Source: Patescibacteria group bacterium (GTDB lineage: Bacteria; Patescibacteriota; Patescibacteriia; JACRDY01). From it: DNA of 64,000 nucleotides. The notes below the pieces were generated by a model. The model searched no databases and was not told the DNA's origin. It saw only the letters and a program-made list of their open reading frames with translations. The stretch is taken from positions 71,552 to 135,551 of the forward strand of contig JBAZBH010000001.1 in NCBI GenBank assembly GCA_041671565.1. The letters are read 5' to 3'. Shown here one piece after another: positions 1 through 64,000 of the stretch (positions are counted from its first letter, which is position 1; every line of letters begins with the position of its first letter). The position numbers were made by a program, and so were the translations under genes.

Positions 1-211
1 TTACCTGCCGCATGTTATGCAAGCGGTAAGAAATATCGATTTGTTTCAAAAGATAATCGCCGTTGCCTTCATCCAGGTCTTTAGCCGCGCCGGCGACAGC
101 CACGATGTCACAGTCGCCCATTAAACCCTCTTTTTCCAACCAACCACGAATCGCCGGCTGAAGACGGAAATCAATGCAATGGAGGACTAGGGAGGAACAA
201 TGATGTGACAT
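1..211 (-). CDS. Partial CDS (3' end runs off window); N-terminus MSHHCSSLVLHCIDFRLQPAIRGWLEKEGLMGDCDIVAVAGAAKDL, hypothetical (CxDxR motif)
   Basis: Own reverse-complement translation from the ATG at 209-211; open to the window edge. No recognisable family. Confidence 0.35.
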   Translation of the reverse strand, partial: MSHHCSSLVLHCIDFRLQPAIRGWLEKEGLMGDCDIVAVAGAAKDLDEGNGDYLLKQIDISYRLHNMRQV

Positions 212-243
212 AAACTTAAAAAAAATAATTATAATGATAGTAT

Positions 244-444
244 AGCTCAAAACTCAAAGCTCAAAAGTCCCCAGCATACGCGGGGCAGGCAAAACCACAA
301 GTCAAAAGGCAAAACTACAGTTCTTAACCTCTTATTCAAGAGATTTACTTATCCTCTTCTAATACCTTTAGTATCAAGTACCAAGAAGATTAAGTTTTTA
401 GCTTTGAGCTGTGGTTTTGACTTTTGAGCTTTGAGTTTTGAGTT
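244..444. repeat. Composite imperfect palindrome: arm agctcaaaactcaaagctcaaaagtc (244-269) versus gacttttgagctttgagttttgag (419-444), with a central GC hairpin ccccagcatacgcgggg
   Basis: Reverse-complement match of the arms read directly from the sequence. Confidence 0.7.
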
Positions 445-451
445 AAATAAT

Positions 452-880
452 CTACTGATGAGGTAAATCTCGATACTTTTTCTTTCTTACTACTTTCAGC
501 CGCGCCAATTCTTTTTCAATCTTCGCGGACAGACCGACAAATTCTTCGGTGTCAAACCGTTTTTCCGCCAGCAGTTTTTTGGCCCTTTCACGACCGGCTT
601 CGGCCCGGGCTTCGTCAATCTCTTCGGCGTGCTCAGCCGAGTCGGCAAGAATGGTCACTTTTTCCGGTCCCACCTCCACAAAACCGCCGGAAACCGCAAT
701 CGAAGTTTCTTTCCCGTCACTCACTATTTTTAATTCCCCCGGCAACAACGCCGACACTAGTGGCAGATGATGCGGCAAAACCGTAATCTCGCCCATTTTG
801 GTGGGAATACTTATCTGGTCCACCTCGGCGTCATAAACCGTCCGCTCCGGCGTGGTAATAATAAACTTTATCTTTGGCAT
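452..880 (-). CDS. atpC: F0F1 ATP synthase epsilon subunit
   Basis: 142-aa ORF; operon position after atpD; length and sequence typical of epsilon. Confidence 0.85.
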   Translation of the reverse strand: MPKIKFIITTPERTVYDAEVDQISIPTKMGEITVLPHHLPLVSALLPGELKIVSDGKETSIAVSGGFVEVGPEKVTILADSAEHAEEIDEARAEAGRERAKKLLAEKRFDTEEFVGLSAKIEKELARLKVVRKKKYRDLPHQ

Positions 881-882
881 AA

Positions 883-958
883 TTAACTCTTAGCTCTTAG
901 CCGATAGCTCATAGCGGTTAGGTCTTTCCTATCGGCTAAGAGCTATCGGCTATCGGCT
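883..958. repeat. Intergenic palindromic repeat, family A (ccgatagc/ctatcggct units)
   Basis: agctcttagccgatagc...ggctaagagctatcggctatcggct; related copies at 6050-6121 and 6640-6705. Confidence 0.7.
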
Positions 959-959
959 G

Positions 960-2333
<1,374 letters not shown>

Positions 2334-2518
2334 TTAGAATTATAATGAATTAAGCCCGCTCGTCTTCGCGAGCGGGTCCGCTCAAGCCCGAAGGGCTATG
2401 AGCGGAAATCAAGAATTAGGAATCAAGCTGACTTGACTGCCACTTCTTGCGCCTTAAACATTTGACTTTTCAAAGCTAACGGTGTTAAATAAGGACAAAC
2501 ATCCAACTGGAGGAAACC

Positions 2519-2854
2519 ATGCGCTTCAACCTTCAACAAACACTTCTCGTGGTTCTAGCGGTTTGCTATTTTACAATGCTCAGCACGACATTAATGGGTT
2601 ACTTCATGAAAGTCCAGTTACTCGAGGTGCCCAAATTTTGGCGCACTCGCCTCCAAACCGGCAAACCAGCGGAAAAAGCCGTCATCCTGGGCTTATCGCC
2701 AGTCTTGTTCCTCCTCGCTGCCTTGGCGGCTTGTTGCCCATTCATTCTCTTCTTAGGCGAAATCGCGTTCAAGGCCGTCGGAACCGGTTTTGCCTGGCTC
2801 TTTGAGAAAACCCAAGAAAAATTTTCCCCCTTCCTCGCGCAATTTACCGCCTGA
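2519..2854 (+). CDS. Small hydrophobic membrane protein (hypothetical), on the opposite strand inside the atp operon
   Basis: Strong SD in caactGGAGGaaaccATG; hydrophobic 111-aa product; intrinsic terminator directly downstream. Confidence 0.55.
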   Translation: MRFNLQQTLLVVLAVCYFTMLSTTLMGYFMKVQLLEVPKFWRTRLQTGKPAEKAVILGLSPVLFLLAALAACCPFILFLGEIAFKAVGTGFAWLFEKTQEKFSPFLAQFTA

Positions 2855-2880
2855 AAACCACCATTTACTCTCACCTTCAC

Positions 2881-2910
2881 GCCGCTCCACTCAGAGCGGT
2901 TTTTTCTTTT
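2881..2910 (+). terminator. Rho-independent terminator (ccgctc-cactca-gagcgg then T-run)
   Basis: Stem-loop followed by TTTTTT, read from the sequence. Confidence 0.6.
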
Positions 2911-2959
2911 GAAAGATCAAACAACCGGCAATTCTTAATTATTAATTTTTAATTCTTAA

Positions 2960-3880
2960 TTATTCTAGCGCCGCCTTACCGCTGGCAATCTCCGCAATCT
3001 CGGTGGTAATCGCCGCCTGCCGGGTTTGGTTATAGCTCAGCGTCAGATCGTCAATCATGTCGCTGGCCGCATCACTGGCGTTCCGCATCGCCGCCATCCG
3101 GGCGCTATGCTCAGCCGCGTTGCTTTCCAGCATCGCCTGATAAATCTGCACCTCAATCAGTCGTGGCAAAAGCTCATTCAATATCGTCTTAGCATTCGGC
3201 TCAAACAAATACTCCGTCCCCGTCTCCTGGTTTTTATGTTTTAATGTTTTCATGTTTTCATGGTTTGCCACCTGCCCCAACATTTCATCCGCCACCGACT
3301 CCAACGGCAACAACTGCTTTACCCGCGGGATTTGCCGTAAAACCGAAATAAAATCAGTGTAAACAATCACTATCCGATCATATTTTTCGGCCAAATAATC
3401 GCTTGTCACCATTTTGGACAGGAATCGAATGTCAGCCACTTCATTTAAAATATCAGCTTTCGGAAAATCAGCGACCACGGTATAGCCGAGTTTAAGGAGC
3501 GTTCTCGCGCCTTTACTGCCGAGCGACAAACAATCCACTGCCACTCCCCCGCTAGACTTCAACTTCTTAATATAATCAACTGCCAATTTTATCGCCTGCT
3601 GGTTAAATGACCCGCACAAACCGCGATTGGAAGTGACCAAAATCACGGCCACGCGCTTGATCTTTTCTCTCGGCAAAAGGAGCGGGTGCAATTTAACCTT
3701 GGTTTTCTTCGCGACATCCAAAATCATTTCCCAAGCCAAGGTGGAATACGGCCGGGTCGCCAAAACACCGTTCACCGCGCGGCGCATTTTGGAAGATGCC
3801 ACCATTTCCATCGCCTTGGTGATTTTTTTGGTATTATGGATTGATTTGATCCGTCGCCGGATATCGCGAGTGCTGGGCAT
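2960..3880 (-). CDS. atpG: F0F1 ATP synthase gamma subunit
   Basis: 306 aa; N-terminus RDIRRRIKSIHNTKKITKAMEMVASSKMRRA typical of gamma. Confidence 0.9.
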   Translation of the reverse strand: MPSTRDIRRRIKSIHNTKKITKAMEMVASSKMRRAVNGVLATRPYSTLAWEMILDVAKKTKVKLHPLLLPREKIKRVAVILVTSNRGLCGSFNQQAIKLAVDYIKKLKSSGGVAVDCLSLGSKGARTLLKLGYTVVADFPKADILNEVADIRFLSKMVTSDYLAEKYDRIVIVYTDFISVLRQIPRVKQLLPLESVADEMLGQVANHENMKTLKHKNQETGTEYLFEPNAKTILNELLPRLIEVQIYQAMLESNAAEHSARMAAMRNASDAASDMIDDLTLSYNQTRQAAITTEIAEIASGKAALE

Positions 3881-3927
3881 AGGTAGGTTGTTAGGTCGAT
3901 AGGTCGTTAAGTTGTTAGGTTACAAAA

Positions 3928-5448
3928 TTATTTAATTAAATAATCTAAAGTGGCGCGGTAGTCTTCAATGGCTTGCTTGAGACCGGCGGCGATTTCGTCG
4001 GTTAGTTCTTTTTTAGCAACAATTTCGGTCAGGATTTTCTTGCCGCTGGTTGCTAAGTACTTGTGCAAACCGGCTTCAAACTCGGCCACCTTCTCCAGCG
4101 GCACATCGTCCAAATAGCCGTTAATGCCGGCGTAAATGATCGCCACCTGATTTTCCACCGCCAGCGGCTCGTATTGGCCCTGTTTTAACACTTCCTGCAT
4201 GCGCTGGCCGCGGTTTAGCTGCTTTCTTGTGCTTTCATCCAAATCCGAGCCAAACTGGGCAAAAGCGGCCAATTCGCGATATTGCGCCATATCCAGTTTT
4301 AGTTTGCCCGCCACCTTTTTCATGGCTTTAATCTGGGCAGCTGAACCGACGCGTGAAACCGACAAACCGGTGTTCAAGGCCGGCCGGATGCCTTGGTAAA
4401 ACAAATCGCTTTCCAAATAAATCTGGCCGTCGGTAATGGAAATGACATTGGTCGGAATATAAGCGGAGACATCGCCGGCTTGGGTTTCAATAATCGGCAA
4501 AGCGGTCAAACTGCCGCCGCCGTAATTTTTGTTCAATTTCGCGGCGCGCTCCAAAAGCCGTGAATGGAGATAAAAAACATCGCCCGGATAAGCCTCACGA
4601 CCCGGCGGCCGGCGGAGAAGAAGTGAAATCTGGCGATAAGCCACCGCGTGCTTGGAAAGGTCGTCATAAACCACCAGCGCGTCTTTGCCCTGATCCATAA
4701 AATATTCACCCATGGCACAACCGGCGTAAGGCGCGATAAACGACAACGCCGCCGGATCCGACGCGCCAGCGAGGACCACAATAGTGTATTCCAGAGCGCC
4801 GCGCTTTTCCAATTCGGCGACAATCCGCGCTACTTTCGACTCTTTCTGACTAATCGCCACATATATACAAACCATGTCCTGGCCCTTTTGATTAATAATG
4901 GCGTCAATCGCCACCGCGGTCTTGCCGGTCTGGCGGTCGCCGATAATCAGTTCTCGTTGGCCGCGGCCGATTGGAATCATGCTGTCAATCGCCTTAATGC
5001 CGGTCTGCACCGGCTGAGTAACGGCTTGGCGGGTAATGACGCGCGGCGCGATTTTTTCCACCGGATAAAAAGCGGCGGCCTTAATCTCGCCTTTGCCGTC
5101 GAGCGGCCGGCCCAATGGATCCACCACGCGGCCAACCATGCCCGGACCGACCGGCACTTCCAAAATCCGGCCCGTGGTTTTGACTGTATCGCCTTCTTTG
5201 ATTTCCAAATAATCACCAAGGACAATGGCGCCGACACTGTCTTCTTCCAAGTTCAATGCCAGACCAAAAATGTTATTGGGAAATTCCAACATTTCGCCGG
5301 ACATACAGTCGGCTAGGCCGGAAATGCGGGCGATACCATCGCCAATTTCCACCACCGTGCCGGTTTTTTCCACTTTGGCGCCGGCCTGAAAATCGGCAAT
5401 CTGTTGTTTAAGAGTTTCGATGATGTAATCTTTGGTTGAGGTTGACAT
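3928..5448 (-). CDS. atpA: F0F1 ATP synthase alpha subunit
   Basis: Walker A GDRQTGKT; 506 aa. Confidence 0.95.
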
Positions 5449-5461
5449 ATTATTTTTATAT

Positions 5462-5632
5462 TTAGATTATATAATTTATAGATTAAGACGCTAGTAAAAC
5501 TTAATTAAAAATCCAAAGTTCAAAGTGCAAAGTTCAAATCAAGTTCAAAGGCCAAAACTCTGGCACCTTTTGATCTTTGGACTTGATTTGAACTTTGAAC
5601 TTAGGGTTTTGAACTTTAAACTGCGTTAAAAC
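5462..5632. repeat. Intergenic palindrome of caaagttcaaag-type tandem units
   Basis: ccaaagttcaaagtgcaaagttcaaatcaagttcaaagg versus ctttggacttgatttgaactttgaactt. Confidence 0.65.
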
Positions 5633-5636
5633 GGCT

Positions 5637-6041
5637 TTACTCTATCAATCGCTGTTTCAGAAGCTCTAATCTAGTCTTCAAACTCGCATCCAAAACCTCG
5701 TCCCCGATTTTGACCACCAGCCCGCCAATCAGCGTCGAGTCTTCAATCGCGGTTAAATCAACTTCCTTAACTTTATGAATTTTCTTGATTTTATCGGCCA
5801 ATTCTTTTAACTCCGCGCCGGTCAGCTTTCTCGCCGAAATCACTGCCGCCGCCAAAATGCCGTTCTGTAAGTCACTATAACGGTTAAATTCAAAGATTAT
5901 CTTCGGCGCCAAGCGCAGGCCCTTGTTTTTTGCCAGTACCTTAACAAAGTTAGCGATATTCAGGCTAACCTGTTTTTTGTCCAGACCCGCCAGACTTTCG
6001 GCTAATGACCGGGCATATTTTTTCGGACTAATCTTCTTCAT
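5637..6041 (-). CDS. atpH: F0F1 ATP synthase delta (OSCP) subunit
   Basis: 134 aa; operon position between atpF and atpA. Confidence 0.75.
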   Translation of the reverse strand: MKKISPKKYARSLAESLAGLDKKQVSLNIANFVKVLAKNKGLRLAPKIIFEFNRYSDLQNGILAAAVISARKLTGAELKELADKIKKIHKVKEVDLTAIEDSTLIGGLVVKIGDEVLDASLKTRLELLKQRLIE

Positions 6042-6049
6042 AAATCAGC

Positions 6050-6121
6050 TCGTAGCTCTTAGCCGATAGCCCATAGCAGTTAGGTTTTTCCTATCGGCTA
6101 TCCGCTATCGGCTATCGGCTG
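6050..6121. repeat. Intergenic palindromic repeat, family A copy
   Basis: ctcttagccgatagcccatagc...cctatcggctatccgctatcggctatcggct. Confidence 0.7.
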
Positions 6122-6619
6122 TTATTTTATCTCCTTCAACGCCGCCTCAATCACCTTTTTATCAACTTCCTTAGTCAGAGCTGACGCCAAAACCTTGCTG
6201 GTTACCGCTACTACCAAATCCGCCACTTCACTTTTGAGTTCAGCCGAGAGCTTAGTTTTGTCAGCCGCCAGTTGTTCTTTGCCTTTCTGAACGATTTTTT
6301 CCACTTCCACTTTCGCTTTCTGCGCCGTTTCCTGTTTATTAACTTCCGCTTCTTGGCGCGCCTGCTCTAGAAAAGCCGCGGCTTCGGTCTTAGTGGCTTT
6401 AAGTATTGCCGCTCGTTCGCTGTCGGTCGCGGTCATCTTTTCTTCAATCGCCTTAGCGTCTTGCAGGCTTTTATCGATTTTTGCGGTCCGTTCATTCATG
6501 ATCTTCTGGAGCGGCTTCAACGCAAACTGCCACAAAACTCCCAAAACAATCAGAAAATTAACGATTTGGGCAATAATCAGTTTAAGGTCGAGGTGGAAGG
6601 TTTCGATCAGGGCGTCCAT
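6122..6619 (-). CDS. atpF: F0F1 ATP synthase subunit b
   Basis: Probable start MDALIETFHLDLKLIIAQIVNFLIVLG (TM helix then coiled coil). The longer ORF to 6646 overlaps the upstream palindrome. Confidence 0.75.
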   Translation of the reverse strand: MDALIETFHLDLKLIIAQIVNFLIVLGVLWQFALKPLQKIMNERTAKIDKSLQDAKAIEEKMTATDSERAAILKATKTEAAAFLEQARQEAEVNKQETAQKAKVEVEKIVQKGKEQLAADKTKLSAELKSEVADLVVAVTSKVLASALTKEVDKKVIEAALKEIK

Positions 6620-6639
6620 ATATTCAGCGGATAGCCGAT

Positions 6640-6705
6640 AGCGCATAGCGGATAGCGATCCGTTCCTAACGGCTATCGGCTATCTGCTATCGGCTAATTT
6701 AATTT
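6640..6705. repeat. Intergenic palindromic repeat, family A-like
   Basis: cggatagccgatagcgcatagcggatagc...ctaacggctatcggctatctgctatcggct. Confidence 0.65.
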
Positions 6706-6762
6706 TTAACCTCGAAGGACTAACCCGGGTTTAACCGCCGTTAATCCTCCGTTCGTCAAAAA

Positions 6763-6999
<237 letters not shown>

Positions 7000-7061
7000 T
7001 TAGACTATTTATTTTTTCTTTTAAAGTCGGCTGACGATGAAAATTAATTATTATTTAGTTA

Positions 7062-7150
7062 TATGGCTTTATGGTTCTATGGTTTTATGGTTTTATGGTT
7101 AGGTGGCGTTTATCAACCCTTAACCATAAAGCCATAAAACCATATAACCA
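7062..7150. repeat. Intergenic palindromic repeat, family B (atggttttatggtt ... ccataaagccataaa)
   Basis: Related copies at 22317-22400 and 44938-45016. Confidence 0.7.
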
Positions 7151-7154
7151 TTTT

Positions 7155-8048
7155 TTAATGTTCTTCCGCCGTGGTGGCAATCGTCAAATAAACCAAGGTT
7201 AAAATGGAAAAAATCAGCGCCTGAATCAAACCGACGATAATCTCCAAAAACATAAACGGAATCGGCAGGATAAAAGCGAATAACGCCGCCATCGAGGTCA
7301 GGAGCACTTCGCCGGCAAAAATGTTGCCGAATAACCGGAAAGAGAGCGACGCCACCTTGGCCATTTCACCGATGATTTCCACGATACCGACAAAGGCTTT
7401 AATCGGATTGACCAGTATCACCGCCGGATCTTTGACAATTTTCCCCGGAATTTCCAAGAAAGCTTTGATATTTATAAACTTATTGAGATATTTCCACCAG
7501 CCAATCATGATCACGCCGGCAATGTGCGAGCCGACTACCGCCAAAAGCGCGAGCGCGAGAGTGGTGTTAAGATCAGCCGTGCCACCGCGGAAAAACGGGA
7601 TAAAGATCGACTCCCCGCCATGAATCTCCTGAAAACCAATCGTGCCGACGCCAGGCAACATGCCTAGCCAGTTATTGACTAAAATAAACAAAAATAAGGC
7701 AAAAACAATCGGAAAAAACTTCTGCGACTTTGACCGGCTACCGGTGACTGTATCGCAAAGGTCCAGCGCGCCATCGATGATAAATTCAAAAAAGTTCTGC
7801 AGGCCGCGGGGTATTTGCCGCAGGCGGGTTCTTAAAACCAAAGCCAGGACCGCCAAAATTAGCACCACCGCCCAAGAATTAATCAGCGAATTGGTAATGG
7901 TAAATTTACCGACCGTCAAAACCGGCTCGGCAAACAAAGTCGTTTCCTGACTGCCGGTGGAAGTTTCTGTTTCCCGGCCAACCGGAGCAACGGCGTTTTG
8001 GCTGTTCAAAACTGCCGCCGCGGCTGAATTTTCCAAATTAGCGCTCAT
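7155..8048 (-). CDS. atpB: F0F1 ATP synthase subunit a
   Basis: Contains LSFRLFGNIFAGE with the conserved Arg. Start taken at the internal Met MSANLENS; the longer ORF to 8150 overlaps atpZ. Confidence 0.85.
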   Translation of the reverse strand: MSANLENSAAAAVLNSQNAVAPVGRETETSTGSQETTLFAEPVLTVGKFTITNSLINSWAVVLILAVLALVLRTRLRQIPRGLQNFFEFIIDGALDLCDTVTGSRSKSQKFFPIVFALFLFILVNNWLGMLPGVGTIGFQEIHGGESIFIPFFRGGTADLNTTLALALLAVVGSHIAGVIMIGWWKYLNKFINIKAFLEIPGKIVKDPAVILVNPIKAFVGIVEIIGEMAKVASLSFRLFGNIFAGEVLLTSMAALFAFILPIPFMFLEIIVGLIQALIFSILTLVYLTIATTAEEH

Positions 8049-8328
8049 GATTTTTATCTTTTGTCTTATCAACTGGTTTAAACTCCTCCATTTGCTTGAT
8101 GGCCTTGCCGCCCTCGCGGACAATGCCGACGGTAGAGATAATAAAGGCAATAAGAACGGCGCCTAAGTAACCCCACGGTTCGAGCCCGTATTTCTGATCT
8201 AACCAATCGCCCAAAAATATCGCTAAAACAATCGGTCCGGCAATCCAACCGCTGAGCTGGAAAAAAAGAATTAATGACGGCTGCCACCAGGGTTTTTCGT
8301 CGTTTTTTTTAGGTTCAAGCTCAGTCAT
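8038..8328 (-). CDS. ATP synthase protein I / AtpZ-like small membrane protein
   Basis: Two TM helices; first gene of the atp operon; start taken at MTELEPKK. Confidence 0.5.
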   Translation of the reverse strand: MTELEPKKNDEKPWWQPSLILFFQLSGWIAGPIVLAIFLGDWLDQKYGLEPWGYLGAVLIAFIISTVGIVREGGKAIKQMEEFKPVDKTKDKNHER

Positions 8329-8359
8329 ATTTATCCACAGAGACCGACTAAAAAGCACC

Positions 8360-8392
8360 AATATTATATATGATTAGAGAATATCGGTCAAT
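8360..8392 (-). promoter_or_regulatory. Sigma70-like promoter for the atp operon (TTGACC, 17 bp spacer, TATAAT on the minus strand)
   Basis: Minus-strand read ttgaccgatattctctaatcatatataat, about 30 nt upstream of the atpZ start. Confidence 0.5.
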
Positions 8393-8499
8393 AAAAAATT
8401 TTGATAATTTTGCCTTAAATTTATTTGACAAAACTTTACTAAATTTGGGAAATAGCCTTATTTCCGAACCCAACCTTGCTATAAAAACCGCCTTGTGAA

Positions 8500-9060
8500 A
8501 TAATAAAATTACCTGCATGAGCATCGCCGAGATTGGCCGACGCACAATGCGTTCAGCCAGAAAAAGCGCCATCTCCCCGGTGGCGCTAGTCCGGTCGCTT
8601 TTCGATCATTCGCGACGCTTTTCAAACCCCAGCGATCGGCTCTCGGCTCCGTACCGGGCGACGCGGTGGACCCACACCACCGCGTCGCCGTCCTTCTTCT
8701 TCGCACACTTCACAAAAATGGCAAAGCAGACGGAGATCTGGGCCTGAAATAACTCAGGCTTTGGGTTACAAGGCGCCGTTTGCTTTGCCACTCTTCTTAT
8801 TTTATGGCAGCCACAATCAGACTCCCTAGCGAGTCCTCCCAGCGGCTGTCTTTTTTTATTTCAGCACACCTCTACCACTTAGATACTCTAACTAATCCAG
8901 CAAGGGGTCCGGGGTGTCCGCCAGTTGGCGGACCGAACTGAGCCGACCGGACTGGTGGTAGTTAACAGATGTTGCGTCAGAAGAGAAGCTGGGGCTAGAA
9001 CCAAGGAAACCGAAGCACAGGCGAGGACGAAAATAATTTAAAGGATTTATTTAGTTAATT
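8500..9060. ncRNA. GC-rich, highly structured non-coding region; candidate structured RNA of unknown class
   Basis: No credible ORF. Contains a 13-bp perfect hairpin (ggcgacgcggtgg...ccaccgcgtcgcc, about 8668-8700) and a 14-bp stem (ggcaaagcagacgg...ccgtttgctttgcc, about 8718-8790). GC well above the flanks. Confidence 0.2.
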
Positions 9061-9062
9061 AA

Positions 9063-9095
9063 AACAACGGGGCAGATGCCCCGTTACTCCGCTAT
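9063..9095 (-). terminator. Intrinsic terminator for tatD with a conserved flank (minus sense atagcggagtaacg, hairpin, gtttt)
   Basis: Hairpin aacggggcagatgccccgtt; the same flanking motif with a compensatory stem is at 49826-49859. Confidence 0.55.
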
Positions 9096-9108
9096 ATAAC
9101 TTTCTAAA

Positions 9109-9984
9109 TTAAGCGAGTCTAAACAACTCCTTGGTATTTTTGAAAGTCTCCGCCGCCACTTCTGCCAAGCTCAAACCTTTTAACTCGGCGACTTTCTCGG
9201 CCACGAACTCCACAAAAGCCGGCTCGTTGCGCGTCCCCCGATGCGGCTCAGGCGCGAGAAACGGCGCGTCGGTTTCCACCAAAATCCGGTCTAAAGGCAA
9301 CTCTTTAACAATCGCCTGCAGTTCAACCGCCTTTTTAAAAGTAACAATCCCGGTAAAACCGACGAAAAATCCCAATGCCACAAACTTTTTCGCCTGTTCC
9401 ATGTTCCCGCCAAAACAATGAATCACGCCTCTGATTCTTGATTCTTGATTCTTGATTCTTGATTCTAATATCCCCAACAAATCGTCATAAGCGCCATACG
9501 GCTCGCCCTTATTCCCCCGGCAATGCAACACCAACGGCAAGTCCAGTTCCCCGGCCAGTTTAATAAACCCGGCCAAGGTCTCCCGCTGAACTTTCTTAAT
9601 TTCTTCAGCCGGCAGTTTATTCTCGCCAAAATAGTAATAATCCAGACCCACCTCCCCGATGCCCACCACTTTCTCTGACGACAAAGCCAATTCTTTATAT
9701 TTGTTATAATCAAACTTTTCTTGCTTGGTGACAAACTTGTATTCTTCGCCGTTAAAAGTGGCCGACTCGGTGATGTCGCCGGTCAGATGAATCGGGTGCA
9801 GACCAACCACAGCATAAACGCCTTCCGGATATTTTTCCGCGATTTTGATGCTCCGCGCCGAAGTGGAAAGCTGCGAACCGATATTGATCAGCCAAATCCC
9901 TTTACTTAAAGACCGCCGGATCACTTCCTCGGCGTCGTCTTTGTAGGCGTTGAAATTGATGTGGCAGTGAGAGTCAAACAACAT
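9109..9984 (-). CDS. tatD: TatD family metal-dependent hydrolase/DNase
   Basis: Start at the conserved MLFDSHCH motif. The upstream ORF extension to 10008 is encoded by the hairpin repeat and is likely spurious. Confidence 0.85.
   Translation of the reverse strand: MLFDSHCHINFNAYKDDAEEVIRRSLSKGIWLINIGSQLSTSARSIKIAEKYPEGVYAVVGLHPIHLTGDITESATFNGEEYKFVTKQEKFDYNKYKELALSSEKVVGIGEVGLDYYYFGENKLPAEEIKKVQRETLAGFIKLAGELDLPLVLHCRGNKGEPYGAYDDLLGILESRIKNQESRIRGVIHCFGGNMEQAKKFVALGFFVGFTGIVTFKKAVELQAIVKELPLDRILVETDAPFLAPEPHRGTRNEPAFVEFVAEKVAELKGLSLAEVAAETFKNTKELFRLA
9433..9472. repeat. Tandem heptanucleotide microsatellite (gattctt about 5.5 copies) inside the tatD coding sequence
   Basis: Direct read ctgattcttgattcttgattcttgattcttgattcta; encodes ESRIKNQESRIR in a loop before GVIHCFGG. 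Confidence 0.9.
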
Positions 9985-10057
9985 ACACAGATTGGCACAG
10001 ATTAACACAGATACTCACAGATCCGTGCTAATCTGTGTTAATCTGTGTAAATCTGTG
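9985..10057. repeat. CACAGAT-unit hairpin: 3 direct units then 3 inverted units
   Basis: acacagattggcacagattaacacagatactcacagatccgtgctaatctgtgttaatctgtgtaaatctgtgcc; same architecture at 11717-11778 and 39213-39287. Confidence 0.85.
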
Positions 10058-10060
10058 CCG

Positions 10061-11716
10061 TTAATATATCTCCTTACGGTAGCACTCCTCACAATAAACC
10101 TTCTCCGGCCGATCTGGCGCGTAGGTGGTTTTAAACTCGTTAGCGCAACCTTCTTTCATGCATTGGCGATGGTATAGCGTTTTATTCTTATGGGTTTTTA
10201 GCCGCCGCAACATTCGGCAATCCGGGCAACAATCGGGCAAAGGAATATTTTGCTGTTGATAAAATCTGAATTCCGGTTTAATAATTTTATAATTGCGGCT
10301 GCACTCGGCGCAAGCCAAAATCTCTTGGCAAATTTTTTCGTCCAAACCGGCAACCTCATCAGGAATAGTTTTGATCGTTTCTTTTCCCTTAGTTCGGCCG
10401 ATTTCTTCCTGCCATTTGATGCCTTGCTTTAACACTTCCTCTTTGGTCAAGGCAAAATTTTCCAGCGAAGCGCGAGTTTCGTTCAACCCAAACGGCGCCA
10501 AGGCATAAGGGAAAAACTCACCCCACTCGCCCGCCGCTTTCATGGCAGTAATAATTTTGGATTTTAACTGATTATAATCGGCTTCGGCATATTTTTTATT
10601 TAATAGGCAAAAGGTTTGATTTTTTAAGCCAACTGAGCCAAAAATTTCCTTGGAACTAAAAATGCTGTCGCTATACCAAATGTGGCTGCTTTCCCAGACG
10701 ATCGAACAAAAAAAGGTGCCATAAGAGCCGCGGCCGGTAGAAGCGCACTGATAGGCTAATTGCGAAGGCGTGCCGCCATAACCGGTGCAATCATTGGCAT
10801 CTTTCATGTTAGAGCCGTTAATAACAAACCCGCAATCTTCGGCGTCCCAAATATCATAAACCTCATGGCAATTTTTGGTATAACGGACAAAATCACCGGT
10901 CGTTTTAACGGTTTTTAAATTATGGCTATAGGGGAAAATCGCTTCAGCTTTAACTGTCTGGTATTTCTGGCGCAGCTTAACTATTGCCGTTCGGCTGGCA
11001 AGTTGTTTTTTAAACTCCAGAATCTCGGCTTCGGTCGCTTGCCGGTTCCAAAGATAGTTAGTTTGATTGCGCAGATTAGTACAACCAAAACAATTGTGAC
11101 AACCAACACAGTCATAACAAAAATGGCAGTCGGCCGAGTCGCGAGAATATTCTAAATAAGAGCAATTATAACAATTTTCAATGTCAGTGCACTCATAGCA
11201 TAATTCGCTTTTATAACAAAAGGCGGCGTCCAGGCAATCGCGGGAATTATAAACCGACCAGCCATATAAACAATCTTCGCAATCGGTGGAGCCGGAAAAT
11301 TGCAAATAACAATTTTTATTCCGTGAAGTGTGGTGGGTATATTCGCTATTGATGGAATTAGTATTATTAATAGCGAGCCGCGGCACGGCCAAAAGGAGCT
11401 CGCCAAATTGCTCAAAAAATCCCCTTTGGAAATCATAATCGCGGCCAAAATCCAGTCCGTCCCACTTATCGCTAAACCAACATTCGTGGCAATAAACTTT
11501 ATAAGGTTTGTCCGGCGAATAAACCGAGACGATATTTTGTTGGCATAAATCGCATTTCCGCTGATACAAAATATATTCATTGCGCCAAACCGCCCGCTGG
11601 CGCGCTCGGCACGGCGGGCATTCCGTTGGCTCGGGCACGCCAATCCGGCCGTAAAACGCGCGGTCCTCGGGGTAAATGGTGAAGATGGATTGGCAGTTTT
11701 TACATTGCATAAGCAC
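10061..11716 (-). CDS. Cysteine-rich protein, paralog 1 of 4 (zinc-ribbon-like termini, central CxxC clusters); function unknown
   Basis: 551 aa. N-terminus CKNCQS..FYGRIGVPEPTxCPxCR; C-terminus LYHRQCMxxGCANEF.TTYAPDRPEKVYCEECYRKEIY; internal CYNCxxCxNCFGCxNLRN motifs. Confidence 0.6.
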   Translation of the reverse strand: MLMQCKNCQSIFTIYPEDRAFYGRIGVPEPTECPPCRARQRAVWRNEYILYQRKCDLCQQNIVSVYSPDKPYKVYCHECWFSDKWDGLDFGRDYDFQRGFFEQFGELLLAVPRLAINNTNSINSEYTHHTSRNKNCYLQFSGSTDCEDCLYGWSVYNSRDCLDAAFCYKSELCYECTDIENCYNCSYLEYSRDSADCHFCYDCVGCHNCFGCTNLRNQTNYLWNRQATEAEILEFKKQLASRTAIVKLRQKYQTVKAEAIFPYSHNLKTVKTTGDFVRYTKNCHEVYDIWDAEDCGFVINGSNMKDANDCTGYGGTPSQLAYQCASTGRGSYGTFFCSIVWESSHIWYSDSIFSSKEIFGSVGLKNQTFCLLNKKYAEADYNQLKSKIITAMKAAGEWGEFFPYALAPFGLNETRASLENFALTKEEVLKQGIKWQEEIGRTKGKETIKTIPDEVAGLDEKICQEILACAECSRNYKIIKPEFRFYQQQNIPLPDCCPDCRMLRRLKTHKNKTLYHRQCMKEGCANEFKTTYAPDRPEKVYCEECYRKEIY

Positions 11717-11778
11717 AGATACTCACAGATTAACACAGATAGTCACAGATCTGTGCTAATCTGTGTTAATCTGTGTCG
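11717..11778. repeat. CACAGAT-unit hairpin between paralogs 1 and 2
   Basis: cacagatactcacagattaacacagatagtcacagatctgtgctaatctgtgttaatctgtg. Confidence 0.85.
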
Positions 11779-13425
11779 TTAATATATCTCCTTACGGTAG
11801 CACTCCTCGCAATATACCTTCTCCGGCCGATCTGGCGCATAGGTGGTTTCAAACTCGTTTGCGCAGCCGGGTCTCATGCACTGCCGGTGATAAAGCCGGC
11901 GCGGATTGCGCAGTTTGATTCTTTCTAAGTGCCGGCAAAGCGGACATAACCGCGGCAGGGGCAAATTTTGTTTTTGGTAAAAGCTGATTTCCTGCGGTAT
12001 GAGTTTATAATTTTTCTGGCAATTTTGGCAAGCTAAAATTTCTTTGGCTAAACCGGCTGGCGCGTCTTTAATATCGTCCGGGATATTTTCCCATTGGACC
12101 GTTTCTTTGCCAAAAGTGCCAGGTAAATTATCCTGCCACCGCCAGCCTTTTGCCAGCACTTCTTTGCGAGTTAAAGGATAATATTCTTGCGCCACGGTCT
12201 CGTTGTAAGCATAAGGCGACATGGCAACCGGGAAAAACTCACCATATTCGCCATCAGCTTTCATCTTAGCGATAACTTTTGGCAAAAGTTTTTTGTATTC
12301 TTCTTCGCTGTATTGCTTATTCAAAATGCAAAATTTCTGACCCCGCAAACCCGAACAGGCAAATAAATCTTGCGAGGTGAAACATTGGAAGCAATATTGA
12401 ATAAAAGAATTTTCCCAGCTAAAAATATTAAACATGCAATGCGCTGAAGTATCAGCGCTCAGCACTTCATACAGCCAACTGGCCGGCCAACCGCTATTAT
12501 CGCAATCATAAGAATCAGTCACTTTTTCACCGCGATAAAAATACTTGCAATTTGTCGCTTCTTTTAAATCGGAACAATTCTTTACATCGTGGCAATAGGT
12601 CAAATAATCGCCAGTAGAATTTTCACATTTTACCTGTATGGCATGAGCCTGGATATTTTTCTTTTTAAAATCAAAAAAATCATCTTTGGCTTTCTGATAA
12701 AAAGAATATTTGCCTAATTCTTGAAGGCGATTTTTAAAATCTGCTTCGCTAATTGGCTCATTAAACCAATGATATTTGGCATTACGCAAATTCACGCAAC
12801 CAAAACAATTGCTACAGCCACGGCAGTTATAACAAAAATAAGTTTCTAGGCAGTCATGACAATTCTGGCAGTAAACACCGTTATAACAGTTTTCACAGTT
12901 AATCAAATAATAAGAAAGCTCGCATTTATGGGCATAATGCGAATCTAAAATATTACTACAATGAATATTAACGGTGCCATAATGGCTTTCTTCGCACCAG
13001 CCGCTACCCACTTCATAATAACAATTTAAATCGCTTTCCTGAAGATTGCCATAATGAGAGTTAACACAATTACGGTTAAAGAGCGCCGGACGCGGCATAG
13101 CTAAAAATAAATCGTGAATTTGTTCCATCATTGGCCGTTGCCAATCAATTTCCCGGCCATAACTAAAAGGATCCCAAGCATCGCCCCACCACTCCGCCTG
13201 TTCATAAACTGGAAACTTCTTGTCCGGCGAATAAACCGACAAAATAGTTTTACCGCTCAGATCAGACTTTCCCTGATAAAAAGTCCTTTCATTGCGCCAG
13301 GCTAACCGCCGTTGGTTGCGGCAAAGCGGACAAAAGGTTGGTTCGGGCACGCCAATCCGGCCGTAGAATGCGCGGTCCTCGGGGTAGATGGTGAAGGCGG
13401 ATTGGCAGTTTTTACAAGCGGGCAT
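11779..13425 (-). CDS. Cysteine-rich protein, paralog 2 of 4
   Basis: 548 aa; same N- and C-terminal zinc-ribbon motifs and CYNCRGCSNCFGCVNLRN. Confidence 0.6.
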   Translation of the reverse strand: MPACKNCQSAFTIYPEDRAFYGRIGVPEPTFCPLCRNQRRLAWRNERTFYQGKSDLSGKTILSVYSPDKKFPVYEQAEWWGDAWDPFSYGREIDWQRPMMEQIHDLFLAMPRPALFNRNCVNSHYGNLQESDLNCYYEVGSGWCEESHYGTVNIHCSNILDSHYAHKCELSYYLINCENCYNGVYCQNCHDCLETYFCYNCRGCSNCFGCVNLRNAKYHWFNEPISEADFKNRLQELGKYSFYQKAKDDFFDFKKKNIQAHAIQVKCENSTGDYLTYCHDVKNCSDLKEATNCKYFYRGEKVTDSYDCDNSGWPASWLYEVLSADTSAHCMFNIFSWENSFIQYCFQCFTSQDLFACSGLRGQKFCILNKQYSEEEYKKLLPKVIAKMKADGEYGEFFPVAMSPYAYNETVAQEYYPLTRKEVLAKGWRWQDNLPGTFGKETVQWENIPDDIKDAPAGLAKEILACQNCQKNYKLIPQEISFYQKQNLPLPRLCPLCRHLERIKLRNPRRLYHRQCMRPGCANEFETTYAPDRPEKVYCEECYRKEIY

Positions 13426-13431
13426 AACAAT

Positions 13432-13525
13432 AGTATTCAGGGGTCAGTATTCGGTATTCAGGGGACTATATCCACAAACACCAAATACGGACCCCTGAAT
13501 ACTGAATACTGTTCCCTGAATACTT
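13432..13525. repeat. Intergenic palindromic repeat, family C (agtattcaggg... / ...ccctgaatact)
   Basis: Related copies at 45885-45980 and 62032-62128. Confidence 0.7.
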
Positions 13526-13527
13526 AT

Positions 13528-14037
13528 TTACAATAACTGCTCTGCCTGCTTCAACGCCCCGGGCAAGAGCGGCAAGAGGATTTTTACGCCGAGAAGGAGC
13601 CAGGGCGCCACGGCCGAAGTGGCCATTTGCGCGGTCAGCCAAGCGCTGACCGGATATTGGGAGAGAAAATAAACCGTTAAACTAACGACGCACAAACCTT
13701 CTAATAGGCCAAAGACTAGGCCCACCAGCCGATTGATGGTTTTGAGAAAAGGGATAATACTGATAATTTCAAAAATACGGTTAACCAAATAAAACAGCAA
13801 GCCGACCAAGCGGCTGACGATAATTAGAATCAAGAAAAATGAAATTAATCGGCCCCAGTTGCCATCCCCCCAAAGGAAACTGCCCCAACCCGCCGCCAGC
13901 TGATAATAATGGCCGGCAACAAAAGCGCCGAGGAGCACGCCGAGGAGTGTGCCAAGCGCTTGAATAAAGCCGGAAATCAGGCCGAGAAGCGCGAACAGGC
14001 CGAGGATGATAAGCAAAGCCAGGTCGAAAGTGAGCAT
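13528..14037 (-). CDS. cvpA: CvpA family membrane protein
   Basis: 169-aa polytopic membrane protein; N-terminus MLTFDLALLIILGLFALLG typical of CvpA. Confidence 0.6.
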   Translation of the reverse strand: MLTFDLALLIILGLFALLGLISGFIQALGTLLGVLLGAFVAGHYYQLAAGWGSFLWGDGNWGRLISFFLILIIVSRLVGLLFYLVNRIFEIISIIPFLKTINRLVGLVFGLLEGLCVVSLTVYFLSQYPVSAWLTAQMATSAVAPWLLLGVKILLPLLPGALKQAEQLL

Positions 14038-14194
14038 AAATTATAAAATAATTTTTAATTTCTAATTTAAAATTTTTAATGAATTCTTAATTTCTAATTT
14101 TAAATTGTCGGCTAACCTAGGCTTTGGGTTTAAAAATTAAGAATTAAGCCTTAAAAATTAATTAAAAATTAGAAATTTTAAATTAAAAATTCCC

Positions 14195-15712
14195 CTATTG
14201 TTTCCTTGGAAACAGCGTCTCCGGCTTTTTAACTTTGGAAAAATCTTTCAGCCGACCCCATTTTTTTAGTTTACTAAAGTCCTCGCCTTTTTCCGTGGTA
14301 AATACACCGAGCGCCGTCAAAATCTTCTCGGCCGTTTCCGGCAAAAGCGGCAAAAGAAGCCAACCGACTTGGCGGATAATTTCAGCCAAAACATACAAAA
14401 CTTCGCCGAGCTTCTGCGGATCGCTCTTAGCCAATTCCCACGGCTTATTCTCTTCAATATAACTGTCGCACCAAGCGAGCAGACGCCAAATCTCGCTCAA
14501 GGCGCGGTCAAACTGCAATTCCCCCATCGCTTTATCATAATTCTGCCACACCTCTTTCACTAATTTTTCTGCGTTTTTATGTTTTAATGTTTTAATGTTT
14601 TCATGGTATTTCTCCACCAGCGTCAGCACCCGCGCCACCACATTGCCGAGGCCATTAGCGAGAAAGGCGTTATAACGGTCTTTAAATTTGGCAACTGAAA
14701 CATCGCCGTCGGAGCCGAAAGCGATTTCCGAAAGCAGGAAAAACTTCGCCGCGTCGGCGCCATAAAGCGCCACCATCTCCACCGGATCAATCACATTGCC
14801 GAGCGTTTTGGACATTTTCTGGCCGTCGATCGTAAAAAATCCATGGGCAAACACTGTTTTGGGGAGCGGCAAATCCAGGGCAATCAGCATACCCAGCCAA
14901 ATCACGGTGTGAAACTTCAAAATGTCTTTCGCCATCAGTTGGACATCGGCCGGCCAAAACTTTTTGAAATTCTCGCCGTCCGGATAACCCAGCGCCGAAA
15001 GGTAATTGGGCAGGGCGTCAAACCAAACCCAAGCGACTTCTTTCTCCGCAAACGGCAGGCTGACACCCCAAGCCAGATTGCGACTCATCGCCACATCTTT
15101 CAACCCTTGTTTAATCAGCCCCAGAACTTCATTTTTTCTCGCTTCCGGAGCGATCACCACTTCGCCTTTTTTGATTCGCTTCTCAATCTCGGCGCCAAAG
15201 TCGGACAAGCGAAAAAACCAATTTTTTTCTTTAACCAATTGCGGCGCGGTGCCATGGTCCGGGCATTTGCCGTCCACCAGGTCGCTTTCGGTTTTATAGC
15301 TTTCACAGCCCACGCAGTATAGCCCTTCGTACTCGCCGCGGTAAATCGCCGGATTAAACTTTGGCGTTTTGCCTTCGTAAAGCTGATTCAAAAAAATCCG
15401 CACGCTGTCATAATGCCGTTTTTCGGTCGTGCGGATAAAATCGTTATTAGAGATATTCAGGCTATCCCAAGCGAGTTGAAACTGGGCCGCCTTTTGGTCG
15501 GCAAACGCCTGCGGCGACAAACCGGCTTTCTCGGCCGCCTGCGCCACTTTGGTGCCATGCTCATCGGTGCCGGTCAAAAAGAAAACCTCTTCACCCCGTA
15601 ACCGGTGGTAGCGCGCCAAAACATCCGCCGCGATTGTGGTATAAGCGTGGCCGATGTGGGGCTTGTCATTGACATAATATATCGGAGTGGTGATGTAGAA
15701 TTTCTTGTTCAT
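14195..15712 (-). CDS. metG: Methionine--tRNA ligase
   Basis: HIGH motif (PHIGHAYT) and KMSKS (KMSKT); 505 aa. Confidence 0.9.
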   Translation of the reverse strand: MNKKFYITTPIYYVNDKPHIGHAYTTIAADVLARYHRLRGEEVFFLTGTDEHGTKVAQAAEKAGLSPQAFADQKAAQFQLAWDSLNISNNDFIRTTEKRHYDSVRIFLNQLYEGKTPKFNPAIYRGEYEGLYCVGCESYKTESDLVDGKCPDHGTAPQLVKEKNWFFRLSDFGAEIEKRIKKGEVVIAPEARKNEVLGLIKQGLKDVAMSRNLAWGVSLPFAEKEVAWVWFDALPNYLSALGYPDGENFKKFWPADVQLMAKDILKFHTVIWLGMLIALDLPLPKTVFAHGFFTIDGQKMSKTLGNVIDPVEMVALYGADAAKFFLLSEIAFGSDGDVSVAKFKDRYNAFLANGLGNVVARVLTLVEKYHENIKTLKHKNAEKLVKEVWQNYDKAMGELQFDRALSEIWRLLAWCDSYIEENKPWELAKSDPQKLGEVLYVLAEIIRQVGWLLLPLLPETAEKILTALGVFTTEKGEDFSKLKKWGRLKDFSKVKKPETLFPRKQ

Positions 15713-15740
15713 AAAAATTTAAAACCACAAGACTAATTAG

Positions 15741-15862
15741 AATGCCCAAATCCCAATGACCAATCAATGTCCAATTTTCAAATCCCAATCAAGTTCAAAA
15801 GTTAAAAGTTTAAAACCCGAACCAGGGAGTTATTGGTCATTGGGGCTTGGATATTGGTCATT
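15741..15862. repeat. Intergenic repeat, family D (aaatcccaatgaccaat...attggtcattgg), about 120 bp
   Basis: Near-identical copy at 51487-51608; degenerate relatives at about 31830-31960 and 35155-35250. Confidence 0.8.
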
Positions 15863-15872
15863 CTAGCAATAA

Positions 15873-17681
15873 TTACTGGTTTAAAACATCCTGTAGATTA
15901 ATCGAAGTCCCGCCACTCGCCGGCTTTGGCGGAGTTGTGGGTCGAGGTTTTTCTTGGTTCGGCCGAACGGCGCCGGCTGGCGTGCGGTTAGAACGAAAAC
16001 CCGACCGCGGTTCGGTGGGCGCGCTTTTTGGAGCTTCAACTTTAACGGTAGTTGGCTTTATCTCGCTGCTTACTGGCGTGACAGAAACGGCTGGCGCCGC
16101 CGACTGATTAGCCGGGTTAGCGAGTGGCAAAACTTTGCCGGCTGTTATATCTCTCAAGCATTTTTTACAATAAACACCCGGCTTCCGCGGCGTGAATGAT
16201 AGGTAGGTAATTTTACCGCAACCGTCGCAAATCCAAGGGATATTGCGGTCCGGCATGGCGCGATCGGCGATTTCCGCCTTGACCATTTTGCCTTTAAACT
16301 CAATTTCCCCCATTTCAACTTTTTTGGCCGCTGGCGCTTCGGCTTCTCCGTCATCGCTATTGCCAGGGCCTTCGCCGGTATCACCCATGCTCCAGCGCAT
16401 GATTTTGTCTTCCACTTCTTCGCGCGGCCGGCCATACCGTTCGCGGGAAACCCGGATCACTTTCTCGGAAACATTGTCTTCCTCGGGTTCAAACAGCGGC
16501 GGCAGGGTATTGGCGGAAAAAGCCTCGGACGCCACGCCGTTGATCATTAATTTCAAATAAATTTCATGCTTGGTCAGGTTAACCAAATCCTCGGCGGTAA
16601 ACCGCGGGGCAAAATCCGGCGCCAAAGTCGAGGCATCGGTCGCGCCCACGCGAAACGACATCATCGTGCCCACATTGCCAAAAACCGCCGCTTTCACTTC
16701 CGGACTCAGCTGATCGACATATTGATGGGCAATAATCAAACACAAGCGATATTTTCTCGCTTCGGACAAAATGCCGGCAAAACTCTCAGTCGCAAAATTT
16801 TGAAATTCGTCAACATAGAGAAAAAAATCTCGGCGTTCTTCTTCCTGGATATTAACGCGCGTCATCGCCGCCAGCTGAATCTGGGTAATCATCATTGAAC
16901 CGAGCAGTTGCGCCGTGTCTTCGCCGATCCGGCCTTTGGACAAATTCATGACAATTATCTTGCCTTCGTCCATCGCTTGCCGAACATCAAAAGAAGACTT
17001 AACCTGGCCAACGATATTGCGGATCAAATAATTGGACAAAAATTGGCCGACTTTGTTTTGGATTGGGGCAATCGCTTCTTGGGCAAATTTTTCGGTGTAG
17101 CGGGAAAATTCATCCACCCAAAACGACCGCACCACCGGATCCTCCACATTGGCAATAATCTTTTTGCGGTAAGCCTTGTCCACTAAAATCCGCATCACAC
17201 CGAGTAGCGTGGTGCCGCTGTTGTCAATCAACGCCAAAATCGCGTTCCGCAAAAGGTATTCGAGCCGCGGGCCCCAAGAATCGGCAAACAATTTTTTGAA
17301 AATCGCCACCAAACCGGATGCCACCACATGCCGTTGGTTGCGGTCGCGGATTTCCAAGATATTGAAAGCTACCGGAAAGTCAATGTCGGACGGATTAAAA
17401 TAGATAACATCGTTGATCCGGCTGGGCGGCACAAACTCCAAAATCTTTTCGGCGCTGTCGCCGTGCGGGTCAATAAACGCCAGGCCATGGCCATTCTTAA
17501 TATCCTGAATAATCATGTTTTCGAGGAGCGTCGTTTTGCCCATACCGGTCTTGCCGATAATATACATGTGCCGCCGCCGGTCATCCAGGCGAATGCCAAA
17601 ACGCCTTTCGTTATCGCGAAAGTTAGTCTTGGCAAAAAAATTTATTTCATTGGGATCTTGCATATTAGCTATATATAACAA
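15873..17681 (-). CDS. HerA/FtsK/TraD-VirD4-like P-loop ATPase (DUF87-type) with a C-terminal YacG-like zinc ribbon and a Pro/Thr/Ala-rich tail
   Basis: Walker A IIGKTGMGKTT; Walker B FLYVDEFQNF; C-terminal CDGCGKITYLSFTPRKPGVYCKKC. Confidence 0.65.
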   Translation of the reverse strand: MLYIANMQDPNEINFFAKTNFRDNERRFGIRLDDRRRHMYIIGKTGMGKTTLLENMIIQDIKNGHGLAFIDPHGDSAEKILEFVPPSRINDVIYFNPSDIDFPVAFNILEIRDRNQRHVVASGLVAIFKKLFADSWGPRLEYLLRNAILALIDNSGTTLLGVMRILVDKAYRKKIIANVEDPVVRSFWVDEFSRYTEKFAQEAIAPIQNKVGQFLSNYLIRNIVGQVKSSFDVRQAMDEGKIIVMNLSKGRIGEDTAQLLGSMMITQIQLAAMTRVNIQEEERRDFFLYVDEFQNFATESFAGILSEARKYRLCLIIAHQYVDQLSPEVKAAVFGNVGTMMSFRVGATDASTLAPDFAPRFTAEDLVNLTKHEIYLKLMINGVASEAFSANTLPPLFEPEEDNVSEKVIRVSRERYGRPREEVEDKIMRWSMGDTGEGPGNSDDGEAEAPAAKKVEMGEIEFKGKMVKAEIADRAMPDRNIPWICDGCGKITYLSFTPRKPGVYCKKCLRDITAGKVLPLANPANQSAAPAVSVTPVSSEIKPTTVKVEAPKSAPTEPRSGFRSNRTPAGAVRPNQEKPRPTTPPKPASGGTSINLQDVLNQ

Positions 17682-17685
17682 TCAA

Positions 17686-18087
17686 CTATGAGATGAATTG
17701 AATACCACATCCTATATTTTCTCCTCTCTTATGATGGCACTGCTCTTTTCCATCATTATCACCTTTGTAATCGTCACAATATCCTTGCTCAGCGCTTTTA
17801 TTTGAATAGACGCAAACATAATTTATACATTCATCATCATAGACACATTTCTTATTAGCATCTTTGGCTTTTATTTCACAAGTTTGAGCAAAAGAATGTG
17901 CAAATATTTTCCCTCCTCCTTTTATACATTTTTCACAATTAATTTGTCGGCCATTCCCATCAAAACAAAATCCCGCCTCTCTTGAATTGTCATCAACCAA
18001 TAAATTATTTTTATTGTTTAGAAAAAGAACCACGATTAAAATTATAATAACTAAGATAATTAACCCCACAATTAATATTTTCTTCAT
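17686..18087 (-). CDS. Small N-terminally anchored cysteine-rich protein (hypothetical) in a low-GC patch
   Basis: TM helix then about 12 Cys; locally AT-rich DNA. Confidence 0.45.
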   Translation of the reverse strand: MKKILIVGLIILVIIILIVVLFLNNKNNLLVDDNSREAGFCFDGNGRQINCEKCIKGGGKIFAHSFAQTCEIKAKDANKKCVYDDECINYVCVYSNKSAEQGYCDDYKGDNDGKEQCHHKRGENIGCGIQFIS

Positions 18088-18119
18088 ATATTAACTACCT
18101 AAATTTAACTAATTAGCGA

Positions 18120-19577
18120 CTAGCCGACCGGCAAATCAGCCGGCGGGCCTTTTTCTTCTTCCTGAGAAATTTCTTCCGGCTGGACCGACTGGTCGCCTTT
18201 TTTGTCTTCCCGACCGCCGAGTACCGCCGTCCACGCTTCACCCGGCGCCACCGGCAAATAAAACGGCGCTTCGGCTTTGACCGCTTCGGATTTTTTGATC
18301 ATCAAGGTCCGGGTATTCCCCAGCGGAAAATGCCAGAGCGAGGCCAGTTCGCCGATATTCAAGATAAAACCGGTACCAAACTCGCTGCCCTTTCTGGTGC
18401 TCCGCACACGGTATTTCTGCAGAATATTATTCTTGCGATAATGATCCACGCGATACTGGGGGAAATAGTATAAATGAGAGGTTGAAACTTTGGTGTACTT
18501 ACTCTGGATCAAACCATTGGCGTAAAGATTGGTGTATTGATGGAGCGCGCCCAAGAAACCCTCTTTGACTTTATTTTTATTAAAAATTTCTTTGCGGGCG
18601 ATATAAACCGCGCGCATGGTGACGCGAAAACCGAGTTTACCCACTTTATCCAAAATACTTTCAATCGCGGCGGATTCTTTGGCAGTCAGATTGGAACCGA
18701 CGGTTTTTTCTCCCGGCTTCACCGGCTCGGGCCGAGCGAGAAAAGTATAAATAATCTCATCGGTAATATAACTGATAAAGCCCAAAATACTGCCGGTTAG
18801 TGAGGAGTAATCGTCGCTACCGGTCAGGCCGGTCGCGTGTTTGACAAACGCCACACCTTTTTTCTGCCATTTGTTTTCTAAGGGCGTAACAATTATCTGC
18901 CACCAAAATTCTTCGCCGGCTTTAATTTTCGCTAGATTTTCCAAAATACTGTTTAAGGGATCAGAATCAATCTCTTTCAGATTTTCCCAAGTTTTGATCG
19001 GAAAAAAATCTTTTTTACTGAGATTAAAAGAAGTGCCCCAGATATCGTAACCATTATCATTATCCGGCCAGCGTAAATCTTTATATTTTTCCGTATAATC
19101 AGGCACTTCGGCGATTTCGGCGTCCGGATATTGGGCGTAGATGGCCGCCTCCACCAAGTCGCGATACGGCCGCGGCGCCCGTATCAAGTATTCCAAATAA
19201 CCTTCACGGGAAATCAGCTCAAAACTGAATTCCGGCTGGATCTTGCCGACAAAAAACCGCTCAATCCAGTCAATTTTTTTCCAAGCGCCGGATAAAGAAG
19301 TAAAAATATATTCCACGGCTTGCGGCGGCTTGGCCGCGGCGCCCGCTCCCGCCTTCGCCGCCAAATTTAACCGCGGCAAACTCAAAGACAAAACCACCCA
19401 TTCCCACCGCTTGCGGTATTTGATCCGCCGACTGGCAATCCATTCTTCAATCATGTACCAAATCATCGGCAAGACAAAAAGCAGCCAACCGCCATGCGCC
19501 AAAAAATACCAGGTAAAAGCCCAGACGCTAGTTGTTGGCACTTGGCCAAAGTCAATCACGATATTCATAATTACCAA
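18120..19577 (-). CDS. Membrane-anchored hypothetical protein (485 aa) adjacent to the ATPase
   Basis: N-terminal TM segments; no recognisable domain. Confidence 0.5.
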   Translation of the reverse strand: MVIMNIVIDFGQVPTTSVWAFTWYFLAHGGWLLFVLPMIWYMIEEWIASRRIKYRKRWEWVVLSLSLPRLNLAAKAGAGAAAKPPQAVEYIFTSLSGAWKKIDWIERFFVGKIQPEFSFELISREGYLEYLIRAPRPYRDLVEAAIYAQYPDAEIAEVPDYTEKYKDLRWPDNDNGYDIWGTSFNLSKKDFFPIKTWENLKEIDSDPLNSILENLAKIKAGEEFWWQIIVTPLENKWQKKGVAFVKHATGLTGSDDYSSLTGSILGFISYITDEIIYTFLARPEPVKPGEKTVGSNLTAKESAAIESILDKVGKLGFRVTMRAVYIARKEIFNKNKVKEGFLGALHQYTNLYANGLIQSKYTKVSTSHLYYFPQYRVDHYRKNNILQKYRVRSTRKGSEFGTGFILNIGELASLWHFPLGNTRTLMIKKSEAVKAEAPFYLPVAPGEAWTAVLGGREDKKGDQSVQPEEISQEEEKGPPADLPVG

Positions 19578-19585
19578 AAAATAAA

Positions 19586-20218
19586 TTACTGGCCGCTCTC
19601 TTCTTTGTCAGCCCGGCCGGAATATAGACTCTCTTGTCTGCCGGTTAATGTCGTCTGAAAATATTTATAGACTTTATAGGGCTCACTAATGTGCAAGAGT
19701 TTGTCATAAGCGGTTCGCGTCCGACTTTGATGATTGCCGCTATTACTGGTTTCGATCTTGCCAGTATCAATATTTATTGTTCCGATTGAAAATATTTTAT
19801 CAATTAATCCTACATTTACATTCGCCGTCTTGACTTCCGTAAAATAAATAGAGTTAAAGTCAGTGCCAATTAAACCAGACTTGATCAGCACTCTTTTATT
19901 GGTAATAGTATAAACCTTTACATAATTAGAGAAAAAACCAACCAAAGAAAGTAGCAGTCCAACAACTAGAATAATCAAACCAACCGTGGCTCCGGCAATA
20001 CTTCTCGGAGTATTATTTAAATTATAACTGATAATTTCTTGCGCAAAAGCAAAAAATGATAATCCGACCACAATCAACAAAGATACTGCCAGCTGAAAAA
20101 TCATAACTTTCCGACTAATCACATCTTGCCAAACTATTTTTTCTTGCGACTCTAAGACCGCTTTTATTTCTTCTGTTTTCATAAATTTATAATTTATTAA
20201 TAACCAGAAATAACACAA
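19586..20218 (-). CDS. Bacterial PH-domain (YdbS/YdbT-like, bPH_2) membrane protein
   Basis: Two TM helices then TITNKRVLIKSGLIGTDFNSIYFTEVKTANV. Start may be the internal MKTEEIK (20182). Confidence 0.55.
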   Translation of the reverse strand: MCYFWLLINYKFMKTEEIKAVLESQEKIVWQDVISRKVMIFQLAVSLLIVVGLSFFAFAQEIISYNLNNTPRSIAGATVGLIILVVGLLLSLVGFFSNYVKVYTITNKRVLIKSGLIGTDFNSIYFTEVKTANVNVGLIDKIFSIGTINIDTGKIETSNSGNHQSRTRTAYDKLLHISEPYKVYKYFQTTLTGRQESLYSGRADKEESGQ

Positions 20219-20775
20219 GTACCGTCAGTTAAAAATACTTGCAACGGATTTTCCACTTCTTGGCCGTCAATGGTATAAGTTGCTTTTTGTTCGCCCCCGT
20301 CTAAATCCAAACTAACACTTGTCCCGGTTGATTCGGCGGCTGCAACATTTTTATAGTATTCCGCGGCGACCTTTCTCGCGCTTTCCGTATAATTGCATTC
20401 CATTTTTCCGCCGTTTGGCATTTGCTCTATATATTTACATTTGCCACTAACGATACCGGCAACTTCTTTTTGCAGTGTTTCTTTGGTTAACAGATGAACA
20501 AATTGACATTTGTACTTTGAACAAGCGTTCAATTTATCCGGAAACGCGCTGCAATCAGCCGCCACGGCAATATTTTTTGGTTGAGCGGGCGGTGCGGCAG
20601 TTTCCGCAGATTTTTGCGCCACCGCTGGTTGCTCTGACTTCGCTGGCGCTGGTTGATTGGTAGTTACCATTCCTTCTAGCGCTGGCGTTTGAGCTACCGG
20701 ATCCTTGGCGCAACCAGCCCCCATTAGCAGAAAAATTACCACAACTCCGACGACGAGGTAGAGTTTTTTGTTCAT
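20197..20775 (-). CDS. Putative lipoprotein (hypothetical)
   Basis: Signal peptide ending LLMGAGC; Pro/Ala-rich linker. Confidence 0.5.
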   Translation of the reverse strand: MNKKLYLVVGVVVIFLLMGAGCAKDPVAQTPALEGMVTTNQPAPAKSEQPAVAQKSAETAAPPAQPKNIAVAADCSAFPDKLNACSKYKCQFVHLLTKETLQKEVAGIVSGKCKYIEQMPNGGKMECNYTESARKVAAEYYKNVAAAESTGTSVSLDLDGGEQKATYTIDGQEVENPLQVFLTDGTCVISGY

Positions 20776-20955
20776 AAATGAAGTATTTTATAGTAAATTA
20801 CCCTATCGCGTTAAGGCGTGGAGACACCAGAAATTATAACCTATTTTGCGATTCTGGACAAATTAAAAGTGGCTCCTAGCCGATGATTGATTGGGCTCGG
20901 CCGCGACTGGTCGCGCCTAACACCAATTATCACTGACTAGCAGCCACTTTTTCCT

Positions 20956-22113
20956 TTATTCTTTGTTAGCTAAAGTATATTTTTTATCGGCTAACTTCTT
21001 GAATTTATCCTTATTCATCAAGGCCAAGTTAATCGTCGCTTTTTTAACTAGCCGTTGCTTGGCGACTTCCACCGCGATTTCGTCTTTGGAAAGCGGGCTT
21101 TTCTGCGCCAAAACCTTGGCAATCACCTCGGTGACCGTGCCGGTTTCATAACCCCATTCTTTCAGGGCGTAAATGCCGCGGCCGATCAAGACATAGCGGC
21201 TGTCCAGAATCAATTCATTATGAATCGTCGCCGGTAAAGCTTTTTTGTGGTCAAATTTAGTCTGATTAATCAGTTCGGCAATCTCGGTAAAATGGAGCGG
21301 CTTGCCGGCTTCTTTCATCACCAAATAAATCTTGTCAGCCATCCGTTTCGGCGTGATCGAGCTCCAGTGGCTCATACCCACCTGACCAAAAAGATTTTTC
21401 TTAATCCGCTTGCTGGTATGGATATAAGACGAAACCGCTTCGTCCAGATCTAAGCCTGTTTGCTTCATTTCCGGCAGATTGCTGATTTTCTCGCTCAACT
21501 CGCGGTAAAAATCCTGATTTTTGAGCAGGCGGAAAAATTCATCAACTTTCACCGGCTGGCCGTTAGTATTGATCAGAGCCACTAATTTTTCAATCACTTC
21601 TTCCACCAACTCCCAAGGGGTTTCTTTTAGCTTCCAAGAATCGTGGAAATGATCGCGATTTTCTATTTTTTCAAATTTATTGGCGAGCAACTGGGAAATA
21701 ATAAAGGCGAGAGACTTTTTGTGTTGCAACACTTCTTCTTCCGCGAGATCCTTGGAGGAAAGGCCATAGAAATCAACCAAGCTGTCCAACAGCCGGTCTT
21801 CTTGCATCGCGCCGCCGTATTTCCGCAAAAATTTATTAATTGTCGCCTCAATCTCGTTGAGGTTGTCCAAAACCCCAGATTGTTCCAGTTTTTCTTTCAT
21901 TTTTTTAAGGCCGTCCCGTTCAATCTGCCGCACCCGTTCGCGAGTGACTTTATAGTCCTGGCCGATTTTCTCCAGAGTTTCTTTCCGTTTTAGGCCTTTA
22001 AGCAAGCTATGCCGGCGGGACAAAACATCTTTTTCCCGAATTGAAAGCAAGCTAAACAAACGAGTGAGGACTTCGTTGAAATTAATGTTAGTGGTTTTAG
22101 TCTCGGTGTCCAT
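20956..22113 (-). CDS. Sigma-70 region-4 HTH plus C-terminal HARE-HTH domain protein (putative transcription factor)
   Basis: N-terminus ETLEKIGQDYKVTRERVRQIERDGLKKMK (sigma-70 region 4); C-terminus ...VLIGRGIYALKEWGY (HARE-HTH signature). Confidence 0.55.
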   Translation of the reverse strand: MDTETKTTNINFNEVLTRLFSLLSIREKDVLSRRHSLLKGLKRKETLEKIGQDYKVTRERVRQIERDGLKKMKEKLEQSGVLDNLNEIEATINKFLRKYGGAMQEDRLLDSLVDFYGLSSKDLAEEEVLQHKKSLAFIISQLLANKFEKIENRDHFHDSWKLKETPWELVEEVIEKLVALINTNGQPVKVDEFFRLLKNQDFYRELSEKISNLPEMKQTGLDLDEAVSSYIHTSKRIKKNLFGQVGMSHWSSITPKRMADKIYLVMKEAGKPLHFTEIAELINQTKFDHKKALPATIHNELILDSRYVLIGRGIYALKEWGYETGTVTEVIAKVLAQKSPLSKDEIAVEVAKQRLVKKATINLALMNKDKFKKLADKKYTLANKE

Positions 22114-22199
22114 ATTAATGGTTTATTTATTTATATAAAATATGATGTAATATAACAAGCAAATTTATAGCTAATTTAAGCTATTTTCTAGAGTTATAC

Positions 22200-22235
22200 T
22201 TTGAAACAACTGTAGTATATCATTTATCTTTTACA
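22200..22235 (-). promoter_or_regulatory. Strong sigma70-like promoter (TTGACA, 17 bp spacer, TATACT on the minus strand) upstream of 20956-22113
   Basis: Minus-strand read cgtccTTGACAgtgtaaaagataaatgaTATACTacag. Confidence 0.55.
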
Positions 22236-22316
22236 CTGTCAAGGACGAATATATTTTTAATCAATGTCACCGCGCGTGGCCAAATTTTTATTTAAAACAA
22301 ACTTAAAAATGATTGA

Positions 22317-22400
22317 ATATGGTTTTATGGTTTTATGGCTCTATGGTTGGATAAGTTAAAGAGTCTAACCATAAAGCCATAAAGCCATAAAGCCATAAAC
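22317..22400. repeat. Intergenic palindromic repeat, family B copy
   Basis: ggttttatggttttatggctctatggttggataagttaaagagtctaaccataaagccataaagccataaagccataaac. Confidence 0.7.
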
Positions 22401-22458
22401 TTACTTAAAAACCCCGCCACAGCGAGGTCTCCACCTAACAACTTAACGACCTATCAAC

Positions 22459-23148
22459 CTAACCAATAACCGTTCCCTTAAATTTACCGCTATTAAGATA
22501 ACCTTCAAAATTTTTCAGATCGCGGCCGGCCATAATCAAAACCGGCAAATGTTTTTTGGCGGCCAGACGGCTGGCAATCGGATCAAACGGCAAATTGGCG
22601 CCCGGCGTCCATTTCTTGCCAACCAGTTTTAAAAAATCCAACCAGCTGATTTTTTCTAGTTTCTTGGCATTCTTATCTTTTCGTGGGTCGGCGCTATAAA
22701 CGAAATCAATATTAGAAAGGTTGATCACAACGCTCGCGCCATGACCAATGGCCAGCTTGACCGCGTCAAAATCCGTGGAAAATCCCGGGCGCCAACCGGC
22801 GCCAATGAGAATTGGCCGATTAAACCTTTCGACCTTAAACGGCTTAGTATTAATTTTCGGCTGAGCGTATTGCCGGAAAATTGTCCGGAGTAAATGCCCA
22901 TTCAACCGCGTGGCATAGATGCCGATCCAATCAATATCCTCTGGCACCAGTTGGCCCACCTTTTTAGCCGCGCCCTGATAGATCCGCGCCGTCTTACCGC
23001 CGCCGACCACAATAATAAACCGCGTGCCCTTTTTCACCTGGCGGATGATAATCGCTTTAAACTTTTTGAGAAACAAATAATCAATTATCCCCTCCTCTGG
23101 CGCCACCACCGAACCGCCGAGCGAGATTACCACGGTTTTCTTATTCAT
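22459..23148 (-). CDS. pyrH: UMP kinase (archaeal-type amino-acid-kinase fold)
   Basis: ISLGGSV, IVVGGGKTARIY, GFSTD, DFVYSADPRKDKNAKK align with archaeal PyrH. Confidence 0.7.
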   Translation of the reverse strand: MNKKTVVISLGGSVVAPEEGIIDYLFLKKFKAIIIRQVKKGTRFIIVVGGGKTARIYQGAAKKVGQLVPEDIDWIGIYATRLNGHLLRTIFRQYAQPKINTKPFKVERFNRPILIGAGWRPGFSTDFDAVKLAIGHGASVVINLSNIDFVYSADPRKDKNAKKLEKISWLDFLKLVGKKWTPGANLPFDPIASRLAAKKHLPVLIMAGRDLKNFEGYLNSGKFKGTVIG

Positions 23149-23151
23149 AAA

Positions 23152-23670
23152 TTAGGCTTTAAATATAAACTTTTCATTAGGCTTGCCTTCGGTTCGCCAG
23201 TCGCGGTTTTGATTCAGTTTCATTTTTGCCGCCACGGCCGCGTTTAAATCAATTTTAAATTTTTCTGACATGGCAATCAAATAAGCGGCGGCTAAAACTA
23301 GCTTCTCTTTAAACTCCGCCAACCGGCCGCGCCGATAGTCTTCCCATGTTTGAGAGATCAATAAATGCAGCCGTAAAATTTGTTCATTCGCGCCAGCCGT
23401 TATAAACTCCGACGGCGTTTCAGGCAAAATCAAAAAATCAACCTCGTAGATACCACCTAAATGCAAAATCCTGATTAAAACATCGGCCAGTTCCTCGGCC
23501 ACGCCATCTTTGCCGTCAACTTGATTTTTCAGACTTGCCTCAAACACTTCGGAAATCTCGGAGTGAATCAAGACCGCCTTTTCGGCCACCAAAATTTCTT
23601 CTGGTCGCACACCAAAATTTTGCGCCGCCGCCAGAGCCATTACTTCTTGTTTTATCTGTTCTAAATTCAT
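23152..23670 (-). CDS. MazG-like nucleotide pyrophosphohydrolase
   Basis: EISEVFEA...AEELADVLIRILHL EExxE/D motifs. Confidence 0.65.
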   Translation of the reverse strand: MNLEQIKQEVMALAAAQNFGVRPEEILVAEKAVLIHSEISEVFEASLKNQVDGKDGVAEELADVLIRILHLGGIYEVDFLILPETPSEFITAGANEQILRLHLLISQTWEDYRRGRLAEFKEKLVLAAAYLIAMSEKFKIDLNAAVAAKMKLNQNRDWRTEGKPNEKFIFKA

Positions 23671-23743
23671 ATTTTTTTAGCAACAACCGCGAACTTTTTA
23701 CTTTTGACTTGTGCTTTTGAATTTTGACTTTTGCCTTTTGACT

Positions 23744-24766
23744 TTATTTCAAGTACTTCGCTTTCGCCCGATTATGTTCTTCCAATGTCTGACTATAAAT
23801 CACTTCGCCCTCCGGTGTGGTCAGAAAATACCAATAATCATTCGCTGTCGGCTCGGTCGCGGCGATGATGGCGTCCAGGCCGGGATTATTGATCGGCCCA
23901 GGCGGTAGTCCGCGGTATTTATAAGTATTATAAGGCGAATCAATTTTTTTATCTTTAGCGGAAATCGACGGCGTTTTTTTGCCGGTGAGGTAATTAACGG
24001 TTGAGTCGGCCTGCAAAGCCATGCCGATTTTCAGCCGGCGCCAAAAAATATCGGCAACTATTCGCCGGTCAGCAGTATCATTGACTTCTCGCTCCAAAAT
24101 ACTTGCCATGGTCAAAACTTCGTGGAGCGTGTGGCCGCTCGCTTTTATTTTCGCCCACAAATCCGGGGTGACTTTATTGCCAAAATTAGCGAGCATTTTA
24201 TTTATCACCGCTTCCGGGTCGCTGTTATTATAAAAATTATAAGTGTCCGGGAAAAGGTAGCCCTCCAGATCAACTCCAGCTGGCAAAACATCCAAAAAAT
24301 CAAACTGATATTTTTTTGTCAGCGCCGTTTGCCAGTCTTTCAGGTAACCGGCCCGCGAGCCGCTAGCGCCATCATAACTAAATAAATTATCCACTAAATA
24401 TTCGCCGAACTGCTGGTTAGTTAAACCTTCCACTAAAGTTAACCTTTTTTCGTTACTACTCCAGCCGTAAGTGATAATATTGGCCAGCTCGCGCAAACTT
24501 AAACTTGGCCGTAACTGGTAATCACCGGCCTGAATCTTGCCGCTACGGCGGAGGAGGAAGAGATAAACTTTAAAATTAAACTGGCTGTTGATCAAACCCA
24601 CAGCTGACAGATTGGCACTGATTTCACCGACGCCCTCACCCGGCTTAATCACAAAAGACTGGTCAACTTCGCCCGCCCCGCGATCCTGCCAAAAAACATC
24701 GCCGAGGAAGTAGGCGGACCAGAGGACGGCTAAAATCACGATGACAGTTAGTATTTTATTTTTCAT
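23744..24766 (-). CDS. mltG: Endolytic murein transglycosylase MltG (YceG-like)
   Basis: N-terminal TM; YNTYKYRGLPPGPINNPG motif. Confidence 0.8.
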   Translation of the reverse strand: MKNKILTVIVILAVLWSAYFLGDVFWQDRGAGEVDQSFVIKPGEGVGEISANLSAVGLINSQFNFKVYLFLLRRSGKIQAGDYQLRPSLSLRELANIITYGWSSNEKRLTLVEGLTNQQFGEYLVDNLFSYDGASGSRAGYLKDWQTALTKKYQFDFLDVLPAGVDLEGYLFPDTYNFYNNSDPEAVINKMLANFGNKVTPDLWAKIKASGHTLHEVLTMASILEREVNDTADRRIVADIFWRRLKIGMALQADSTVNYLTGKKTPSISAKDKKIDSPYNTYKYRGLPPGPINNPGLDAIIAATEPTANDYWYFLTTPEGEVIYSQTLEEHNRAKAKYLK

Positions 24767-24852
24767 GATGACGAAGAATAGCGAATAGTGAATAGTGAAT
24801 GGTGAAGCCGCATTTCCCGCTATTCACTATTCACTATTCTTTGTTTATTAAA

Positions 24853-25932
24853 TCAAATAAACTTTTTCTTGTCCCCGGCCTCCAACTCCGCCACAATCTT
24901 CTTCACTTCCTGCGAACGGCTCTGCGGACAAATCAGCAACGCGTCCGGCGTGTCAACGATCGCCAAATCCTCTACCCCGATGGTCGCGATCATCTTGCCA
25001 GCCGGGCCGTAGATTAAGCAATTTTTGGTGTCCAACCCCAGCCATTCGGCTTTGATCAAATTGCCGTTCGCGTCAGCCTGGCCTTTAAGTTTATCAAACA
25101 AAACATCCCAGGCGCCAATGTCGCTCCAACCAAAGTCGCCTTTGATAATCAAAACATTTTTTGGGTCCATTTTCTCGGTCACGGCGTAGTCAATGGAAAT
25201 CTTTTCTAACCGAGAATATTCTTCGGCTAATAACTTTTGGTCGTCGCTCGCTCGCGCCACTTTAACTTTCATTAAACCGGTATAAACGGCCGGCGCGTAC
25301 GCCTCATAAGCCGCTAAAAATTTAGCCGGCGTCCACATATAATAACTGGCATGCCAGAGATAGTCGCCCTCGGCGAGATATTCTTGCGCCTTTTCCAGAT
25401 TCGGCTTCTCCACATGGCCTTTGAAATTATAGACTTCCACACCGTCTTCATCGAGGTATTTCTCGCCGATCCGCGTATAACCCAGAACCGTGCTGGGGTA
25501 ATTGGCCGTCACGGCAATATCCAGGAGCCGGCCTTCGGCTTTAATTAGCCGCTCACCCACTTTTAAACAATTTAAAAACTTTTTGACATCGCCGATATAA
25601 TGATCCGACGGAATAAACGCCATTGGCTCGTCCGGAAATTTCTCGGCGAGAACCAAAGCCACAAAACCCATGGCCGGACCGGTGTCGCGCTTTGCCGGCT
25701 CAATAATAATATTCTCTGCCGGAAAATTTTTAACCTTCTCTTGAAACAGCGGCAAAAGCTCCGCGGTCAGCGAAACAAAAATATCGCCGGCTGGATAATC
25801 AAAAAAGCGGTCAATGGTTTCCTGCAGTAAAATCCGGTCGCCGATAATCGGCGTGAACTGCTTGGGCAGATTTTTCCGGCTCAGTGGCCACAGCCTAGTG
25901 CCGCCGCCGCCGGCGAGGATGATAATTTTCAT
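24853..25932 (-). CDS. Mannose-1-phosphate guanylyltransferase-like NTP transferase
   Basis: IILAGGGGTRLWPLSRKNLPKQF nucleotidyltransferase signature. Confidence 0.75.
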   Translation of the reverse strand: MKIIILAGGGGTRLWPLSRKNLPKQFTPIIGDRILLQETIDRFFDYPAGDIFVSLTAELLPLFQEKVKNFPAENIIIEPAKRDTGPAMGFVALVLAEKFPDEPMAFIPSDHYIGDVKKFLNCLKVGERLIKAEGRLLDIAVTANYPSTVLGYTRIGEKYLDEDGVEVYNFKGHVEKPNLEKAQEYLAEGDYLWHASYYMWTPAKFLAAYEAYAPAVYTGLMKVKVARASDDQKLLAEEYSRLEKISIDYAVTEKMDPKNVLIIKGDFGWSDIGAWDVLFDKLKGQADANGNLIKAEWLGLDTKNCLIYGPAGKMIATIGVEDLAIVDTPDALLICPQSRSQEVKKIVAELEAGDKKKFI

Positions 25933-25934
25933 GG

Positions 25935-26050
25935 GGGTAGGATGATAAGTTGATAAGTCGTTAGGTAGTTAGGTAGTTAGGTTATTAGGTTGTTATGGTC
26001 CCACTTCGATTAAACCTAACGACTTAACAACCTAACCACTTAATAACTAG
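25935..26050. repeat. Intergenic palindrome, family G (taggttgttaggt-type units)
   Basis: taggtagttaggttattaggttgtta...taacaacctaaccacttaataac; relatives at 3883-3925 and 22422-22470. Confidence 0.65.
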
Positions 26051-26097
26051 TTTAGTTTACTATAAAACCAAGGAAATGCCAAGAAAAAATTAAAACC

Positions 26098-27168
26098 TTA
26101 ATTATCGACCAGTGATTCCGATGGATTTTGGCGGCCTTGAGTTATCTTCCAAACTTTTCGTTCAATTTTGCGTCCCCGACAATGTTTTAAAACTCCTAGA
26201 TATGATTGCAACGACTGATTAAACGACGCTTCGGTGATTAGGGTTTGTTCTAACATTTGCTTCTTCAAACGAATTTTCTTCAGCATCCGCTTTTTGGTTT
26301 TAGTCCGCAGAACAATATAACGCGGCAAGCTGACATAACCGAGAAAATCCACGCCTTGGCTGAATTTCTGGATAAAAACCTTGCCGGGGTGAAGTTCTAG
26401 CAATAGTTCCTGCTGTAAAAATTGCCTAATTTTTGTTAAGACGGATTTTAAATAATCTGAATTTTCATGAATGATAACAAAATCATCGGCGTAGCGAATA
26501 TAATGTTTGATTTTAAGCTGATGTTTTATGAACTGGTCAAAGACATTCATATAAATATTAACGAAAAGTTGGGAAGTGAGGTTGCCAAGCGGCAAGCCTT
26601 TACCGGGCGCGGTGGAAAAACTTTTAATAACTTTATCCAAAAGCCACCGAATATCCGCATTAGGTATATATTGGCTTGAAATTTTCAAGAGTATCTGATG
26701 GTTAATGCTGGCAAAAAACTTTCTGATATCGCCTTGTAAAACCCAAAAACCCCGAGTATTATTGCGGCTGACTTTATTAGCCATTCTTCTAAAATTACTA
26801 ACGGCTTTATGGGTGCCTTTATCCAGTCGGCAAGAATAGGAATTAGTAATAAAAGTTCTGTCAAAAAACGGATAAAGCTGGCGGTAAATGGCGTGATGCA
26901 ATAAGCGGTCGCGAACCGAGGCCTTATGGATATCGCGCGGTTTCGGGTCAAAGACTTTAAAATGTTCGTAACCGCCGTGTTGATAAGTTTGGTTTTTCAA
27001 ATCGTGGTGAAGTGCTAAGATGTTATTCATCAGCCGAGCGGAAAACTCCTGTACATCGCGCCGATCCCGTTTGCCTCTTAAAAACTCCGGCCAGGCTAAA
27101 AGCAGGTTTTCTAAAGAAATAATTTCTTCAAAACTATGACCGAATTGGATTTTCATACTACTAATCAT
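26098..27168 (-). CDS. Diversity-generating retroelement reverse transcriptase
   Basis: RT motifs: YADDFVII catalytic box; LPLGNLTSQLFVNIY (DGR-type GxxxSQ in place of QGxxxSP); RDIHKASVRDRLLHHAI. Start probably MKIQFGH. Confidence 0.85.
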   Translation of the reverse strand: MISSMKIQFGHSFEEIISLENLLLAWPEFLRGKRDRRDVQEFSARLMNNILALHHDLKNQTYQHGGYEHFKVFDPKPRDIHKASVRDRLLHHAIYRQLYPFFDRTFITNSYSCRLDKGTHKAVSNFRRMANKVSRNNTRGFWVLQGDIRKFFASINHQILLKISSQYIPNADIRWLLDKVIKSFSTAPGKGLPLGNLTSQLFVNIYMNVFDQFIKHQLKIKHYIRYADDFVIIHENSDYLKSVLTKIRQFLQQELLLELHPGKVFIQKFSQGVDFLGYVSLPRYIVLRTKTKKRMLKKIRLKKQMLEQTLITEASFNQSLQSYLGVLKHCRGRKIERKVWKITQGRQNPSESLVDN

Positions 27169-27186
27169 ACCCCCCCCCAACGGTTT

Positions 27187-27552
27187 TTGCCAGTCGTAGA
27201 AAAGGCCAAAACTGTTTATAAAAACTGGACAATAATTCATCGCGCTCTTCCCCGAGTTGAACGATTTGGCCTAGGGACAAAAATTGATTTTGTATTTCTT
27301 GAGCTTCTGGAATTATTAAGAAAATCGTCTTACACGCCAATTATCCAAAAAATAAATCTGCTGAGCGACGCTTTGGACAAAACTGATTCTCTGCGTTTTT
27401 TTATTCAGCTTCTTTGGGAATTAAAGCTGATTCCCAACCATCAATTCTCCAGCCTCGGCAGTGAAATAGAAAATATCGGCCGGATGATAAATGGCTGGAA
27501 AAAAGGACTAGTAATAAAAACTTCCGCCACTCAAGCGGAAGAAAGAAAATAG
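27187..27552 (+). CDS. avd: Avd-like accessory variability determinant (four-helix-bundle, 23S-rRNA-IVS family)
   Basis: ERFGLGTKIDFVFLELLELL...SEIENIGRMINGWKKGL pattern. Possible TTG start at 27187; the ATG at 27136 would overlap the RT. Lies on the opposite strand to the RT and TR. Confidence 0.55.
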   Translation: MPVVEKAKTVYKNWTIIHRALPRVERFGLGTKIDFVFLELLELLRKSSYTPIIQKINLLSDALDKTDSLRFFIQLLWELKLIPNHQFSSLGSEIENIGRMINGWKKGLVIKTSATQAEERK

Positions 27553-27648
27553 TCGCGGGAAATGAGGCGGTTGCCGGCGTTCCACTCATTCGGGTTCTCG
27601 ACCGAATTGGCGTTGACATTCCAACTGTCGTCGTTCCAGTTCGCGTTC
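27545..27648 (-). other. DGR template repeat (TR)
   Basis: 104-bp repeat of the VR; minus-sense sequence is AAC/AAT-rich (gtgAACgcgAACtggAACgacgacagttggAATgtcAACgccAAT...). Confidence 0.85.
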
Positions 27649-28010
27649 ACGGCCCACATTAACGCGCCTTATGCCATCTCTGCCACCGCCCCTTGTCCGC
27701 CAACTGGCGGACTTGGGGTTGTATTTTATTTGGGGCATAAAAAGCCCGCCAGTATAAGGCGCCGATTCTTTTCTTTTTTAATAAAATGCATGGCAACTCT
27801 TGTTTAAGGCAATACCCGAAACAATTCTCTGGCCAGACATTTTAAGACGCTCCGCGAAAGCCGTAGCCGCCGCGCCAAAGCAATCCTGATTTGTATTATA
27901 ACAGAAATAAAAAGACCCTTCTACTCCTTCGCCGTTGCGAAGTTTCAAAGGGTCTGAGATTCTCAGAGTCTAATCCGCCTGCTGGCGGCAAAAGATCTAA
28001 GGATCAAGAA

Positions 28011-28613
28011 TCAGCGGGAAACGAGGCGGGAGCCGGCGTCCCACCCAATCGGGTGCCCGACCGAAAAGGCGTTGACACTCCAACTGCCGTCGTACCAGCT
28101 CGCGTTCACGGCCCACAATGTTCCGTCGGTGGCACGAATGTAAAAGATATTCGCGTAACCATCTGCCCGGAGTGTGCCCTCCTCGCCCTTGGATTGTTTT
28201 TTAATCAGTTCCCAAAGGTGAAATAGGCTGGTTTCGTGCCGGTCGCCGAGCTCGGCGATAATCGACGCGTCCAGTGAGTTTTTGATAAACTCGTAAACGG
28301 TGAGGGTTGCCCCCGCGACCACGGTTTCAGTCTTCCCCAAGAAGTTCTGCTTGAAATTGTCGCTGAGCCAAAGCTTTACGCCCGTCTCATTGTCGGCCTT
28401 GAAGTGGTCGGCCGCGACGAACTTCTCCGCGCCGGCCACCGCGATGGTGGTGATAAATTTGAGAAGTTTCGACCATGGGTTCTCCCGACGGAGAAACCGC
28501 TTGAAAGCCTCCAACCACTGCAAGCCGTCCTTACCCGCCAACTTATCAAAAAAATCCTTGAGCGGTCCGACCACTTGGGCCAGAGCGTCGCCGAGCATGT
28601 CTTGTGTCGACAT
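28011..28613 (-). CDS. DGR target protein (200 aa) with C-terminal variable C-type-lectin-like region
   Basis: C-terminus ...WAVNASWYDGSWSVNAFSVGHPIGWDAGSRLVSR encoded by the VR; stop codon abuts the VR end. Confidence 0.75.
   Translation of the reverse strand: MSTQDMLGDALAQVVGPLKDFFDKLAGKDGLQWLEAFKRFLRRENPWSKLLKFITTIAVAGAEKFVAADHFKADNETGVKLWLSDNFKQNFLGKTETVVAGATLTVYEFIKNSLDASIIAELGDRHETSLFHLWELIKKQSKGEEGTLRADGYANIFYIRATDGTLWAVNASWYDGSWSVNAFSVGHPIGWDAGSRLVSR
28014..28117 (-). other. DGR variable repeat (VR) at the 3' end of the target gene
   Basis: Differs from the TR at 15 positions, every one a TR adenine (minus sense): T to C/G/A on the plus strand. Confidence 0.85.
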
Positions 28614-28837
28614 GGTCAGCCTCCTTTCTTGAAGCGCCGCCTCGGAATTGAGGCGAGCATTCTAGAAATCAGCCGCGGCTGACAGCCAAAACGCTCGTCT
28701 CAAAGTAATTTTTGTTAATGTACTAACTGGTTATCATAGCGTAAAACTATATTTCTGTCAATGATTTTAGATATTTTTACTCTAATTTTAAACATTTTAT
28801 GGATATTTTAACAAACAAAAAAACAGACCGTGCCTAC

Positions 28838-28905
28838 TTTCCCGCTATTCCCTATTCCCTATTATCTATTCGCCTGCCTGCGCAGGCAGGCTATTCGCTT
28901 TTAAT
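28838..28905. repeat. Intergenic palindrome, family I (ctattccctattccc / gcctgcctgcgcaggcaggc)
   Basis: Relative at 24775-24845 (gaatagtgaatagtgaat...ctattcactattcactattc). Confidence 0.6.
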
Positions 28906-28907
28906 TT

Positions 28908-29228
28908 TTACAACTTCGAAATAATATAAATCAACTTAAGATTCAACTTATTGCGGTTATAGACATTGCAAACTTTGCCTTTCGGGATATAAATCATTTC
29001 ATCTTTTTTCAGCTTGTAAACTTCGTTGTCCACGACCGCCCAGGCAATCCCCTGCAAAACACCGAGGACTTCGCGCTGGCCCGTGGTTTTATGAACGCCC
29101 AGATTTTCTTTCGGCTTTAAAAAAAGATAGCTGGCGCGGAGGTTTCTCGCCGGGAAAAATTCCATGATCTGCTCCAGGCGGCTAAACGATTTGATCGCCA
29201 CCTGGTCGCTTTTAGCGATTTTAGGCAT
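28908..29228 (-). CDS. Cupin domain protein
   Basis: Cupin_2-like G(X)5HxH...Pxg pattern (GVHKTTGQREVLGVLQG...MIYIPKG). Confidence 0.55.
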   Translation of the reverse strand: MPKIAKSDQVAIKSFSRLEQIMEFFPARNLRASYLFLKPKENLGVHKTTGQREVLGVLQGIAWAVVDNEVYKLKKDEMIYIPKGKVCNVYNRNKLNLKLIYIISKL

Positions 29229-30036
29229 AATAAACAAGCAATAAAACTAAAACGCCCAGAATTATCCGATACCAGCCGAAAATTGCTAAGGAATGATTTT
29301 CCAAATATTTCAAAAAGTATTTCAAGCAAAAGTAGCCGACTAATGCCGCGCTGACTAAACCCACGGCAAATAATAAAGCTTCGCCGCTTGGCAGGCCGAC
29401 TTTTGATAAATCATAAAACTTTTTCAACCCGGCGCCGAAAACCGCCGGAATGGACAAGAGAAAAGAAAACCGCGCCGCGTCGGCTCTTTTCAGATTCTGC
29501 CCCAAACCTGTTATAATAGTAATACCGCTCCGAGAAACACCGGGGATTAGAGCCAGCGCTTGCGCGAGGCCAACAGCAATAGCGCCGCCCCACGAGATAT
29601 TTTCCAGGCTACGATTTTTCAAACTGACTTTCTCTAAAACAAAAAATAAACCGCCGACCGCTATCAGCCAAATTGCCACGCTTTGTGGCGAGCCAAAATA
29701 CTGCGCTAGCAAATCCTCGGCGAGAAAACCGACAATTACAGCCGGAATAGTCGCGACCAAAATCATCCAGGCTAATTTCGCCTCAAAATTACTTTTCCGG
29801 CTGTTGCCGCGAAAACTGCCAAACCAAGCTTTCAATAATTTAACTATATCCGACCAGAAAAATATCAAAAGAGCCGCCAGTGTTCCCCAGTGCAGAGCCA
29901 CATCAAAACTGAGCGAATCGCCCAACTGCAAATCAAAAAAATGGTGCAAAATCACCAAGTGGCCGGAGCTGGAAACCGGCAGGAACTCGGCTAGGCCCTG
30001 AATGGCGCCGAAGAGGAGGGAGTAGATGGTTAGCAT
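29221..30036 (-). CDS. uppP: Undecaprenyl-diphosphate phosphatase
   Basis: N-terminus GAIQGLAEFLPVSSSGHLVI; 271-aa polytopic protein. Confidence 0.85.
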   Translation of the reverse strand: MLTIYSLLFGAIQGLAEFLPVSSSGHLVILHHFFDLQLGDSLSFDVALHWGTLAALLIFFWSDIVKLLKAWFGSFRGNSRKSNFEAKLAWMILVATIPAVIVGFLAEDLLAQYFGSPQSVAIWLIAVGGLFFVLEKVSLKNRSLENISWGGAIAVGLAQALALIPGVSRSGITIITGLGQNLKRADAARFSFLLSIPAVFGAGLKKFYDLSKVGLPSGEALLFAVGLVSAALVGYFCLKYFLKYLENHSLAIFGWYRIILGVLVLLLVYYA

Positions 30037-30069
30037 AGAAAAGATTTAGGATTTAAGAATGGTGGTGAT

Positions 30070-30190
30070 TGATGTTAAGACTAATAATCAAGATATCACA
30101 TAACATGGAACACATAACAAGAGACCTATAACCACCCTTGCTTGCCCCGCGCATGCTGGGGTTCCATGTTATGTGTTATGTGATTTTAAC
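30070..30190. repeat. Intergenic repeat, family E (atcacataacatggaacacataacaagagacctataaccaccc, about 130 bp); inverted copy at 55905-56010
   Basis: Reverse-complement identity between the two loci; this copy carries an extra central GC hairpin ccccgcgcatgctgggg. Confidence 0.8.
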
Positions 30191-30262
30191 CAAGTTATAT
30201 CGCTAAGATGCTAATTTACCGACCATTCTTAAATCCTAAATCTTAAATCTTAAATCTCCTTT

Positions 30263-30691
30263 ATGACTTATTGGATTTTTCTCTTACCAATCATCGCCGC
30301 TGTCTTGGCACAAGCGATCAAAGTCGTCATCGAACTTTTTCACGGCAATTTCTCCTGGCATGTCTTGAAAAAATACGGCGGCTGGCCTTCATCGCACAGC
30401 GCGCTGGTTTTTGGCCTGCTGGGTGAAATGGCTTATGCCGAAAGCTTTTATTCAGCGGCTTTCGCGGTCGCCCTGGTTTTAACTATTTTAATCGTCCGCG
30501 ACGCCACCGGCTACCGCCGCGACTTGGACCGCCACGCCACGATTATCAACCAAATCGCCGAATCTCTGCCCGCCACTAAACAAATTAAATTGCCTCATTT
30601 AGACAACACTCTTGCCCACACGCCCGGCCAAATTGTCGCTGGCGCCGCCGTTGGTCTATTAACCGTCATTATTGGCAATCTTCTTATCTGA
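30263..30691 (+). CDS. Divergent PAP2 / DUF212 membrane protein
   Basis: GGWPSSHSA motif; 142-aa membrane protein. Confidence 0.6.
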   Translation: MTYWIFLLPIIAAVLAQAIKVVIELFHGNFSWHVLKKYGGWPSSHSALVFGLLGEMAYAESFYSAAFAVALVLTILIVRDATGYRRDLDRHATIINQIAESLPATKQIKLPHLDNTLAHTPGQIVAGAAVGLLTVIIGNLLI

Positions 30692-30916
30692 CAAGAAACA
30701 ATAAAAAATCTAGTTCCAAATTCTAAATCCAAAATTATAAATAACAAACAAATTATAAATTCAGAAATCTTAAGCAATAAACGGCTACAGCGGGGTTTAA
30801 AATTTATTAATTTAATGCTTATGATTTATTTGTTATTTATAATTTTGAATTTATGATTTCTTTGAATTAAGAATTAGGGTATTAATTGGCAATTCTTAAT
30901 TATTAATTCTTAATTT

Positions 30917-31761
30917 TTAATTCCCCTTTTGGCATCGCGGACAATAATGCGTCCCGCGGCCGTTTAATTTTATCTTCTCAATTTTGGTCCGGCAAACTTT
31001 ACAAGGCTGGCCGCCGCGGCCATAAACTTTCAAATACGGCAGGAAGCCGCCCTTAGTGCCGTCAGTCCGGACAAAATCGTCGGCCGAAGTGCCGCCTTTT
31101 TTTATTGACAGTTTTAAAATCCGGCTAATGGCCGTGAATAACAGTTTAACCTCTTTTTCTTTTAAAGTTTTAATCTGGCGCGTGGGCAAAATCCGGGCGG
31201 CAAAACAGCTTTCATCGGCGTAGATATTACCGACGCCGGCAATCAGCTTTTGGTCTAGGAGCAACTGCTTTATCTTGCGGTTGGGGTAACGCGCCAAAAC
31301 TTTTTTAAAATTTAAAAAGGTGAATGCCGGTGTTAGCGGCTCGATGCCGTGCTGGCCGCTAATCGCGTCCAATTGTTTTTGGCTGACCAGCTTCAACCAA
31401 CCGAATTTCCGCACATCATTAAAAAATAAACGCGAGCCGCCGGTAAAATTAAAAATAATATGGCTGAAGCGATTGGGCGGCCGCCAACCGCCGTTACGCG
31501 CCCGCTCTTTTGCCGATAAACTAACTGGCCGGTAAGTTTTAAGTGAATCAAGAGATAATCGCCACCGCTTAACTCCAAAATAATCATTTTCGCCCGGCGG
31601 CTGACGGCTTTAATCTTCTGCCCGGCTAAAATCTGATTCAGTCGACTAGCCGGCAGATTAACCATTTTGGGCGCGTCAATTTTCATCGCCCGAATCACCC
31701 GGTTCCTGATTTTCCGGTCCAGCTCGCGCGCGATGGTTTCGACTTCAGGCAACTCGGGCAT
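30917..31761 (-). pseudogene. fpg: Formamidopyrimidine-DNA glycosylase, frameshifted (two overlapping ORFs, 31393-31761 and 30917-31414)
   Basis: N-terminus MPELPEVETIAREL; C-terminus H2TH plus CPRCQ zinc finger. Frames join if one C is added to the ccc run at about 31468-31478; the restored reading gives HIIFNFTGGSRLFFNDVRKFGW, matching the Fpg core. Confidence 0.7.
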
Positions 31762-32002
31762 AACGAACGGGGATTTAAGATTTAAGAAAGTCGGTAATTT
31801 GTGTTTAAACCTCTGAACTTAGTTAAAATGTCCAATGACAAAATCCAAACGTCCAATCAAATCCCAATGACTAATGTCCAATAACGAAGTTTTGGCATTG
31901 GACATTGATTGGACATTTGAGCTTGGGCATTGGGCATTTAAAAGTGAATTTTACCGCGAAAACGCTGATTTACCCGTATTCTTAAATCTTAAATCTTACT
32001 TC

Positions 32003-33583
32003 TTAAATCAATGGTTCCCCCGTCATCTCCTTCGGCTTCTTCAGCTTCATGATTTTCAGAATCGTCGGCGCCACATCAGCGAGCAGACCACCGGGTGATT
32101 GTAGCGACAAATCGCCGCCAATACTGGCGCCGGCGCCGCCGGTCTGGCCTTCCCAGTCTTTACCGACCACGATAAAAGGCACCGGATTGGTCGTGTGGTC
32201 TTTAACCGCTTCACCGGTCTGGAGATTAACTTTTTCCTCGGCATTACCGTGGTCAGCGGTAATCACCACTACCCCGCCGCGCGCCAAGGTTAAATCAACC
32301 ACTCGGCCCAGACAATTATCTACAAACTCCACCGCTTCAATCGTCGCTTTGATATCGCCGGTATGACCGACCATATCCGCGTTGGCGTAATTCACCACGA
32401 TAAAATCATATTTATCGCTTTTAATTTCTTTCAACAACCGATCGGTTATTTCTCCGGCTGACATCTCGGGCTTTTGGTTATAAAACGGTACGCGCGGCGA
32501 TGGAATCACCACCTGGTCTTCGCCCGGATACTTAATGTCCTGCAGGCCGTTGAGAAAAAAAGTGACATGGGCATATTTTTCGGTCTCCGCGAGATGCAAT
32601 TGTTTCAGCTTGGCGTCAGATATGGCTTTGGCCAGAGTTTCCTTAACCGCTTCCGGCGGAAAAGCCACCTCGACCGGCAAATCCTTTTCGTATTCCATCA
32701 ATGTCGCAAAAAATAAATTGGGCAAATACTTTCTTTCAAATTTATCAAATTCCGGCAAAACGAAGGCTTTAGTCAATTGGCGCGACCGCTCGGCGCGAAA
32801 GTTAAAAAAGATTACGGCGTCACCATCACTAACGGTTGCCACCGGCTGACCATCTTTGGTAATCACTGTCGGCAAAAACTGCTCGTCATAAATTTTATTT
32901 TTGTATGACTTGGCAATCGCCTCGGCCGCATCGCTAAAAGTGTTCTCGCTTTTGCCTTCGGCAATCGCCCGATAAGCGAGCTCAGTCCGTTCCCAATGGT
33001 TGTCCCGGTCCATGGCATAATATCGGCCGCAGAGGCTCGCCACTTGGCCGATTCCCAGTTCCTTCATTTTCGCTTCCGCTTTAGCGATAAAATCTTCGGC
33101 GACATTCGGCAAGGTGTCGCGGCCGTCGAGAAAAGCATGGAGATAGACTTCCTTCACCCCTTCTTTTTTGGCTAAGTCCAAAAGCGCCAGCAAATGATCG
33201 AGGTGAGAATGGACTCCGCCCTCGGAAACCAAACCGAGTAAATGCAATTTGGATTTATTTTTCTTTACTTCGGCGCAAGCTTTTTTCAGAACTTTATTTT
33301 TAAAAAATGACCCGTCGCCAATCGCGTGGTTTATCCGCGACAGATTTTGATAAAAAATCTGCCCGGCGCCAATCGTCAAATGGCCAACTTCGCTGTTGCC
33401 CACCTGGCCGAAACTCAAACCCACCTCTTCGGCCGAAGCCCTGAGGGTGATAGCCGGATAGGTCGCGGCGAGACGGTTCATTACCGGCGTTTTGGCGCTG
33501 GCGATGGCATTGCCTTCACCGGCAGGCGCCACGCCATAGCCGTCTAAGATCACTAAAACTACCGGTTTTGGCCGATTGGGCAT
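32003..33583 (-). CDS. gpmI: 2,3-bisphosphoglycerate-independent phosphoglycerate mutase
   Basis: VVLVILDGYGVAPAGEGNAI...ITADHGNAE; 526 aa. Confidence 0.9.
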   Translation of the reverse strand: MPNRPKPVVLVILDGYGVAPAGEGNAIASAKTPVMNRLAATYPAITLRASAEEVGLSFGQVGNSEVGHLTIGAGQIFYQNLSRINHAIGDGSFFKNKVLKKACAEVKKNKSKLHLLGLVSEGGVHSHLDHLLALLDLAKKEGVKEVYLHAFLDGRDTLPNVAEDFIAKAEAKMKELGIGQVASLCGRYYAMDRDNHWERTELAYRAIAEGKSENTFSDAAEAIAKSYKNKIYDEQFLPTVITKDGQPVATVSDGDAVIFFNFRAERSRQLTKAFVLPEFDKFERKYLPNLFFATLMEYEKDLPVEVAFPPEAVKETLAKAISDAKLKQLHLAETEKYAHVTFFLNGLQDIKYPGEDQVVIPSPRVPFYNQKPEMSAGEITDRLLKEIKSDKYDFIVVNYANADMVGHTGDIKATIEAVEFVDNCLGRVVDLTLARGGVVVITADHGNAEEKVNLQTGEAVKDHTTNPVPFIVVGKDWEGQTGGAGASIGGDLSLQSPGGLLADVAPTILKIMKLKKPKEMTGEPLI

Positions 33584-33590
33584 AAACTTT

Positions 33591-35153
33591 TTATTTAATT
33601 AAACTGTCTCCCCGCATTTCCGGGAGCTTTTTAACTTCCAATATTTCCAAGATAGTCGGAGCGATATCGCCCAGACATCCCCTATTTAACCTCTTTTTAC
33701 GCCAATTGTCACTAGCGAGAATAAACGGCACCGGATTCTTACTGTGTTCGGTAATAATCTCGCCGGTCTTTAAATCCAGCATTTGATCGCAATTGCCGTG
33801 GTCGGAAGTTACTGCTAAGTTGCCGCCGCGGGCTTTAACCGCTTGATAAATTTTCCCGAGGCACTCGTCAACCACTTCCAGACCCTTAACCGTTGCCGGA
33901 ATATTGCCGGTGTGGCCGAGCATATCCGGATTGGCAAAATTAACCGCCATAAAATCATACTGTTGATTTTTCAAAGCTTTAAGCAAATGCGAGGTAATCG
34001 GCCGAGCGCTCATTGCCGGCTGGCGGTCATAATGAGCAGCGCTAATCGACGGAATCTTCAGCCGCTCCTCGCCGGCGACCGGATCGGCGTAACCGCCGTT
34101 GAAAAAATAAGTAACATGGGCGTATTTTTCTTCTTCGGCCAAATAAAGCTGGCGGTAAGATTTTAACGCCATTGGCAAGGTGCCGAGTAAGTCAATTGAC
34201 GGATAGGCGGTAATGATTGAATCCAGATCCGGCCCGAAATCAGCTAAAGCGACAAAAAATAAATTTTTAAGTGTTTTCCGCCGCCGGAAGCCGCCGCGTT
34301 TTTCAAAATCTTTTTGGACAAAGGGCTTGGCGAGCTGCCTAGCGCGGTCGGACCGCAGATTGAAAAAAAAGAGCGCGTCGCTGTCTTTGATGGTCCCGCC
34401 CGGGCGGCCTTGATAATAAACCACTGATGGCGGAATAAATTCATCCGTCTCCTGCCGGCCATAAGCGTGCAAAATCGCGTCTTCAGAATTATCCACCCGA
34501 TAACCCTCGCCGAGTACCATGGCGTTATAAGCTTTCTCGGTGCGGTCCCAAGCCTTCTTGCGGTCCATGGCGTAAAACCGCCCCATGACGCTCGCCACGA
34601 TCTCGCCGTTTTTAAAACTAGATTTTAACCGGCGCAAAAGTTTGATTGCCAGATACGGCGGCGAATCGCGCCCATCAGTAAATAAATGCAGAAATATCTT
34701 TTTGACTCCGCGTTCGCGCAAAAATTTTAAGAGCGCTTGCAAATGACGCGGATCGGCGTGCGCTGACTGGTCGTTGCAGAGTAGGCCCATTAAATGCACC
34801 TGGGAATTATTGCGCTTGACATGCTTAATCGCGCCCAAGAAAGCCGGATTTTTAAAAAAAGTGCCGTCAGTGATACTGGCAGTAATCCGCGTCGAGTCTT
34901 GAGTAACCACTCGCCCGCCGCCGATATTCATGTGCCCGGCTTCGCTGTTGCCCGCTTGCTTACTCGGTAGCCCGACAAAACGACCGGAAGCCTGCAATTC
35001 TGTATGTGGATACCTTTGCCAAAGATGCTTAAAAACCGGCATCTTGGCGAGGCTGATGGCGTTGGCCTTTGATGGCGGAGCGATGCCGAAGCCGTCGAGG
35101 ATACAAAGAACAGCGGGTTTTATTATTTTGGAATGTCCTGAATTCATATTCAA
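33591..35153 (-). CDS. Second iPGM paralog
   Basis: AVLCILDGFGIAPPSKANAI...VTSDHGNCD; 520 aa; in tandem with gpmI. Confidence 0.8.
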   Translation of the reverse strand: MNMNSGHSKIIKPAVLCILDGFGIAPPSKANAISLAKMPVFKHLWQRYPHTELQASGRFVGLPSKQAGNSEAGHMNIGGGRVVTQDSTRITASITDGTFFKNPAFLGAIKHVKRNNSQVHLMGLLCNDQSAHADPRHLQALLKFLRERGVKKIFLHLFTDGRDSPPYLAIKLLRRLKSSFKNGEIVASVMGRFYAMDRKKAWDRTEKAYNAMVLGEGYRVDNSEDAILHAYGRQETDEFIPPSVVYYQGRPGGTIKDSDALFFFNLRSDRARQLAKPFVQKDFEKRGGFRRRKTLKNLFFVALADFGPDLDSIITAYPSIDLLGTLPMALKSYRQLYLAEEEKYAHVTYFFNGGYADPVAGEERLKIPSISAAHYDRQPAMSARPITSHLLKALKNQQYDFMAVNFANPDMLGHTGNIPATVKGLEVVDECLGKIYQAVKARGGNLAVTSDHGNCDQMLDLKTGEIITEHSKNPVPFILASDNWRKKRLNRGCLGDIAPTILEILEVKKLPEMRGDSLIK

Positions 35154-35254
35154 GCCAATAACTATATTTTAGAATGACCAATATCCAAATCCCAATGACC
35201 AATAACTTCTAAGCTTAATTGGATATTGGGATTTGGATATTGGTCATTTTTCTT

Positions 35255-36508
35255 TTAAATCTCCTTTTCAATTTCCAATAATTTATTGTATTTGGCCACC
35301 CTCTCTCCCCGATCCGGCGCGCCGGCTTTAATGTATTCGGCGTTGATCGCCACCGCCAAGTCGGCAATAAAATCATCGTTAGTCTCGCCGGAACGGTGGG
35401 AAATTACCACTTGATAATTATTCTTTTTAGCGAGCTCGATGCAACGCAAAGTTTCGCTGACCGTGCCAATTTGATTAAGTTTAATCAGAATGGCATTGGC
35501 GGTTTTATTCTCAATTCCCTTTTGTAATCTTTCTTGATTGGTTGCGAATAAATCATCGCCCACCAACATTAACTTCCGGCCTAGTTTTTTGGTTAACTCT
35601 TGCCAGCCCGCCCAGTCATCCTCTTGCAACGGATCTTCGAGTGACAAGAGCGGATATTTTTCCGTCCAAGCGGCAAAAAAATTGATTAATTCGGTCGGAC
35701 TGAAAATTTCTCCGGTTTTTAAAATATATTTTTTGCCTTTGGCTTGGTAAAACTCTGAAGCTGCCAAATCACTCGCCAGATAAATCTGCCGCCCTTGACG
35801 GTTATAGCCGGCCGCTTTGATGGCCGCTATCATCGCCTCTAAAGCTTCATCAGCTGAATTTAAAACCGGCGCGTAACCGCCTTCGTCACCCACGCCGGTT
35901 GCTAACCCTTTGGCTTTCAAAACTTTTTTTAAACTTTGGAAAATTTCCGCTCCGGCGCGCAATTTCTCGGAAAATTTATTTATACCCTTCGGCACCACCA
36001 TCAACTCTTGAAAAGTTAGATTATTCTCTGCATGCCGGCCGCCATTAATCAGATTGAACATCGGCGTCGGCAGTTTATAGCTGTCCAGTTTTAAATTGGT
36101 TAAGGTCCGGAGATAGCGGTATAACGGCTGGCCCTTGGCGACGGCCGCAGCGCGGGCAGAGGCCAGGCTGACGCCTAAAATCGCGTTCGCCCCCAGCCGG
36201 CTTTTGTTCGGCGTGCCGTCGAGCTTTAACATTAGTTGGTCAAGATATTCTTGTTTCTTGGCTTTTTTGCCAATCAAAGCCGGCGCGATTATTTCATTGA
36301 TATTCCGCACCGCTTTCAGAACGCCCAAACCGTTGTAGCGTTTGCGGTCGCCATCGCGCAGTTCCCAGGCCTCGTGCTTGCCGGTAGACGCGCCGGATGG
36401 CACCGCCGCCTTGACTCGAATTTTATTCTTTAAAATCAAATCGACTTCCACGGTCGGATTGCCCCGCGAGTCCAAAATTTCTCTTGCTTTAATGCTTTTT
36501 ATGCGCAT
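35255..36508 (-). CDS. eno: Enolase
   Basis: EILDSRGNPTVEVD N-terminus; 417 aa. Confidence 0.95.
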   Translation of the reverse strand: MRIKSIKAREILDSRGNPTVEVDLILKNKIRVKAAVPSGASTGKHEAWELRDGDRKRYNGLGVLKAVRNINEIIAPALIGKKAKKQEYLDQLMLKLDGTPNKSRLGANAILGVSLASARAAAVAKGQPLYRYLRTLTNLKLDSYKLPTPMFNLINGGRHAENNLTFQELMVVPKGINKFSEKLRAGAEIFQSLKKVLKAKGLATGVGDEGGYAPVLNSADEALEAMIAAIKAAGYNRQGRQIYLASDLAASEFYQAKGKKYILKTGEIFSPTELINFFAAWTEKYPLLSLEDPLQEDDWAGWQELTKKLGRKLMLVGDDLFATNQERLQKGIENKTANAILIKLNQIGTVSETLRCIELAKKNNYQVVISHRSGETNDDFIADLAVAINAEYIKAGAPDRGERVAKYNKLLEIEKEI

Positions 36509-36739
36509 ATTCTTTTTAATATTAAGTTTGGCTAGTTGATAATAATCTTCACTAATTACTCACGGTAATAACATTATCCGGCTGGCTGAAACGCGATGCG
36601 AATGCTACGAATTACATGCGAATGATGCGAATAATAGTATTGATATTATACCATAAAATCGCGGTTACTTAAACCATTCAAAAACCCGAGGAATCCCCGG
36701 GTTTTTCTTGATTCTTAATTCTTAATTCATAATTCTCTT

Positions 36740-37537
36740 TTACAACGATTCGTAACTCACCACCACATCTATAACTATTTCCTGATTGCCGGCCTGGATT
36801 TCGGGAGCAACGATTCCCCCGCCGCCCATACCCACGCTGCTTAGAGATTTATCATAAGCGTACGGAGGGGTATAACCGCCACTGCTTTCAGAGAAACTAA
36901 CCACTTTGCCGAGCTTGATACCGGCCGCCTTGGCGAGCGCTTCGGCTTTACTTTTGGCATTCTCCAGAGCTTTTAACCGCGCTTCCTGGCGATATTGTTC
37001 CGGCTCATCAATCGTGAAGCTCAAGCCACCGACATTATTGGCGCCCAGCTCGCCGGCCTTGGCAAAAATGTCGCCAACCTTACCCATATCGCGGACTTTA
37101 ACCAAAACGCTTTGGATAACTTGATAACCGCGCAAAGATTGTCGGCCATCCAAATAATCATACTGCGGATAAATGTTGTAGTCGGTCGTTTGAATGTCTT
37201 CGGCTTTAACTCCCATGCCTTTGATGGCAGCGATAATTTTGTTCATCTTGTCGTTGTTTTCCGTCTGCGCCGCGGCAACCGCTACTTTCTCGGTCTGCAC
37301 ACCGACAGTGAAAGTGGCAATATCCGGCAAAGCCGTCACCTTGCCTTCGCCGCTGATGCTGATGGTGTCGCGGATGTCGCCCTTGCCGATGTAGTCATAA
37401 GTCTTGTACCAATTGCGGATCAGTAAAACGCCGGCAACGATTACCAGCACCATTATCACTGACTTAAGCCCGCGAGTAACTGCTTCAGGCGAGCAACTGC
37501 CGCAACCGCAGCCGCCTTGATTTTTTTCATCGTACAT
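36740..37537 (-). CDS. SIMPL domain (DUF541) protein, membrane anchored
   Basis: N-terminal TM, then SIMPL-like fold and a Gly-rich tail. Confidence 0.6.
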   Translation of the reverse strand: MYDEKNQGGCGCGSCSPEAVTRGLKSVIMVLVIVAGVLLIRNWYKTYDYIGKGDIRDTISISGEGKVTALPDIATFTVGVQTEKVAVAAAQTENNDKMNKIIAAIKGMGVKAEDIQTTDYNIYPQYDYLDGRQSLRGYQVIQSVLVKVRDMGKVGDIFAKAGELGANNVGGLSFTIDEPEQYRQEARLKALENAKSKAEALAKAAGIKLGKVVSFSESSGGYTPPYAYDKSLSSVGMGGGGIVAPEIQAGNQEIVIDVVVSYESL

Positions 37538-37830
37538 AGAGTTTTATTTAATATTATTAATTAGTATTCAAATTATAACATAAAAGCCAAAATTCAGATA
37601 CACGGGATTCAAAGCCAAAATTCAAAAGTCCCGCCTATGCCAAGGCTTCTGCCTACGCTGAAGCTTCGGCAGACAAGCCGGCGGGCATACAAAATTCAAA
37701 AGTGAAAGTTAAAACTAAAAACTCAATCTACTTTTGCCTTTTCAATTACCTTATCACTTTTCCACTTCGGGCTTGACATTTTTTGAGTATCGTCTTATTA
37801 TCAGTTATAACTTTCAACTGGAGGAAAAAC

Positions 37831-38013
37831 ATGGCTCTTTTTAGACAAGACAGCACAGGAATTACCTGCAACTATTGCGGCGATAACCGAACCTGGGACG
37901 AAGGTGAAGATCCGCCGGAAAGTTGCCGCAACCCGATGTGCTCCTCGCACCAACTGGCCACGCCGGCACCGCAAAACACGGAAAAACCGGCCGACGCCCC
38001 CGCGGCAAGCTGA
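37831..38013 (+). CDS. Small Cys-containing protein (60 aa)
   Basis: SD caactGGAGGaaaaacATG; contains CNYCG...CRNPMC. Confidence 0.45.
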   Translation: MALFRQDSTGITCNYCGDNRTWDEGEDPPESCRNPMCSSHQLATPAPQNTEKPADAPAAS

Positions 38014-38097
38014 GCCCATCAGCCACCGCGCCCCACGCCCTAACCGACAATCCTCTTGCCCAACAGCGGCACCGATCGTCGGTTTTTTTATCCACTA

Positions 38098-38130
38098 TTG
38101 ACTTATTGGCCGGCGAGTGTTAGTATGAAT
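38098..38130 (+). promoter_or_regulatory. Sigma70-like promoter (TTGACT, 17 bp spacer, TAGTAT)
   Basis: ttgacttattggccggcgagtgttagtatgaat, directly upstream of 38161. Confidence 0.45.
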
Positions 38131-38160
38131 TGTTATTTTCAAATTCAAAAATTGGGAGAA

Positions 38161-38367
38161 ATGATGATGAAAATGATGGTTGACGATTCAAAACCTGAAC
38201 GGCGAAAGCCCTATGCTCTTTCATGGACTTGCAAAAGATGCGGGAAAATAAACAATCGGGACCGGCGTCGTTGCCGATGCAACGAACCCAGATTCGCGAG
38301 TTGGATTGACTATCCAAACTTCGGTAAGCCGATTCTTAATCGGCCTCAACAAAAAAACAACAAATAG
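38161..38367 (+). CDS. Small zinc-ribbon protein (about 68 aa)
   Basis: SD GGGAGAA; CKRCGK...CRCNEPRF. Confidence 0.5.
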   Translation: MMMKMMVDDSKPERRKPYALSWTCKRCGKINNRDRRRCRCNEPRFASWIDYPNFGKPILNRPQQKNNK

Positions 38368-38417
38368 CGGTTACCAGCCAAACAGCGCTCGTAGCCGCTT
38401 TTCTTTTTAAATAAAAT

Positions 38418-38450
38418 AACCGACGAAAGCTTTAGTTCGTCGGTTTTACC
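38418..38450 (+). terminator. Rho-independent terminator (aaccgacgaa-agctttag-ttcgtcggtttt)
   Basis: Stem-loop then T-run. Confidence 0.65.
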
Positions 38451-38712
38451 TTATTGCCTAATTTTAAAATTAAATAACTAATAAACTGATTTGCAACAAC
38501 TTCACCTCCCAAACCAATGGGAATTGTTTTTCCCTCCCCGGCCGCCAGCGCTGTTAACAACTATTTCGCCCCGGACTCTTTCGGGACGAATGATTGTGTC
38601 GGGCAATTTTCCGCGTCAGTCTCCGGCATGACTTCATACCCGAGGCAATCCCCTTTTTCGCTGTCGGTTCTTTGCCGATAATACTTGCAATCTTTGCACT
38701 TAGGCATATTAA

Positions 38713-38736
38713 CCACGCTTTAGCGTGATTTTTTTG
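38713..38736 (+). terminator. Rho-independent terminator (cacgc-ttta-gcgtg then atttttttt) closing an unassigned plus-strand transcript
   Basis: Stem-loop then T-run; the upstream 38470-38712 has only a weak 58-aa ORF without an SD. Confidence 0.5.
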
Positions 38737-38815
38737 GACCAACTTCTATTATAACACCAAAACTGAGATTGCCAAGCCCGCCAAATTTAGCTTCAAAGTT
38801 CACCGCCGACCGAAC

Positions 38816-38997
38816 CTATAGACATCACCCTATGAAATAGCACTTTAGACGCCGCCGGAAATGATGAGCGGCGTCGGCCTGGAGCGGAAAAAAGCGGAAA
38901 TGTACTGGATGTACATTGAGAATTTTTTCCGTGAAGGCCAAGCCGCTCGCTTTTCCGGTGGATGGATAAGTGCTATTTCATAGGGTGATGTCTATAT
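38816..38997. mobile_element. MITE-like element: 30-bp perfect terminal inverted repeats (ctatagacatcaccctatgaaatagcactt / aagtgctatttcatagggtgatgtctatat) flanking about 120 bp of nested palindromes
   Basis: Direct reverse-complement comparison; no ORF inside. Confidence 0.5.
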
Positions 38998-39212
38998 ATC
39001 CACACAATTTTTCTAAATTCTTGACCGACCATTTTTAAACTGTTATACTTTTGTCTTCTTAAATAATTAATTTCTGATAAAAATATGAAAAAAGGTCAAA
39101 CCGCCGTCTATCAAGCAGAATCCGCTAGCTCTGAATCAACTGAAAAAGTTTGGACGCCGGAAGATTTGAAGATGATTAGATTGAAGAAAGAAGGATTAGC
39201 GGGATAGAAGTA

Positions 39213-39287
39213 AAAACAGATTTGCACAGATAGACACAGATCAGCACAGATCCGTAAATATCTGTGTGAATCTGTGCAAATCTGTGT
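39213..39287. repeat. CACAGAT-unit hairpin downstream of paralog 3
   Basis: cagatttgcacagatagacacagatcagcacagatccgtaaatatctgtgtgaatctgtgcaaatctgtg. Confidence 0.85.
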
Positions 39288-40928
39288 TTAATAAATTTCT
39301 TTCCGATAACACTCGCGGCAATAAACTATTTCCGACCGGTTTGGATTATAAGTAGTCTGAATTTCTTGTTGGCACTTTGCACAAACACGCGACCAAAGTT
39401 TCTGCGGATTTCTTTGATGCAATCGGTCTAAATGTCGGCAGAGGTAGCATTTATCCGGTAACGGCAGATTTAAATTCTTATAAAACTTCAATTCTTGAGC
39501 AATAATCTTAAATTGCCGGCCACAAGCGCAAGCAAAAACTTCTTGGCAAATACTGTCCTTTACTCCCACGATGCTGTCTGGCGGTAAGTTAGCTTCAACC
39601 GCCTTTTCCTCTTGCTCGTACCAAGCTAAACCGCGACTAGTCGCCTCTTCTTTTGACAAAGGATAATAAAACCTGGCAGTTGTCTCATTATAACCAAAAG
39701 GCGAATAACGCGCCGGAAAAAATTCGCCATACTCGCCGGCCGCTTTCATTCGTTCGACAATTTTTTGGCGTAATTTAGTATACTCGCTTTCGGTATATTG
39801 TTTATTTAAGATACAAAATTCCTTTTTCTTCAAACCGCAACAGCCAAAACAATTTTTACAGCCGCTGCACTCCGAACAATATTCCAAATTTTGAGAACCA
39901 AAATAACAATGGAAGCAAAATCGACAATTATAATTATTTTCACCGACGATTGCCGACTCGTACATTAATTGGCTATTACCCCACTGAAAAACATCGTACA
40001 TGTCCTTGGAACTAAAATAAATAGCATAGCAATAACGGCAATTCTGCACTTCGCGGCAATCATATGAATCTTTAACTTGATTAACATTATTTAAATAATC
40101 GCCGGTGCAACCTTCATTTTTAACGCCATGCTGATAAAGATAAGGATATTTCAATCGATCGACGGCATGCTTTTGGCGCCAAATCTCAACTGCTTGGCGG
40201 CTACCAAGATTGGCCTCGGCCAAACGCCGCTGATAATCTTCAACTTTAAGCTGCTGGTTAAACCAACAATAATTTTGATTACGCAGATTAACACAGCCAA
40301 AACAATTATTGCAGTTAAAACAATTTTTCAAAAAATAACTCTCGGAACAACTCCGGCAATCCTGTGAATAAAATAAATTAAAACATTCATCACAATCAAT
40401 ACAACTATAACACAATTCACATTGGTGAACTTTTAAACAATCAACTAAATCCTTAGAGTTATTAACGGAATAAGAATAATAACAATCTTCGTTAAAGTCG
40501 CTGTCAAATATCAGATAACAATTTTTGACATGGCCGCAATAATTAACATAATCGCTATTATTTAAAGTTCCGTAAGTAACATTTAAGGCCGAGTGAGGCA
40601 CTTGATAATAAAAACTAAAAAATTGTTCAAAAAAAGTTTTTTGCTCGTCATAATCAATGCCAAAATCAAGCCCCTCCCAACCGTCACCCCACCAGACATG
40701 GGCATCACAAACCGCTATTTTACTCTCCGGGCGATAGGCGGAAATAATATTTTTGCCGGATAAATCGCATTTTCTTTGATATAAATTCATTTCGTTAACC
40801 CAGGCGAGCCGCCGTTGCTGCCGACAGTTAGGGCAGAGTGTCGGCTCGGGTACGCCAATCCGGCCGTAGAACGAGCGGTCCTCGGGGTAGATAGTGAATG
40901 GTTGGTTACAATTTTTACAGGCAGGCAT
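39288..40928 (-). CDS. Cysteine-rich protein, paralog 3 of 4
   Basis: 546 aa; MPACKNCNQPFTIYPEDRSFYGRIGVPEPTLCPNCR ... SEIVYCRECYRKEIY. Confidence 0.6.
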   Translation of the reverse strand: MPACKNCNQPFTIYPEDRSFYGRIGVPEPTLCPNCRQQRRLAWVNEMNLYQRKCDLSGKNIISAYRPESKIAVCDAHVWWGDGWEGLDFGIDYDEQKTFFEQFFSFYYQVPHSALNVTYGTLNNSDYVNYCGHVKNCYLIFDSDFNEDCYYSYSVNNSKDLVDCLKVHQCELCYSCIDCDECFNLFYSQDCRSCSESYFLKNCFNCNNCFGCVNLRNQNYCWFNQQLKVEDYQRRLAEANLGSRQAVEIWRQKHAVDRLKYPYLYQHGVKNEGCTGDYLNNVNQVKDSYDCREVQNCRYCYAIYFSSKDMYDVFQWGNSQLMYESAIVGENNYNCRFCFHCYFGSQNLEYCSECSGCKNCFGCCGLKKKEFCILNKQYTESEYTKLRQKIVERMKAAGEYGEFFPARYSPFGYNETTARFYYPLSKEEATSRGLAWYEQEEKAVEANLPPDSIVGVKDSICQEVFACACGRQFKIIAQELKFYKNLNLPLPDKCYLCRHLDRLHQRNPQKLWSRVCAKCQQEIQTTYNPNRSEIVYCRECYRKEIY

Positions 40929-41013
40929 AACAAAGTTATAAAGTTGAAAGTTATAAAGTTATAAAGTTTTCTAGTTCCCTAAACTTTCTACTTTATAACT
41001 TTATAACTTTCAA
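40929..41013. repeat. AAGTTATAAAGTT-unit hairpin between paralogs 3 and 4
   Basis: aagttataaagttgaaagttataaagttataaagtt ... aactttataactttataactttcaact. Confidence 0.8.
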
Positions 41014-42654
41014 CTAATAAATCTCTTTCCGATAACATTCCTCGCAATAAACCTTCTCCGGCCTTTCCGGCGAATAAGTGGTCTCGATTTCCGTCCCGCA
41101 TTGGTCGCATTTTCTTTGGTATAAGTGCCGCGGGTTACGGAGCTGCATGCGGTCTAAATGACGGCAATCAGGGCACTTCCGGGGAATCGGCAAGCCAAAT
41201 TGGCGATAAAAACCAAGCTCCGGCTTGATAATTTTATAGTTTTTGCCGCAAACGACGCACGCCAAAACTTCATTGAGAATATCATCCGGCACCGCCTTGA
41301 TCTCGGCTGGCGTTTGATAAACCTGCTTTTGATATTCCCGCGCGTCTTTCTGTTTCCAAGCCCAACCTTTGGCCTTCACCTCGGCCTCACTCAACGGAAA
41401 ATAATCATTGGCCACGGTTTCGTTATAGGCAAAAGGCGAAATCTGAATTGGGAAAAACTCACCCCACTCCCCGGTCTTTTTTAGATGTTCAATAATTTTT
41501 GGCACTAACTGATTATATTCTTTTTCCGTGTATTCTTTGTTGAGAATGCTAAAATGCCGCTTGCGCATCACGGAACAGCCAAATAAATTTTTACTGCTGT
41601 CGCACCAATCGCTGTAATAAATATCATTGCACTGGTAACAGGCAAAAGAATAAAATGCCCGATAATTTTTCCAGGAAGCGATGTAATCACAGCACAGTTC
41701 GTTGTTTTCCGTGTAATTATTGTCATAGCAATCTTTGAGGTCAATCACCTGCGCCGAGTAAGCGCTGTCCTCGCACCGCTTGGCGTCAAACGACTGCCGG
41801 CAGTTTTTGCTTTCATTGATATAATCGCCGCTAACCCGGACATTTCTCAACCCTTGCAAATATCGCCGCGGCAATTTTAATTTATTTTTTTCCAGCTCGG
41901 CTTTGACTTCTGCCACCTTTCCCGGATTGCACCAATTTAACTCGGCTTTGAACTTTTCATAATCCGCTTCGCTGTATTGGCGGTTGAAAATCTGATGGTG
42001 GACATTCCGCAATCCAGCGCAACCGATACACTCGGAACAACCGCGGCAATCATAGCAATAAAACAAATTGTTACTGTCAAAACAATCCTGGCACCAGCAA
42101 CAGCTGTAAAGATGCTCGGAAGTGACACACTCATAACAAAGTTCGCAGTCGCGGATCAAAAGCGAGTCAACGCAATCTTTGGAATAATAAGGGTTGCCGT
42201 AAAGGCAATTTTCAATAAAAATACTGCCGTAGCAGAGATAACTGTTTTTGGCGTCGCCCAAATAATTGCAATAATCGCTGTTAACGATATTGCCACCAGC
42301 CTGCACCGTGCCAGCGCGCGGCACGGCTTTCAAGAGTTCATCGTATTGGCTAAAAAACGGCCGGCTAAAATCAAACTCCCGGCCAAAAGCCGTCGGATCC
42401 CATTTGTCTGAATACCAACAATCGCGGCAATAAACTTTATAAGGCTTATCCGGCGAATAATTGGATAAGATCTTTTTATGGCAAAGCTGACACTCAGCCG
42501 AATAAAAAACCCGTTCGTTGCGGAGGGCCATCCGGCGCTGAGCGCGGCAATCTGGACAGTGCGTTGGCTCGGCTAAACCAAGCTTAGCGTAGAACGCGCG
42601 GTCCTCGGGGTAGATAGTGAATGGTTGACTGCAATTTTTACATTGCATAAACAT
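41014..42654 (-). CDS. Cysteine-rich protein, paralog 4 of 4
   Basis: 546 aa; MFMQCKNCSQPFTIYPEDRAFYAKLGLAEPTHCPDCR ... PEKVYCEECYRKEIY. Confidence 0.6.
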   Translation of the reverse strand: MFMQCKNCSQPFTIYPEDRAFYAKLGLAEPTHCPDCRAQRRMALRNERVFYSAECQLCHKKILSNYSPDKPYKVYCRDCWYSDKWDPTAFGREFDFSRPFFSQYDELLKAVPRAGTVQAGGNIVNSDYCNYLGDAKNSYLCYGSIFIENCLYGNPYYSKDCVDSLLIRDCELCYECVTSEHLYSCCWCQDCFDSNNLFYCYDCRGCSECIGCAGLRNVHHQIFNRQYSEADYEKFKAELNWCNPGKVAEVKAELEKNKLKLPRRYLQGLRNVRVSGDYINESKNCRQSFDAKRCEDSAYSAQVIDLKDCYDNNYTENNELCCDYIASWKNYRAFYSFACYQCNDIYYSDWCDSSKNLFGCSVMRKRHFSILNKEYTEKEYNQLVPKIIEHLKKTGEWGEFFPIQISPFAYNETVANDYFPLSEAEVKAKGWAWKQKDAREYQKQVYQTPAEIKAVPDDILNEVLACVVCGKNYKIIKPELGFYRQFGLPIPRKCPDCRHLDRMQLRNPRHLYQRKCDQCGTEIETTYSPERPEKVYCEECYRKEIY

Positions 42655-42664
42655 TATCTCCTAC

Positions 42665-42752
42665 GAATTACGAATCAGCGCGAATGTACGAATTACGAAT
42701 CGCCGTGGTGGCTGGATTCGTACATTCGCGCTGATTCGTAATTCGTAGGGGT
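42665..42752. repeat. Perfect roughly 35-bp-arm inverted repeat (ctacgaattacgaatcagcgcgaatgtacgaat / attcgtacattcgcgctgattcgtaattcgtag), cgaat family
   Basis: Read directly; upstream of paralog 4. Confidence 0.85.
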
Positions 42753-42755
42753 ATT

Positions 42756-43814
42756 TTATTTTTCTAAAATTTCCCCATACTCCATCTCATATATATGCAA
42801 CAGGGTAAAGAAGATCGCAATCACAATCGGCCCGATAAACATGCCCCAAAAACCGAAAGTCAAAATCCCGCCGAAGATAGAAAAGAAAACCAAGAGCGGA
42901 TGAACTTCGGCGCGGCCTTTGATCAACCAAGGGCGGACGATATTGTCCACTAAACTGACCGCCAAAAAGCCCCAAAGTAAAAGGAAGACGCCTTGCCAAA
43001 TTTGCCCCACCAAAAGCAGGTAAATCGCGGCCGGAAACCAGATAATCGCCGAACCGATGTAAGGCAGGAGCGAAAGAAAGGCCATGGTCACGCCGACGAA
43101 AAAGGCCGGGATGCCGATAATCATAAAACCAATGGCGCCGACAATGCCTTGGATCGCGGCGGCGGCAAAACTGCTGACAATCACCGAATAACTGACATCA
43201 CGGAACTTCTGGAATATTTCGCGGTCGTATTTATTGGCGAGCGGCGTCAAATGCATTATCCGCTCCAGCATCTTTTTGCCGTCACGGAAAAGGAAAAAAA
43301 TGGTAAAAAACATAATCAGGAGAGCGGTCAAAAACTCGCCCGTGCTTTTAATAATCGCGGTGCCAGCCGAAACCATGAAATTGGAAATTTGCGAACTGGC
43401 CGAAATCAGATATTGCCGCAGATTGAAAACCGACGGATCAATAAAATTTATCTTGCCGAACCAACTGCTTTTGCCGACCGTCTGTTCCCAGCCGCCGGCC
43501 CCGAGCCAAACCGTCATGGCGCTAAAGCCTTCCAGGGATTTTTGGGATAAATAAAACAAGAAATTGGTTACCGGCAAAATAATAATCAAAGCAATGAGAA
43601 TCACCATAATAAAAGCGGCCAAACTTTGTCGGCCGTGGAGCCGAACTACTAACTTGCTATACCAGCCGTAAAACATAGAAACCAAAATGCTGGAAATAAC
43701 AATCGCGGCGAGGAACGGCTTGAGGAATAAATAAACCAGAAAAAACGCCCCACCGAGCAAAATAAAAAGAAAGATGTGGGATAAATAGTTCTTGGGGTGA
43801 GTGATTACGGGCAT
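42756..43814 (-). CDS. AI-2E family transporter (UPF0118/PerM-like)
   Basis: 352-aa polytopic membrane protein of the AI-2E family. Confidence 0.7.
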   Translation of the reverse strand: MPVITHPKNYLSHIFLFILLGGAFFLVYLFLKPFLAAIVISSILVSMFYGWYSKLVVRLHGRQSLAAFIMVILIALIIILPVTNFLFYLSQKSLEGFSAMTVWLGAGGWEQTVGKSSWFGKINFIDPSVFNLRQYLISASSQISNFMVSAGTAIIKSTGEFLTALLIMFFTIFFLFRDGKKMLERIMHLTPLANKYDREIFQKFRDVSYSVIVSSFAAAAIQGIVGAIGFMIIGIPAFFVGVTMAFLSLLPYIGSAIIWFPAAIYLLLVGQIWQGVFLLLWGFLAVSLVDNIVRPWLIKGRAEVHPLLVFFSIFGGILTFGFWGMFIGPIVIAIFFTLLHIYEMEYGEILEK

Positions 43815-43865
43815 AAAATTATTGTTATCCCAAAGGAATCCCTTCGGGGTTTAATATTTAATTAT

Positions 43866-44882
43866 TTATTTTTTACCGACCAGCGCCGCCAGTTCGACCA
43901 AACGATTAGCATAACCCCATTCGTTGTCATACCAAGCCATAACTTTCACTAAATTGCCGCCAACTACTTTGGTTAAGGACAAATCAACAATGGCGGAATG
44001 CGGGTCACCGACAATATCGGAGGAAACCAAAGGTTCCTCGGAAACCGCCAAGATATTTTTGAATAAAGGCTGCTTCTGCGCCCGGCGGAAAGCGCTGTTA
44101 ACCTGCTCAACCGTTACTGTCTTTTTAAGTAGGCAAGTAATATCGGAAATTGAACCGCAAGGCACGGGCACGCGGATAGCAATGCCGTCAAAAATCCCGG
44201 CCATGGCAGGAATAACCCGGCTAACCGCTTTGGCGGCGCCGGTGACTGCCGGCACTTGATTGAGCGCGGCGGCGCGGCCTTCGCGAAAATCTTTATGGTT
44301 CGGCCCGTCAACCAAACCTTGGCTGACAGTATAAGCGTGCGAAGTGGTTAAAAGCGCCTTCTCAATGCCAAAAACATTTTCCAAAACTTGCATCACCGGC
44401 GCGATACAATTGGTGGTGCAAGAAGCGTTGGAAATAATCTTGCCTTCGTTAATCCGCTTTCTAGTGTCTTCAGTGCCTAAAACCAAAGTCTGCTTGATAT
44501 CCTCTTTGCCTAAGGCGGAAATTATCACTTTCTTTGCTCCGGCTTTTAAATGCTGGCCGGCGCCACTGGCATCGGTAAAAAATCCGGTGCACTCCAAAAC
44601 CACATCGACTTGCATTTTTTTCCAAGGCAATTTCTTCGGCTCCTTCTCGCTGAAAACCAAGATCTTCTTGCCGTTAACCAGCAAACCGCCGCCGCCAACC
44701 GAAACCTTTTTCTGGTATCGTCCGTAAACCGAATCGTATTTTAATAAATAAGCCAAACTCTTGATGTCAGCCAAATCGTTAATTGCCACCACTTCAATGC
44801 CTTTTTTCTCTAAAGCCACCTTGAAAGCCTGCCGGCCAATCCGGCCAAAGCCATTAATCGCCACGCGGATTTTGTTTGCCAT
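43866..44882 (-). CDS. gap: Glyceraldehyde-3-phosphate dehydrogenase
   Basis: INGFGRIGR; SNASCTTNCIAP catalytic Cys. Confidence 0.95.
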   Translation of the reverse strand: MANKIRVAINGFGRIGRQAFKVALEKKGIEVVAINDLADIKSLAYLLKYDSVYGRYQKKVSVGGGGLLVNGKKILVFSEKEPKKLPWKKMQVDVVLECTGFFTDASGAGQHLKAGAKKVIISALGKEDIKQTLVLGTEDTRKRINEGKIISNASCTTNCIAPVMQVLENVFGIEKALLTTSHAYTVSQGLVDGPNHKDFREGRAAALNQVPAVTGAAKAVSRVIPAMAGIFDGIAIRVPVPCGSISDITCLLKKTVTVEQVNSAFRRAQKQPLFKNILAVSEEPLVSSDIVGDPHSAIVDLSLTKVVGGNLVKVMAWYDNEWGYANRLVELAALVGKK

Positions 44883-44937
44883 AGGGGTGAAAGTTAAGAA
44901 TAATAAGGTTATTATAGCAAAAATTTGGGATAACAGA

Positions 44938-45016
44938 CATGGTTTTATGGTTATATGGTTATATGGTTGGATGAATTAAAGAGTCTAACCATAAAGCCAT
45001 AAAACCATATAACCAT
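44938..45016. repeat. Intergenic palindromic repeat, family B copy
   Basis: catggttttatggttatatggttatatggttggatgaattaaagagtctaaccataaagccataaaaccatataaccat. Confidence 0.7.
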
Positions 45017-45074
45017 TAGATTTAAACAAAAACAAGGCTCAAAGGCCTTGCTAAAATTTATTATTCATCTTGTT

Positions 45075-45878
45075 TTACCAAGAAAGCTTATTTATCGGCA
45101 ATTCCACCACGGTGTCGATTTTTTCCTTTTTATCAAAAATCCGGACATCGACAGTTTCTTTGAGGGTGTGCCAGCCGACGACCACGCCTTGGCCGTTTTC
45201 GGCTTTGACACTGGCGCCGACCGCCGGGAATTTCTTCGCCAGATCCTGATAAACTTCTTTTTCAAAAGCCAAGCAACAGCGCAGGCGGCCGCAACAGCCG
45301 GACAACCTTTCCGAGCCGCGATGCGCCACTTGCTGTTGTTCGGCGAGGTCGGAAGTGATACTGCCCAAGTCTTTGACAAACTTCTGGCAGCACAACTGCC
45401 GGCCGCAAGCGCCGATGTCGCCGCACATTTTCATTTCGTCGCGGATGCCGAGCTGTTGCAGGCGAACATTTTTTTGGTAATGGCGGGTCAAATCTTTCGC
45501 TAGTTCGCGGAAATCAATCCGTCCTTGGGCGATAAAAGCGAACACCAGTCGTTTGCCGTCCAGGGAAAAATGGACATCCACCAGCTTCAAGGGCAGATTA
45601 TATTTGTCAGCCAGTTTTTTGCAATTGTCCATGGCTTCGGCTTTGCCCTGGTCCAAGTCCAACCGCTTCTGCAAATCTTCTTTGGTCGCCTTGCGGGTGA
45701 TCGGTTTAATTTCCTGCTCCGGCGTCGACTCGGCCTCATCCCAGCCAATCACCTTGCCCAAGTCCAAACCCAACTGAGTTTCCACCACCACAAAATCACC
45801 TTCGGCGAGTTTAAGCTCACCCGGGTCGAAAAAATAGGACTTATCCCAGGAAGTAAATTGGATTGAGGCGACACGCAT
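45075..45878 (-). CDS. PSP1 C-terminal domain protein (YaaT/RicT-like)
   Basis: Cys cluster CGDIGACGRQLCCQKF...GCCGRLRCC. Confidence 0.7.
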   Translation of the reverse strand: MRVASIQFTSWDKSYFFDPGELKLAEGDFVVVETQLGLDLGKVIGWDEAESTPEQEIKPITRKATKEDLQKRLDLDQGKAEAMDNCKKLADKYNLPLKLVDVHFSLDGKRLVFAFIAQGRIDFRELAKDLTRHYQKNVRLQQLGIRDEMKMCGDIGACGRQLCCQKFVKDLGSITSDLAEQQQVAHRGSERLSGCCGRLRCCLAFEKEVYQDLAKKFPAVGASVKAENGQGVVVGWHTLKETVDVRIFDKKEKIDTVVELPINKLSW

Positions 45879-45884
45879 GATGAA

Positions 45885-45980
45885 TAAGTATTCAGGGAAC
45901 AGTATTCAGTATTCAGGGAACCATATCCCCGAACACTGAATTTGAACCCCTGAATACTGAATACTGACCCCCGAATACTC
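45885..45980. repeat. Intergenic palindromic repeat, family C copy
   Basis: aagtattcagggaacagtattcagtattcagggaacc...cccctgaatactgaatactgaccc. Confidence 0.7.
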
Positions 45981-45982
45981 TT

Positions 45983-46753
45983 TTAAATTTGGTAATGGGA
46001 GAATTTGACTACCTTGGCGGAACCGAGCAGTTGTTCCACGGTTTGCTGGTCGTCTTTGATATAAGCCTGGTTTAAGAGGCAAACTTCAGAGTAAAATTTG
46101 GCTAATTTGCCGGCGATAATCTTATCCCAAACCGCCGCCGGCTTGTTTTCATTTTGCAACTGTTCGCGATAGATTTCTTTTTCTTTATCAATAATCTCGG
46201 CCGGCACCTCGGCTGGCGACAAATATTTTGGCGCCATCGCCACCACTTGCATGGCGAGATCAATGGCTAACTGCTCACTGCCGTTGTCCAAAACCACAGC
46301 CGCGGCCGCTTTTTTATTGGAATGGAGATAAATGCCGACGACCGGCCCGCTGACCACTTCCGCGGCCGCTAGTTTGATATTCTCCCCGATTTTAATGATT
46401 AATTCTTTATTGATCTTGTCTTCGGCTTTGGCCTTAAACTCAAGCAAATCGGCCGTTAATAATTCTTTGGCAAATTCTTCTACCGCCGCGACAAAATCCT
46501 GATTGCGGGAAACAAAGTCGGTTTCACAAGCGAGGCCAACCACAGCGGTTTTGGCGCCGTCTTGGGCAATGGCAATCAAGCCTTCTTTGGTGCTCCGTTC
46601 GGCCTTCTTGCCGGCTTTTTCCAAACCCTTTTTACGCAAGAGTTCCACCGCTTGATCAAAACTGCCACCAGCTTCTTCCAAAGCTTTTTGGCAGTCAACC
46701 ATACCGGCGCCGGTTTTCTCGCGGAGTTGTTTAATGGCTGAGAAGTCTGACAT
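45983..46753 (-). CDS. tsf: Elongation factor Ts
   Basis: N-terminal UBA-like IKQLREKTGAGMVDCQKAL; 256 aa. Confidence 0.9.
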   Translation of the reverse strand: MSDFSAIKQLREKTGAGMVDCQKALEEAGGSFDQAVELLRKKGLEKAGKKAERSTKEGLIAIAQDGAKTAVVGLACETDFVSRNQDFVAAVEEFAKELLTADLLEFKAKAEDKINKELIIKIGENIKLAAAEVVSGPVVGIYLHSNKKAAAAVVLDNGSEQLAIDLAMQVVAMAPKYLSPAEVPAEIIDKEKEIYREQLQNENKPAAVWDKIIAGKLAKFYSEVCLLNQAYIKDDQQTVEQLLGSAKVVKFSHYQI

Positions 46754-46819
46754 ATATAGTACCGATTATATTAATAACTTAACTTATTTTACTAACAATT
46801 CACCATGTTCTGAGAGCCA

Positions 46820-46960
46820 TCTGGCTGGAAGCGATGCGAATGCTACGAATTACATGCGAATCTACGAATGCGGAGCCTTATTTGTAGTATTCGCATGCCT
46901 GCCTTGCCGAATCCGCCGATTTGGCGGAGCAGGCAGGTCATTCGTAGATTGGCATCGCCA
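46820..46960. repeat. Intergenic palindrome, family F (gcgatgcgaatgctacgaattacatgcgaat ...), half-copy at 36581-36640
   Basis: Shared 30-nt string between the two loci plus a local inverted partner. Confidence 0.7.
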
Positions 46961-46961
46961 T

Positions 46962-47660
46962 TTATTTGGCGGCGGCTTCGGCTTGGCCGAGTTTGACGGC
47001 TTCGGCAATCAAGGAAGTGATTAATTCAATGCTCTTGGTGGCGTCATCATTGCCCGGAATAATATAATCAACTTTTTCCGGATTGACATTGGTGTCGCAG
47101 ATTGCCACCAAAGGAATGTGGCGCGTATTCGCCTCGGTCACCGCGGTTTTTTCCCATTTGATATCCACTAAATAAATCGCCTCGGGAATTTTCTTGAGTT
47201 CGGCAATGCCGCCCACGCGGCCGCTCAGTTTGTCAATTTCTTCCTGAAAACCCAGCTGTTCTTTTTTGGAATAAACCTTAAAGCCGCCGGCGGCCATCTT
47301 GCCTTGCAGATCTTTGTATTTCTTGATTAGTTTCAAAATCACCGGAAAGTTGGTCAAGGTGCCGCCGAGCCAGCGGTGGTTAATATAAGGCATGCCGCAT
47401 TCCTCAGCATATTTTTTGATAATCGGCTGAGCCTGGTCTTTGGTGCCCACAAACAAAACAACACCGCCAGTTTTAACGGTATTGGTAACAAACTCTAACG
47501 CCTCTTTTAACTTCACTTGGGTTTTTTCCAAGTCAAGCAAATGAACGCCGCTCCGCTCCGCAAAAATATATTGCTCCATTTTTGGGTGCCACTTGCCGGC
47601 TTGGTGGCCGAAGTGCATTCCCGCTTTTAACATTTCCTCCAGAGTTGGAAGTTGATACAT
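46962..47660 (-). CDS. rpsB: 30S ribosomal protein S2
   Basis: MLKAGMHFGHQAGKWHPKM N-terminus. Confidence 0.95.
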   Translation of the reverse strand: MYQLPTLEEMLKAGMHFGHQAGKWHPKMEQYIFAERSGVHLLDLEKTQVKLKEALEFVTNTVKTGGVVLFVGTKDQAQPIIKKYAEECGMPYINHRWLGGTLTNFPVILKLIKKYKDLQGKMAAGGFKVYSKKEQLGFQEEIDKLSGRVGGIAELKKIPEAIYLVDIKWEKTAVTEANTRHIPLVAICDTNVNPEKVDYIIPGNDDATKSIELITSLIAEAVKLGQAEAAAK

Positions 47661-47853
47661 ATTTTTTTCCTTTATTATCCCTCTCAGCCGTTGCCCGGCG
47701 GAAGAAACCGCAGGGAAGGAAATAATCGGCTGATGAGTGATTTCCGCCTATTTTAATAAATAAAGCGGAATAATTATTTAATTTTACCTCTTTTTGAGGA
47801 GGTAGCAATAGTCTATCAAAGAACCGGGGGTTTGGCAAGATGGCAAACCATTG

Positions 47854-47882
47854 ACATTGAATTGAATAAATGCTATATTCTA
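47854..47882 (+). promoter_or_regulatory. Sigma70-like promoter (TTGACA, 17 bp spacer, TATATT) for the 48027 operon
   Basis: ccattgacattgaattgaataaatgctatattc. Confidence 0.5.
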
Positions 47883-48026
47883 TTGATAATTATGAAGCCG
47901 TAGTTAGCCACAGTTTTTAGTAAAAATAAAGATTTTTATTAAAAACCGTGGCCAATGTCGGACACGGTGAACCTTGAAAACGGGCACGCTTAACCGCACG
48001 CCCACAAACACTAGAAGGAGCACGCT

Positions 48027-48665
48027 ATGGCAAGCCCCGAAGAGTACGCAAAATTGTTCGCCGCGATGAGTAAATTCGCAAATGTCATGAAAAAGGGAGG
48101 GTATGATCTCAAGGATCTTTTCGAAAAACTGTCGGATGATCCTGACCTGTTGGAAAAAGTCGGCAAAGTTGTGGCCAAACCGCGGTTCAGGTTCGAAGTG
48201 GACTACGGTCAACCCCTCGGCGAGCTGGTCACGCTCGTCCGCGAACAACGGCATCGGGTAGTGGAAATCAGCGGACTGGTCGAAAAATTTTACCCCGATC
48301 CGGTCGGAGTCAGCGGTATCGTGAAGGTAAAGGGGTCGGAACTCTTCAACTTCACCGAAGTATTGAACGACCGCGTGATCCGCGTCGCCATGATGACGCA
48401 GGGCTTTAAGCCGGCAAACGCGCGAGAATTCCTGTGCTGGCTGATCGCCTACCCCGACCTTGAGGTCGGCGGACCTTTCCGGCAAAAACCCGTTGCCGCC
48501 CTCGGCGCCGTCTGCGAACAGAGCTGGCCAGATGCCAATAGCCAGATGGCGAACGGCGATCACCTCCAACTGGTCGAGGGGCGCCTGCGACCGCTCGCGG
48601 CCAACTTCGTCTATCCCGCCGGCATACAGTTCCTCGGCGTTCCCATGGAAGGAGGCGTGCGATGA
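48027..48665 (+). CDS. Hypothetical cytoplasmic protein (212 aa) with C-terminal motif FVYPAGIQFLGVPMEGGVR
   Basis: SD ctagAAGGAGcacgctATG; higher-GC region; stop overlaps the next start (ATGA). Confidence 0.6.
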   Translation: MASPEEYAKLFAAMSKFANVMKKGGYDLKDLFEKLSDDPDLLEKVGKVVAKPRFRFEVDYGQPLGELVTLVREQRHRVVEISGLVEKFYPDPVGVSGIVKVKGSELFNFTEVLNDRVIRVAMMTQGFKPANAREFLCWLIAYPDLEVGGPFRQKPVAALGAVCEQSWPDANSQMANGDHLQLVEGRLRPLAANFVYPAGIQFLGVPMEGGVR

Positions 48666-49600
48666 GACCATCGACTTTATTGGTGCCCGCGATTCTGATC
48701 ATGGTCTACACGATGCTGGCCAACCCTATGCTGTGTGATCGCGCCTGTGACAACTGCAACAATGACGACAAAATCGCTACTGAAGCCACGCCAGAACCGG
48801 AAACAATACTGGATCCGGAAACCACGCTGGAATTAGAAGAGACGCCGGAGCCGATCTGCAAAGAGGTTAGCTACTGCCAAGAACAACCAGTCGGTAAAGG
48901 CGGCTGGCGCTACCATCAACGGTCAATAGCCGAGCAAGTTGAAATTCTGCAAAGCTATTTCCCGCGGCTCAGTTTCGTCGGCCTGGACGAAGCTATGGAA
49001 ATCCCCGACGGCGCAGAAGGGCCGTTCGTGATTCTGAAATGGCAGAGTGTGGCCCCCACTTACAACCGGGCTTTCCAAAAGGTTATAAAAATGATCCTAC
49101 GGAAAAACTATAAAAATATCTGCCAAAAGGATGAGTGTAGTGTGAGGCAAGACCCGGACACGGCCAAAATGATTGATGAGATCAGCGCCAACCAGGCCCG
49201 GGACGCTTTCATACTGCCGGCTCAATGGAGCGACCAACGCTACCATGGCCTTTCAGCCCGAAAAGCTCTTAAACAATTCCTGCCTAACGAGTTCGGCCTG
49301 GACTCGTTCAGCGTCGCCTGCATGTTGTTGACACACCCTGAACGAATCTCCCATTTTTGGGTGGCAATATACGCTACCGGCGGCGTGATTCAAAAAAAAG
49401 TGTCACCAACAACAAGGGGATTAGACTGCGCCCCGCTATTCAGTTACGCATTGCAGTTCGACTCAGTGTCATTCTGCCATTCCTGGGTTGAGCTTAGGAA
49501 CGATTCGACTACCACGGCGACCGGATTCATTCCTCTTGAGTTCGTCTATCCCGCCGGAATGGATTTCCTCGGTGTTCCCATGGAAGGGGGCACGCGATGA
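48662..49600 (+). CDS. Hypothetical secreted Cys-rich protein (312 aa) sharing a C-terminal domain with the upstream gene (…FVYPAGMDFLGVPMEGGTR)
   Basis: Signal-peptide-like N-terminus; ATGA overlap with both neighbours. Confidence 0.6.
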   Translation: MRPSTLLVPAILIMVYTMLANPMLCDRACDNCNNDDKIATEATPEPETILDPETTLELEETPEPICKEVSYCQEQPVGKGGWRYHQRSIAEQVEILQSYFPRLSFVGLDEAMEIPDGAEGPFVILKWQSVAPTYNRAFQKVIKMILRKNYKNICQKDECSVRQDPDTAKMIDEISANQARDAFILPAQWSDQRYHGLSARKALKQFLPNEFGLDSFSVACMLLTHPERISHFWVAIYATGGVIQKKVSPTTRGLDCAPLFSYALQFDSVSFCHSWVELRNDSTTTATGFIPLEFVYPAGMDFLGVPMEGGTR

Positions 49601-49746
49601 AAAAATGGGTCACCATACTCCTTAAAGGAGTGCTCGTGGTGGCGTTAGCCGCCATAACAATTATTTTGGCGATGATAGTGGCGGGGGTGATGGTGGTGAC
49701 AGTCTTCTACTGCGCCATAATTATTGCCGCCGGCGGCCACATGTAA
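49597..49746 (+). CDS. Small hydrophobic protein (49 aa), translationally coupled
   Basis: ATGA overlap with the upstream stop; single TM. Confidence 0.4.
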   Translation: MKKWVTILLKGVLVVALAAITIILAMIVAGVMVVTVFYCAIIIAAGGHM

Positions 49747-49768
49747 TCACACAAACCGTTCATTCGGA

Positions 49769-49808
49769 AAAACCGCTCAGGTCTATTCGACTGGGCGGTT
49801 TTCTTTTT
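49769..49808 (+). terminator. Rho-independent terminator (12-bp stem with one G.U pair, then T-run)
   Basis: aaaaccgctcag-gtctattcga-ctgggcggttttcttttt. Confidence 0.65.
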
Positions 49809-49825
49809 GGCTGGAGATTAATAGA

Positions 49826-49859
49826 AACAACGAGGCCGAAGGCCTCGTTACTCCGCTAT
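49826..49859 (-). terminator. Conserved-flank terminator motif (second copy; stem differs by compensatory changes from the 9063-9095 copy)
   Basis: aacaacgaggccgaaggcctcgttactccgctat versus aacaacggggcagatgccccgttactccgctat. Confidence 0.5.
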
Positions 49860-49921
49860 TTTAACACCTTAAATCTAACCCTCTGGACTCGGGACTTTGG
49901 ACTTTGGACTTTGGACTATTA

Positions 49922-51475
49922 TTATTCCCTCTTTTTTCTCAACAATTTATGGTACCCGATGGCAAACCGATGCGCTTCGTCGCGGACTTGTTGGAGAAGT
50001 TTCAGGGCGCCGGAACGGCGGTCGAAGATTACGGGCGCGCTCTGCCCAGGGATAAACACCTCTTCCCGCTTTTTAGCAAGCGAACAAACCGGCAAGTTTA
50101 ATTTTAATTCTTGCAGAACTTTCAACGCCACGCCCAGTTGGCCTTTACCGCCGTCGATCAGGAGCAAATCCGGCTGTTCCCAACCACCATGGCGATAGCG
50201 CCGGCCGATCACTTCTTTAAGCATGGCGTAATCATTCGGTCCGACCACGGTTTTGATTTTAAACCGACGGTAAAGATTTTTGTCCGGCCGGCCGGCCGCA
50301 AACCGGACGCAGGAGCCAACCGCTTCCAGCCCGCTGGTGTTGGAGATATCAAAGCCGTCAATCCGGCGGGGTAGAGCCGGCAAACTCAACCGGCCTTGCA
50401 ATTCAGCTTCCGGGCTGGCAGAAAGTTTGGTTAAGATATTCTCCCGGACCAGATCAAGAATCTGGCGCTTGTCCCCTTTCTGCGGCACCAGTAGATCAAC
50501 CTTGGCGCCTTTTAACTCGGCAAAGTATTTTTTAATTAAAGCTAAATTGGGTAATTTCTCCGGGATTATAATTTCCCGCGGCGCGGGCCGAGTCAGATAA
50601 TACTGCTCCAAAAATCCCGCCAAAACTCCACGGTCATCACTCTCGGCGAGTTGGAGACTGAATTCGTCCCGTGAAGTGACAATCCCCCGCTTGATATTAA
50701 AAACTTGAAATAACGCCTGCTCGCCCACGATGACAAAGTTGATCGCGTCTTGATCATAGCTTTTAGGCAAGGAAACCAGCTGTTTTTCCGACAGCATGCG
50801 GCTGGCATGAATCTGGTCGCGGTAGAGTTTGGCGAGCTCGAAGTTGCGCTCGGCGGCCGCTGTTTTCATCCGGCGCTCCAGCTCGCCGAGCAGGTCGTCT
50901 TTCCGCCCGCGGAGGAACATTTCCGCCAAATGGACATTGCGCCGGTAATCGGCCGCGGAAATTTTCTCCAAATCCCGCGCCCGGATCTCGCTCAGGAGCT
51001 GATAAAGCTCGCGCGCCGAGCGGGAAATAAACTTATCGGTCCGCAGGCCAAACAGCCGCGCCACGGTCAGAAGCAGATACTTGCTCCCCTGGCCGGAAAC
51101 AAACGGCCCGAAATACTTGCCGTCGCGGCCAATCTGCCGAACTCGCGTCAACCGCGGAAATTCTTCGTCCGTGATTTTAATATAAAAATAAGGCTGGTTG
51201 TCTTTCAGCATTAGATTAAACTTGGGCCGGTGCTGGCGGATCAGCCGCGCCTCTAGGATTAAAGCCTCGACTTCGTTGCGAGTGACGATAAACTCAATCG
51301 CGGCAATCTGCCGCACCAGTTCTTCGGTCTTCCAGCTTTGGTTGCGGTTAAAATAACTGCCGACACGCGAGCGGAGGTTTTTGGCTTTGCCGATGTAGAT
51401 GATCTCACCGGAAGAGTTTTTCATCAGATAACAACCGGGGCTGGCAGGAGTTTTGGCTCTAGAAAAAATATACAT
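49922..51475 (-). CDS. uvrC: Excinuclease ABC subunit C
   Basis: GIY-YIG N-terminus (GCYLMKNSSGEIIYIGKAKNLRSRVGSYF); 517 aa. Confidence 0.9.
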   Translation of the reverse strand: MYIFSRAKTPASPGCYLMKNSSGEIIYIGKAKNLRSRVGSYFNRNQSWKTEELVRQIAAIEFIVTRNEVEALILEARLIRQHRPKFNLMLKDNQPYFYIKITDEEFPRLTRVRQIGRDGKYFGPFVSGQGSKYLLLTVARLFGLRTDKFISRSARELYQLLSEIRARDLEKISAADYRRNVHLAEMFLRGRKDDLLGELERRMKTAAAERNFELAKLYRDQIHASRMLSEKQLVSLPKSYDQDAINFVIVGEQALFQVFNIKRGIVTSRDEFSLQLAESDDRGVLAGFLEQYYLTRPAPREIIIPEKLPNLALIKKYFAELKGAKVDLLVPQKGDKRQILDLVRENILTKLSASPEAELQGRLSLPALPRRIDGFDISNTSGLEAVGSCVRFAAGRPDKNLYRRFKIKTVVGPNDYAMLKEVIGRRYRHGGWEQPDLLLIDGGKGQLGVALKVLQELKLNLPVCSLAKKREEVFIPGQSAPVIFDRRSGALKLLQQVRDEAHRFAIGYHKLLRKKRE

Positions 51476-51486
51476 AAATCAAAAAA

Positions 51487-51608
51487 TGTCCAAATCCCAA
51501 TGACCAATCAATGTCCAATATCCAAATTTCAATCAAGTTCAAAAGTTAAAAGTTTAAAACCCGAACTAAGGAGTTATTGGTCATTGGGGCTTGGAAATTG
51601 GTCATTTT
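51487..51608. repeat. Intergenic repeat, family D copy (near-identical to 15741-15862)
   Basis: More than 90% identity over about 115 bp by eye. Confidence 0.8.
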
Positions 51609-52114
51609 ATTTCTATCCAGTACCTCGCCTTCGCCGGCATCCCTCCGCCCTGCTCCACCTGATTCTCCAGCCGCCCGCCGTTCTCTTCTATAATCTTAGC
51701 CGAGCCGAGGTTGGTGACATCGCAAGTCACCAGGACATTTTTTAACCCGAGTTTCTTGGCTTCAACTAAACCGAGCTCCAGAATCTTTTTGCCGTAGCCG
51801 CGGCGGCGCTCACTGGGCCGGATAAAATAACCGATATGCCCGCCGATTTTCAATAAATTGTCGTTCAACTCATGGCGGATGTCCAGCCGGCCGATGAACC
51901 GGTCGTCCTCTACCAGCCAAAACTTAGTCGCTGGCACACGGTCAGCTGGCACATTAATGCCCTGCGACCGGCTTTCCATCTCGGTCAAATAGCCGGCAAA
52001 ATTTTCCCGCGTGACATTCAGCTCGTCATAATGCCGGCCGTCGGTTTTCAACTCCGCCATGGCGGCGAGAAAGCTTTCGCGGTATTTGGCTGAGGGTTTG
52101 ACTAGTTCCGGCAT
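51602..52114 (-). CDS. GNAT family N-acetyltransferase
   Basis: RRRGYGKKILELGLVEAKKLG acetyl-CoA-binding motif. Confidence 0.75.
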   Translation of the reverse strand: MPELVKPSAKYRESFLAAMAELKTDGRHYDELNVTRENFAGYLTEMESRSQGINVPADRVPATKFWLVEDDRFIGRLDIRHELNDNLLKIGGHIGYFIRPSERRRGYGKKILELGLVEAKKLGLKNVLVTCDVTNLGSAKIIEENGGRLENQVEQGGGMPAKARYWIEIK

Positions 52115-52115
52115 A

Positions 52116-52583
52116 TTATTTATTCAGCGACCAAACATTATAAGTCAGATAAGTGGCGAAAGTCACCCAGGCGGCGTAAGGCAAAAGCAAGCCGGCGGCG
52201 AGGCGCGACAGCGGCCAGATCAAAATTATCAGCCCCACCACGCTGAGTCCCAAGGCTCCGGCCTCCCAAACCGCCGCGCCCAGCAGATGCTGGCCGAAAA
52301 ATAAATAACTCCAAGCAAAGTTTAACAAGCCGTTAAGAATAAATAAGCCAAAAATCCAAGCGAGCCGCTCCGGCCGATGACCATTCCAAACCAAAAGCGC
52401 CGAAATTGTGGCGAGGAGAAAAATCACGGTCCAGACCGCGCCGATAACTCCGCCGGCTGGCGTCCAAGCCGGCAGATTAATCGTCCGATACCAAGCCATG
52501 CCCCGGGAAGTGATTAAACTGCCGAACCAAGCGACCGCAATGGTAAACAGCGGGATGAGAAAATAGTTTAGTTTCATAGACAC
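52116..52583 (-). CDS. tspO: TspO/MBR family tryptophan-rich sensory protein
   Basis: Five TM helices; Trp-rich; 155 aa. Confidence 0.75.
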   Translation of the reverse strand: MSMKLNYFLIPLFTIAVAWFGSLITSRGMAWYRTINLPAWTPAGGVIGAVWTVIFLLATISALLVWNGHRPERLAWIFGLFILNGLLNFAWSYLFFGQHLLGAAVWEAGALGLSVVGLIILIWPLSRLAAGLLLPYAAWVTFATYLTYNVWSLNK

Positions 52584-52601
52584 AACAAAATTATTTAATG
52601 A

Positions 52602-55600
52602 TTATTTTTTCTCTTTTTTACTTTTAACATCCTTTATAATATATGGAACAAGTTTCTCTATAACATAATTAAATAACTCTCGAGAGCCATCAGGACCGCC
52701 GCTGATCTGGTGACCTTTTTCTTCCAAATAAGTTTCCAAAAACTTACCTAAACTCCGTAATTCGGAACGGCACATGCCAATTAAACCAAGCGCCTCGGAA
52801 TAAAAACCGGCTATCTGTGAATCCCGATTGTTGTTTTTATTAATCGCCCGGTCATAAACTTTAATTGGCACTGCCTGGTTACCCCCAGCTTCCAAAATTT
52901 CGTCAATTATCGGCTGAAGCGCCAGCATCTCTTTCTCCTCGGCATTTAGATTTTCTGCCCATTCAAAATTGGTCTCAGAATGAGCCACTTCGTAATCATA
53001 GAGTATGCCGCAGGCCCGCATAGTTTCCGTGATTTTGCTGTTCAGCCGCACCACTCTATACCCCATAAATCGCGCTTCGATCGCCGCCCAATCCTGTCCG
53101 CAGTGGGATTTTAAAACCACTTTTTCCTGGCCATAGCGTTTTTCAAAAACCTGGCGCCAGAGTTCCCTATTCTCAAAAGCGCTACTGGCGGAAATATCTT
53201 GAAATTCAAAATAGCCAGTATCATAGTCGGTTCCGGCCCGGTCCAATAAAGCGGCAACGACTTCTGCGGAGTTAGTCTGGCCCAATAATCTTCCAATATT
53301 TTCTTTCAGATTATTAACTTCCAGCATTTCACGGTCACGGGAAGTGTCTAACGGCAGATCGTAGCTGAAAATCAAATTATCTTTTTCCCGATCAGTTACC
53401 TGAAAACCTTTGACATAAATCTTGCCGCCACCCACTCGGACAATATCACCTTCGGCTGTCGCGTCCAAAGGCTGATAATCTTTGTCAAAATAAAGGACTT
53501 TTTCCTGAATATTTTTTACTGCCTCAATAAATTCCGGCGGTATATCGCGGTAGGTGCTCCGAGAACCAACAATCGGTTTGCGATCTTTAAATTCCGTGAC
53601 TTTAAAAGCCAGTTGTTGCACCCTTTCATTATCTAGATAGACGCCCTTAGCTATAGGCTCGGCCAGCCAATTGCGGGATTCCAATGTTTGTTTGATATTA
53701 TTACGCAAGCAAGCCGCCGCCGCCATCTTCATTCCCTCGCCAAATTGGCCGACGGATTCACGATTTTTAGTTTTAGAACTGGCCAAAAGCTGTAAATGGG
53801 CGACATCAAAACCCCGGCCGTCATCAGAAAATCTTATTGCCTTAATACTCTCGGTTGATGGTTGATTGCCGGCCTGCCAATCCAACCACTCGCCAGCGAC
53901 CAAAAACTGAATTTTAACCTGGCTACCGCCCGAATCGCCCGGCATATGGTTCTGAATGCCGTCCAAAACAATCCGGTCAACGCCCCATTTATCTTTTTCA
54001 TATTCCAATGTCAAGGAAGTGTCTAATTCTTTTTCCACCTCGGTCTCCGCCACATCCCAATCAAATTTCACGCCGGTTGGCCTTAAGGCATCGGCCAGAT
54101 AAAAATTTAATTGAATCGGATTAAAACCCTGCTTCTCGGCCTTCTTGGCCAAGAGCTCATTGCTATAAACTACTGCTTGAGGACCAAAAAAATCTTCGAA
54201 AGCCTGTCGCAAAAGCCGACTGTCTTTAAAATAGTTAGAGCATTCATCAAATTCGTAAACTCCACTATAGTTATAGTTCCCGCCCCCGCCCTTACCAATA
54301 GAATAACTGGTGGGATATTGAAAGGCATAGCCTAATAAAACCCGAAAAACTTCCGCCGAGCGGCAATTTGATAATATCTCGCTTATTCCCTCTCTCATTT
54401 CTTGGGGATTTAACACATTCCGATCACGATTAGGCCTGACATTTTGCAAATTGTAAGATAGTAAACAGTACGGATTGTTTTGCTCTCTGACAAACATGCC
54501 TTTAACATAAATCCAGCTGGGATTTTCCAAAGACATTCCGCCGGCCGAACAGGTCTCTTGCCAAGCGCTTTTATCCACCTCGCCATCCTCGCCAAGATTA
54601 AGAGCTAAAACTTTTTTCTGGATTCTTTGAACTTCCCTGATAAAATCCACATTCAGGGAAGTAAAGATAGTTTCCGAACCGACAATACTCTGATCCTCTT
54701 CAAAATGCTCCACAGTAAAACTCAAAGCTTGTATTTCCTGCTCGTCGATTGCCACTTTGTCTAGAGCCGGCGTTGCCAGCCAGTTGCGGGAACGCAACCT
54801 AACCTGCATACCGTGGCTGAGCGCCGCGGCGCAAATCATTTTTAACCCCTCACCAAACTCACCGACTGATTTTTTGTCATCTTTTTGATGGCTATAGGCA
54901 AACTTAAGTAGATTGGAATTATAACCGCGGCCATCATCGCGAAACCTGATGGCGTCAATCGCCCCCGGCGGTAAATTTTGGCCGGCCTTTAAATCCACCC
55001 ACTGCCCATCAGCCAAAAAAGAAACATCGGTTTTGGTCCCGCCGGAATCAGCGGCTAAATGATTTTGCACGCCGTCCAAAGCAATCCTTTCCGGTCCCCA
55101 CTCTCTGGCATATTTGGCGGTAAAAGAAGTTTCCAGTTTTTCTATTGCTAAAGGCAGGGGGCACTCACCGCTTTCATCGCCCAAAGAATCATCATCAGCC
55201 AGCTGCTTTTCCAGTTCCGCTTGATATTTTTCGCTTAACCACAAGAGAACATAATTTTTAATTTCTTTTTTACTTTTTAAGGCCGCAGGATTAATTTCTT
55301 TTTCCTTAAGAAAAGTTTGAAATTCCTCAGTTTGCAGTTGCGCCGCCAAGCGGTTTTCAAAATCTTTGATAGTCCGCCGATCATGTTTAAATAGCTTTAA
55401 GAGATATTCTGACTTTGGCCCCCGAAAAAATTTAGCTGATAACCGATCAAACGGCGTAACCGGGGTAGCTTTAACTGCCGTCGCCTCGATTGACCGCAAA
55501 TTCTTTAAGTCTTCCAGATATTTATCAAATTGCAGACCATATTTATTTTTTAACTCCGCCTCAGATAACAAAAAATCGTTTTCTTCAAATTCTAAAATAT

Positions 55601-55715
55601 CCTTCCCGGATTCTTGCCTGAACTGGTTAACTCGCTCCAGCTGCTGTTTAAGCACTTTCTTGGGCTTTGGTTCGACTGGCTCTGAAAAAGAAATTTTTTC
55701 CATATGGACTATCAT
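52602..55715 (-). CDS. Large protein (1037 aa) with two tandem Hsp90/GHKL (Bergerat-fold, sacsin/MORC-like) ATPase modules
   Basis: Repeat 1 LDGVQNHLAADSGG...DDGRGY...SVGEFGEGLKM; repeat 2 LDGIQNHMPGDSGG...DDGRGF...SVGQFGEGMKM. Confidence 0.6.
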   Translation of the reverse strand: MIVHMEKISFSEPVEPKPKKVLKQQLERVNQFRQESGKDILEFEENDFLLSEAELKNKYGLQFDKYLEDLKNLRSIEATAVKATPVTPFDRLSAKFFRGPKSEYLLKLFKHDRRTIKDFENRLAAQLQTEEFQTFLKEKEINPAALKSKKEIKNYVLLWLSEKYQAELEKQLADDDSLGDESGECPLPLAIEKLETSFTAKYAREWGPERIALDGVQNHLAADSGGTKTDVSFLADGQWVDLKAGQNLPPGAIDAIRFRDDGRGYNSNLLKFAYSHQKDDKKSVGEFGEGLKMICAAALSHGMQVRLRSRNWLATPALDKVAIDEQEIQALSFTVEHFEEDQSIVGSETIFTSLNVDFIREVQRIQKKVLALNLGEDGEVDKSAWQETCSAGGMSLENPSWIYVKGMFVREQNNPYCLLSYNLQNVRPNRDRNVLNPQEMREGISEILSNCRSAEVFRVLLGYAFQYPTSYSIGKGGGGNYNYSGVYEFDECSNYFKDSRLLRQAFEDFFGPQAVVYSNELLAKKAEKQGFNPIQLNFYLADALRPTGVKFDWDVAETEVEKELDTSLTLEYEKDKWGVDRIVLDGIQNHMPGDSGGSQVKIQFLVAGEWLDWQAGNQPSTESIKAIRFSDDGRGFDVAHLQLLASSKTKNRESVGQFGEGMKMAAAACLRNNIKQTLESRNWLAEPIAKGVYLDNERVQQLAFKVTEFKDRKPIVGSRSTYRDIPPEFIEAVKNIQEKVLYFDKDYQPLDATAEGDIVRVGGGKIYVKGFQVTDREKDNLIFSYDLPLDTSRDREMLEVNNLKENIGRLLGQTNSAEVVAALLDRAGTDYDTGYFEFQDISASSAFENRELWRQVFEKRYGQEKVVLKSHCGQDWAAIEARFMGYRVVRLNSKITETMRACGILYDYEVAHSETNFEWAENLNAEEKEMLALQPIIDEILEAGGNQAVPIKVYDRAINKNNNRDSQIAGFYSEALGLIGMCRSELRSLGKFLETYLEEKGHQISGGPDGSRELFNYVIEKLVPYIIKDVKSKKEKK

Positions 55716-55904
55716 TAAACTTATTTAAACTTTTTAAAATTAAAATTCGCGGCCTTGGCGGTTCGCGCCTGTTGGGCCTGCTGAAAACGGAAAACCGCCG
55801 GTGTGCGATAGCCCGGCCGGCCGGAGCGGTTGCCGACTTTAGCGTGGTTCTTCATATGATTTAAGAATGCCTGTAGATTAGCTTTTTGCAGTATAACTTG
55901 GTTA

Positions 55905-56010
55905 AAATCACATAACACATAACATGGAACAAGGGTGGTTATAGGTCTCTTGTTATGTGTTCCATGTTATGTGATATCTTGGTTATTAGTCTTAACACCA
56001 ATTACCACCA
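55905..56010. repeat. Intergenic repeat, family E, inverted copy
   Basis: Reverse complement of 30070-30190. Confidence 0.8.
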
Positions 56011-56020
56011 TTCTTAAATC

Positions 56021-56482
56021 TTAGTAGTGGTATTCCTTCCCCTTCACAATCGCCACCGCCCGGTAAAGCTGTTCCGCCAGCACCACCCGCGCCAACTCAT
56101 GCGGCAAGGTCAGTTGCGACAAGGCGATTTTGTGCGAATAGGCCTTTTTAATCTCGTCGCTAAAACCCAACGCCCCGCCGATTACCAAAACCAGGGTCTC
56201 GCACTGTTGGTCCAGAAACCGCGCCAATTTCTCGGAAGTCATTTCCGCGCCGCGTTCGTCCAGAAGATAAATCTGATTTTTTTGATATTTACCCAAAAAC
56301 TCCGTCAGCCGTTCGGCTTCTTTAGCTTTAGCGCGAAGGTGGTTAGCGGCGTTAAACGGCTCGGGCCGGAGCTCCGCCATCTCTACTTTAAGATACGGCC
56401 GCAGTCTTTTCAAGTATTCCTCCACGGCCGAACGGTAATGCGGTTCTTTAATTTTGCCAATTGCCAGAATGATTATCTTGGT
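56021..56482 (-). CDS. rlmH: 23S rRNA (pseudouridine1915-N3)-methyltransferase RlmH
   Basis: SPOUT family; C-terminus LSQLTLPHELARVVLAEQLYRA. Confidence 0.8.
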   Translation of the reverse strand, partial: TKIIILAIGKIKEPHYRSAVEEYLKRLRPYLKVEMAELRPEPFNAANHLRAKAKEAERLTEFLGKYQKNQIYLLDERGAEMTSEKLARFLDQQCETLVLVIGGALGFSDEIKKAYSHKIALSQLTLPHELARVVLAEQLYRAVAIVKGKEYHY

Positions 56483-56570
56483 CATATTTTTGGCCAAAGG
56501 TTGACATTTTTTAAGATTAATGATAGGTTAAAAACAGTTATTTTGAAAACCCACAACTCGGAGGAAAAAC

Positions 56571-56861
56571 ATGAAAATAGTTGAAGCCAAACTAGGCTTT
56601 CGCGATCTCGGCTTTGATCATGCCGTTCAACTGGAGGAAAACGAATTATCGCTGACCAAAAAAGATACTGCAAGGGTTATTGGGTATGCCAAAGCCAATG
56701 GAGCAATGGCTGGCGGCCATGTCTTAGTCCAACTTCCGAATGGCGAGCAACACGAAATCGCAAATTATGCCCAAGGCATGATCGACGATCTCGAAGAACT
56801 CAACCAAGACCTTCTGGAAAGGAGCTACCGATGCAAGCCGTTGGCGCCAATACTAGTATGA
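56571..56861 (+). CDS. Small hypothetical protein (96 aa), first of a tandem paralog pair
   Basis: SD caactcGGAGGaaaaacATG. Confidence 0.45.
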   Translation: MKIVEAKLGFRDLGFDHAVQLEENELSLTKKDTARVIGYAKANGAMAGGHVLVQLPNGEQHEIANYAQGMIDDLEELNQDLLERSYRCKPLAPILV

Positions 56862-57112
56862 ACTCGCGGGGAATCGGCAATGCCGTCCGCCTCGAAGCGG
56901 AAGATTTCCCGATCGGCCAAGGTAAGGTCGAAGAGATCCTCGCTACGGCCAAGGCCGTGGCTGCCATTTTCCCCGGAGAAAACGGCCGGCCACAACTGGT
57001 CATTGAATTCCCAGACGGCAGACAATCGGCCTTCTCGGCTGATCCGAAAATGTTGATAAGGGAAATCAACATTAGTCATGTGGCTAACCACATGATGGCC
57101 GACCTCCCCTGA
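56831..57112 (+). CDS. Small hypothetical protein (93 aa), paralog of the preceding gene, overlapping it by 31 nt
   Basis: SD AAGGAG; shared pattern AKA..A...G..LV..P.G.Q with the upstream gene. Confidence 0.45.
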   Translation: MQAVGANTSMNSRGIGNAVRLEAEDFPIGQGKVEEILATAKAVAAIFPGENGRPQLVIEFPDGRQSAFSADPKMLIREINISHVANHMMADLP

Positions 57113-57140
57113 TCTCAACCCTTCACACACCATTCATTCG

Positions 57141-57170
57141 CCCCGGTTCACAAAACCGGGGTTGTTTTTT
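57141..57170. terminator. Bidirectional rho-independent terminator (ccccggtt-cacaaa-aaccgggg then T-run)
   Basis: Stem-loop then TTGTTTTTTT; abuts the stop of 57171-57527. Confidence 0.65.
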
Positions 57171-57527
57171 TCAAATTACTTTCTGGCCTTTGTCTAAATC
57201 AAACACTTCTTTAATCTCAATCACAATCGCGTTTTTCACTTTAAACTCTTGCTCGCGCTTGGCGGCGATTTTATAATAGCGGCCGCTGGGATAAAGCCGG
57301 GCGCGGCCTTTGATCCGATAATACTCGCCGTTCTTCCGGCCGACTACGCACACCGCCGGATTCTCCTTAATATTTCTGACCGTGGTTTTCATTTGGCAAT
57401 CATTAACTAAAAGCTTTCGACCAATAAAACCTTGGGAAATTGCCACCACGGCGTTCGGCCGGCCGGCTTTGGAACTGGTCACTAGAACAATCTCTTCACG
57501 ATTTTGTAAGGTTTTTTGCCAAGCCAT
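57171..57527 (-). CDS. Pyridoxamine 5'-phosphate oxidase-like FMN-binding split-barrel protein
   Basis: 118 aa; PNPOx-family pattern. Confidence 0.6.
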   Translation of the reverse strand: MAWQKTLQNREEIVLVTSSKAGRPNAVVAISQGFIGRKLLVNDCQMKTTVRNIKENPAVCVVGRKNGEYYRIKGRARLYPSGRYYKIAAKREQEFKVKNAIVIEIKEVFDLDKGQKVI

Positions 57528-57690
57528 AAAAATAATAAAAATAGGACTTACCTGCTTATTTTAGCATAAAACCAGTTAATCCGGAAAAGGGTTGACAAAA
57601 AGGCGTTAGGGGTGGTAAATTAGGATATTAACCTGATAAAGCATTAATTTGAAAGATTTGTTCGTTAACAACCAATTGGGAGGCGTTAAA

Positions 57691-58284
57691 ATGGCAGCAT
57701 TAAATTTTGTCGTTATCGACGGCATAATCTACCCGGCCGGCGATAAACCGACCAACTGTCCCCAACCAACGACTTGTATCCAAACTTTCAGATATGATCG
57801 TACGGCAATTCAAATTCTTCGCCATCTAGCTGGACTTGATGACGAAGTATTCTGTGGTCACAAAAAACTTTGCTGGCGAGATTGCCAGCTGGACTGTCCG
57901 GCGAAGAAACAAATGGAGGCGGCGCTAAAGTCGCCGAATAAGGAGGAAACCTTGAAAAAGCAATTTGTAAAAATTATTCCTGCTACCTATCATAACGGCG
58001 GAATCGGTAGCACCCAGACCTGGGTCAACGGAAAAAAATCCACCAGCGTCGGCACGGTCGTGGCCGGGCGGTCATACGATCTGGGAGTACTTGACTTGAT
58101 GGAAACCATCACCATCACCACCGGCTATCTGGTCGTCAACGGCATGAGGTATTGCGCCGGTCAGGTGATCAGGCTACGCAAAGGCCAAAAGGTGACCCTG
58201 GAAGTTAAAAATGGCCTTTCGGCCGACTACCGTTGCGTCTACGGCAATCTCCGCTATCGCCGTAGTTTGCCCGGTCTTGCCTGA
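57691..58284 (+). CDS. Hypothetical Cys-rich protein (197 aa)
   Basis: SD ttGGGAGGcgttaaaATG at the internal Met MAALNFVV. Confidence 0.45.
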   Translation: MAALNFVVIDGIIYPAGDKPTNCPQPTTCIQTFRYDRTAIQILRHLAGLDDEVFCGHKKLCWRDCQLDCPAKKQMEAALKSPNKEETLKKQFVKIIPATYHNGGIGSTQTWVNGKKSTSVGTVVAGRSYDLGVLDLMETITITTGYLVVNGMRYCAGQVIRLRKGQKVTLEVKNGLSADYRCVYGNLRYRRSLPGLA

Positions 58285-58307
58285 TAATTTACTTCATTCA
58301 TCACCCT

Positions 58308-58340
58308 GCCCGTCGATTCATTTCGATGGGCGGTTTTTTT
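58308..58340. terminator. Rho-independent terminator (gcccgtcga-ttcatt-tcgatgggc then T8)
   Basis: 9-bp stem with one G.U pair, then a T-run. Confidence 0.6.
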
Positions 58341-58969
58341 TAGTTAAAATTATTCCTATCCCTCTCCCACAGCAAAGGGTTATCTCGGATATATTCCACG
58401 ATATTGTTATAATCATCCTCGTTACTGATAATATGCTCATAATAATTCCTCTGCCATAGCCGATGATTAAACGGCAACCAATGGTTTTGTTTAACCTGTT
58501 TGATATATTCATTAGTGGTCATAGTTTTAAACCATTGGATAAATTGAGGCACGCCTCGTAGGGGCGGACCCGTGTGTCCGCCCCGAACAAGGGTGTTTCC
58601 GGCCATAACAAATTTATTACCGTCCATGGATACAGGTTCTGAACAAACGGCCGAGTTTGAACAAATCCCAGGGCGGACACGCGGGTCCGCCCCTACAACA
58701 CCCATGATCTCAATAATGGCGTGTAAATGGTTAGGCATAATGACAAATGGGCCTAATTTGATGCCAGGGAATTTCTTTTCCAATTTTAGCCACCAATCCA
58801 AGACCAGCCTGCCAGCTTGGTTTAAAACCATCTGTCTGTCTTTAATCTCGCCAAATAGGTGTTTCTTATCTTGGGTGCAAAGGGTAATAAAATAATCGCC
58901 TGACTGGGTGTAATCGTAGGTGGCAAGGCGAATGGAATGGCGATGATGGAGGTTGGGTTGATAAGGCAT
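58340..58969 (-). mobile_element. REP-associated tyrosine transposase (RAYT; IS200/IS605-like Y1 transposase) with an in-frame 150-bp insertion
   Basis: HuH motif MPNHLHAII; RAYT-like C-terminus WQRNYYEHIISNEDDYNNIVEYIRDNP; extra 50 aa relative to typical RAYTs. Confidence 0.65.
58557..58696. repeat. REP-like GC-rich palindrome doublet inside the RAYT ORF (cgtaggggcggacccgtgtgtccgcccc ... gggcggacacgcgggtccgcccctac)
   Basis: The two ends are inverted copies, each itself a hairpin. Confidence 0.75.
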
Positions 58970-59156
58970 ATTAACCCCACCTTAACATACCAATTCTAAA
59001 CTAAATCTAAACTAATCATTAAATATTTCTAAACTTTTTATTAACTAATTCTAAACTCGCCTAAATACCAAAAAAACTGGCGAAAATTCCAGTTTTAATG
59101 AGCGCCAAGTTTAGAAAGGAGTTTTCCTCTGTACTCTGCACTCCGCACTCTGTACT

Positions 59157-62018
59157 CTATAACACCTTCCGCAAAAACTTCCCCGTGTAACTGTCTTTAT
59201 CTTTCGCCACTTGCTCCGGCGTGCCGCGGGCGATGACGCGGCCGCCGCGGTCCCCGCCTTCGGGGCCGAGGTCAATCAGATAATCCGCGGATTTAATCAC
59301 ATCCAAATTGTGTTCAATCACAATCACGGTGTTGCCTTTGTCCACCAGGCGATTGAGGACCGCCAAGAGTTTTTCAATGTCGGCAAAGTGCAGGCCGGTG
59401 GTCGGCTCATCCAAGATGTACAGCGTCCGGCCGGTGTCGCGCTTGGACAACTCGGCGGTCAGTTTGATCCGCTGGGCCTCGCCGCCGGACAGCGTGGTGG
59501 CGGACTGGCCGAGTTTGATGTAGCCCAGGCCGACATCCACCAAGGTTTGCAGTTTGCCGGCAATCCGCGGGATGTTTTTGAAAAAAGCGAGCGCCTCTTC
59601 CACGGTTAAATTTAGGATTTCGGCAATGTTCTTCTCCCGGTATTTCACCTGCAAAGTTTCTTCGTTAAAACGGGTGCCGTGGCACTGTTCGCAAGTGACA
59701 AAAACATCGGGCAAAAAGTGCATTTCAATCTTGATCACGCCGTCGCCCTCGCAATTGCCGCACCGCCCGCCGGCGACATTGAAACTAAAGCGGCCCGATC
59801 TATAACCGCGCACCCGCGCCTCTTCGGTCTGAGTAAACAGCTCGCGCATATAAGTGAAAACACCGGTGTAAGTCGCCGGATTACTGCGCGGCGTCCGGCC
59901 GATCGGGCTTTGGTCAATAATAATCGCCTTGTCCCAATAGCCGAAATTTTCAAGGCTCTCGTGTTCGCCCGGGCTGACTTTGGCCTGATAAAGCTTTTTG
60001 GCGAGAATCGGGTAAAGCGTGTCGGAGACTAGGCTGGATTTGCCCGAGCCGGAGACGCCGGTGATACAACAAAACACTTCCACTGGGAAATCAACATTAA
60101 TGCCTTTGAGGTTATTGTGGCGGGCGCCGATCAGGTTAACCATGCCCCGCGGCCGGCGGCGCTTCTCCGGCACGGCGATAATTTTGCGGCCGGAAAGATA
60201 AGCGCCGGTCAGCGATTTTTTGTCTTTAATCACTTCGCTGGGCTTACCCTCTGCCACGACCCGGCCGCCATGAACCCCGGCTCCCGGGCCGATGTCAATC
60301 AAATGATCCGCCGCCATGATGGTCTCGGCGTCATGCTCCACCACAATCACGGTGTTGCCGAGATCGCGCATTTCTTTCAGGGTTTTAATCAGCTTCTGGT
60401 TGTCGCGTTGGTGCAGGCCAATCGACGGCTCGTCCAAGATGTAAGTCACACCGCGCAATTCCGAGCCGATTTGCGTCGCCAGCCGGATGCGCTGAGCTTC
60501 GCCGCCGGACAGCGACCCGCCCCGCCGGCCGAGTGATAAATAATCGAGACCGACATCCACGAGAAAACCGGCGCGGTCGTTAATTTCTTTAAATATCTGC
60601 CCGGCCACCTCGCTGTCGGTTTTGCCCAGATCCAAGCCGTTGAGAAATTTCAGCAAGTCTTTAATGGACAGCTCGGTAATTTCATGGATGTTTTTGCCGC
60701 CAATTGTCACCGCCACCGCTTCCGGCTTCAGCCGCGCGCCATGGCAAACGCCGCAAGGCTTGGCAATCATATACCGTTCCATTTCCTGCCGTCGGCTGTC
60801 CGAGTCGGTTTGTTTGTAAAGTCGCTCCAAGCGCGGAATAATCCCCTCCCACTTGCCGGTCCACTCCCAGACATTGTCCGTGCTTTTGGATTCAAACTCC
60901 CAGTCAATTTTATCGTCAGTGCCGTGGAAGAGAATGTCTAAAATTTTCTTGGGCAAACTTTTGACCGGCGTCTCCACGCTAAAACCGTATTTCTTGCCCA
61001 GTATCTCCAGCATCTGGCCAAAAAAGCCAAACGAACTAAAACCCTGCGGCTTAATCGCGCCTTCGGAAAGCGTCCATTCTTTATCCGGGATAATCAAATC
61101 CGGGTCAAATTTCTGGATGAACCCGAGACCATGGCAAGCCGGGCAAGCGCCAAATGGCGAGTTAAAGCTAAAAAGGCGCGGTTGCAGTTCTTCAAAACTG
61201 AGTCCGCAATCCGGGCAAGCCAAATGTTCGGAATAAACTTTCTCGGTCACCGCTCCGGGTTTGCCCGACGGGCCGGTCGCCGGCCGGCTGATCAAAGCAA
61301 TCAATAAACCACTACCGAGTTTTAAACCGGTTTCCACCGCCCGCTGGAGCCGGGCTTTCTCAGCCGCGGCTAATTTCACCCGGTCCACCAGCGCTTCAAT
61401 ATTGTGAGTGCCGTACCGTTCCAAAGTGGATTTACCGCCGCCGAAGTAGTCGGACCCGAGCGTCATCTTGCCGTCCACCCGCAAACGGTCATAGCCTTGT
61501 TTATTTAGATCAACAAACAGTTGTTCGTAGTTGCCTTTCTTGCCCCGCACCACCGGCGCCAGGATTTCCACTGTCTGCCCGGCGAACTCGGACAGCAAAC
61601 TTTTGGTGATTTTTTCCGCGTCCTGCGAGCGGATTTCTTGGCCACAAAGCGGGCAATGCGGCGCGCCGATCCGGGCGTAAAGCAGACGCAGATAGTCGTA
61701 AATCTCGGTAATCGTGCCGACCGTTGACCGCGGATTATGGGAAATGCTTTTCTGCTCAATGGAAATCGCCGGACTGAGGCCCTTGATGCTGTCCACATCC
61801 GGTTTACCCATCACGCCCAAAAACTGCCGGGCATAAGACGACAGGCTTTCGACATAACGGCGCTGGCCCTCGGCGTAGACGGTATCAAACGCCAAGGTCG
61901 ATTTGCCGCTACCGGACAGGCCGGTAATGACCGTCAGTTGGTTAATCGGGATATCGACGGAGATGTTTTTGAGGTTGTGCTCCCTAGCCCCTCTGACTTG
62001 AATAAATTCTGTGGACAT
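59157..62018 (-). CDS. uvrA: Excinuclease ABC subunit A
   Basis: Two ABC ATPase modules (GLSGSGKST, GVSGSGKSS) and zinc-finger Cys pairs; 953 aa. Confidence 0.95.
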   Translation of the reverse strand: MSTEFIQVRGAREHNLKNISVDIPINQLTVITGLSGSGKSTLAFDTVYAEGQRRYVESLSSYARQFLGVMGKPDVDSIKGLSPAISIEQKSISHNPRSTVGTITEIYDYLRLLYARIGAPHCPLCGQEIRSQDAEKITKSLLSEFAGQTVEILAPVVRGKKGNYEQLFVDLNKQGYDRLRVDGKMTLGSDYFGGGKSTLERYGTHNIEALVDRVKLAAAEKARLQRAVETGLKLGSGLLIALISRPATGPSGKPGAVTEKVYSEHLACPDCGLSFEELQPRLFSFNSPFGACPACHGLGFIQKFDPDLIIPDKEWTLSEGAIKPQGFSSFGFFGQMLEILGKKYGFSVETPVKSLPKKILDILFHGTDDKIDWEFESKSTDNVWEWTGKWEGIIPRLERLYKQTDSDSRRQEMERYMIAKPCGVCHGARLKPEAVAVTIGGKNIHEITELSIKDLLKFLNGLDLGKTDSEVAGQIFKEINDRAGFLVDVGLDYLSLGRRGGSLSGGEAQRIRLATQIGSELRGVTYILDEPSIGLHQRDNQKLIKTLKEMRDLGNTVIVVEHDAETIMAADHLIDIGPGAGVHGGRVVAEGKPSEVIKDKKSLTGAYLSGRKIIAVPEKRRRPRGMVNLIGARHNNLKGINVDFPVEVFCCITGVSGSGKSSLVSDTLYPILAKKLYQAKVSPGEHESLENFGYWDKAIIIDQSPIGRTPRSNPATYTGVFTYMRELFTQTEEARVRGYRSGRFSFNVAGGRCGNCEGDGVIKIEMHFLPDVFVTCEQCHGTRFNEETLQVKYREKNIAEILNLTVEEALAFFKNIPRIAGKLQTLVDVGLGYIKLGQSATTLSGGEAQRIKLTAELSKRDTGRTLYILDEPTTGLHFADIEKLLAVLNRLVDKGNTVIVIEHNLDVIKSADYLIDLGPEGGDRGGRVIARGTPEQVAKDKDSYTGKFLRKVL

Positions 62019-62031
62019 ATTTTTTATTATA

Positions 62032-62128
62032 AAGTATTCAGGGAACAGTATTCAGTATTCAGGGGAGGGGTCGGTATCCACCGTTCGCGGATATAGTTCC
62101 CTGAATACTGAATACTGTTCCCTGAATA
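62032..62128. repeat. Intergenic palindromic repeat, family C copy
   Basis: aagtattcagggaacagtattcagtattcagggg...ccctgaatactgaatactgttccctgaatact. Confidence 0.7.
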
Positions 62129-64000
62129 CTAATCTTGTTTAATTTCCTTAATCTTCTCCCTTAATTCAATGGCTCGTTCAAAGTCCAGCCCCTCCGCCGC
62201 CGCCTGCATCTGCAATTCCAGCTCAATCACCAGTTGTTCGCGGTCCAGATTTTTACCAGTCAAGTCGGGTGAAATAACTTCTTCTTGCTTTCTGATTTCT
62301 TTAACAATACTCTCCGGCGTGATGCCGTGTTTCTTATTGTAGGCCAGCTGAATCGCGCGCCGGCGGTTGGTTTCGCTAATCGCTGATTTGATCGAGCCTG
62401 TCTCGGTGTTGGCATACATCACCACTTTGGCATCAACATTTCGCGCCGCCCGGCCAATCGTCTGGATCAAACTGCGGGCGTTGCGGAGAAAGCCTTCTTT
62501 ATCCGCGTCCAGTATCGCCACCAAAGCCACTTCCGGCAAATCCAAACCTTCACGGAGCAGATTGATGCCGACGAGTACATCGAACTTACCCAGCCGCAAA
62601 TTCTGGATGATCTTAATCCGGTCCAAGGTGTCAACTTCGCTGTGCAAATACTCGGCTTTAATCTTTTGTTCCACCAAATAACGGGTCAAATCCTCGGCCA
62701 GGCGCTTGGTCAAAGTGGTGACCAGCACGCGGTAACCTTTGGCAATCGTCTGCCGGATTTCGCCTTCAACATCTTTAATCTGGCCCTCCGCCGGCTTGAT
62801 AAAAATCTCCGGGTCAACCAGCCCGGTCGGCCGAATAATCTGCTCTACCACCTGGCCGGAGTGTTCCAGTTCGTAGTCGCTGGGCGTCGCCGAAGTGTAA
62901 ATCACCCGGCCCAGATATTTTTCAAATTCCGGGAAAGTCAGCGGCCGATTGTCATAGGCTGACGGCAAACGGAAGCCGTGGTCGATCAAATTCTCCTTCC
63001 GCGACCGGTCGCCGCCGTACATGCCGTGGACTTGCGGCAGAGCGACATGGCTTTCATCCACCACCATTAGCCACTCGCCTTTGGTTTTGAAATAATCTAA
63101 TAAAGTGTAAGGCGGTTCGCCCGGCTGCCGGCCGTCAAAGTGGCGGGAATAATTTTCCACACCTTGGCAGTAGCCTAATTCCTCAATCAGTTCTAAGTCA
63201 TAATTCGTCCGCTTTTCCAGTCGATAAGCCTCCACCGGCCCCAACTGCGGCAATCTTTCTTTTAACTCCTGCCGGATAGTTTTCAAAGCTGACTGTTTGC
63301 CCACTTCGGTAAAAACAAAATGCTTGGCCGGGAAAATCCAAGCGCTCGGCAAGTCCTGAATCCGAGCAAAGGTGATGGCATGGAGTTCAATAATTTTAAC
63401 TAACCTCTGGCCGTCAAACTCTAACCGCAAAACCGTGGTGCCCGAGCCGGCCATCAGCTCCAGCCGGTCGCCGCGCCGCCGGAAACTGCCGGGCTTCAGC
63501 CGATTATCCTCATTTTCATATTGCACTGCCACCAGCTGGCGGACCAAATCATCCGGGTTAATTTTCTGCCCGACTTTTATCTCCTGGGCGCTGGCTTTGA
63601 AGTTGTCCGGCCGGCCGAGGCCATAAATGCAGGAAACCGACGCCACAATAATCACATCATCGCGCGACATCAAGGCCGCGGTCGCCTCCAGCCGCAGCTG
63701 CTCAATCTTCTCGTTAATCTGGACATCTTTCTCAATATAAGTGTCGGAAATCGGCAGATAGCTTTCCGGCTGGTAATAGTCATAATAGGAAACAAAAAAA
63801 CACACCTTGTTTTCCGGGAAAAAATCGCGGAACTCGTTGTAGAGCTGGGCGGCGAGCGTTTTGTTGTGCGACAAAACCAGGGTCGGCTTTTGGATCTTTT
63901 GAATCACATTGGCCACCGTAAAAGTCTTGCCCGAGCCGGTCACGCCAAGGAGCGTCTGCTGGGGAAACTTGCCATAACCCTTAACTAATTGTTCAATGGC
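62129..64000 (-). CDS. uvrB: Excinuclease ABC subunit B (N-terminus beyond window end)
   Basis: GVTGSGKTF Walker A; helicase motifs; ORF remains open past 64000. Confidence 0.9.
   Translation of the reverse strand, partial: AIEQLVKGYGKFPQQTLLGVTGSGKTFTVANVIQKIQKPTLVLSHNKTLAAQLYNEFRDFFPENKVCFFVSYYDYYQPESYLPISDTYIEKDVQINEKIEQLRLEATAALMSRDDVIIVASVSCIYGLGRPDNFKASAQEIKVGQKINPDDLVRQLVAVQYENEDNRLKPGSFRRRGDRLELMAGSGTTVLRLEFDGQRLVKIIELHAITFARIQDLPSAWIFPAKHFVFTEVGKQSALKTIRQELKERLPQLGPVEAYRLEKRTNYDLELIEELGYCQGVENYSRHFDGRQPGEPPYTLLDYFKTKGEWLMVVDESHVALPQVHGMYGGDRSRKENLIDHGFRLPSAYDNRPLTFPEFEKYLGRVIYTSATPSDYELEHSGQVVEQIIRPTGLVDPEIFIKPAEGQIKDVEGEIRQTIAKGYRVLVTTLTKRLAEDLTRYLVEQKIKAEYLHSEVDTLDRIKIIQNLRLGKFDVLVGINLLREGLDLPEVALVAILDADKEGFLRNARSLIQTIGRAARNVDAKVVMYANTETGSIKSAISETNRRRAIQLAYNKKHGITPESIVKEIRKQEEVISPDLTGKNLDREQLVIELELQMQAAAEGLDFERAIELREKIKEIKQD

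Follow-up and report, generated by a model that had tools for sequence, protein, structure and literature searches.

Intergenic hairpin repeats of probable STRR type in a Patescibacteria genome

The stretch of 64,000 nt analyzed in this study (referred to as the window) contains an atp operon with the gene order atpBEFHAGDC, and the best matches of its AtpD are metagenome-assembled genomes (MAGs) of Patescibacteria. Coding sequence accounts for 86% of the window and intergenic DNA for 14%. A scan of the whole window yielded 28 long inverted-repeat clusters, 25 of which are intergenic. A strict detector, which required a tandem 6-mer and the tandem reverse complement of the same 6-mer at a distance of at most 200 nt, returned 19 matches in the window and none in each of 20 Markov shuffles. 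When the 50 spacers were examined individually, 24 of them contained a palindrome whose inverted-repeat score reached 14 or more and exceeded all 30 shuffles. The initial annotation of this DNA had assigned a long palindrome to almost every spacer. Their frequency is indeed far above chance, but a long palindrome alone is present in about half of the spacers, and only if single arrays are included does the number rise to about 35 of 50 (~70%). Altogether, repeat elements make up ~42% of the intergenic DNA and ~6% of the window sequence (Table 1).

The elements are 60–215 bp long and have a mean GC content of 0.37 compared with 0.47 for the window (27 elements). Their arms consist of short tandem units. 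For most elements, arm autocorrelation has its maximum at 7 nt, and for families B, G and J at 8 nt; unit phasing was read from the sequence, and the unit of family H measures ~10 nt. Of the 24 shuffle-beating palindromes, 19 have an arm periodicity ≥0.6 at 7–8 nt. For M1, the inverted-repeat score is 24 (period 7), whereas the null reached at most 10. The window contains at least 14 unit types and eight linked clusters. Irregularities in one arm are mirrored in the other and are common to copies of the same family, and some elements are nested inside others. All nine families initially annotated (A to I) were confirmed at the positions given, and five more (J to N) were added, with GATTTAA as the unit of family L. 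Several of the copies first listed as palindromes (G1, G2, F3 and I2) turned out to be single arms.

Table 1. Positions of repeat elements and of the RAYT-like gene in the window; the first letter of an element name denotes its family.
Element	Position	Strand	Structure	Context
M1	236..452		compound palindrome, CTCAAAR heptamers, outer arms 246-269 / 419-442	between atpC and next gene
Mini-element CCCAGCATACGCGGGGCAGGC	270..290	+	inserted in M1 left arm; M1 right arm without copy	
A1	883..957		TAGCNNN heptamer palindrome	between atpD and atpC
Q1	2929..2959		TTCTTAA/TTATTAA array	directly past atpG stop
G1	3881..3927		single arm, TAGGTYGT units, no inverted partner, MFE -0.9	fills atpA-atpG spacer
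K1	5498..5627		CAAAGTT-type heptamer palindrome	between atpH and atpA
A2	6050..6120		palindrome	between atpF and atpH
A3	6626..6696		palindrome	between atpE and atpF; overlaps annotated start of atpF
B1	7047..7159		ATGGYTTT octamer palindrome, period 8 (0.91)	immediately 3′ of atpB stop
H1	9984..10059		palindrome, CACAGATNNN units	past stop of zf_Tbcl paralogue
H2	11714..11775		palindrome	after zf_Tbcl paralogue neighbouring that of H1
C1	13432..13524		AGTATTC/AGGGAAC heptamer palindrome	past cvpA stop
N1	14039..14191		palindrome, very AT-rich (GC 0.15)	past metG stop
D1	15741..15860		~120 bp, GACCAAT-type heptamers	
B2	22318..22399		palindrome	downstream of canonical terminator
G2	22425..22458		single arm in opposite orientation to G1, 23 identical nt	immediately past stop codon
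M-like single array	23698..23743		CTTTTGA-type heptamers, no partner	
I1	24774..24841		GAATAGT heptamer palindrome	
G3	25937..26046		full palindrome, GTTAGGTN octamers	
I2	28838..28900		single arm, CTATTCC units, then GC palindrome GCCTGCCTGCGCAGGCAGGC	
L1 + E1	30041..30256		L1 outer stem (GATTTAR heptamers) around E1 (CACATAA-type units)	
E1	30050-30245	+		
Mini-element, second copy	30140-30160	-		apex of E1
N2	30718..30859		AT-rich palindrome, 41-nt arms, 88%	
L2	31770..31998		outer stem around D3	
D3	31823-31942		diverged D copy	enclosed by L2 outer stem
D4	35173..35248		diverged D copy, palindrome of AATGACC/AATATCC/AAATCCC heptamers	past eno stop
F3	36590..36640		single arm, near-identical to F2 left arm	downstream of canonical terminator
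M3-like arrays	37582..37745		CAAAATT/CAAAAGT flanking GC-rich palindrome	
H3	39211..39290		CACAGAT palindrome	after third zf_Tbcl paralogue
J1	40932..41015		palindrome, AAAGTTAT octamers, perfect 26-nt arms	
F1	42660..42749		perfect 34-nt arms, TACGAAT heptamers	
B3	44939..45016		palindrome	downstream of canonical terminator
C2	45887..45979		palindrome	past tsf stop
F2	46836..46958		compound palindrome, CGAAT units, nested GC palindrome	
O1	49880..49919		single array, GGACTTT heptamers	immediately past uvrC stop
D2	51485..51599		copy of D1	
E2	55868..56016	-	inverted copy of E1 without 21-nt insert	
RAYT-like Y1 (HUH) transposase gene	58340-58969	-	profile matches, HUH and Tyr motifs	
C3	62033..62130		perfect 32-nt arms	uvrB stop codon inside element

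The earlier claim that elements lie even between atp cistrons holds for every junction of the operon, with the junction after atpG containing only the short Q1 array and an additional ORF on the + strand. In the relative L082, comparable atp spacers hold palindromes built from other units, the atpE 5′UTR is conserved, and an exact 28-nt match to Q1 is found after atpH. Spacers at the same junctions are shorter in a second relative, L083, which has the units GATTTAA, TACGAAT and GGACTC in common with the window and in which O1-like units build a palindrome. The recurrence of palindromes at the same junctions in all three could, judged from sequence, reflect selection for a hairpin at these sites rather than selfish spread. 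No such palindromes were found in L001, the closest GTDB relative by AtpD, and the trait is therefore patchy.

Several lines of evidence point to dispersal. At least three common 12-mers were found in 27 pairs of spacers, compared with 0–1 in shuffles. The near-identity initially reported for the copies of families D and E was reproduced, with D1 and D2 being ~90% and E1 and E2, in opposite orientations across ~185 bp, ~95% alike. Two further copies of family C lie in the same genome 2–5 kb outside the window, which gives five copies in 72 kb; the loop of C3 has the opposite orientation to that of C1 and C2, and the arms of this family are mosaic. Members of families K, N, C, F and B are found again, at 83–94% identity, on the JGI contigs L231 and L253, which have no genes in common with the window (on L253, copies of K1 with 90%, N1 with 83% and F3 with 94% identity). 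The arm of F1 has a homologue in L017, a CPR locus, in which an A-T pair is exchanged for T-A by a compensated change, and a genome of only 76% AtpD identity shares the 31-nt arm. A transposition or conversion event was not observed. Among three assemblies that represent this organism in at least two samples, identity is 99.99–100%, so that they offer no empty site or unit-number polymorphism for comparison. The alternative that each palindrome is merely the private terminator of its gene, as formulated by the initial annotation, fails in view of the 27 spacer pairs and the copies outside the window; instead, the comparisons support dispersed recurring families that resemble small non-autonomous elements in their behavior.

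A 21-nt GC element, CCCAGCATRCGCGGGGCARGC, occurs in exactly two copies in the window, where 0.01 would be expected. It is a clean insertion, present in one E copy (E1) and in one M arm only. The description of this GC hairpin as lying at the centre of two unrelated elements is correct for E1 but not for M1, where it sits in the left arm. Elhai et al. are said to have described small dispersed repeats (SDR) of 21–27 nt from Nostoc in 2008. The insertion of the mini-element into heptamer-repeat hairpins, clean and without duplication, is by description reminiscent of these Nostoc SDR (mentioned in PMC3116915); unlike them, the mini-element was seen in only two copies.

Copies are mostly located at gene 3′ ends, within 0–10 nt past the stop codon, as the initial annotation had considered, or at the apex of a resident palindrome. 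In the mRNA sense, a hairpin beginning there ends 5–30 nt before the next start, and in tight spacers it occupies the entire gap, with a predicted MFE of -30 to -63 kcal/mol. RNA folding energies exhibit no strand bias (+ strand better in 9 elements, - strand in 11, equal in 7), and G-U pairs likewise reveal no preference for the transcribed strand. A T-rich tail (at least six T in the 9 nt downstream) follows 3 of 27 elements. Canonical terminators are separate from the palindromes (e.g., 2881-2900, 9066-9085 and 58308-58331) and coexist with them within the same spacers. As the elements inside operons must be co-transcribed and would form hairpins without a U-tract, they are not canonical terminators. 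Intrinsic terminators were ruled out, with the U-tract being found in only these 3 of 27 elements.

It is conceivable, though rather unlikely, that the hairpins are selected RNA elements, which process or stabilize polycistronic mRNA in the manner of REP, ERIC, Correia or T7 RNase III sites, or which couple translation by stop-start proximity, their family likeness being secondary. This idea fits with the close placement between stop and next start, the filling of tight gaps, the presence of an element at every atp junction and the palindromes of other sequence at the same junctions in both relatives, and also with the double change between F1 and L017, which preserves pairing; moreover, such roles were also proposed for the hairpins of STRRs (PMC2670836). 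However, neither folding energy nor G-U pairs favor the transcribed strand, loop orientation is not conserved, little transcript is expected for B2, B3 and F3 downstream of canonical terminators, single arms are tolerated at equivalent sites such as that of G1, and the closest AtpD relative lacks the elements. A purely local by-product, with every spacer growing its own array or palindrome by slippage and template switching and no movement between loci, has very little probability. Heptanucleotides are the commonest class of long simple sequence repeats and have been explained by polymerase slippage (Mrazek 2007, cited in PMC4679880); in L082, a flank conserved in the window forms part of the 3′ arm of the palindrome between atpB and atpE, and H1 and H2 did originate with a gene duplication or conversion tract. 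Nevertheless, near-identical whole elements with common irregularities, found on other contigs as well as at unlinked loci, together with the 31-nt arm repeated at an AtpD identity of only 76%, largely refute a local origin.

The RAYT gene noted by the initial annotation is present as a RAYT-like Y1 transposase gene, whose product scores 30.4 bits against PF01797 (cut-off 23) and 60.5 bits against NF047646, below the cut-off of 80. The motifs HUH (HLHAII) and YYEH are conserved in it, the identical protein bears the name RayT at JGI, and the 182-kb contig also encodes a 79% paralogue. Within the window, GTAG-headed hairpins are confined to two inverted GC hairpins inside this ORF (58558-58583 / 58671-58696), and the motifs encoded there (VGADPxVRP / GEHTGSPL) are conserved in homologues of other phyla. 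The flanks of the gene contain loose TCTAAAC arrays and a terminator, and no members of the palindrome families were found there. It appears improbable that the palindromes are a REP/REPIN/BIME system moved by this gene, whose Y1 enzyme would recognize ssDNA hairpins and copy them genome-wide. Like the repeats of such systems (PMC3116915, PMC2817692, PMC3733652), those of the window are multi-copy extragenic hairpins with a nested or clustered arrangement in a genome with a RAYT-like gene, the lack of a target-site duplication fits with Y1 enzymes, and F arms begin with CCTAC and finish with GTAGG. Yet a REP/BIME unit is one GC-rich imperfect palindrome of 20–40 nt, whereas the elements described here are AT-rich, 62–204 nt long in this comparison and have arms of tandem heptamers; a GTAG/CGTC head is present in 1 of 27. 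On these grounds, membership is not supported. REP/BIME repeats are also characterized by more than 100 copies per genome, for which the 72 kb covered here yielded the five copies of family C. In addition, at least 14 unit types face one or two RAYT genes, and neither the flanks nor the GTAG hairpins of the RAYT-like gene tie it to the palindromes. The enzyme is a candidate only for a factor acting on them in trans. Classic MITEs, i.e., deletion derivatives of a DDE insertion sequence mobilized in trans via terminal inverted repeats, are very unlikely as well. Family E possesses such termini (GATTTAAGAATGG / CCATTCTTAAATC), which all palindromes have trivially, and its two copies in opposite orientation as well as the AT-rich, intergenic nature and the size of the elements would be in agreement with this origin. 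Bacterial MITEs are known to fold as RNA hairpins, as for Correia/NEMIS and ERIC. These resemble the window elements in their length (60–200 bp), intergenic location, co-transcription and, for family E, terminal inverted repeats, but they have no known relation in sequence, the window elements lack a TA or other target duplication, and an internal structure of tandem units is not known from Correia/NEMIS or ERIC. No consistent target-site duplication was seen around the copies of C, E and the 21-nt element (few copies compared), and no DDE transposase of an autonomous IS with the same ends was present among the scanned ORFs of the window; on both counts, MITE membership is not supported. The elements are furthermore repetitive along the whole arm and not at the termini alone, and their many different ends would call for many transposases in a small genome. 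Of the initial REP/BIME- or MITE-like designation, the dispersal in the manner of small non-autonomous elements is supported, and REP/BIME membership, the RAYT link and MITE membership are not.

STRR-type repeats have been described mainly in filamentous cyanobacteria, and their origin and role have been a question since 1990. In that year, Mazel et al. reportedly described the original units CCCCAGT, TTGGTCA and CAACAGT. With a probability of roughly 55%, the elements of the window represent hairpin repeats of the STRR type, hosted by a Patescibacteria (CPR) genome and each built as an inverted pair of short arrays of a 7-nt (sometimes 8–10-nt) unit; on this reading, this is a known kind of element in a new host phylum. 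STRRs are 7-bp repeats that form hairpins from inverted arrays between co-transcribed genes, for example hupS-hupL (PMC2670836), and the window likewise exhibits heptanucleotide tandem units, several unit types in one genome, dispersed intergenic location and hairpin-forming inverted arrays. Heptamer direct repeats are known from Beggiatoaceae, Cyanobacteria and Bacteroidetes (PMC4679880). The D and M units match the Nostoc heptamers GAC(C/T)AAT and TTTTGAA, with GACCAAT and TTCAAAA in common (bioRxiv 10.1101/2022.06.06.494920), and L101, a HIP1-rich contig of a cyanobacterial (pro)phage, has the same architecture, including the unit TACGAAT. The initial annotation had left out these cyanobacterial heptamer hairpins, the closest known kind. 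Unlike STRRs, the elements do not reside in a heterocystous cyanobacterium, a difference that is taxonomic and not structural, and the Patescibacteria host has no HIP1 excess (1 site in the window vs 1.7 expected). Moreover, the palindromic form predominates, entire palindromes recur as defined families of 60–215 bp, and the unit length is 8 or 10 nt in some families. The heptamer AGTATTC occurs in other taxa mostly as direct arrays, with an inverted partner at only 8 of 81 loci, and the STRR analogy consequently does not fully explain the palindromic habit observed here.

Other repeats are similar in part. TAACTGA-type heptamers (MacGregor 2015, PMC4679880) also form intergenic arrays, near start codons and in genomes with few Shine-Dalgarno sites, and their patchy phylogeny suggests horizontal spread. 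There, however, a single heptamer accounts for 169 direct sets vs 1 indirect set, whereas the window has many unit types, mostly in inverted pairs and mostly right after stops. The repeats of Volvox organelles (PMC2670323) and the RHE of sponge mitochondria (PMC2800124) are selfish-looking hairpin families that fill the spacers of small genomes; their hosts are unrelated, and the abstracts of these reports mention no heptamer tandem substructure.

As STRR-type repeats, the elements may have formed by replication slippage of heptamer units, which would create and alter the arrays, while intramolecular templating or conversion inside the hairpin would maintain the likeness of its arms. Entire palindromes or single arms are dispersed over different intergenic sites, to which they were presumably copied, and palindromes would subsequently degrade to single arms. 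Inside operons, the hairpins might at most serve as 3′-end barriers or RNase III-type processing sites, or they might bridge the distance between a stop and the next start. A much bolder and doubtful extension would be one cross-phylum repeat system with a common set of units (TACGAAT, AGTATTC, GACCAAT and TTCAAAA) in Patescibacteria, cyanobacteria, the phages of these and contigs with a GC content of 0.29–0.68. Such a system might have spread horizontally by a novel copying mechanism, for which the widespread RAYT-like enzyme with the pair of GTAG hairpins in its own ORF would be a candidate, and might have been co-opted as intercistronic RNA hairpins in low-Shine-Dalgarno genomes.

CPR/Patescibacteria genomes are regarded as streamlined and repeat-poor, and here one kind of repeat constitutes ~42% of the intergenic DNA in the window. 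A second host, very small and gene-poor and with partly common heptamers, leaves fewer candidates for trans-acting factors, and the origin of STRR-type repeats, be it slippage, templated copying or an enzyme, becomes testable by comparative genomics. In practical terms, the repeats will mislead the calling of gene starts (atpF, tatD) and assembly in CPR metagenomes. The intercistronic hairpins of the atp operon provide a concrete site for asking whether such repeats shape the processing of operon mRNA.

The window holds a real, dense and family-structured system of palindromes built from heptamers. Reading every spacer, together with an inverted-repeat search, confirmed all nine families (A to I) at the coordinates given in the initial annotation and added the families J, K, L, M and N as well as the arrays O, P and Q. 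With a strict detector 19 sites were found, as compared with none in each of 20 shuffles. A scan of the whole window yielded 28 clusters of long inverted repeats, of which 25 are intergenic, the intergenic share of the window being 14%. In 24 of the 50 spacers the inverted repeat beat all 30 shuffles, and in 19 of these 24 the arms have a period of 7-8 nt. Palindromes and single arms together cover about 3.7 kb, or 42% of the intergenic DNA. The initial annotation had placed palindromes in almost every spacer, which was overstated, as palindromes are present in about half of the spacers and some element in about 70%. Since three independent assemblies from two or more samples (L081, L207 and L324) match the window at an identity of 99.99-100%, the elements are not assembly artefacts. 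No empty sites were found among these three assemblies.

Nearly all genes of the window are carried by the minus strand, and the GC skew is negative throughout. The housekeeping genes include metG, glycolysis genes, rpsB-tsf, uvrABC and a complete atp operon, whose AtpD has its nearest matches in Patescibacteria/CPR MAGs, at an identity of 83% or less. No tRNA or tmRNA was detected in the window. The DNA-repair gene fpg is split and is a frameshift or pseudogene. Elements do occur between the atp cistrons, with B1, A3, A2, K1, G1, Q1, A1 and M1 (family letter and copy number) at successive junctions. In mRNA sense, the hairpin starts 0-10 nt past the upstream stop codon, and its 3′ edge lies 5-30 nt short of the following start codon. 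For C3 and J1 the upstream stop codon is located inside the hairpin, while in the long spacers of B2, B3 and F3 the hairpin is found downstream of a canonical terminator. For both atpF and tatD, the annotated start falls within a palindrome arm. As AtpF of relatives is shorter (165 aa), the true starts of both genes are probably further downstream. Such repeats lead the calling of start codons astray.

Positions of genes and elements in the window (or on the contig named), and similarity of repeat copies on the metagenome contigs L231/L253
Feature	Position (strand)	Details
atp operon (atpBEFHAGDC)	8150..452	complete; Pfam
Palindrome arm with annotated atpF start	6626-6646	
Palindrome arm with annotated tatD start	9986-10008	
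GC-rich spacer downstream of tatD	8748-9108	360 nt; strong fold, MFE -112
ATAGCGGAGTAACG module downstream of tatD	9060-9108	
ATAGCGGAGTAACG module downstream of uvrC	49855-49900	
Cys-rich treble-clef zinc-finger paralogues	10061-13425 and 39288-42654 (-)	four, 546-551 aa; two tandem pairs
Reverse transcriptase gene	26098-27240 (-)	RVT_1; group-II-like at 135 bits, under cut-off
bAvd-like gene	L207 4305-4691	just beyond the window; about 40 kb from the reverse transcriptase gene
fpg (formamidopyrimidine-DNA glycosylase)	30917-31761 (-)	two ORFs, 22-nt overlap
fpg, N-terminal domain	31393-31761	
fpg, H2TH and zinc finger	30917-31414	
Cofactor-independent phosphoglycerate mutase	32003-35153 (-)	two tandem genes, 526 and 520 aa
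Palindrome without tandem units	38817-38996	180 nt, perfect 29-nt arms, in 545-nt spacer; structured GC-rich centre, MFE about -116 kcal/mol
RAYT-like ORF	58340-58969 (-)	
Inverted GTAG-headed GC hairpins in RAYT-like ORF	58558-58696	two, in frame; GTAGGGGCGGACCCGYGTGTCCGCCC
K copy, L231/L253		90% over 126 nt
N copy, L231/L253		83% over 146 nt
C copy, L231/L253		89%
F arm, L231/L253		94%
B copy, L231/L253		83%

That the elements form recurring families rather than private hairpins was upheld by 27 spacer pairs with at least three common 12-mers, as compared with 0-1 in shuffles. Over spans of 120-185 bp, similarity is about 90% between the D copies D1 and D2 and about 95% between E1 and E2, and within each of the families C, B, A, H and F the copies have an irregular succession of units in common. 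Two more C copies lie beyond the right end of the window, where they flank the bAvd-like gene. A metagenome scan with a word from the C arm identified the contigs L231 and L253, which share only repeats with the window, the genes encoded being unrelated. A BLAST search of F1 against PLSDB plasmids gave no match, for which low-complexity masking is a possible cause.

The arms of each palindrome are near-perfectly complementary, irregularities included. Several copies exhibit signs of change: the loop of C3 has the opposite orientation to that of C1 and C2, two variants are mixed in mosaic fashion in the C arms, and E1 and D3 are each nested inside a stem of family L. A 21-nt GC element forms a clean insert in E1 and in one arm of M1, and is absent from E2 and from the other M1 arm. 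Single arms are represented by G1 and G2 (inverted, 18.5 kb apart), F3 and I2. H1, H2 and H3 are each located 3′ of one of three paralogous 550-aa zf_Tbcl genes. As these genes are only 44-45% identical, the placement favours conversion or re-insertion over passive co-duplication. Among the four Cys-rich paralogues, which have an identity of 44-45%, three have CACAGAT palindromes at their 3′ side and the remaining one has J1; the C-terminus YC(E/R)ECYRKEIY was seen in three of the four compared. The first pair is missing from the syntenic relative L083.

In a relative with about 80% nucleotide identity to the window and an identical AtpE (L082), the comparable spacers (after tatD, atpB-atpE, atpE-atpF and atpF-atpH) also contain palindromes, yet their units differ from those of the window, whereas the atpE 5′UTR is conserved. 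The syntenic L083 (AtpG 70%) has shorter spacers with GATTTAA, TACGAAT and GGACTC elements. Elements of a similar kind are present in five further loci (L017, L086, L007, L020 and L028), and F1 has a 31-nt arm in common with the element of L017, apart from a compensated A-T to T-A change. The closest GTDB genome, L001, has no elements, and the orthologous comparison with it is therefore uninformative.

The initial annotation had proposed a REP/BIME- or MITE-like system and noted a RAYT gene in the window. The RAYT-like gene is real, though below the threshold of the NCBIfam RAYT model. The elements do not agree with REP/BIME in size, composition, GTAG/CGTC head or RAYT flanking, and of the MITE characters they display terminal inverted repeats alone. 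The two hairpins within the RAYT-like ORF code for VGADPRVRP and GGHTGPPL, which flank a hypervariable insert. As the conservation of these two motifs extends to homologues from cyanobacteria, Bacteroidota, Planctomycetota and others, the pair has the look of a REPIN-like structure contained within the transposase gene. The reverse transcriptase and bAvd-like genes may represent dispersed components of a diversity-generating retroelement; as a source of the D and E copies such an element was rejected, the copy differences not being adenine-specific.

Intrinsic terminators were ruled out, with a T-rich tail in only 3 of 27 elements. In a strand test for RNA-level selection, folding energies did not exhibit any preference for the transcribed strand, which argues that palindrome symmetry is upheld at the DNA level. 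Uptake sequences, iterons or centromere arrays and phase variation were set aside in view of too many unit types and housekeeping flanking genes. Distinct from the heptamer palindromes, the module ATAGCGGAGTAACG(R)GGC...GCC(Y)CGTTG, which precedes a T-rich stretch when read in mRNA sense, resembles a small family of repeated terminators. The GC-rich spacer downstream of tatD, which has no Rfam, tRNA or tmRNA match and a GC-rich counterpart at the same place in L082, could be an unrecognised RNA gene. The 180-nt palindrome had no Rfam match either. Rfam returned zero families at gathering score for the whole window, and when 8100-9150 and 38350-39300 were scanned permissively, nothing emerged beyond chance miRNA-like matches to the H3 hairpin.

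The closest likeness is to the cyanobacterial short tandemly repeated repetitive sequences (STRR), 7-bp repeats that give rise to intergenic hairpins and whose function is unknown (PMC2670836). Heptamer direct repeats occur in Beggiatoaceae, Cyanobacteria and Bacteroidetes, and horizontal spread is suspected (PMC4679880). The units of D and M match the Nostoc heptamers GAC(C/T)AAT and TTTTGAA (bioRxiv 10.1101/2022.06.06.494920). The word TACGAAT is common in IMG/VR, where one contig (L101) is rich in the cyanobacterial octamer HIP1 and carries five intergenic tandem-heptamer palindromes, the classical cyanobacterial STRR arrangement. HIP1 is not enriched in the window. AGTATTC heptamer arrays were found at no fewer than 116 metagenome loci (at least 116; GC 0.29-0.68), mostly as direct arrays. 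In the JGI sample Ga0082212, at least 35 contigs (L208, L212, L216 and no fewer than 32 others) of an unrelated organism with a GC of about 0.48 carry a conserved element, GCGGGCTACGCCCGCAAGTATCCAGTATTCAGTATTCAGGATTCAGAATGTGGATTTTCTTGTTTTTTATTGA..., which is about 100 nt long and in which a GC hairpin is joined with AGTATTC heptamers. Literature searches on CPR bacteria and palindromic repeats or RAYT did not turn up any description of such repeats in this group. The heptamer-palindrome system is best classed as a variant of the STRR type in a new phylum, for which we infer spread and role.

Follow-up and report, generated by a model that had tools for sequence, protein, structure and literature searches.

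Several described systems resemble the locus reported here. The loci of sRNAs and cis-antisense RNAs, with a sigma-70 promoter and an intrinsic terminator, are intergenic and non-coding and consist of hairpin domains with single-stranded linkers. The large ncRNAs OLE, ROOL, GOLLD, raiA and HEARO and the housekeeping RNAs (RNase P RNA, tmRNA, 6S and SRP) have a many-domain structure and an elevated G+C content within lower-GC genomes. REP/BIME/REPIN elements (associated with RAYT, an IS200-like Y1 transposase) and MITEs form clusters of GC-rich extragenic palindromes in spacers; the REP/BIME/REPIN type consists of the same palindrome in many genome copies, with a conserved 5' GTAG and a cognate RAYT, and a MITE has terminal inverted repeats, a target-site duplication and several copies. 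In DGRs, the variable repeat ends in the IMH, the sequence at which homing is initiated. The target-recognition hairpin or cruciform of a DGR has a 7-10-bp GC-rich stem and a 4-nt loop with the consensus GRNA (Guo et al. 2011, PMC3240598). TIGR arrays consist of two alternating 8-12-nt repeats and 9-nt spacers in a 36-nt unit, or of stem-loop units that are repeated, and TIGR-Tas systems are frequent in CPR bacteria (PMC12045711).

The locus is a block of about 520 bp (8509-9027) which is GC-rich, strongly self-pairing and non-coding, and which lies between tatD and a conserved atp promoter. The window, i.e. the whole 64-kb stretch of DNA that was analysed, comes from the MAG of a CPR/Patescibacteria bacterium. 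It carries 49 of its 58 kept ORFs on the - strand, and its genes have no Shine-Dalgarno sequences. The right-hand neighbour is tatD (PF01026), whose terminator hairpin (AACGGGGCA/TGCCCCGTT, followed by GTTTTAATT; 9066-9085, - strand) is the boundary on that side. The boundary on the left is the atp operon promoter (TTGACC-17-TATAAT, 8391-8363 on the - strand, 11 of 12 consensus matches), followed by an atpI-like ORF (8331->8038, PF09527). The block lies between the two boundaries, as the first-pass annotation had placed it, and its neighbours are tatD and atpI/atpB; the next ORF beyond these neighbours (551 aa) has no Pfam match. The G+C content is 55.6% for 8510-9020 and 59.5% for 8500-8699, against 30.5% (8300-8499) and 42% (9000-9199) in the flanks, which bears out the earlier description of a GC content far above the flanks. 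Relative to the whole window the block is only about 1.7 sd above the mean (500-nt windows: mean 46.8%, sd 5.1%), and ten coding stretches of the window equal or exceed it. The pattern GGCGACGCGGTGGNNNNNNNCCACCGCGTCGCC is specific to the block.

For comparison, 80 species-representative atpB loci and the loci of the three nearest TatD relatives were used. The relatives have the same TTGACC-17-TATAAT atp promoter 30-350 bp after tatD, with promoter hexamers and spacing upstream of atpI identical in two of them (L081 and L082), and their tatD-atpI spacers are short and AT-rich. In 47 related loci tatD lies upstream of atpB, and none of these contains a block-like sequence; no similarity to the block was found in the fetched relatives' loci by blastn, nhmmer or tblastx. 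Because tatD is followed in the relatives by the same promoter within 30-350 bp, the block is a lineage-specific insertion upstream of this promoter and not an atp leader. An atp leader or riboswitch was rejected on the position of the promoter (8391-8363, - strand), which is downstream of the block and conserved in L081 and L082; since that promoter lies downstream, the block is a separate unit. Collections of phage, plasmid and viral sequences contained no homologue either, including a distant-mode blastn search of phages and plasmids that returned nothing relevant. In an exact-pattern scan of viral contigs with four block segments, three had no match and the fourth, an 18-mer discussed below, matched only high-GC phage DNA (the one match inspected lies in a 67%-GC contig). 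Conservation, the lack of which the first-pass annotation had itself named as evidence against its proposal, is thus lacking in the related loci (0/47) and elsewhere. The comparative alignment for covariation that it had proposed has nothing to align, as no searched collection contains a homologue. The nearest genome on record has a TatD identity of only 69%; judged from the loci compared, absence at that distance shows lineage-specificity, not lack of function.

The block had been described as ORF-free. Its longest ORFs code for 76, 65 and 61 aa, and none has a Pfam match or a credible homologue. For the 76-aa and 65-aa ORFs no homologues were found among 5.8 billion proteins, codon usage is that of non-coding frames in five of six ORFs, and the perfect or near-perfect 13- and 15-bp stems described below fall inside ORFs. 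The block could in principle be a small-protein gene or a pseudogene, for example a decayed homing-endonuclease gene that keeps a NUMOD-like repeat in the 61-aa ORF (8791->8606, - strand). The codon-usage score of this ORF, 0.07, lies between the coding mean (0.25) and the non-coding mean (-0.31), its upstream sequence is A/T-rich like that of real genes of the window, and a search of 1.8 billion representative proteins gave a single match (E 1.9e-4), which is to a repeat endonuclease of the GIY-YIG/NUMOD type. However, the score of this match is inflated because it sums weak matches to six near-identical repeats of a single protein, thousands of other NUMOD proteins are not matched, and no Pfam family, including the NUMOD families (NUMOD1, I-HmuI NUMOD-like), is matched at E up to 1. 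The start codon of the ORF is buried in the 15-bp stem, the perfect 13-bp hairpin lies within the ORF, and the remaining ORFs of the block score as non-coding and have no homologues. The assignment of the 61-aa ORF to a NUMOD endonuclease was rejected after pairwise alignment and the Pfam check, and a coding origin of the block is very improbable.

The predicted structure is far more stable than that of shuffled sequences. A significantly structured core, consisting of a chain of four hairpin domains, extends from 8511 to 8862 (MFE z -6.97 on the + strand and -4.59 on the - strand); for 8480-9100 the values are -5.2 and -4.5, and 8863-9062 alone is not significant (z -0.1 and -1.3). No intergenic gap of the window has a longer run of 150-nt windows at z of about -3 or below than 8501-8850. 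The structures named in the first-pass annotation were all located. The perfect GC-rich 13-bp hairpin GGCGACGCGGTGG/CCACCGCGTCGCC, with a 7-nt loop, lies at 8657-8689 (z alone -5.6 on +, -4.1 on -) and is the longest perfect hairpin of the window. The stem reported as 14 bp with one G.U pair comprises 14-15 bp (8719-8733/8776-8791, G.U 8729/8780) and encloses a hairpin at 8740-8764; over 8714-8795 the enclosing stem amounts to 15-20 bp (z -5.3 on +, -5.2 on -), and its internal G.U exists on the + strand only. The further stems reported at 8890-8950 belong to an irregular hairpin of about 90 nt at 8872-8961 (z -2.4 on +, -1.8 on -), the tip of which is the 18-mer GTCCGCCAGTTGGCGGAC (8916-8933). 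In addition, a multi-branch domain (8526-8647) closed by GCCGAGA/TCTCGGC (8526-8532/8641-8647) is present in both the MFE and the centroid structures; it includes the stem CCGGTCGCT/AGCGATCGG and two hairpins (8535-8558, 8565-8587), and gives lower fold z-scores as + strand (-3.8 to -4.8) than as - strand (-1.5 to -1.9). The segments 8588-8597 and 8944-8953 can form a long-range, perfect 10-bp duplex without a bulge.

Counts of G.U pairs, the composition of the loops and the fold z-scores give conflicting indications of the strand. On shared helices, the two strands have 4 and 5 stacked G.U pairs. On the + strand the unpaired linkers contain hardly any G and are rich in C and U; on the - strand they are rich in A and G. 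The composition of the - strand (G 31%, A 25%, C 23%, U 21%), with A-rich, C-poor unpaired regions, resembles that of known structural RNAs such as rRNA. The left part of the block folds better on the + strand and the right part better on the - strand, as expected of convergent units. Two internal G.U pairs (8729/8780 and 8807/8849) favour the + strand.

Known RNA families were searched with Rfam 15 at the gathering score across the whole window, giving no matches, and at E up to 10 across 8300-9200, giving only four noise matches (symR, mir-149, sR52 and an IRES; symR scored 19 bits, its gathering score being 61). None of the matches was to a riboswitch or leader family. The first-pass annotation had been unable to confirm signatures of tmRNA, RNase P or SRP, and the present searches agree: no such family was matched in Rfam 15, and ARAGORN found neither tmRNA nor tRNA in the window; a tmRNA would carry a tRNA-like domain with acceptor and T-arm, and a tag reading frame. 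In the consensus of RNase P RNA, CR-I GAGGAAAGUCC and CR-V ACAGAAnCCGGCUUA form P4 with a bulged U. By eye and against this consensus, only AGUCCGG is common to the block, which has no P4 of the CR-I/CR-V type with a bulged U (the long-range duplex 8588-8597/8944-8953 is bulge-free), and RNase P RNA was rejected. The block shares with OLE, ROOL, GOLLD, raiA, HEARO and the housekeeping RNAs their size range, elevated GC and many-domain structure, but has no covariance-model match, no tRNA-like domain and no GNRA tetraloops; its helices are longer and more perfect than theirs, and it is not kept in relatives. With TIGR arrays it has in common that it is a non-coding structured locus in the genome of a parasitic bacterium that is missed by standard annotation. 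It differs from them in lacking the alternating 8-12-nt repeats, the 36-nt period and a Nop-domain gene next to it. TRF was empty at a minimum score of 30, autocorrelation gave no peak at lag 36 or elsewhere (maximum z 2.3), the only direct repeats in the block are three chance-level pairs, and no Nop-domain Tas gene adjoins the block, the neighbours being tatD and atpI/atpB; a TIGR- or CRISPR-like array was rejected. The earlier description, which offered a candidate structured RNA of no known class and, as a possibility, a degraded element, still holds; these results do not separate its two options.

Promoter- and terminator-like signals are present at the edges of the block on both strands. 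On the + strand, the promoter-like site TTGCTA-17-AATAAT with a preceding TG (8476-8504, a consensus match only, at 9 of 12 positions) overlaps an extended -10 sequence, TGcTATAAA (8477-8485), with a predicted start at about 8492-8512. A terminator-like element at 8806-8857 comprises the stem GGCAGCC/GGCTGTC, an internal G.U (8807/8849) and an inner hairpin GACTC/GAGTC, followed by T7 at 8851-8857; it was recognised from its sequence and its fold (z -3.4). On the - strand, a canonical intrinsic-terminator-like hairpin (AGCGCCA, 9-nt loop, TGGCGCT, then TTTTTCT; 8587->8559) was read from the sequence by eye, as its loop exceeds the 8-nt limit of the terminator scan. A weak promoter-like site on the same strand (TTAACT-17-TATTTT, 9030-9058, 8 of 12 matches) was also found by eye, below the scan threshold, and its predicted start at about 9023 coincides with the edge of the GC-rich block. 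The predicted units are convergent, from about 8492 to 8857 on the + strand and from about 9023 to 8559 on the - strand.

The best guess, held at somewhat less than even confidence, is that the block encodes one or two (overlapping) structured ncRNAs. It would be a lineage-specific non-coding insertion that is transcribed on its own, and its product would be one or two highly structured RNAs, neither a protein nor an atp leader. A + strand RNA of about 350-365 nt would start at the extended -10 promoter (8476-8504) and end at the hairpin with T7 (8806-8857). On the - strand, an RNA of about 465 nt would start just past the tatD terminator (about 9023), or arise by read-through from tatD, and would end at the terminator 8587->8559. 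Its function may be that of a trans- or cis-antisense regulatory RNA, or the two RNAs may form a long duplex. In favour of this reading, the fold energy is far beyond that of shuffles and the block looks non-coding; the signals at its edges (on +, the promoter-like site with TG and the T7; on -, the hairpin with U-tract) argue in the same direction, as do the better folding of the left part on + and of the right part on -, the two internal G.U pairs, the - strand composition and the location of the atp promoter downstream of the block. Transcription of the block, the strand used and any RNA role are inferred from sequence features. Against it stand the lack of a homologue, of covariation and of conservation in the collections searched, and the ease with which promoter-like hexamers arise in AT-rich DNA (the consensus scan found 3 where 1.3 were expected). 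The unusually long, perfect stems without GNRA or UNCG loops look more like young DNA palindromes than like old folded RNA.

The likeness to sRNA and cis-antisense loci lies in the intergenic, non-coding position, the hairpin domains with single-stranded linkers, and the convergent promoter-like and hairpin-plus-U-tract signals at the edges on both strands, which are consensus matches only. At 350-465 nt, the putative transcripts would far exceed typical sRNAs in length and would be paired to a greater extent; they belong to no family, are not conserved and suggest no target. Occlusion of ribosome-binding sites by C-rich loops, as for usual sRNAs, would be inapplicable because the genes of the window have no Shine-Dalgarno sequences, and the C-rich loops were rejected as an anti-Shine-Dalgarno mimic on the same grounds. 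The more specific reading, that the block is a previously undescribed, lineage-restricted large structured ncRNA, or a convergent sense/antisense pair overlapping by about 300 nt, which lies outside the described families and was acquired by insertion beside the atp operon, is possible but doubtful.

The block could also serve its neighbours on the - strand. As a cis-acting element it would be a long structured 3' UTR of tatD, an insulator against read-through into atp, or a far-upstream, attenuated atp leader. Nearly all genes of the window lie on the - strand (49/58), the short U-tract of the tatD terminator (GTTTTAATT) makes read-through plausible, and about 170 nt separate the canonical - strand terminator from the atp -35 hexamer downstream of it. 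In the relatives, however, spacers of 30-350 bp suffice with the same promoter; this promoter is downstream of the block, no leader or riboswitch family is matched, 520 nt is far beyond the needs of an insulator, and the + strand T7 terminator would be without a role. A cis-acting function is graded as unlikely.

The main rival to the ncRNA reading takes the block for palindromic DNA, selfish or decayed, that has no function of its own, such as accumulated hairpin insertions of the REP/BIME or MITE kind or what is left of a mobile element; this is a serious possibility, albeit a doubtful one. Confinement to one lineage fits such an origin, as do the long, nearly perfect stems typical of young palindromes and the absence of GNRA or UNCG tetraloops from all six hairpin loops. 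Other palindromic insertions are present in the genome (octamer-array hairpins at 7078-7146 and 22318-22396), GTAG-plus-palindrome units lie inside the ORF of an IS200-like Y1 transposase (Y1_Tnp, 58340-58969), and the tip of one block hairpin, the 18-mer, recurs elsewhere in the window. As in elements with terminal inverted repeats, the core is bracketed by an AT-rich 13-nt inverted repeat, TGAAATAATAAAA (8496-8508) and TTTTTTTATTTCA (8851-8863), which is complementary at 12 of 13 positions (92%); it could be due to chance in AT-rich sequence. Unlike REP/BIME/REPIN elements, the block hairpins all differ from one another, none has a 5' GTAG, and the 18-mer apart they are single-copy within the 64-kb window; the REP-like units near the transposase differ from them in sequence. 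As for the other features of a MITE, the 64-kb window contains no second copy of the block, and no target-site duplication is visible at the ends of the inverted repeat (8496-8863) or at the block. Furthermore, the block sequence is absent from the approximately 200 fetched loci and from the phage, plasmid and viral collections, and a dead insert of 520 bp is unexpected in a compact genome.

The 18-mer GTCCGCCAGTTGGCGGAC at the tip of the right-hand hairpin has an exact reverse complement at 27695-27712 (E 6e-4), 35 nt 5' of the template repeat of a DGR located 19 kb from the block. Like the described DGR target hairpin (PMC3240598), it pairs as a GC-rich stem of 7 bp with a loop of 4 nt, and the DGR of this window contains the identical hairpin. 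Against an expectation of 0.13, the window contains three instances of the motif CCGCC-N4-GGCGG, two of them at the DGR and the third in the block; the hairpin is also found in a homologous DGR (L088) at the equivalent position with a conserved flank, and near a further DGR (L098). The hairpin could be a copy of a DGR cis element, marking a remote or former target site or an RT-Avd binding site, and the block would then be linked to the DGR. Such a link is most improbable. Unlike a target hairpin, that of the block adjoins no variable repeat or IMH, and its loop is AGTT/AACT, not of the GRNA consensus. No TR/VR-like sequence adjoins it, no other similarity to the DGR exists on either strand, and with the 18-mer masked the local alignment score of block against DGR region is within the shuffle range. 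Beyond the 18-nt tip, nothing in the two sequences links the loci. A scan of metagenomes with the 18-mer gave more than 120 matches, a lower bound; the block's own contig is not among the matches listed. Among the matches listed, those in high-GC DNA are coding (peptide VRQLAD) and those in low-GC contigs cap dozens of unrelated hairpins or terminators, with flanks unrelated to the block. As such a tip has only 11 free positions, databases of that size should, by estimate, contain identical ones by chance. An exact GC-rich hairpin tip of 18 nt can recur at hundreds of unrelated sites, and its recurrence is not evidence of homology.

The genomes of CPR/Patescibacteria are small and densely coded, and to our knowledge almost nothing is known about their regulatory RNAs. 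If the ncRNA reading is true, a structured RNA of 350-465 nt outside the known families would be an additional data point and a candidate for metatranscriptomics. As it stands, the block opens no general question, since it is known from one genome only, is not conserved and has no partner gene. Its value is that of a flagged, well-delimited locus and of an example of lineage-specific palindromic insertions in a compact genome.

The GC-rich, self-pairing block at 8509-9027 lies between tatD and the atp promoter of a CPR/Patescibacteria genome in which the minus strand carries nearly all genes (49 of the 58 ORFs kept). The closest species-representative relatives of the F-ATPase a-subunit, at 55-73% identity, are from MAGs labelled Falkowbacteria, Parcubacteria or Patescibacteria, and the nearest TatD outside the genome itself is only 69% identical in a search among 5.8 billion proteins. 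Read along the minus strand, the order is tatD (10008->9109, PF01026), a tatD terminator hairpin (9085->9066), about 40 nt of AT-rich sequence, the block (9027->8509), a further AT-rich interval of some 120 nt, the near-consensus atp promoter TTGACC-17-TATAAT (8391->8363) and an atpI-like ORF (8331->8038, PF09527), followed by atpB and the remaining operon. Within tatD the heptamer GATTCTT occurs about five times in frame at 9432-9465 (protein ...ESRIKNQESRIR...). A 551-aa cysteine-rich ORF (10061-11716, minus strand) between the cvpA-like region and tatD contains CxxC pairs resembling zinc ribbons, together with repeated C-rich modules; Pfam gives no match to it, and L081 and L082, two of the three loci fetched for the nearest TatD relatives, lack it at the equivalent position. 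Upstream of 36 minus-strand genes a Shine-Dalgarno motif is lacking in most cases, and the 20 nt ahead of the start codons are A/T-rich, TAAA, ATAA and AATA being the commonest tetramers.

All structures named in the first-pass annotation were found in the block. The perfect 13-bp hairpin, at 8657-8689, exceeds every other perfect hairpin of the 64 kb in length; the reported 14-bp stem with one G.U pair measures 14-15 bp (8719-8733/8776-8791) and encloses a hairpin; the further stems make up an irregular, roughly 90-nt hairpin (8872-8961). The GC content is above that of the flanks, as had been noted (55.6% over 8510-9020, peaking at 59.5%, against 30% and 42%), and is about 1.7 standard deviations over the window mean, with ten coding stretches equalling or exceeding the block. 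Compared with dinucleotide shuffles, the fold energy of 8480-9100 gave z-scores of -5.2 (plus strand) and -4.5 (minus strand). On splitting, the signal was localised to a core at 8511-8862 (z -7.0 and -4.6, respectively), and the fold energy of 8863-9062 folded alone was without significance. No other intergenic gap of the window contains a run of strongly negative 150-nt windows as long as that at 8501-8850. Several domains follow one another along the core: first a multi-branch domain, which the stem GCCGAGA/TCTCGGC (8526-8532/8641-8647) closes and which contains hairpins at 8535-8558 and 8565-8587, then the 13-bp hairpin, next the 15-bp stem and the hairpin it encloses, and last a hairpin at 8806-8850. 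The linkers between them are C/U-rich on the plus strand (TCCTTCTTCTTC, CTCTTCTTATTTT) and thus A/G-rich on the minus strand. Two other intergenic stretches fold strongly and have no Rfam match, a hairpin of about 115 nt at 38849-38962 (MFE z -7) and 300 nt on the plus strand at 49601-49900 (z -3.4 to -5.6), downstream of the plus-strand gene 48662-49600.

The block belongs to no known RNA family. The Rfam scan proposed in the first-pass annotation, performed with Rfam 15, gave 0 matches at gathering score in the whole window and four noise matches only at E up to 10 in 8300-9200. ARAGORN found neither tRNA nor tmRNA, in agreement with the earlier failure to confirm a tmRNA. TIGR arrays, for which the reported loci come chiefly from phages and parasitic bacteria (PMC12045711), were excluded for the block because it shows no tandem or interspaced periodicity and has no Nop-domain neighbour gene.

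The block is also non-coding. Pfam gave no match for any of its longest ORFs (76, 65, 61, 53, 38 and 38 aa), searches of 5.8 billion proteins found nothing similar to the two longest translations (76 and 65 aa), and the codon-usage scores of five of the six, -0.12 to -0.32, are typical of non-coding frames (real genes, 0.25 +/- 0.09; wrong frames, -0.31 +/- 0.18). The sixth, of 61 aa (8791->8606, minus strand), has an intermediate score of 0.07, and its one match in a set of 1.8 billion representatives (E 1.9e-4) is a GIY-YIG endonuclease carrying six NUMOD-like repeats. This match was treated as spurious, since its score sums weak alignments to near-identical repeats; NUMOD profiles gave no match to the ORF, its start codon falls within the 15-bp stem, and the ORF spans the perfect 13-bp hairpin. 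A coding region or pseudogene is very unlikely.

Comparison with relatives identifies the block as an insertion specific to this lineage and located upstream of a promoter that is conserved. The tatD-atpI-atpB synteny is retained in the three nearest relatives, with tatD-atpI spacers of 128 bp in L081, 157 bp in L084 and 500 bp in L082, the last containing an unrelated small membrane ORF. An identical TTGACC-17-TATAAT immediately upstream of atpI in L081 and L082 supports the assignment of the atp promoter in the window and means that the block is not part of the atp transcription unit. That the block acts in cis on tatD or atp is improbable. In 47 of 84 loci tatD lies upstream of atpB, and in about 30 of the 47 the tatD-atpI spacer measures 32-350 nt, against 778 nt in the window. 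The GC content of all compared spacers is about equal to or below that of their own genome. No similarity to the block was detected in any fetched locus by blastn, nhmmer or tblastx, the block was not found in phage and plasmid collections, and four block segments, scanned as exact patterns against viral contigs, gave no relative.

Putative transcription signals of the two strands are convergent. On the plus strand, a promoter-like TTGCTA-17-AATAAT with an upstream TG overlaps an extended -10 element, TGcTATAAA, at 8477-8485, and the hairpin at 8806-8850 is terminator-like, being followed by T7. On the minus strand, a weak promoter-like TTAACT-17-TATTTT (9058-9030) lies at the edge of the block, and the hairpin 8587->8565 followed by TTTTTCT is a canonical intrinsic terminator. 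Of the two strands, plus gives the better fold for the left part of the block and minus for the right part. Strand evidence is conflicting: two internal G.U pairs favour plus, overall composition and A-rich, C-poor loops favour minus, and G.U pairs stacked on shared helices number 4 versus 5. The simplest reading accommodating all signals would be two convergent RNAs, predicted at about 8492->8857 (plus) and 9023->8559 (minus), which would share an overlap of about 300 nt. Several points speak for a functional RNA: the structure is strong and extensive, transcription signals lie at the block edges, the sequence is non-coding, and long non-coding stretches are rare in so compact a genome. The block is tentatively predicted, at somewhat less than even confidence, to be one or two structured ncRNAs.

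Selfish or decayed palindromic or mobile DNA is the main rival reading and somewhat less likely. In its favour, and against a functional RNA, are the lack of any conservation, stems that are unusually long and perfect, loops that include no GNRA or UNCG, an inverted repeat bracketing the core, and a genome that demonstrably gathers palindromic insertions (octamer arrays and GTAG-plus-palindrome units). The octamer arrays are two long near-perfect hairpins (7078-7146 and 22318-22396; z -6 to -10), one of them in the atpB-atpE spacer, made of inverted ATGGTTTT/ATGGCTTT units; they resemble a family of palindromic repeats specific to this genome. An IS200-like Y1 transposase (RAYT-like) ORF (58340-58969, minus strand) holds two inverted in-frame copies of a GTAG-plus-palindrome unit (GTAGGGGCGGACCCGYGTGTCCGCCC; palindromes 58558-58584 and 58671-58696), which amounts to a REPIN-like doublet within coding sequence (translation GADPRVRPG ... 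GGHTGPPLRG).

The 18-nt tip of the 8872-8961 hairpin, GTCCGCCAGTTGGCGGAC, has an exact reverse complement at 27695-27712. The pattern CCGCC-N4-GGCGG was observed three times in the window versus 0.13 expected, the two non-block copies being at a complete diversity-generating retroelement (DGR; 26098-28613). This comprises an RT (27240->26098, RVT_1), a bAvd on the opposite strand overlapping the RT start (27136-27552), a template repeat (TR, 27556-27659) and a variable repeat (VR, 28015-28118) at the 3' end of a 200-aa target without Pfam match; all 15 VR mismatches fall at TR adenines. One DGR hairpin lies 22 nt 3' of VR, where a hairpin is expected in DGR targets (PMC3240598), and the other 35 nt 5' of TR. 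A metagenome scan with the 18-mer listed more than 120 loci, among them two homologous DGRs (L088 and L098), and in L088 the hairpin occupies the equivalent position with a conserved flank. The region 5' of TR in TR sense (27660-27745) is conserved in L088 (430-760) and L098 (150-580), with a GC hairpin (the 18-mer in L088, a different one in L098) followed by a conserved box, TTGGGnTGTATTTTATTnGGG, whose TAAAAT could be the -10 element of a TR-RNA promoter. In the other low-GC matches listed the 18-mer caps unrelated hairpins or terminators, the high-GC matches are coding, and all flanks are unrelated to the block. Soil-metagenome contigs among L097, L120, L124, L159, L173, L192 and L206 have in common a repeated element at least about 100 nt long, with AGGATTAGGTAGAATATTCGCAAATCCC, the 18-mer hairpin and GGCTGGT... 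in that order (two copies 54 nt apart in L120); it is an unrelated repeat family sharing the tip by happenstance. The block contains no TR/VR-like sequence and no similarity to the DGR besides the hairpin. With a 7-bp stem and a 4-nt loop only 11 positions are free, so chance-identical tips are expected, by estimate, at that database scale. A link between block and DGR is very unlikely; a remainder of the probability is given to none of the readings.

The first-pass description, an unclassified structured RNA candidate or possibly a degraded element, stands in that the structure is real and of no known family. The block is a real, clearly delimited orphan feature of a familiar general kind, outside the known families.

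What the first reader, a model, noticed from the sequence alone, without database searches (positions are those of the whole stretch)
10061..13425. Tandem pair of about 550-aa extremely cysteine-rich paralogs with zinc-ribbon-like termini (family of four in this window)
10061-11716, 11779-13425, 39288-40928 and 41014-42654 are clear paralogs. Each has an N-terminus M..CKNCxxxFTIYPEDRAFYGRIGVPEPTxCPxCRxQRRxAWRNE and a C-terminus LYxRxCxxxGCxxEFxTTYxPDRPEKVYCEECYRKEIY. The central region carries repeated C-x2-C clusters (CYNCRGCSNCFGCVNLRN, CSECSGCKNCFGCCGLKK) and a conserved FC[IL]LNK.Y.E.EY..L..KI...MK..GE.GEFFP block. I cannot assign them to a named family. Four large paralogs with roughly 8% Cys in a small genome is unusual. 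The C-terminal F.P...P.VYC..C motif also recurs in the C-terminal zinc ribbon of the HerA/TraD-like ATPase at 15873-17681.
Basis: seen in the sequence. Interest (0 to 1): 0.65.

Follow-up and report, generated by a model that had tools for sequence, protein, structure and literature searches.

The report
Zinc-ribbon-capped cysteine-ladder solenoid protein family
The four genes are real members of a very large, uncharacterised protein family found almost only in the ultra-small Patescibacteria (CPR): two thin rod-shaped domains whose cores are lined with cysteines, capped at both ends by zinc-binding modules, often present in long gene arrays and in some lineages built into the heat-shock (dnaK) operon next to an orphan secretion-type ATPase.

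Summary
Four minus-strand ORFs (546-551 aa, 44-46% identical, 6.8-8.2% Cys) hold 55% of all cysteines in the window's genes. The window is from a Patescibacteria MAG.

The family has about 2,500-6,300 clusters at 50% identity and lies almost entirely in CPR. Arrays reach 11 copies, with at least 19 in one MAG. The paralogs are ancient.

The architecture is an internal double duplication: [zf_Tbcl + zf_Tbcl_2] - X1 - helices - X2 - conserved core - [zf_Tbcl + zf_Tbcl_2].

X1 and X2 match no Pfam or NCBIfam model. Their cysteines follow a strict period of 3 in four 12-residue ladders. AlphaFold2 models a narrow beta-solenoid, and PDB fold matches are weak and all solenoids. Cys parity is random, Ser is the commonest substitute, and Cys co-vary along ladders. 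So most are core residues rather than metal ligands, and 12-16 of them ligate three or four zinc sites.

Function is inferred. No catalytic motif was recognised, the ends are constant and the rods variable, which suggests adaptors or scaffolds. Genes partly cluster with orphan VirD4-like ATPases that carry the same zinc ribbon, and in Paceibacteria-type loci with grpE-dnaK-dnaJ. I found no publication on the family.

The parts
10061..11716 (-). Paralog P1 (551 aa, 39 Cys). All four terminal zinc sites are intact. X2 has lost most of its cysteines.
   Evidence: ORF; alignment; Cys positions; database match P0010 (WCT37_00520).
11779..13425 (-). Paralog P2 (548 aa, 37 Cys). Used as the reference for numbering. 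The N-terminal zf_Tbcl_2 site is degenerate.
   Evidence: It is 100% identical to P0001 (MAG Patescibacteria group bacterium, WCT37_00525). AF2 model with pLDDT 83.7 and pTM 0.83.
13189..13419 (-). P2 N-terminal module (residues 3-79): zf_Tbcl treble clef (C4, C7, C32, C35) plus a zf_Tbcl_2-like ribbon.
   Evidence: hhalign of N module against C module gives probability 99.7%, E 3.4e-26. Pfam PF13451 hits 35 of 73 family members. C4, C7, C32 and C35 are invariant.
12718..13071 (-). P2 X1 domain (residues 119-236): a beta-solenoid of 12 residues per coil with a Cys-ladder core, ending in C201-x2-C204-x2-C207-x2-C210 and a helix.
   Evidence: Cys autocorrelation shows period 3, z 20-35. Ladder positions. 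AF2 strands fall every 12 residues. Domain model has pLDDT 88.2. Fold matches are solenoids only.
12277..12630 (-). P2 X2 domain (residues 266-383): a duplicate of X1 with a more degenerate Cys pattern.
   Evidence: hhalign X1 against X2 gives probability 99.9%, E 1.4e-33. Occupancies.
12046..12276 (-). P2 conserved alpha/beta 'core' (residues 384-460): GEYGEFFP...SPFxYNET.A..YFPL...G..W.
   Evidence: Conservation. Block mean pLDDT is 89-97 from residue 351 to 500, which covers this segment. No Pfam hit.
11782..12033 (-). P2 C-terminal module (residues 465-548): zf_Tbcl (C466, C469, C494, C497) plus zf_Tbcl_2 (C516, C521, C539, C542), with a fixed tail C-Y-x-x-E-[VI]-Y-COOH.
   Evidence: Pfam PF23477 scores above its cut-off in P3 and P4. 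The four Cys of the last ribbon are invariant. 219 of 227 members end six residues after the last Cys.
39288..40928 (-). Paralog P3 (546 aa, 45 Cys). X2 is Cys-rich (CSECSGCKNCFGCCG).
   Evidence: PF23477 scores 29.1 bits against a cut-off of 27.
41014..42654 (-). Paralog P4 (546 aa, 42 Cys). All four terminal zinc sites are intact.
   Evidence: PF13451 scores 30.7 bits (cut-off 24) and PF23477 scores 29.9 bits (cut-off 27).
15873..17681 (-). Neighbouring orphan VirD4/TraD-like (T4CP, FtsK/HerA superfamily) ATPase. A candidate partner, not proven.
   Evidence: Pfam TrwB_AAD_bind at 43.4 bits and DUF87. Weak NCBIfam TraD, VirD4 and CedD hits. The same family lies next to or near the Cys-rich genes in 26 of 82 loci.
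16158..16229 (-). Zinc ribbon of the ATPase (residues 485-508, CDGCGKITYLSFTPRKPGVYCKKC), the same domain type as the family's zf_Tbcl_2.
18120..19577 (-). Membrane-anchored partner of the ATPase ('Nmem485'). It is fused to the ATPase in Peregrinibacteria-type loci.
   Evidence: No Pfam hit. N-terminal part of phrog_5156 at E 1.9e-13. Found directly upstream of the ATPase in most of 80 metagenomic loci. One hydrophobic segment.

Best explanation
Each gene encodes a soluble, non-enzymatic, modular protein that by default is cytoplasmic.

Shown: the chain is an internal double duplication, Z-X-X-core-Z.
- X is an acidic, very narrow beta-solenoid of about 8-9 coils of 12 residues.
- Every third residue of X points into the core and is Cys (40%) or another small residue (Ser, Ala, Val).

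This accounts for the extreme Cys content. About 12-16 Cys ligate three or four structural zinc ions in the terminal modules. The remaining roughly 20 form 'cysteine ladders' that fill the solenoid cores. Only the last coil of X1 (C-x2-C-x2-C-x2-C, 79-96% conserved) is a candidate for an extra metal site.

Inferred: the Zn-ribbon ends, the 'core' and the fixed C-terminal tail are constant. The solenoid surfaces and the helical linker vary, and each paralog is an old, separately conserved lineage. The family therefore behaves like a set of adaptors or scaffolds, with a common docking module and paralog-specific rigid recognition rods.

The most likely shared machinery is the orphan VirD4-like ATPase of Patescibacteria, whose cytoplasmic tail carries the same zinc ribbon, together with the Hsp70 system. 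In Paceibacteria-type genomes the genes are interleaved as grpE-CYS-(PaaX-like)-dnaK-ATPase-CYS-CYS-ATPase-dnaJ-CYS. What the adaptors bring to that machinery (proteins, or nucleic acid bound by the basic ribbons) is unknown.
For: Architecture:
- hhalign N module against C module: probability 99.7%, E 3.4e-26. X1 against X2: probability 99.9%, E 1.4e-33.

Solenoid:
- In X1, Cys-Cys spacings are almost exclusively multiples of 3 over about 100 residues. Lags 3/6/9/12 give 425/296/382/409 observed against about 110 expected. Other lags give 2-11.
- The cysteines fall into four ladders in a 12-residue register.
- The full-length AF2 model (pLDDT 83.7, pTM 0.83) has strands starting at 135, 147, 159 ... 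219.
- The domain-only AF2 model has pLDDT 88.2 (93-97 in the centre) with a bridge at every third residue.
- Foldseek on PDB returns beta-solenoids as its better hits and none is significant (best E 1.9e-3, TM at most 0.29).

Cys as core residues:
- Core register composition is C 40%, S 16%, L 10%.
- Ser is the commonest substitute.
- Cys counts in X1 and X2 show no parity bias (106/227 and 110/227 even). The Zn modules do show one (135/227 even, p 0.005).
- Cys co-occur along i+12 ladders (OR 2.3-4.0, p 5e-3 to 9e-6) but not within most CxxC pairs.
- X2 has lost most Cys in P1.

Cytoplasmic location: no hydrophobic segment, max KD(19) at most 1.16.

Constant ends, variable rods: entropy is 1.7-2.0 bits in the ends and core, against 2.3-2.7 bits in the solenoids and linker.

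Old paralogs: for 91% of genes the closest relative is in another organism (median 54%, against 43.5% within the locus).

Context:
- A T4CP-like ATPase lies in 26 of 82 family loci, mostly directly adjacent.
- The dnaK-operon arrangement recurs in L016, L025, L029, L053, L056, L135 and L159.
- The shared ribbon has hhalign probability 95-97%. TIGR04272 scores above its cut-off in the L056 ATPase (45.8 against 36 bits).
- Quinonero-Coronel et al. 2025 (PMC12102498) report 5,713 VirD4-like T4CPs in 2,918 Patescibacteria genomes. Only 148 lie near virB4, and the authors say they may be exapted.
Against: The function is pure inference. There is no experimental data and no domain fusion to help.

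The ATPase link is lineage-dependent. Starting from the ATPase, only 8 of 80 metagenomic loci contain a family gene (7 of 44 loci of at least 10 kb). In the window the nearest pair is two genes away (CvpA and MetRS lie between), and the second pair has no ATPase nearby.

Loci are phylogenetically non-independent, so the enrichment is only roughly estimated.

The zf_Tbcl_2 ribbon may occur in other protein families, so sharing it need not mean interaction.

Metal content and redox state of the ladder cysteines cannot be read from sequence.
Confidence: 0.4

Rival explanations
1. Exported cargo. The proteins are substrates of a CPR-specific translocase built from the membrane-anchored VirD4-like ATPase. 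DnaK, DnaJ and GrpE keep them unfolded. Outside the cell the ladder cysteines oxidise to disulfides, giving rigid Tenebrio-antifreeze-like rods that act at the cell surface or on the host.
For: The genes are directly adjacent to T4CP-like ATPases and lie inside the dnaK operon. The Nmem485 partner is membrane-anchored. The family is large and diversified, in multi-copy arrays. The C-terminal tail is strictly fixed and could be a signal. The only known 12-residue Cys-lined beta-helix, TmAFP, is a secreted disulfide-bonded protein. CPR have MdbA/VKOR-type extracytoplasmic disulfide formation (Meheust 2019, PMC6744442).
Against: There is no signal peptide or TM segment. The terminal domains are zinc ribbons typical of cytoplasmic proteins, and the same ribbon sits in the cytoplasmic tail of the ATPase. 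Cys numbers in the solenoids show no even-number bias, unlike obligatory disulfide proteins. Paralogs are old and individually conserved rather than fast-evolving. The reverse association is weak. A T4CP alone is not known to form a channel.
Confidence: 0.15
2. Thiol- or zinc-based stress protein. This would be a redox-regulated holdase or thiol buffer (Hsp33-like logic) belonging to the heat-shock regulon. Oxidation of the cysteines or loss of zinc would switch it on, and it would hand clients to DnaK/DnaJ/GrpE.
For: Placement between grpE, dnaK and dnaJ in several Paceibacteria-type loci. Many cysteines plus zinc sites. Divergently transcribed TrmB-like or PaaX-like regulators lie next to the genes in 13 and 6 loci.
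Against: Ladder cysteines are freely replaced by Ser or Val, and X2 can lose nearly all of them. Ten to nineteen old, individually conserved paralogs are hard to explain for a generic buffer. No CIRCE element lies in the window. There is no similarity to Hsp33 or the DnaJ CR domain.
Confidence: 0.12
3. Nucleic-acid-directed protein. The basic zinc-ribbon ends would bind DNA or RNA. The acidic solenoid rods would act as nucleic-acid mimics or spacers, as in pentapeptide-repeat proteins such as MfpA/Qnr. The protein might work with the DNA-translocase-like ATPase in DNA uptake, processing or protection.
For: Zn modules are basic (median pI 8.1 and 8.9) with a conserved CRxQRRxAxRNER helix. Solenoids are acidic (pI about 5). 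The best PDB fold matches are the DNA-mimicking pentapeptide-repeat proteins MfpA, EfsQnr and QnrB1. The ATPase is related to DNA translocases: TraD, VirD4, CedD and FtsK/HerA.
Against: The fold matches are weak (E at least 1.9e-3, TM 0.2-0.3). A 12-residue coil is much thinner than B-DNA. No nucleic-acid-binding domain model matches. Nothing in the neighbourhood points to DNA metabolism apart from the ATPase.
Confidence: 0.12
4. Metal-cluster or metal-storage protein. The CxxCxxCxxC runs would bind Fe-S clusters or many Zn/Cu ions, in a metallothionein- or polyferredoxin-like way.
For: 6.8-8.2% Cys with runs of CxxC. The C201/C204/C207/C210 coil is 79-96% conserved.
Against: There is no ferredoxin CxxCxxCxxxCP motif and no Fe-S Pfam hit. 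Most Cys positions are only 30-70% occupied and are replaced by Ser, Val or Leu. There is no parity or multiple-of-four bias. Covariation runs along the ladder rather than within CxxC pairs. The protein has 14% aromatic residues and a well-ordered fold, unlike metallothioneins.
Confidence: 0.07

Closest known systems
Pfam zf_Tbcl (PF13451) and zf_Tbcl_2 (PF23477) / NCBIfam TIGR04272 CxxC-x17-CxxC domains (probable treble-clef zinc fingers, function unknown)
   Same: The N- and C-terminal modules are these domains. P4 and P3 score above the Pfam gathering cut-offs, and 35 and 30 of 73 family members match. The four-Cys ligand sets are invariant in three of the four sites.
   Different: Those models describe only about 40-50-residue fingers. 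They cover under 35% of the protein and say nothing about function. The roughly 350-residue centre (X1, X2, core) has no model. One of the four sites (the N-terminal zf_Tbcl_2) has lost its ligands in about two thirds of members, including P2 and P3.
Tenebrio molitor antifreeze protein (TmAFP, PDB 1EZG): 12-residue-per-coil, Cys-lined right-handed beta-helix
   Same: Both show the same 12-residue coil and period-3 inward positions filled by Cys, Ser or Ala (from my own knowledge of TmAFP: TCTxSxxCxxAx). The X domain shows the same periodicity. 1EZG is one of only two PDB sequences picked up by the X-domain profile.
   Different: The hit is not significant (E 5, high compositional bias), so there is no evidence of homology. 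There is no Thr-Cys-Thr ice-binding face. The outward ladders are Asn/Asp and Tyr/Phe instead. There is no signal peptide. Cys numbers are not paired, so disulfides are not obligatory. The host is bacterial, the protein is about 550 aa and multidomain, and it carries zinc ribbons.
Pentapeptide-repeat proteins (MfpA, Qnr) and other beta-solenoids (TBCC/RP2/CAP CARP domain, tailspike beta-helices)
   Same: These are the best structural neighbours of the X-domain model, and they belong to the same fold class: a repetitive quadrilateral or parallel beta-helix with an acidic surface.
   Different: Their coils are 20 residues (pentapeptide) or 18-25 residues, against 12 here. Their cores are Leu/Phe rather than Cys/Ser. 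TM-scores are only 0.2-0.3. No Pfam Pentapeptide hit.
Orphan VirD4-like coupling proteins (T4CP) of Patescibacteria (Quinonero-Coronel et al. 2025, PMC12102498)
   Same: The window's ATPase (15873-17681) and the ATPases next to family genes in other loci are of this kind. That paper notes they are mostly not near virB4 and may be exapted.
   Different: In the passages I searched, the paper does not mention zinc, cysteine-rich neighbours or dnaK ('zinc' 0, 'dnak' 0 occurrences).

Membership tests
zf_Tbcl (PF13451) | Score at or above the Pfam gathering cut-off (24 bits), with two CxxC knuckles about 25 residues apart followed by CR | tested here: met
   P4 scores 30.7 bits. 35 of 73 family members match. 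C4, C7, C32 and C35 are invariant. The second copy at about residues 465-500 aligns to the first with probability 99.7%. P1-P3 fall below the reporting threshold individually.
zf_Tbcl_2 (PF23477) / TIGR04272 CxxC-x17-CxxC | Score at or above the cut-off (Pfam 27 bits; NCBIfam 36 bits), with spacing CxxC-x17-CxxC | tested here: met
   Pfam: P3 29.1 and P4 29.9 bits. NCBIfam is below its cut-off (25.3 and 22.6 against 36 bits). P1 and P2 have C-x4-C in place of the first CxxC. 30 of 73 members match.
TmAFP-type antifreeze beta-helix | 12-residue coils with inward Cys/Ser/Ala at every third position | tested here: met
TmAFP-type antifreeze beta-helix | Sequence homology, a TCT ice-binding face, secretion and paired disulfide cysteines | tested here: not met
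   E 5 against 1EZG. No TCT motif. No signal peptide. No even-number bias of Cys. Disulfide state itself is not testable here.
Pentapeptide-repeat proteins | Tandem A(D/N)LXX pentapeptides, 20 residues per coil, Pfam Pentapeptide hit | tested here: not met
   The period is 3/12, not 5/20. No Pfam hit. Only weak fold similarity.
4Fe-4S ferredoxin-type / Fe-S cluster proteins | Conserved CxxCxxCxxxCP (or a related) ligand set and a Pfam Fer4 hit | tested here: not met
   No Fer4 hit. Cys spacing is uniformly x2. Most positions are variably occupied.
Metallothionein-like metal stores | Small size, about 30% Cys, few or no aromatics, no stable fold without metal | tested here: not met
   About 550 aa, 7% Cys and 14% aromatic residues. 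Confident fold prediction.
DnaJ cysteine-rich (CR) domain | Four CxxCxGxG repeats and a Pfam DnaJ_CXXCXGXG hit | tested here: not met
   No hit in any of 73 members. The CFGC motif is followed by xNLRN, not GxG.
Known anti-phage defence proteins (PADLOC) | Match to a PADLOC model | tested here: not met
   0 families for all four paralogs at E up to 0.1. Only the neighbouring ATPase hits mad8 and HerA models.
Substrate or adaptor of a VirD4-like coupling ATPase | Physical interaction with, or dependence on, the ATPase | not testable with these tools
   Only indirect evidence is available: adjacency in 26 of 82 loci, a shared zinc ribbon, and 8 of 80 loci in the reverse direction.

The most novel reading that the evidence does not exclude
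The family would be the client or adaptor repertoire of a so far undescribed, Patescibacteria-specific machine. That machine would combine the phylum's orphan VirD4-like ATPases (with their membrane partner) and the Hsp70 system. The zinc-ribbon ends and the fixed C-terminal tail would dock to the ATPase. The cysteine-ladder rods would either be exported and oxidised into disulfide-stapled surface or effector rods, or would deliver paralog-specific cargo. This would give a function to the thousands of 'exapted' T4CPs of CPR bacteria and reveal a new kind of thiol-lined beta-solenoid.
Probability: 0.15. Interest if true: 0.9.

Novelty: new variant of a known kind. Interest (0 to 1): 0.66.

Why it matters
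Patescibacteria have genomes of about 1 Mb, yet some devote 2-3% of them to this one family: at least 19 copies of about 1.65 kb in one Peribacteria MAG. The copies are old and individually conserved, so the family must matter to the biology of this huge uncultivated radiation.

It has no name, no Pfam model for two thirds of its length, and no paper that I could find.

Structurally, it would be the first bacterial, apparently cytoplasmic example of a 12-residue-per-coil solenoid with a cysteine-lined core. That geometry is otherwise known from a secreted beetle antifreeze protein.

Its partial linkage to orphan VirD4-like ATPases and to the dnaK operon gives a concrete, testable lead on what those ATPases do. 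Published work leaves that question open.

Tried and rejected
Profile and sequence searches:
- Pfam, NCBIfam and PADLOC scans of the four proteins and of 73 homologues found nothing beyond the terminal zinc fingers.
- PHROGs gave only phrog_15341 (unknown function) on X1.
- PDB sequence search with full-length and X-domain profiles found only LIM-type finger noise and a non-significant TmAFP hit.

Structure searches:
- Foldseek of the full model against PDB found nothing (best E 3.3).

Phage origin:
- IMG/VR holds only one fragment.
- INPHARED holds one weak ribbon hit.
- I rejected phage origin.

Alternating pairs:
- I tested whether paralogs with an intact N-terminal second ribbon alternate with degenerate ones, as obligate hetero-pairs would.
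- Their order in arrays is arbitrary. A first attempt used a wrong column mapping.

Heat-shock operator:
- No CIRCE match in the window.

Long hairpins upstream of both pairs:
- They looked like specific regulators, but such hairpins sit in nearly every intergenic gap of the window, so I rejected them as family-specific.
- The promoter/terminator scan was uninformative.

Gene conversion as the cause of identical termini:
- Rejected for non-adjacent paralogs on codon differences. It remains possible for the adjacent P1/P2 pair.

Domain fusions:
- The long variants are upstream-ORF artefacts or insertions in the last ribbon.

Literature and model organism:
- Five full-text searches and four papers gave no description of the family.
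- The annotation tables of the genetically tractable Southlakia epibionticum ML1 list no PF13451 protein.

Full report
**1. Observation**

The ORF listing finds the four ORFs exactly where stated. All are on the minus strand: 10061-11716 (551 aa), 11779-13425 (548 aa), 39288-40928 (546 aa) and 41014-42654 (546 aa). They align over their full length at 44-46% identity with 136 invariant columns.

They contain 39, 37, 45 and 42 cysteines, or 6.8-8.2%. The other 41 genes of at least 150 aa in the window have a median of 0.59% Cys. The four paralogs hold 163 of 295 cysteines (55%) in 13% of the residues.

The termini are conserved by selection on the protein. Between non-adjacent paralogs, 11-12 of the 18-22 identical residues in the last 26 codons use different codons. 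Only the adjacent P1/P2 pair is nearly identical at the DNA level there.

**2. Source organism and family size**

P2 is 100% identical to a protein of a 'Patescibacteria group bacterium' MAG (WCT37_00525). P1 is WCT37_00520, and a fifth paralog (WCT37_01190) lies on another contig of that MAG.

The word-indexed search gave more than 6,286 hits at E up to 1e-5. An exhaustive HMMER scan of 1.84 billion 50%-identity representatives gave 6,267, 4,124 and 2,523 proteins at E up to 1e-3, 1e-10 and 1e-30.

All named hits belong to CPR lineages: Falkow-, Kerfeld-, Uhr-, Peregrini-, Peri-, Gracili-, Abawaca-, Nomura-, Staskawicz-, Giovannoni-, Lipton- and Jorgensenbacteria, and Paceibacterota. Three non-CPR labels in the genome scan are 1.8-5.1-kb contigs of MAGs and are probably mis-binned.

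The family is essentially absent from viral collections. The annotation table of the genetically tractable Saccharibacterium S. epibionticum ML1 lists no PF13451 protein.

**3. Copy number and age of the paralogs**

I searched ORFs of 82 loci with a family HMM. 54 loci hold at least two copies. Arrays reach 11 copies in 22 kb (L004, L011) and 9 in L043. One Peribacteria MAG has 19 copies on two contigs (L011 + L044).

The arrays are not recent amplifications. For 91% of genes the closest relative lies in another organism (median 54% identity). The closest in-locus paralog has a median of 43.5%.

**4. Architecture**

Only the ends match known models: zf_Tbcl (PF13451) and zf_Tbcl_2 (PF23477; NCBIfam TIGR04272, CxxC-x17-CxxC).

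Profile-profile comparison shows two internal duplications:
- The N module (residues 3-79) matches the C module (465-543): probability 99.7%, E 3.4e-26.
- Central domain X1 (119-236) matches X2 (266-383): probability 99.9%, E 1.4e-33.

The order is Z-X1-helical linker-X2-conserved core (GEYGEFFP...SPFxYNET...)-Z.

Three of the four zinc sites have invariant or nearly invariant ligands. The N-terminal zf_Tbcl_2 site is intact in about 36% of members. It is intact in P1 and P4 and lost in P2 and P3.

219 of 227 members end exactly six residues after the last Cys, with the tail C-Y-x-x-E-[VI]-Y. No member has a hydrophobic segment that could be a signal peptide or TM helix. I found no informative domain fusions.

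**5. The central domains and the reason for the Cys richness**

Across 73 homologues, the Cys-Cys spacings in X1 are almost exclusively multiples of three over about 100 residues. Lags 3, 6, 9 and 12 give 425, 296, 382 and 409 pairs, against about 110 expected (z 20-35). All other lags give 2-18 pairs. X2 shows the same pattern, blurred by indels.

In a 12-residue register the cysteines form four ladders:
- 135/147/159/171/207/219
- 162/174/198/210
- 177/189/201
- 168/180/192/204

The full-length AF2 model (pLDDT 83.7, pTM 0.83) places short strands at 135, 147, 159 ... 219, one every 12 residues. A model of the isolated domain, built from an X1+X2 alignment, reaches pLDDT 88.2 (93-97 in the centre) with a beta-bridge at every third residue.

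Foldseek of that model against PDB returns beta-solenoids as its better hits: pentapeptide-repeat MfpA/Qnr, TBCC/RP2/CAP and tailspikes. None is close (best E 1.9e-3, TM at most 0.29). The X-domain sequence profile picks up the 12-residue beetle antifreeze helix 1EZG, but without significance (E 5). BFVD gives only weak Cys-rich or solenoid matches.

The inward register is C 40%, S 16%, L 10%. The flanking registers are rich in N/D and in Y/F/K/E/R.

Three tests argue that most central cysteines are core-filling residues rather than metal or disulfide ligands:
- Cys counts per solenoid show no parity bias (106/227 and 110/227 even). The zinc modules do (135/227 even, p 0.005).
- Ser is the commonest replacement.
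- Cys co-occur with the residue one coil away (i+12; OR 2.3-4.0, p 5e-3 to 9e-6) but not with most i+3 partners.

In addition, P1 has lost nearly all X2 cysteines. The last coil of X1 (C201, C204, C207, C210; 79-96% conserved) remains a candidate extra metal site.

**6. Constant and variable parts**

Column entropy is lowest in the zinc modules and the core (1.7-2.0 bits). It is highest in the solenoids and the helical linker (2.3-2.7 bits). Within X1 the inward register is the most conserved.

The zinc modules are basic (median pI 8.1 and 8.9). The solenoids and the core are acidic (pI 4.8-5.1). I recognised no conserved catalytic constellation among the invariant residues, and His is rare.

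**7. Genomic context**

In the window the neighbours are housekeeping genes:
- First pair: TatD, CvpA, MetRS.
- Second pair: an AI-2E-family transporter and GAPDH.

Clustering the neighbours over 82 loci gives one dominant partner, a VirD4/TraD/TrwB-like ATPase of the same family as window 15873-17681. It occurs in 26 loci and is mostly directly adjacent.

Next come a divergently oriented TrmB-like regulator (13 loci), DnaK (10), DnaJ (7), a PaaX-like regulator (6) and GrpE (5).

Paceibacteria-type loci repeat one operon-like order: grpE-CYS(-CYS)-PaaX-like(-)-dnaK-ATPase(about 700 aa)-CYS-CYS-ATPase(about 500 aa)-dnaJ-CYS. This is seen in L016, L025, L029, L053 and L056, and independently in L135 and L159. 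Peregrinibacteria-type loci show TrmB-like(-)-CYS array-ATPase fused to its membrane partner.

The ATPase carries a CxxC-x17-CxxC ribbon in 68 of 123 relatives. That ribbon matches the family's own zf_Tbcl_2 modules (probability 95-97%). It scores above the TIGR04272 cut-off in L056.

The link is not universal. Starting from the ATPase, only 8 of 80 metagenomic loci contain a family gene (7 of 44 loci of at least 10 kb). Most show only the membrane-partner-ATPase cassette.

Published work reports 5,713 VirD4-like T4CPs in 2,918 Patescibacteria genomes. Only 148 lie near virB4, and their role is left open (PMC12102498).

**8. Interpretation**

The structural account is the better supported part: zinc-ribbon caps plus two cysteine-ladder solenoids.

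The functional reading is inference. I read these as non-enzymatic adaptors or scaffolds with a constant docking module and paralog-specific rods, working with the orphan T4CP-like ATPase and Hsp70. It rests on the conservation pattern, the age of the paralogs, the shared ribbon and lineage-dependent gene order.

Four rivals are listed with their tests: exported disulfide-stapled cargo, a thiol- or zinc-based stress protein, a nucleic-acid-directed protein, and metal storage or Fe-S binding. The parity, substitution and covariation data weigh most against the metal-cluster and obligatory-disulfide readings.

**9. Novelty**

The genes are already in public databases as 'hypothetical' or 'zinc-ribbon domain containing' proteins. 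Their end domains are known Pfam entries of unknown function.

I found no description of any of the following in the library searched:
- the family as a unit
- its double-duplicated architecture
- the 12-residue Cys-ladder solenoid
- its CPR-wide arrays
- its partial linkage to orphan T4CPs and the dnaK operon

I rate it a new variant of known kinds (zinc ribbons plus beta-solenoid), with an open and potentially much more novel functional reading.

Noticed in passing
window 5498-5627, 7046-7152, 9984-10059, 11714-11775, 13432-13524, 14039-14177, 22318-22397, 31823-31942, 35173-35248, 39211-39290, 40932-41015, 42660-42749, 44947-45016, 45887-45979, 62033-62130: Nearly every intergenic gap holds a long hairpin (arms 26-60 nt, 73-100% complementary) whose arms are themselves tandem 7-9-nt units. 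A few unit families recur at distant sites, for example AGTATTCAGGG, CACAGAT(T/A)A and ATGGTTTT. They bracket all four Cys-rich genes but are genome-wide, so they look like terminator- or REP-like elements.
   Followed up: partly
window 17686-18087 (-): A small 133-aa ORF with a strong N-terminal hydrophobic anchor and a Cys-rich C-terminal part sits between the membrane partner (18120-19577) and the VirD4-like ATPase. It has no significant Pfam, NCBIfam or PADLOC hit; PHROGs gives only a non-significant match (phrog_17041, E 0.06).
   Followed up: partly
window 15873-19577 (-); L083-L162: The membrane protein and VirD4-like ATPase form a conserved two-gene cassette in most of 80 metagenomic loci, and they are fused in some lineages (about 746 aa). 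The ATPase matches phrog_5156 (E 1.5e-67), PADLOC mad8 (E 1e-15), and hypothetical proteins of large Bacillus phages such as phage G gp156 and SPO1-like phages.
   Followed up: partly
window 37540-39287: A 1.75-kb stretch between the SIMPL-family gene and P3 has no ORF over about 100 aa and no Rfam match at gathering threshold. Small ORFs with CxxC motifs lie at 38056-38367 (+) and 38561-38716 (-).
   Followed up: no
window 20956-22113 (-), 19586-20218 (-): Upstream of the ATPase cassette lie a protein combining sigma-70 region 4 with a HARE-HTH domain and a bacterial PH-domain (bPH_2) membrane protein.
   Followed up: no
L007, L014, L019, L027, L040, L043, L055, L060, L065, L066, L071, L080: In Peregrinibacteria/Gracilibacteria-type loci a roughly 250-aa TrmB-like winged-helix regulator is repeatedly encoded divergently, directly upstream of a Cys-rich gene or array. 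In Paceibacteria-type loci a PaaX-like regulator sits divergently upstream of dnaK.
   Followed up: partly
L050, L054, L158 (C-terminal ribbon of family members): Some members carry a 20-30-residue insertion with extra Cys/His (CxC...HxH...C) inside the last zinc ribbon, between its first and second knuckles.
   Followed up: no
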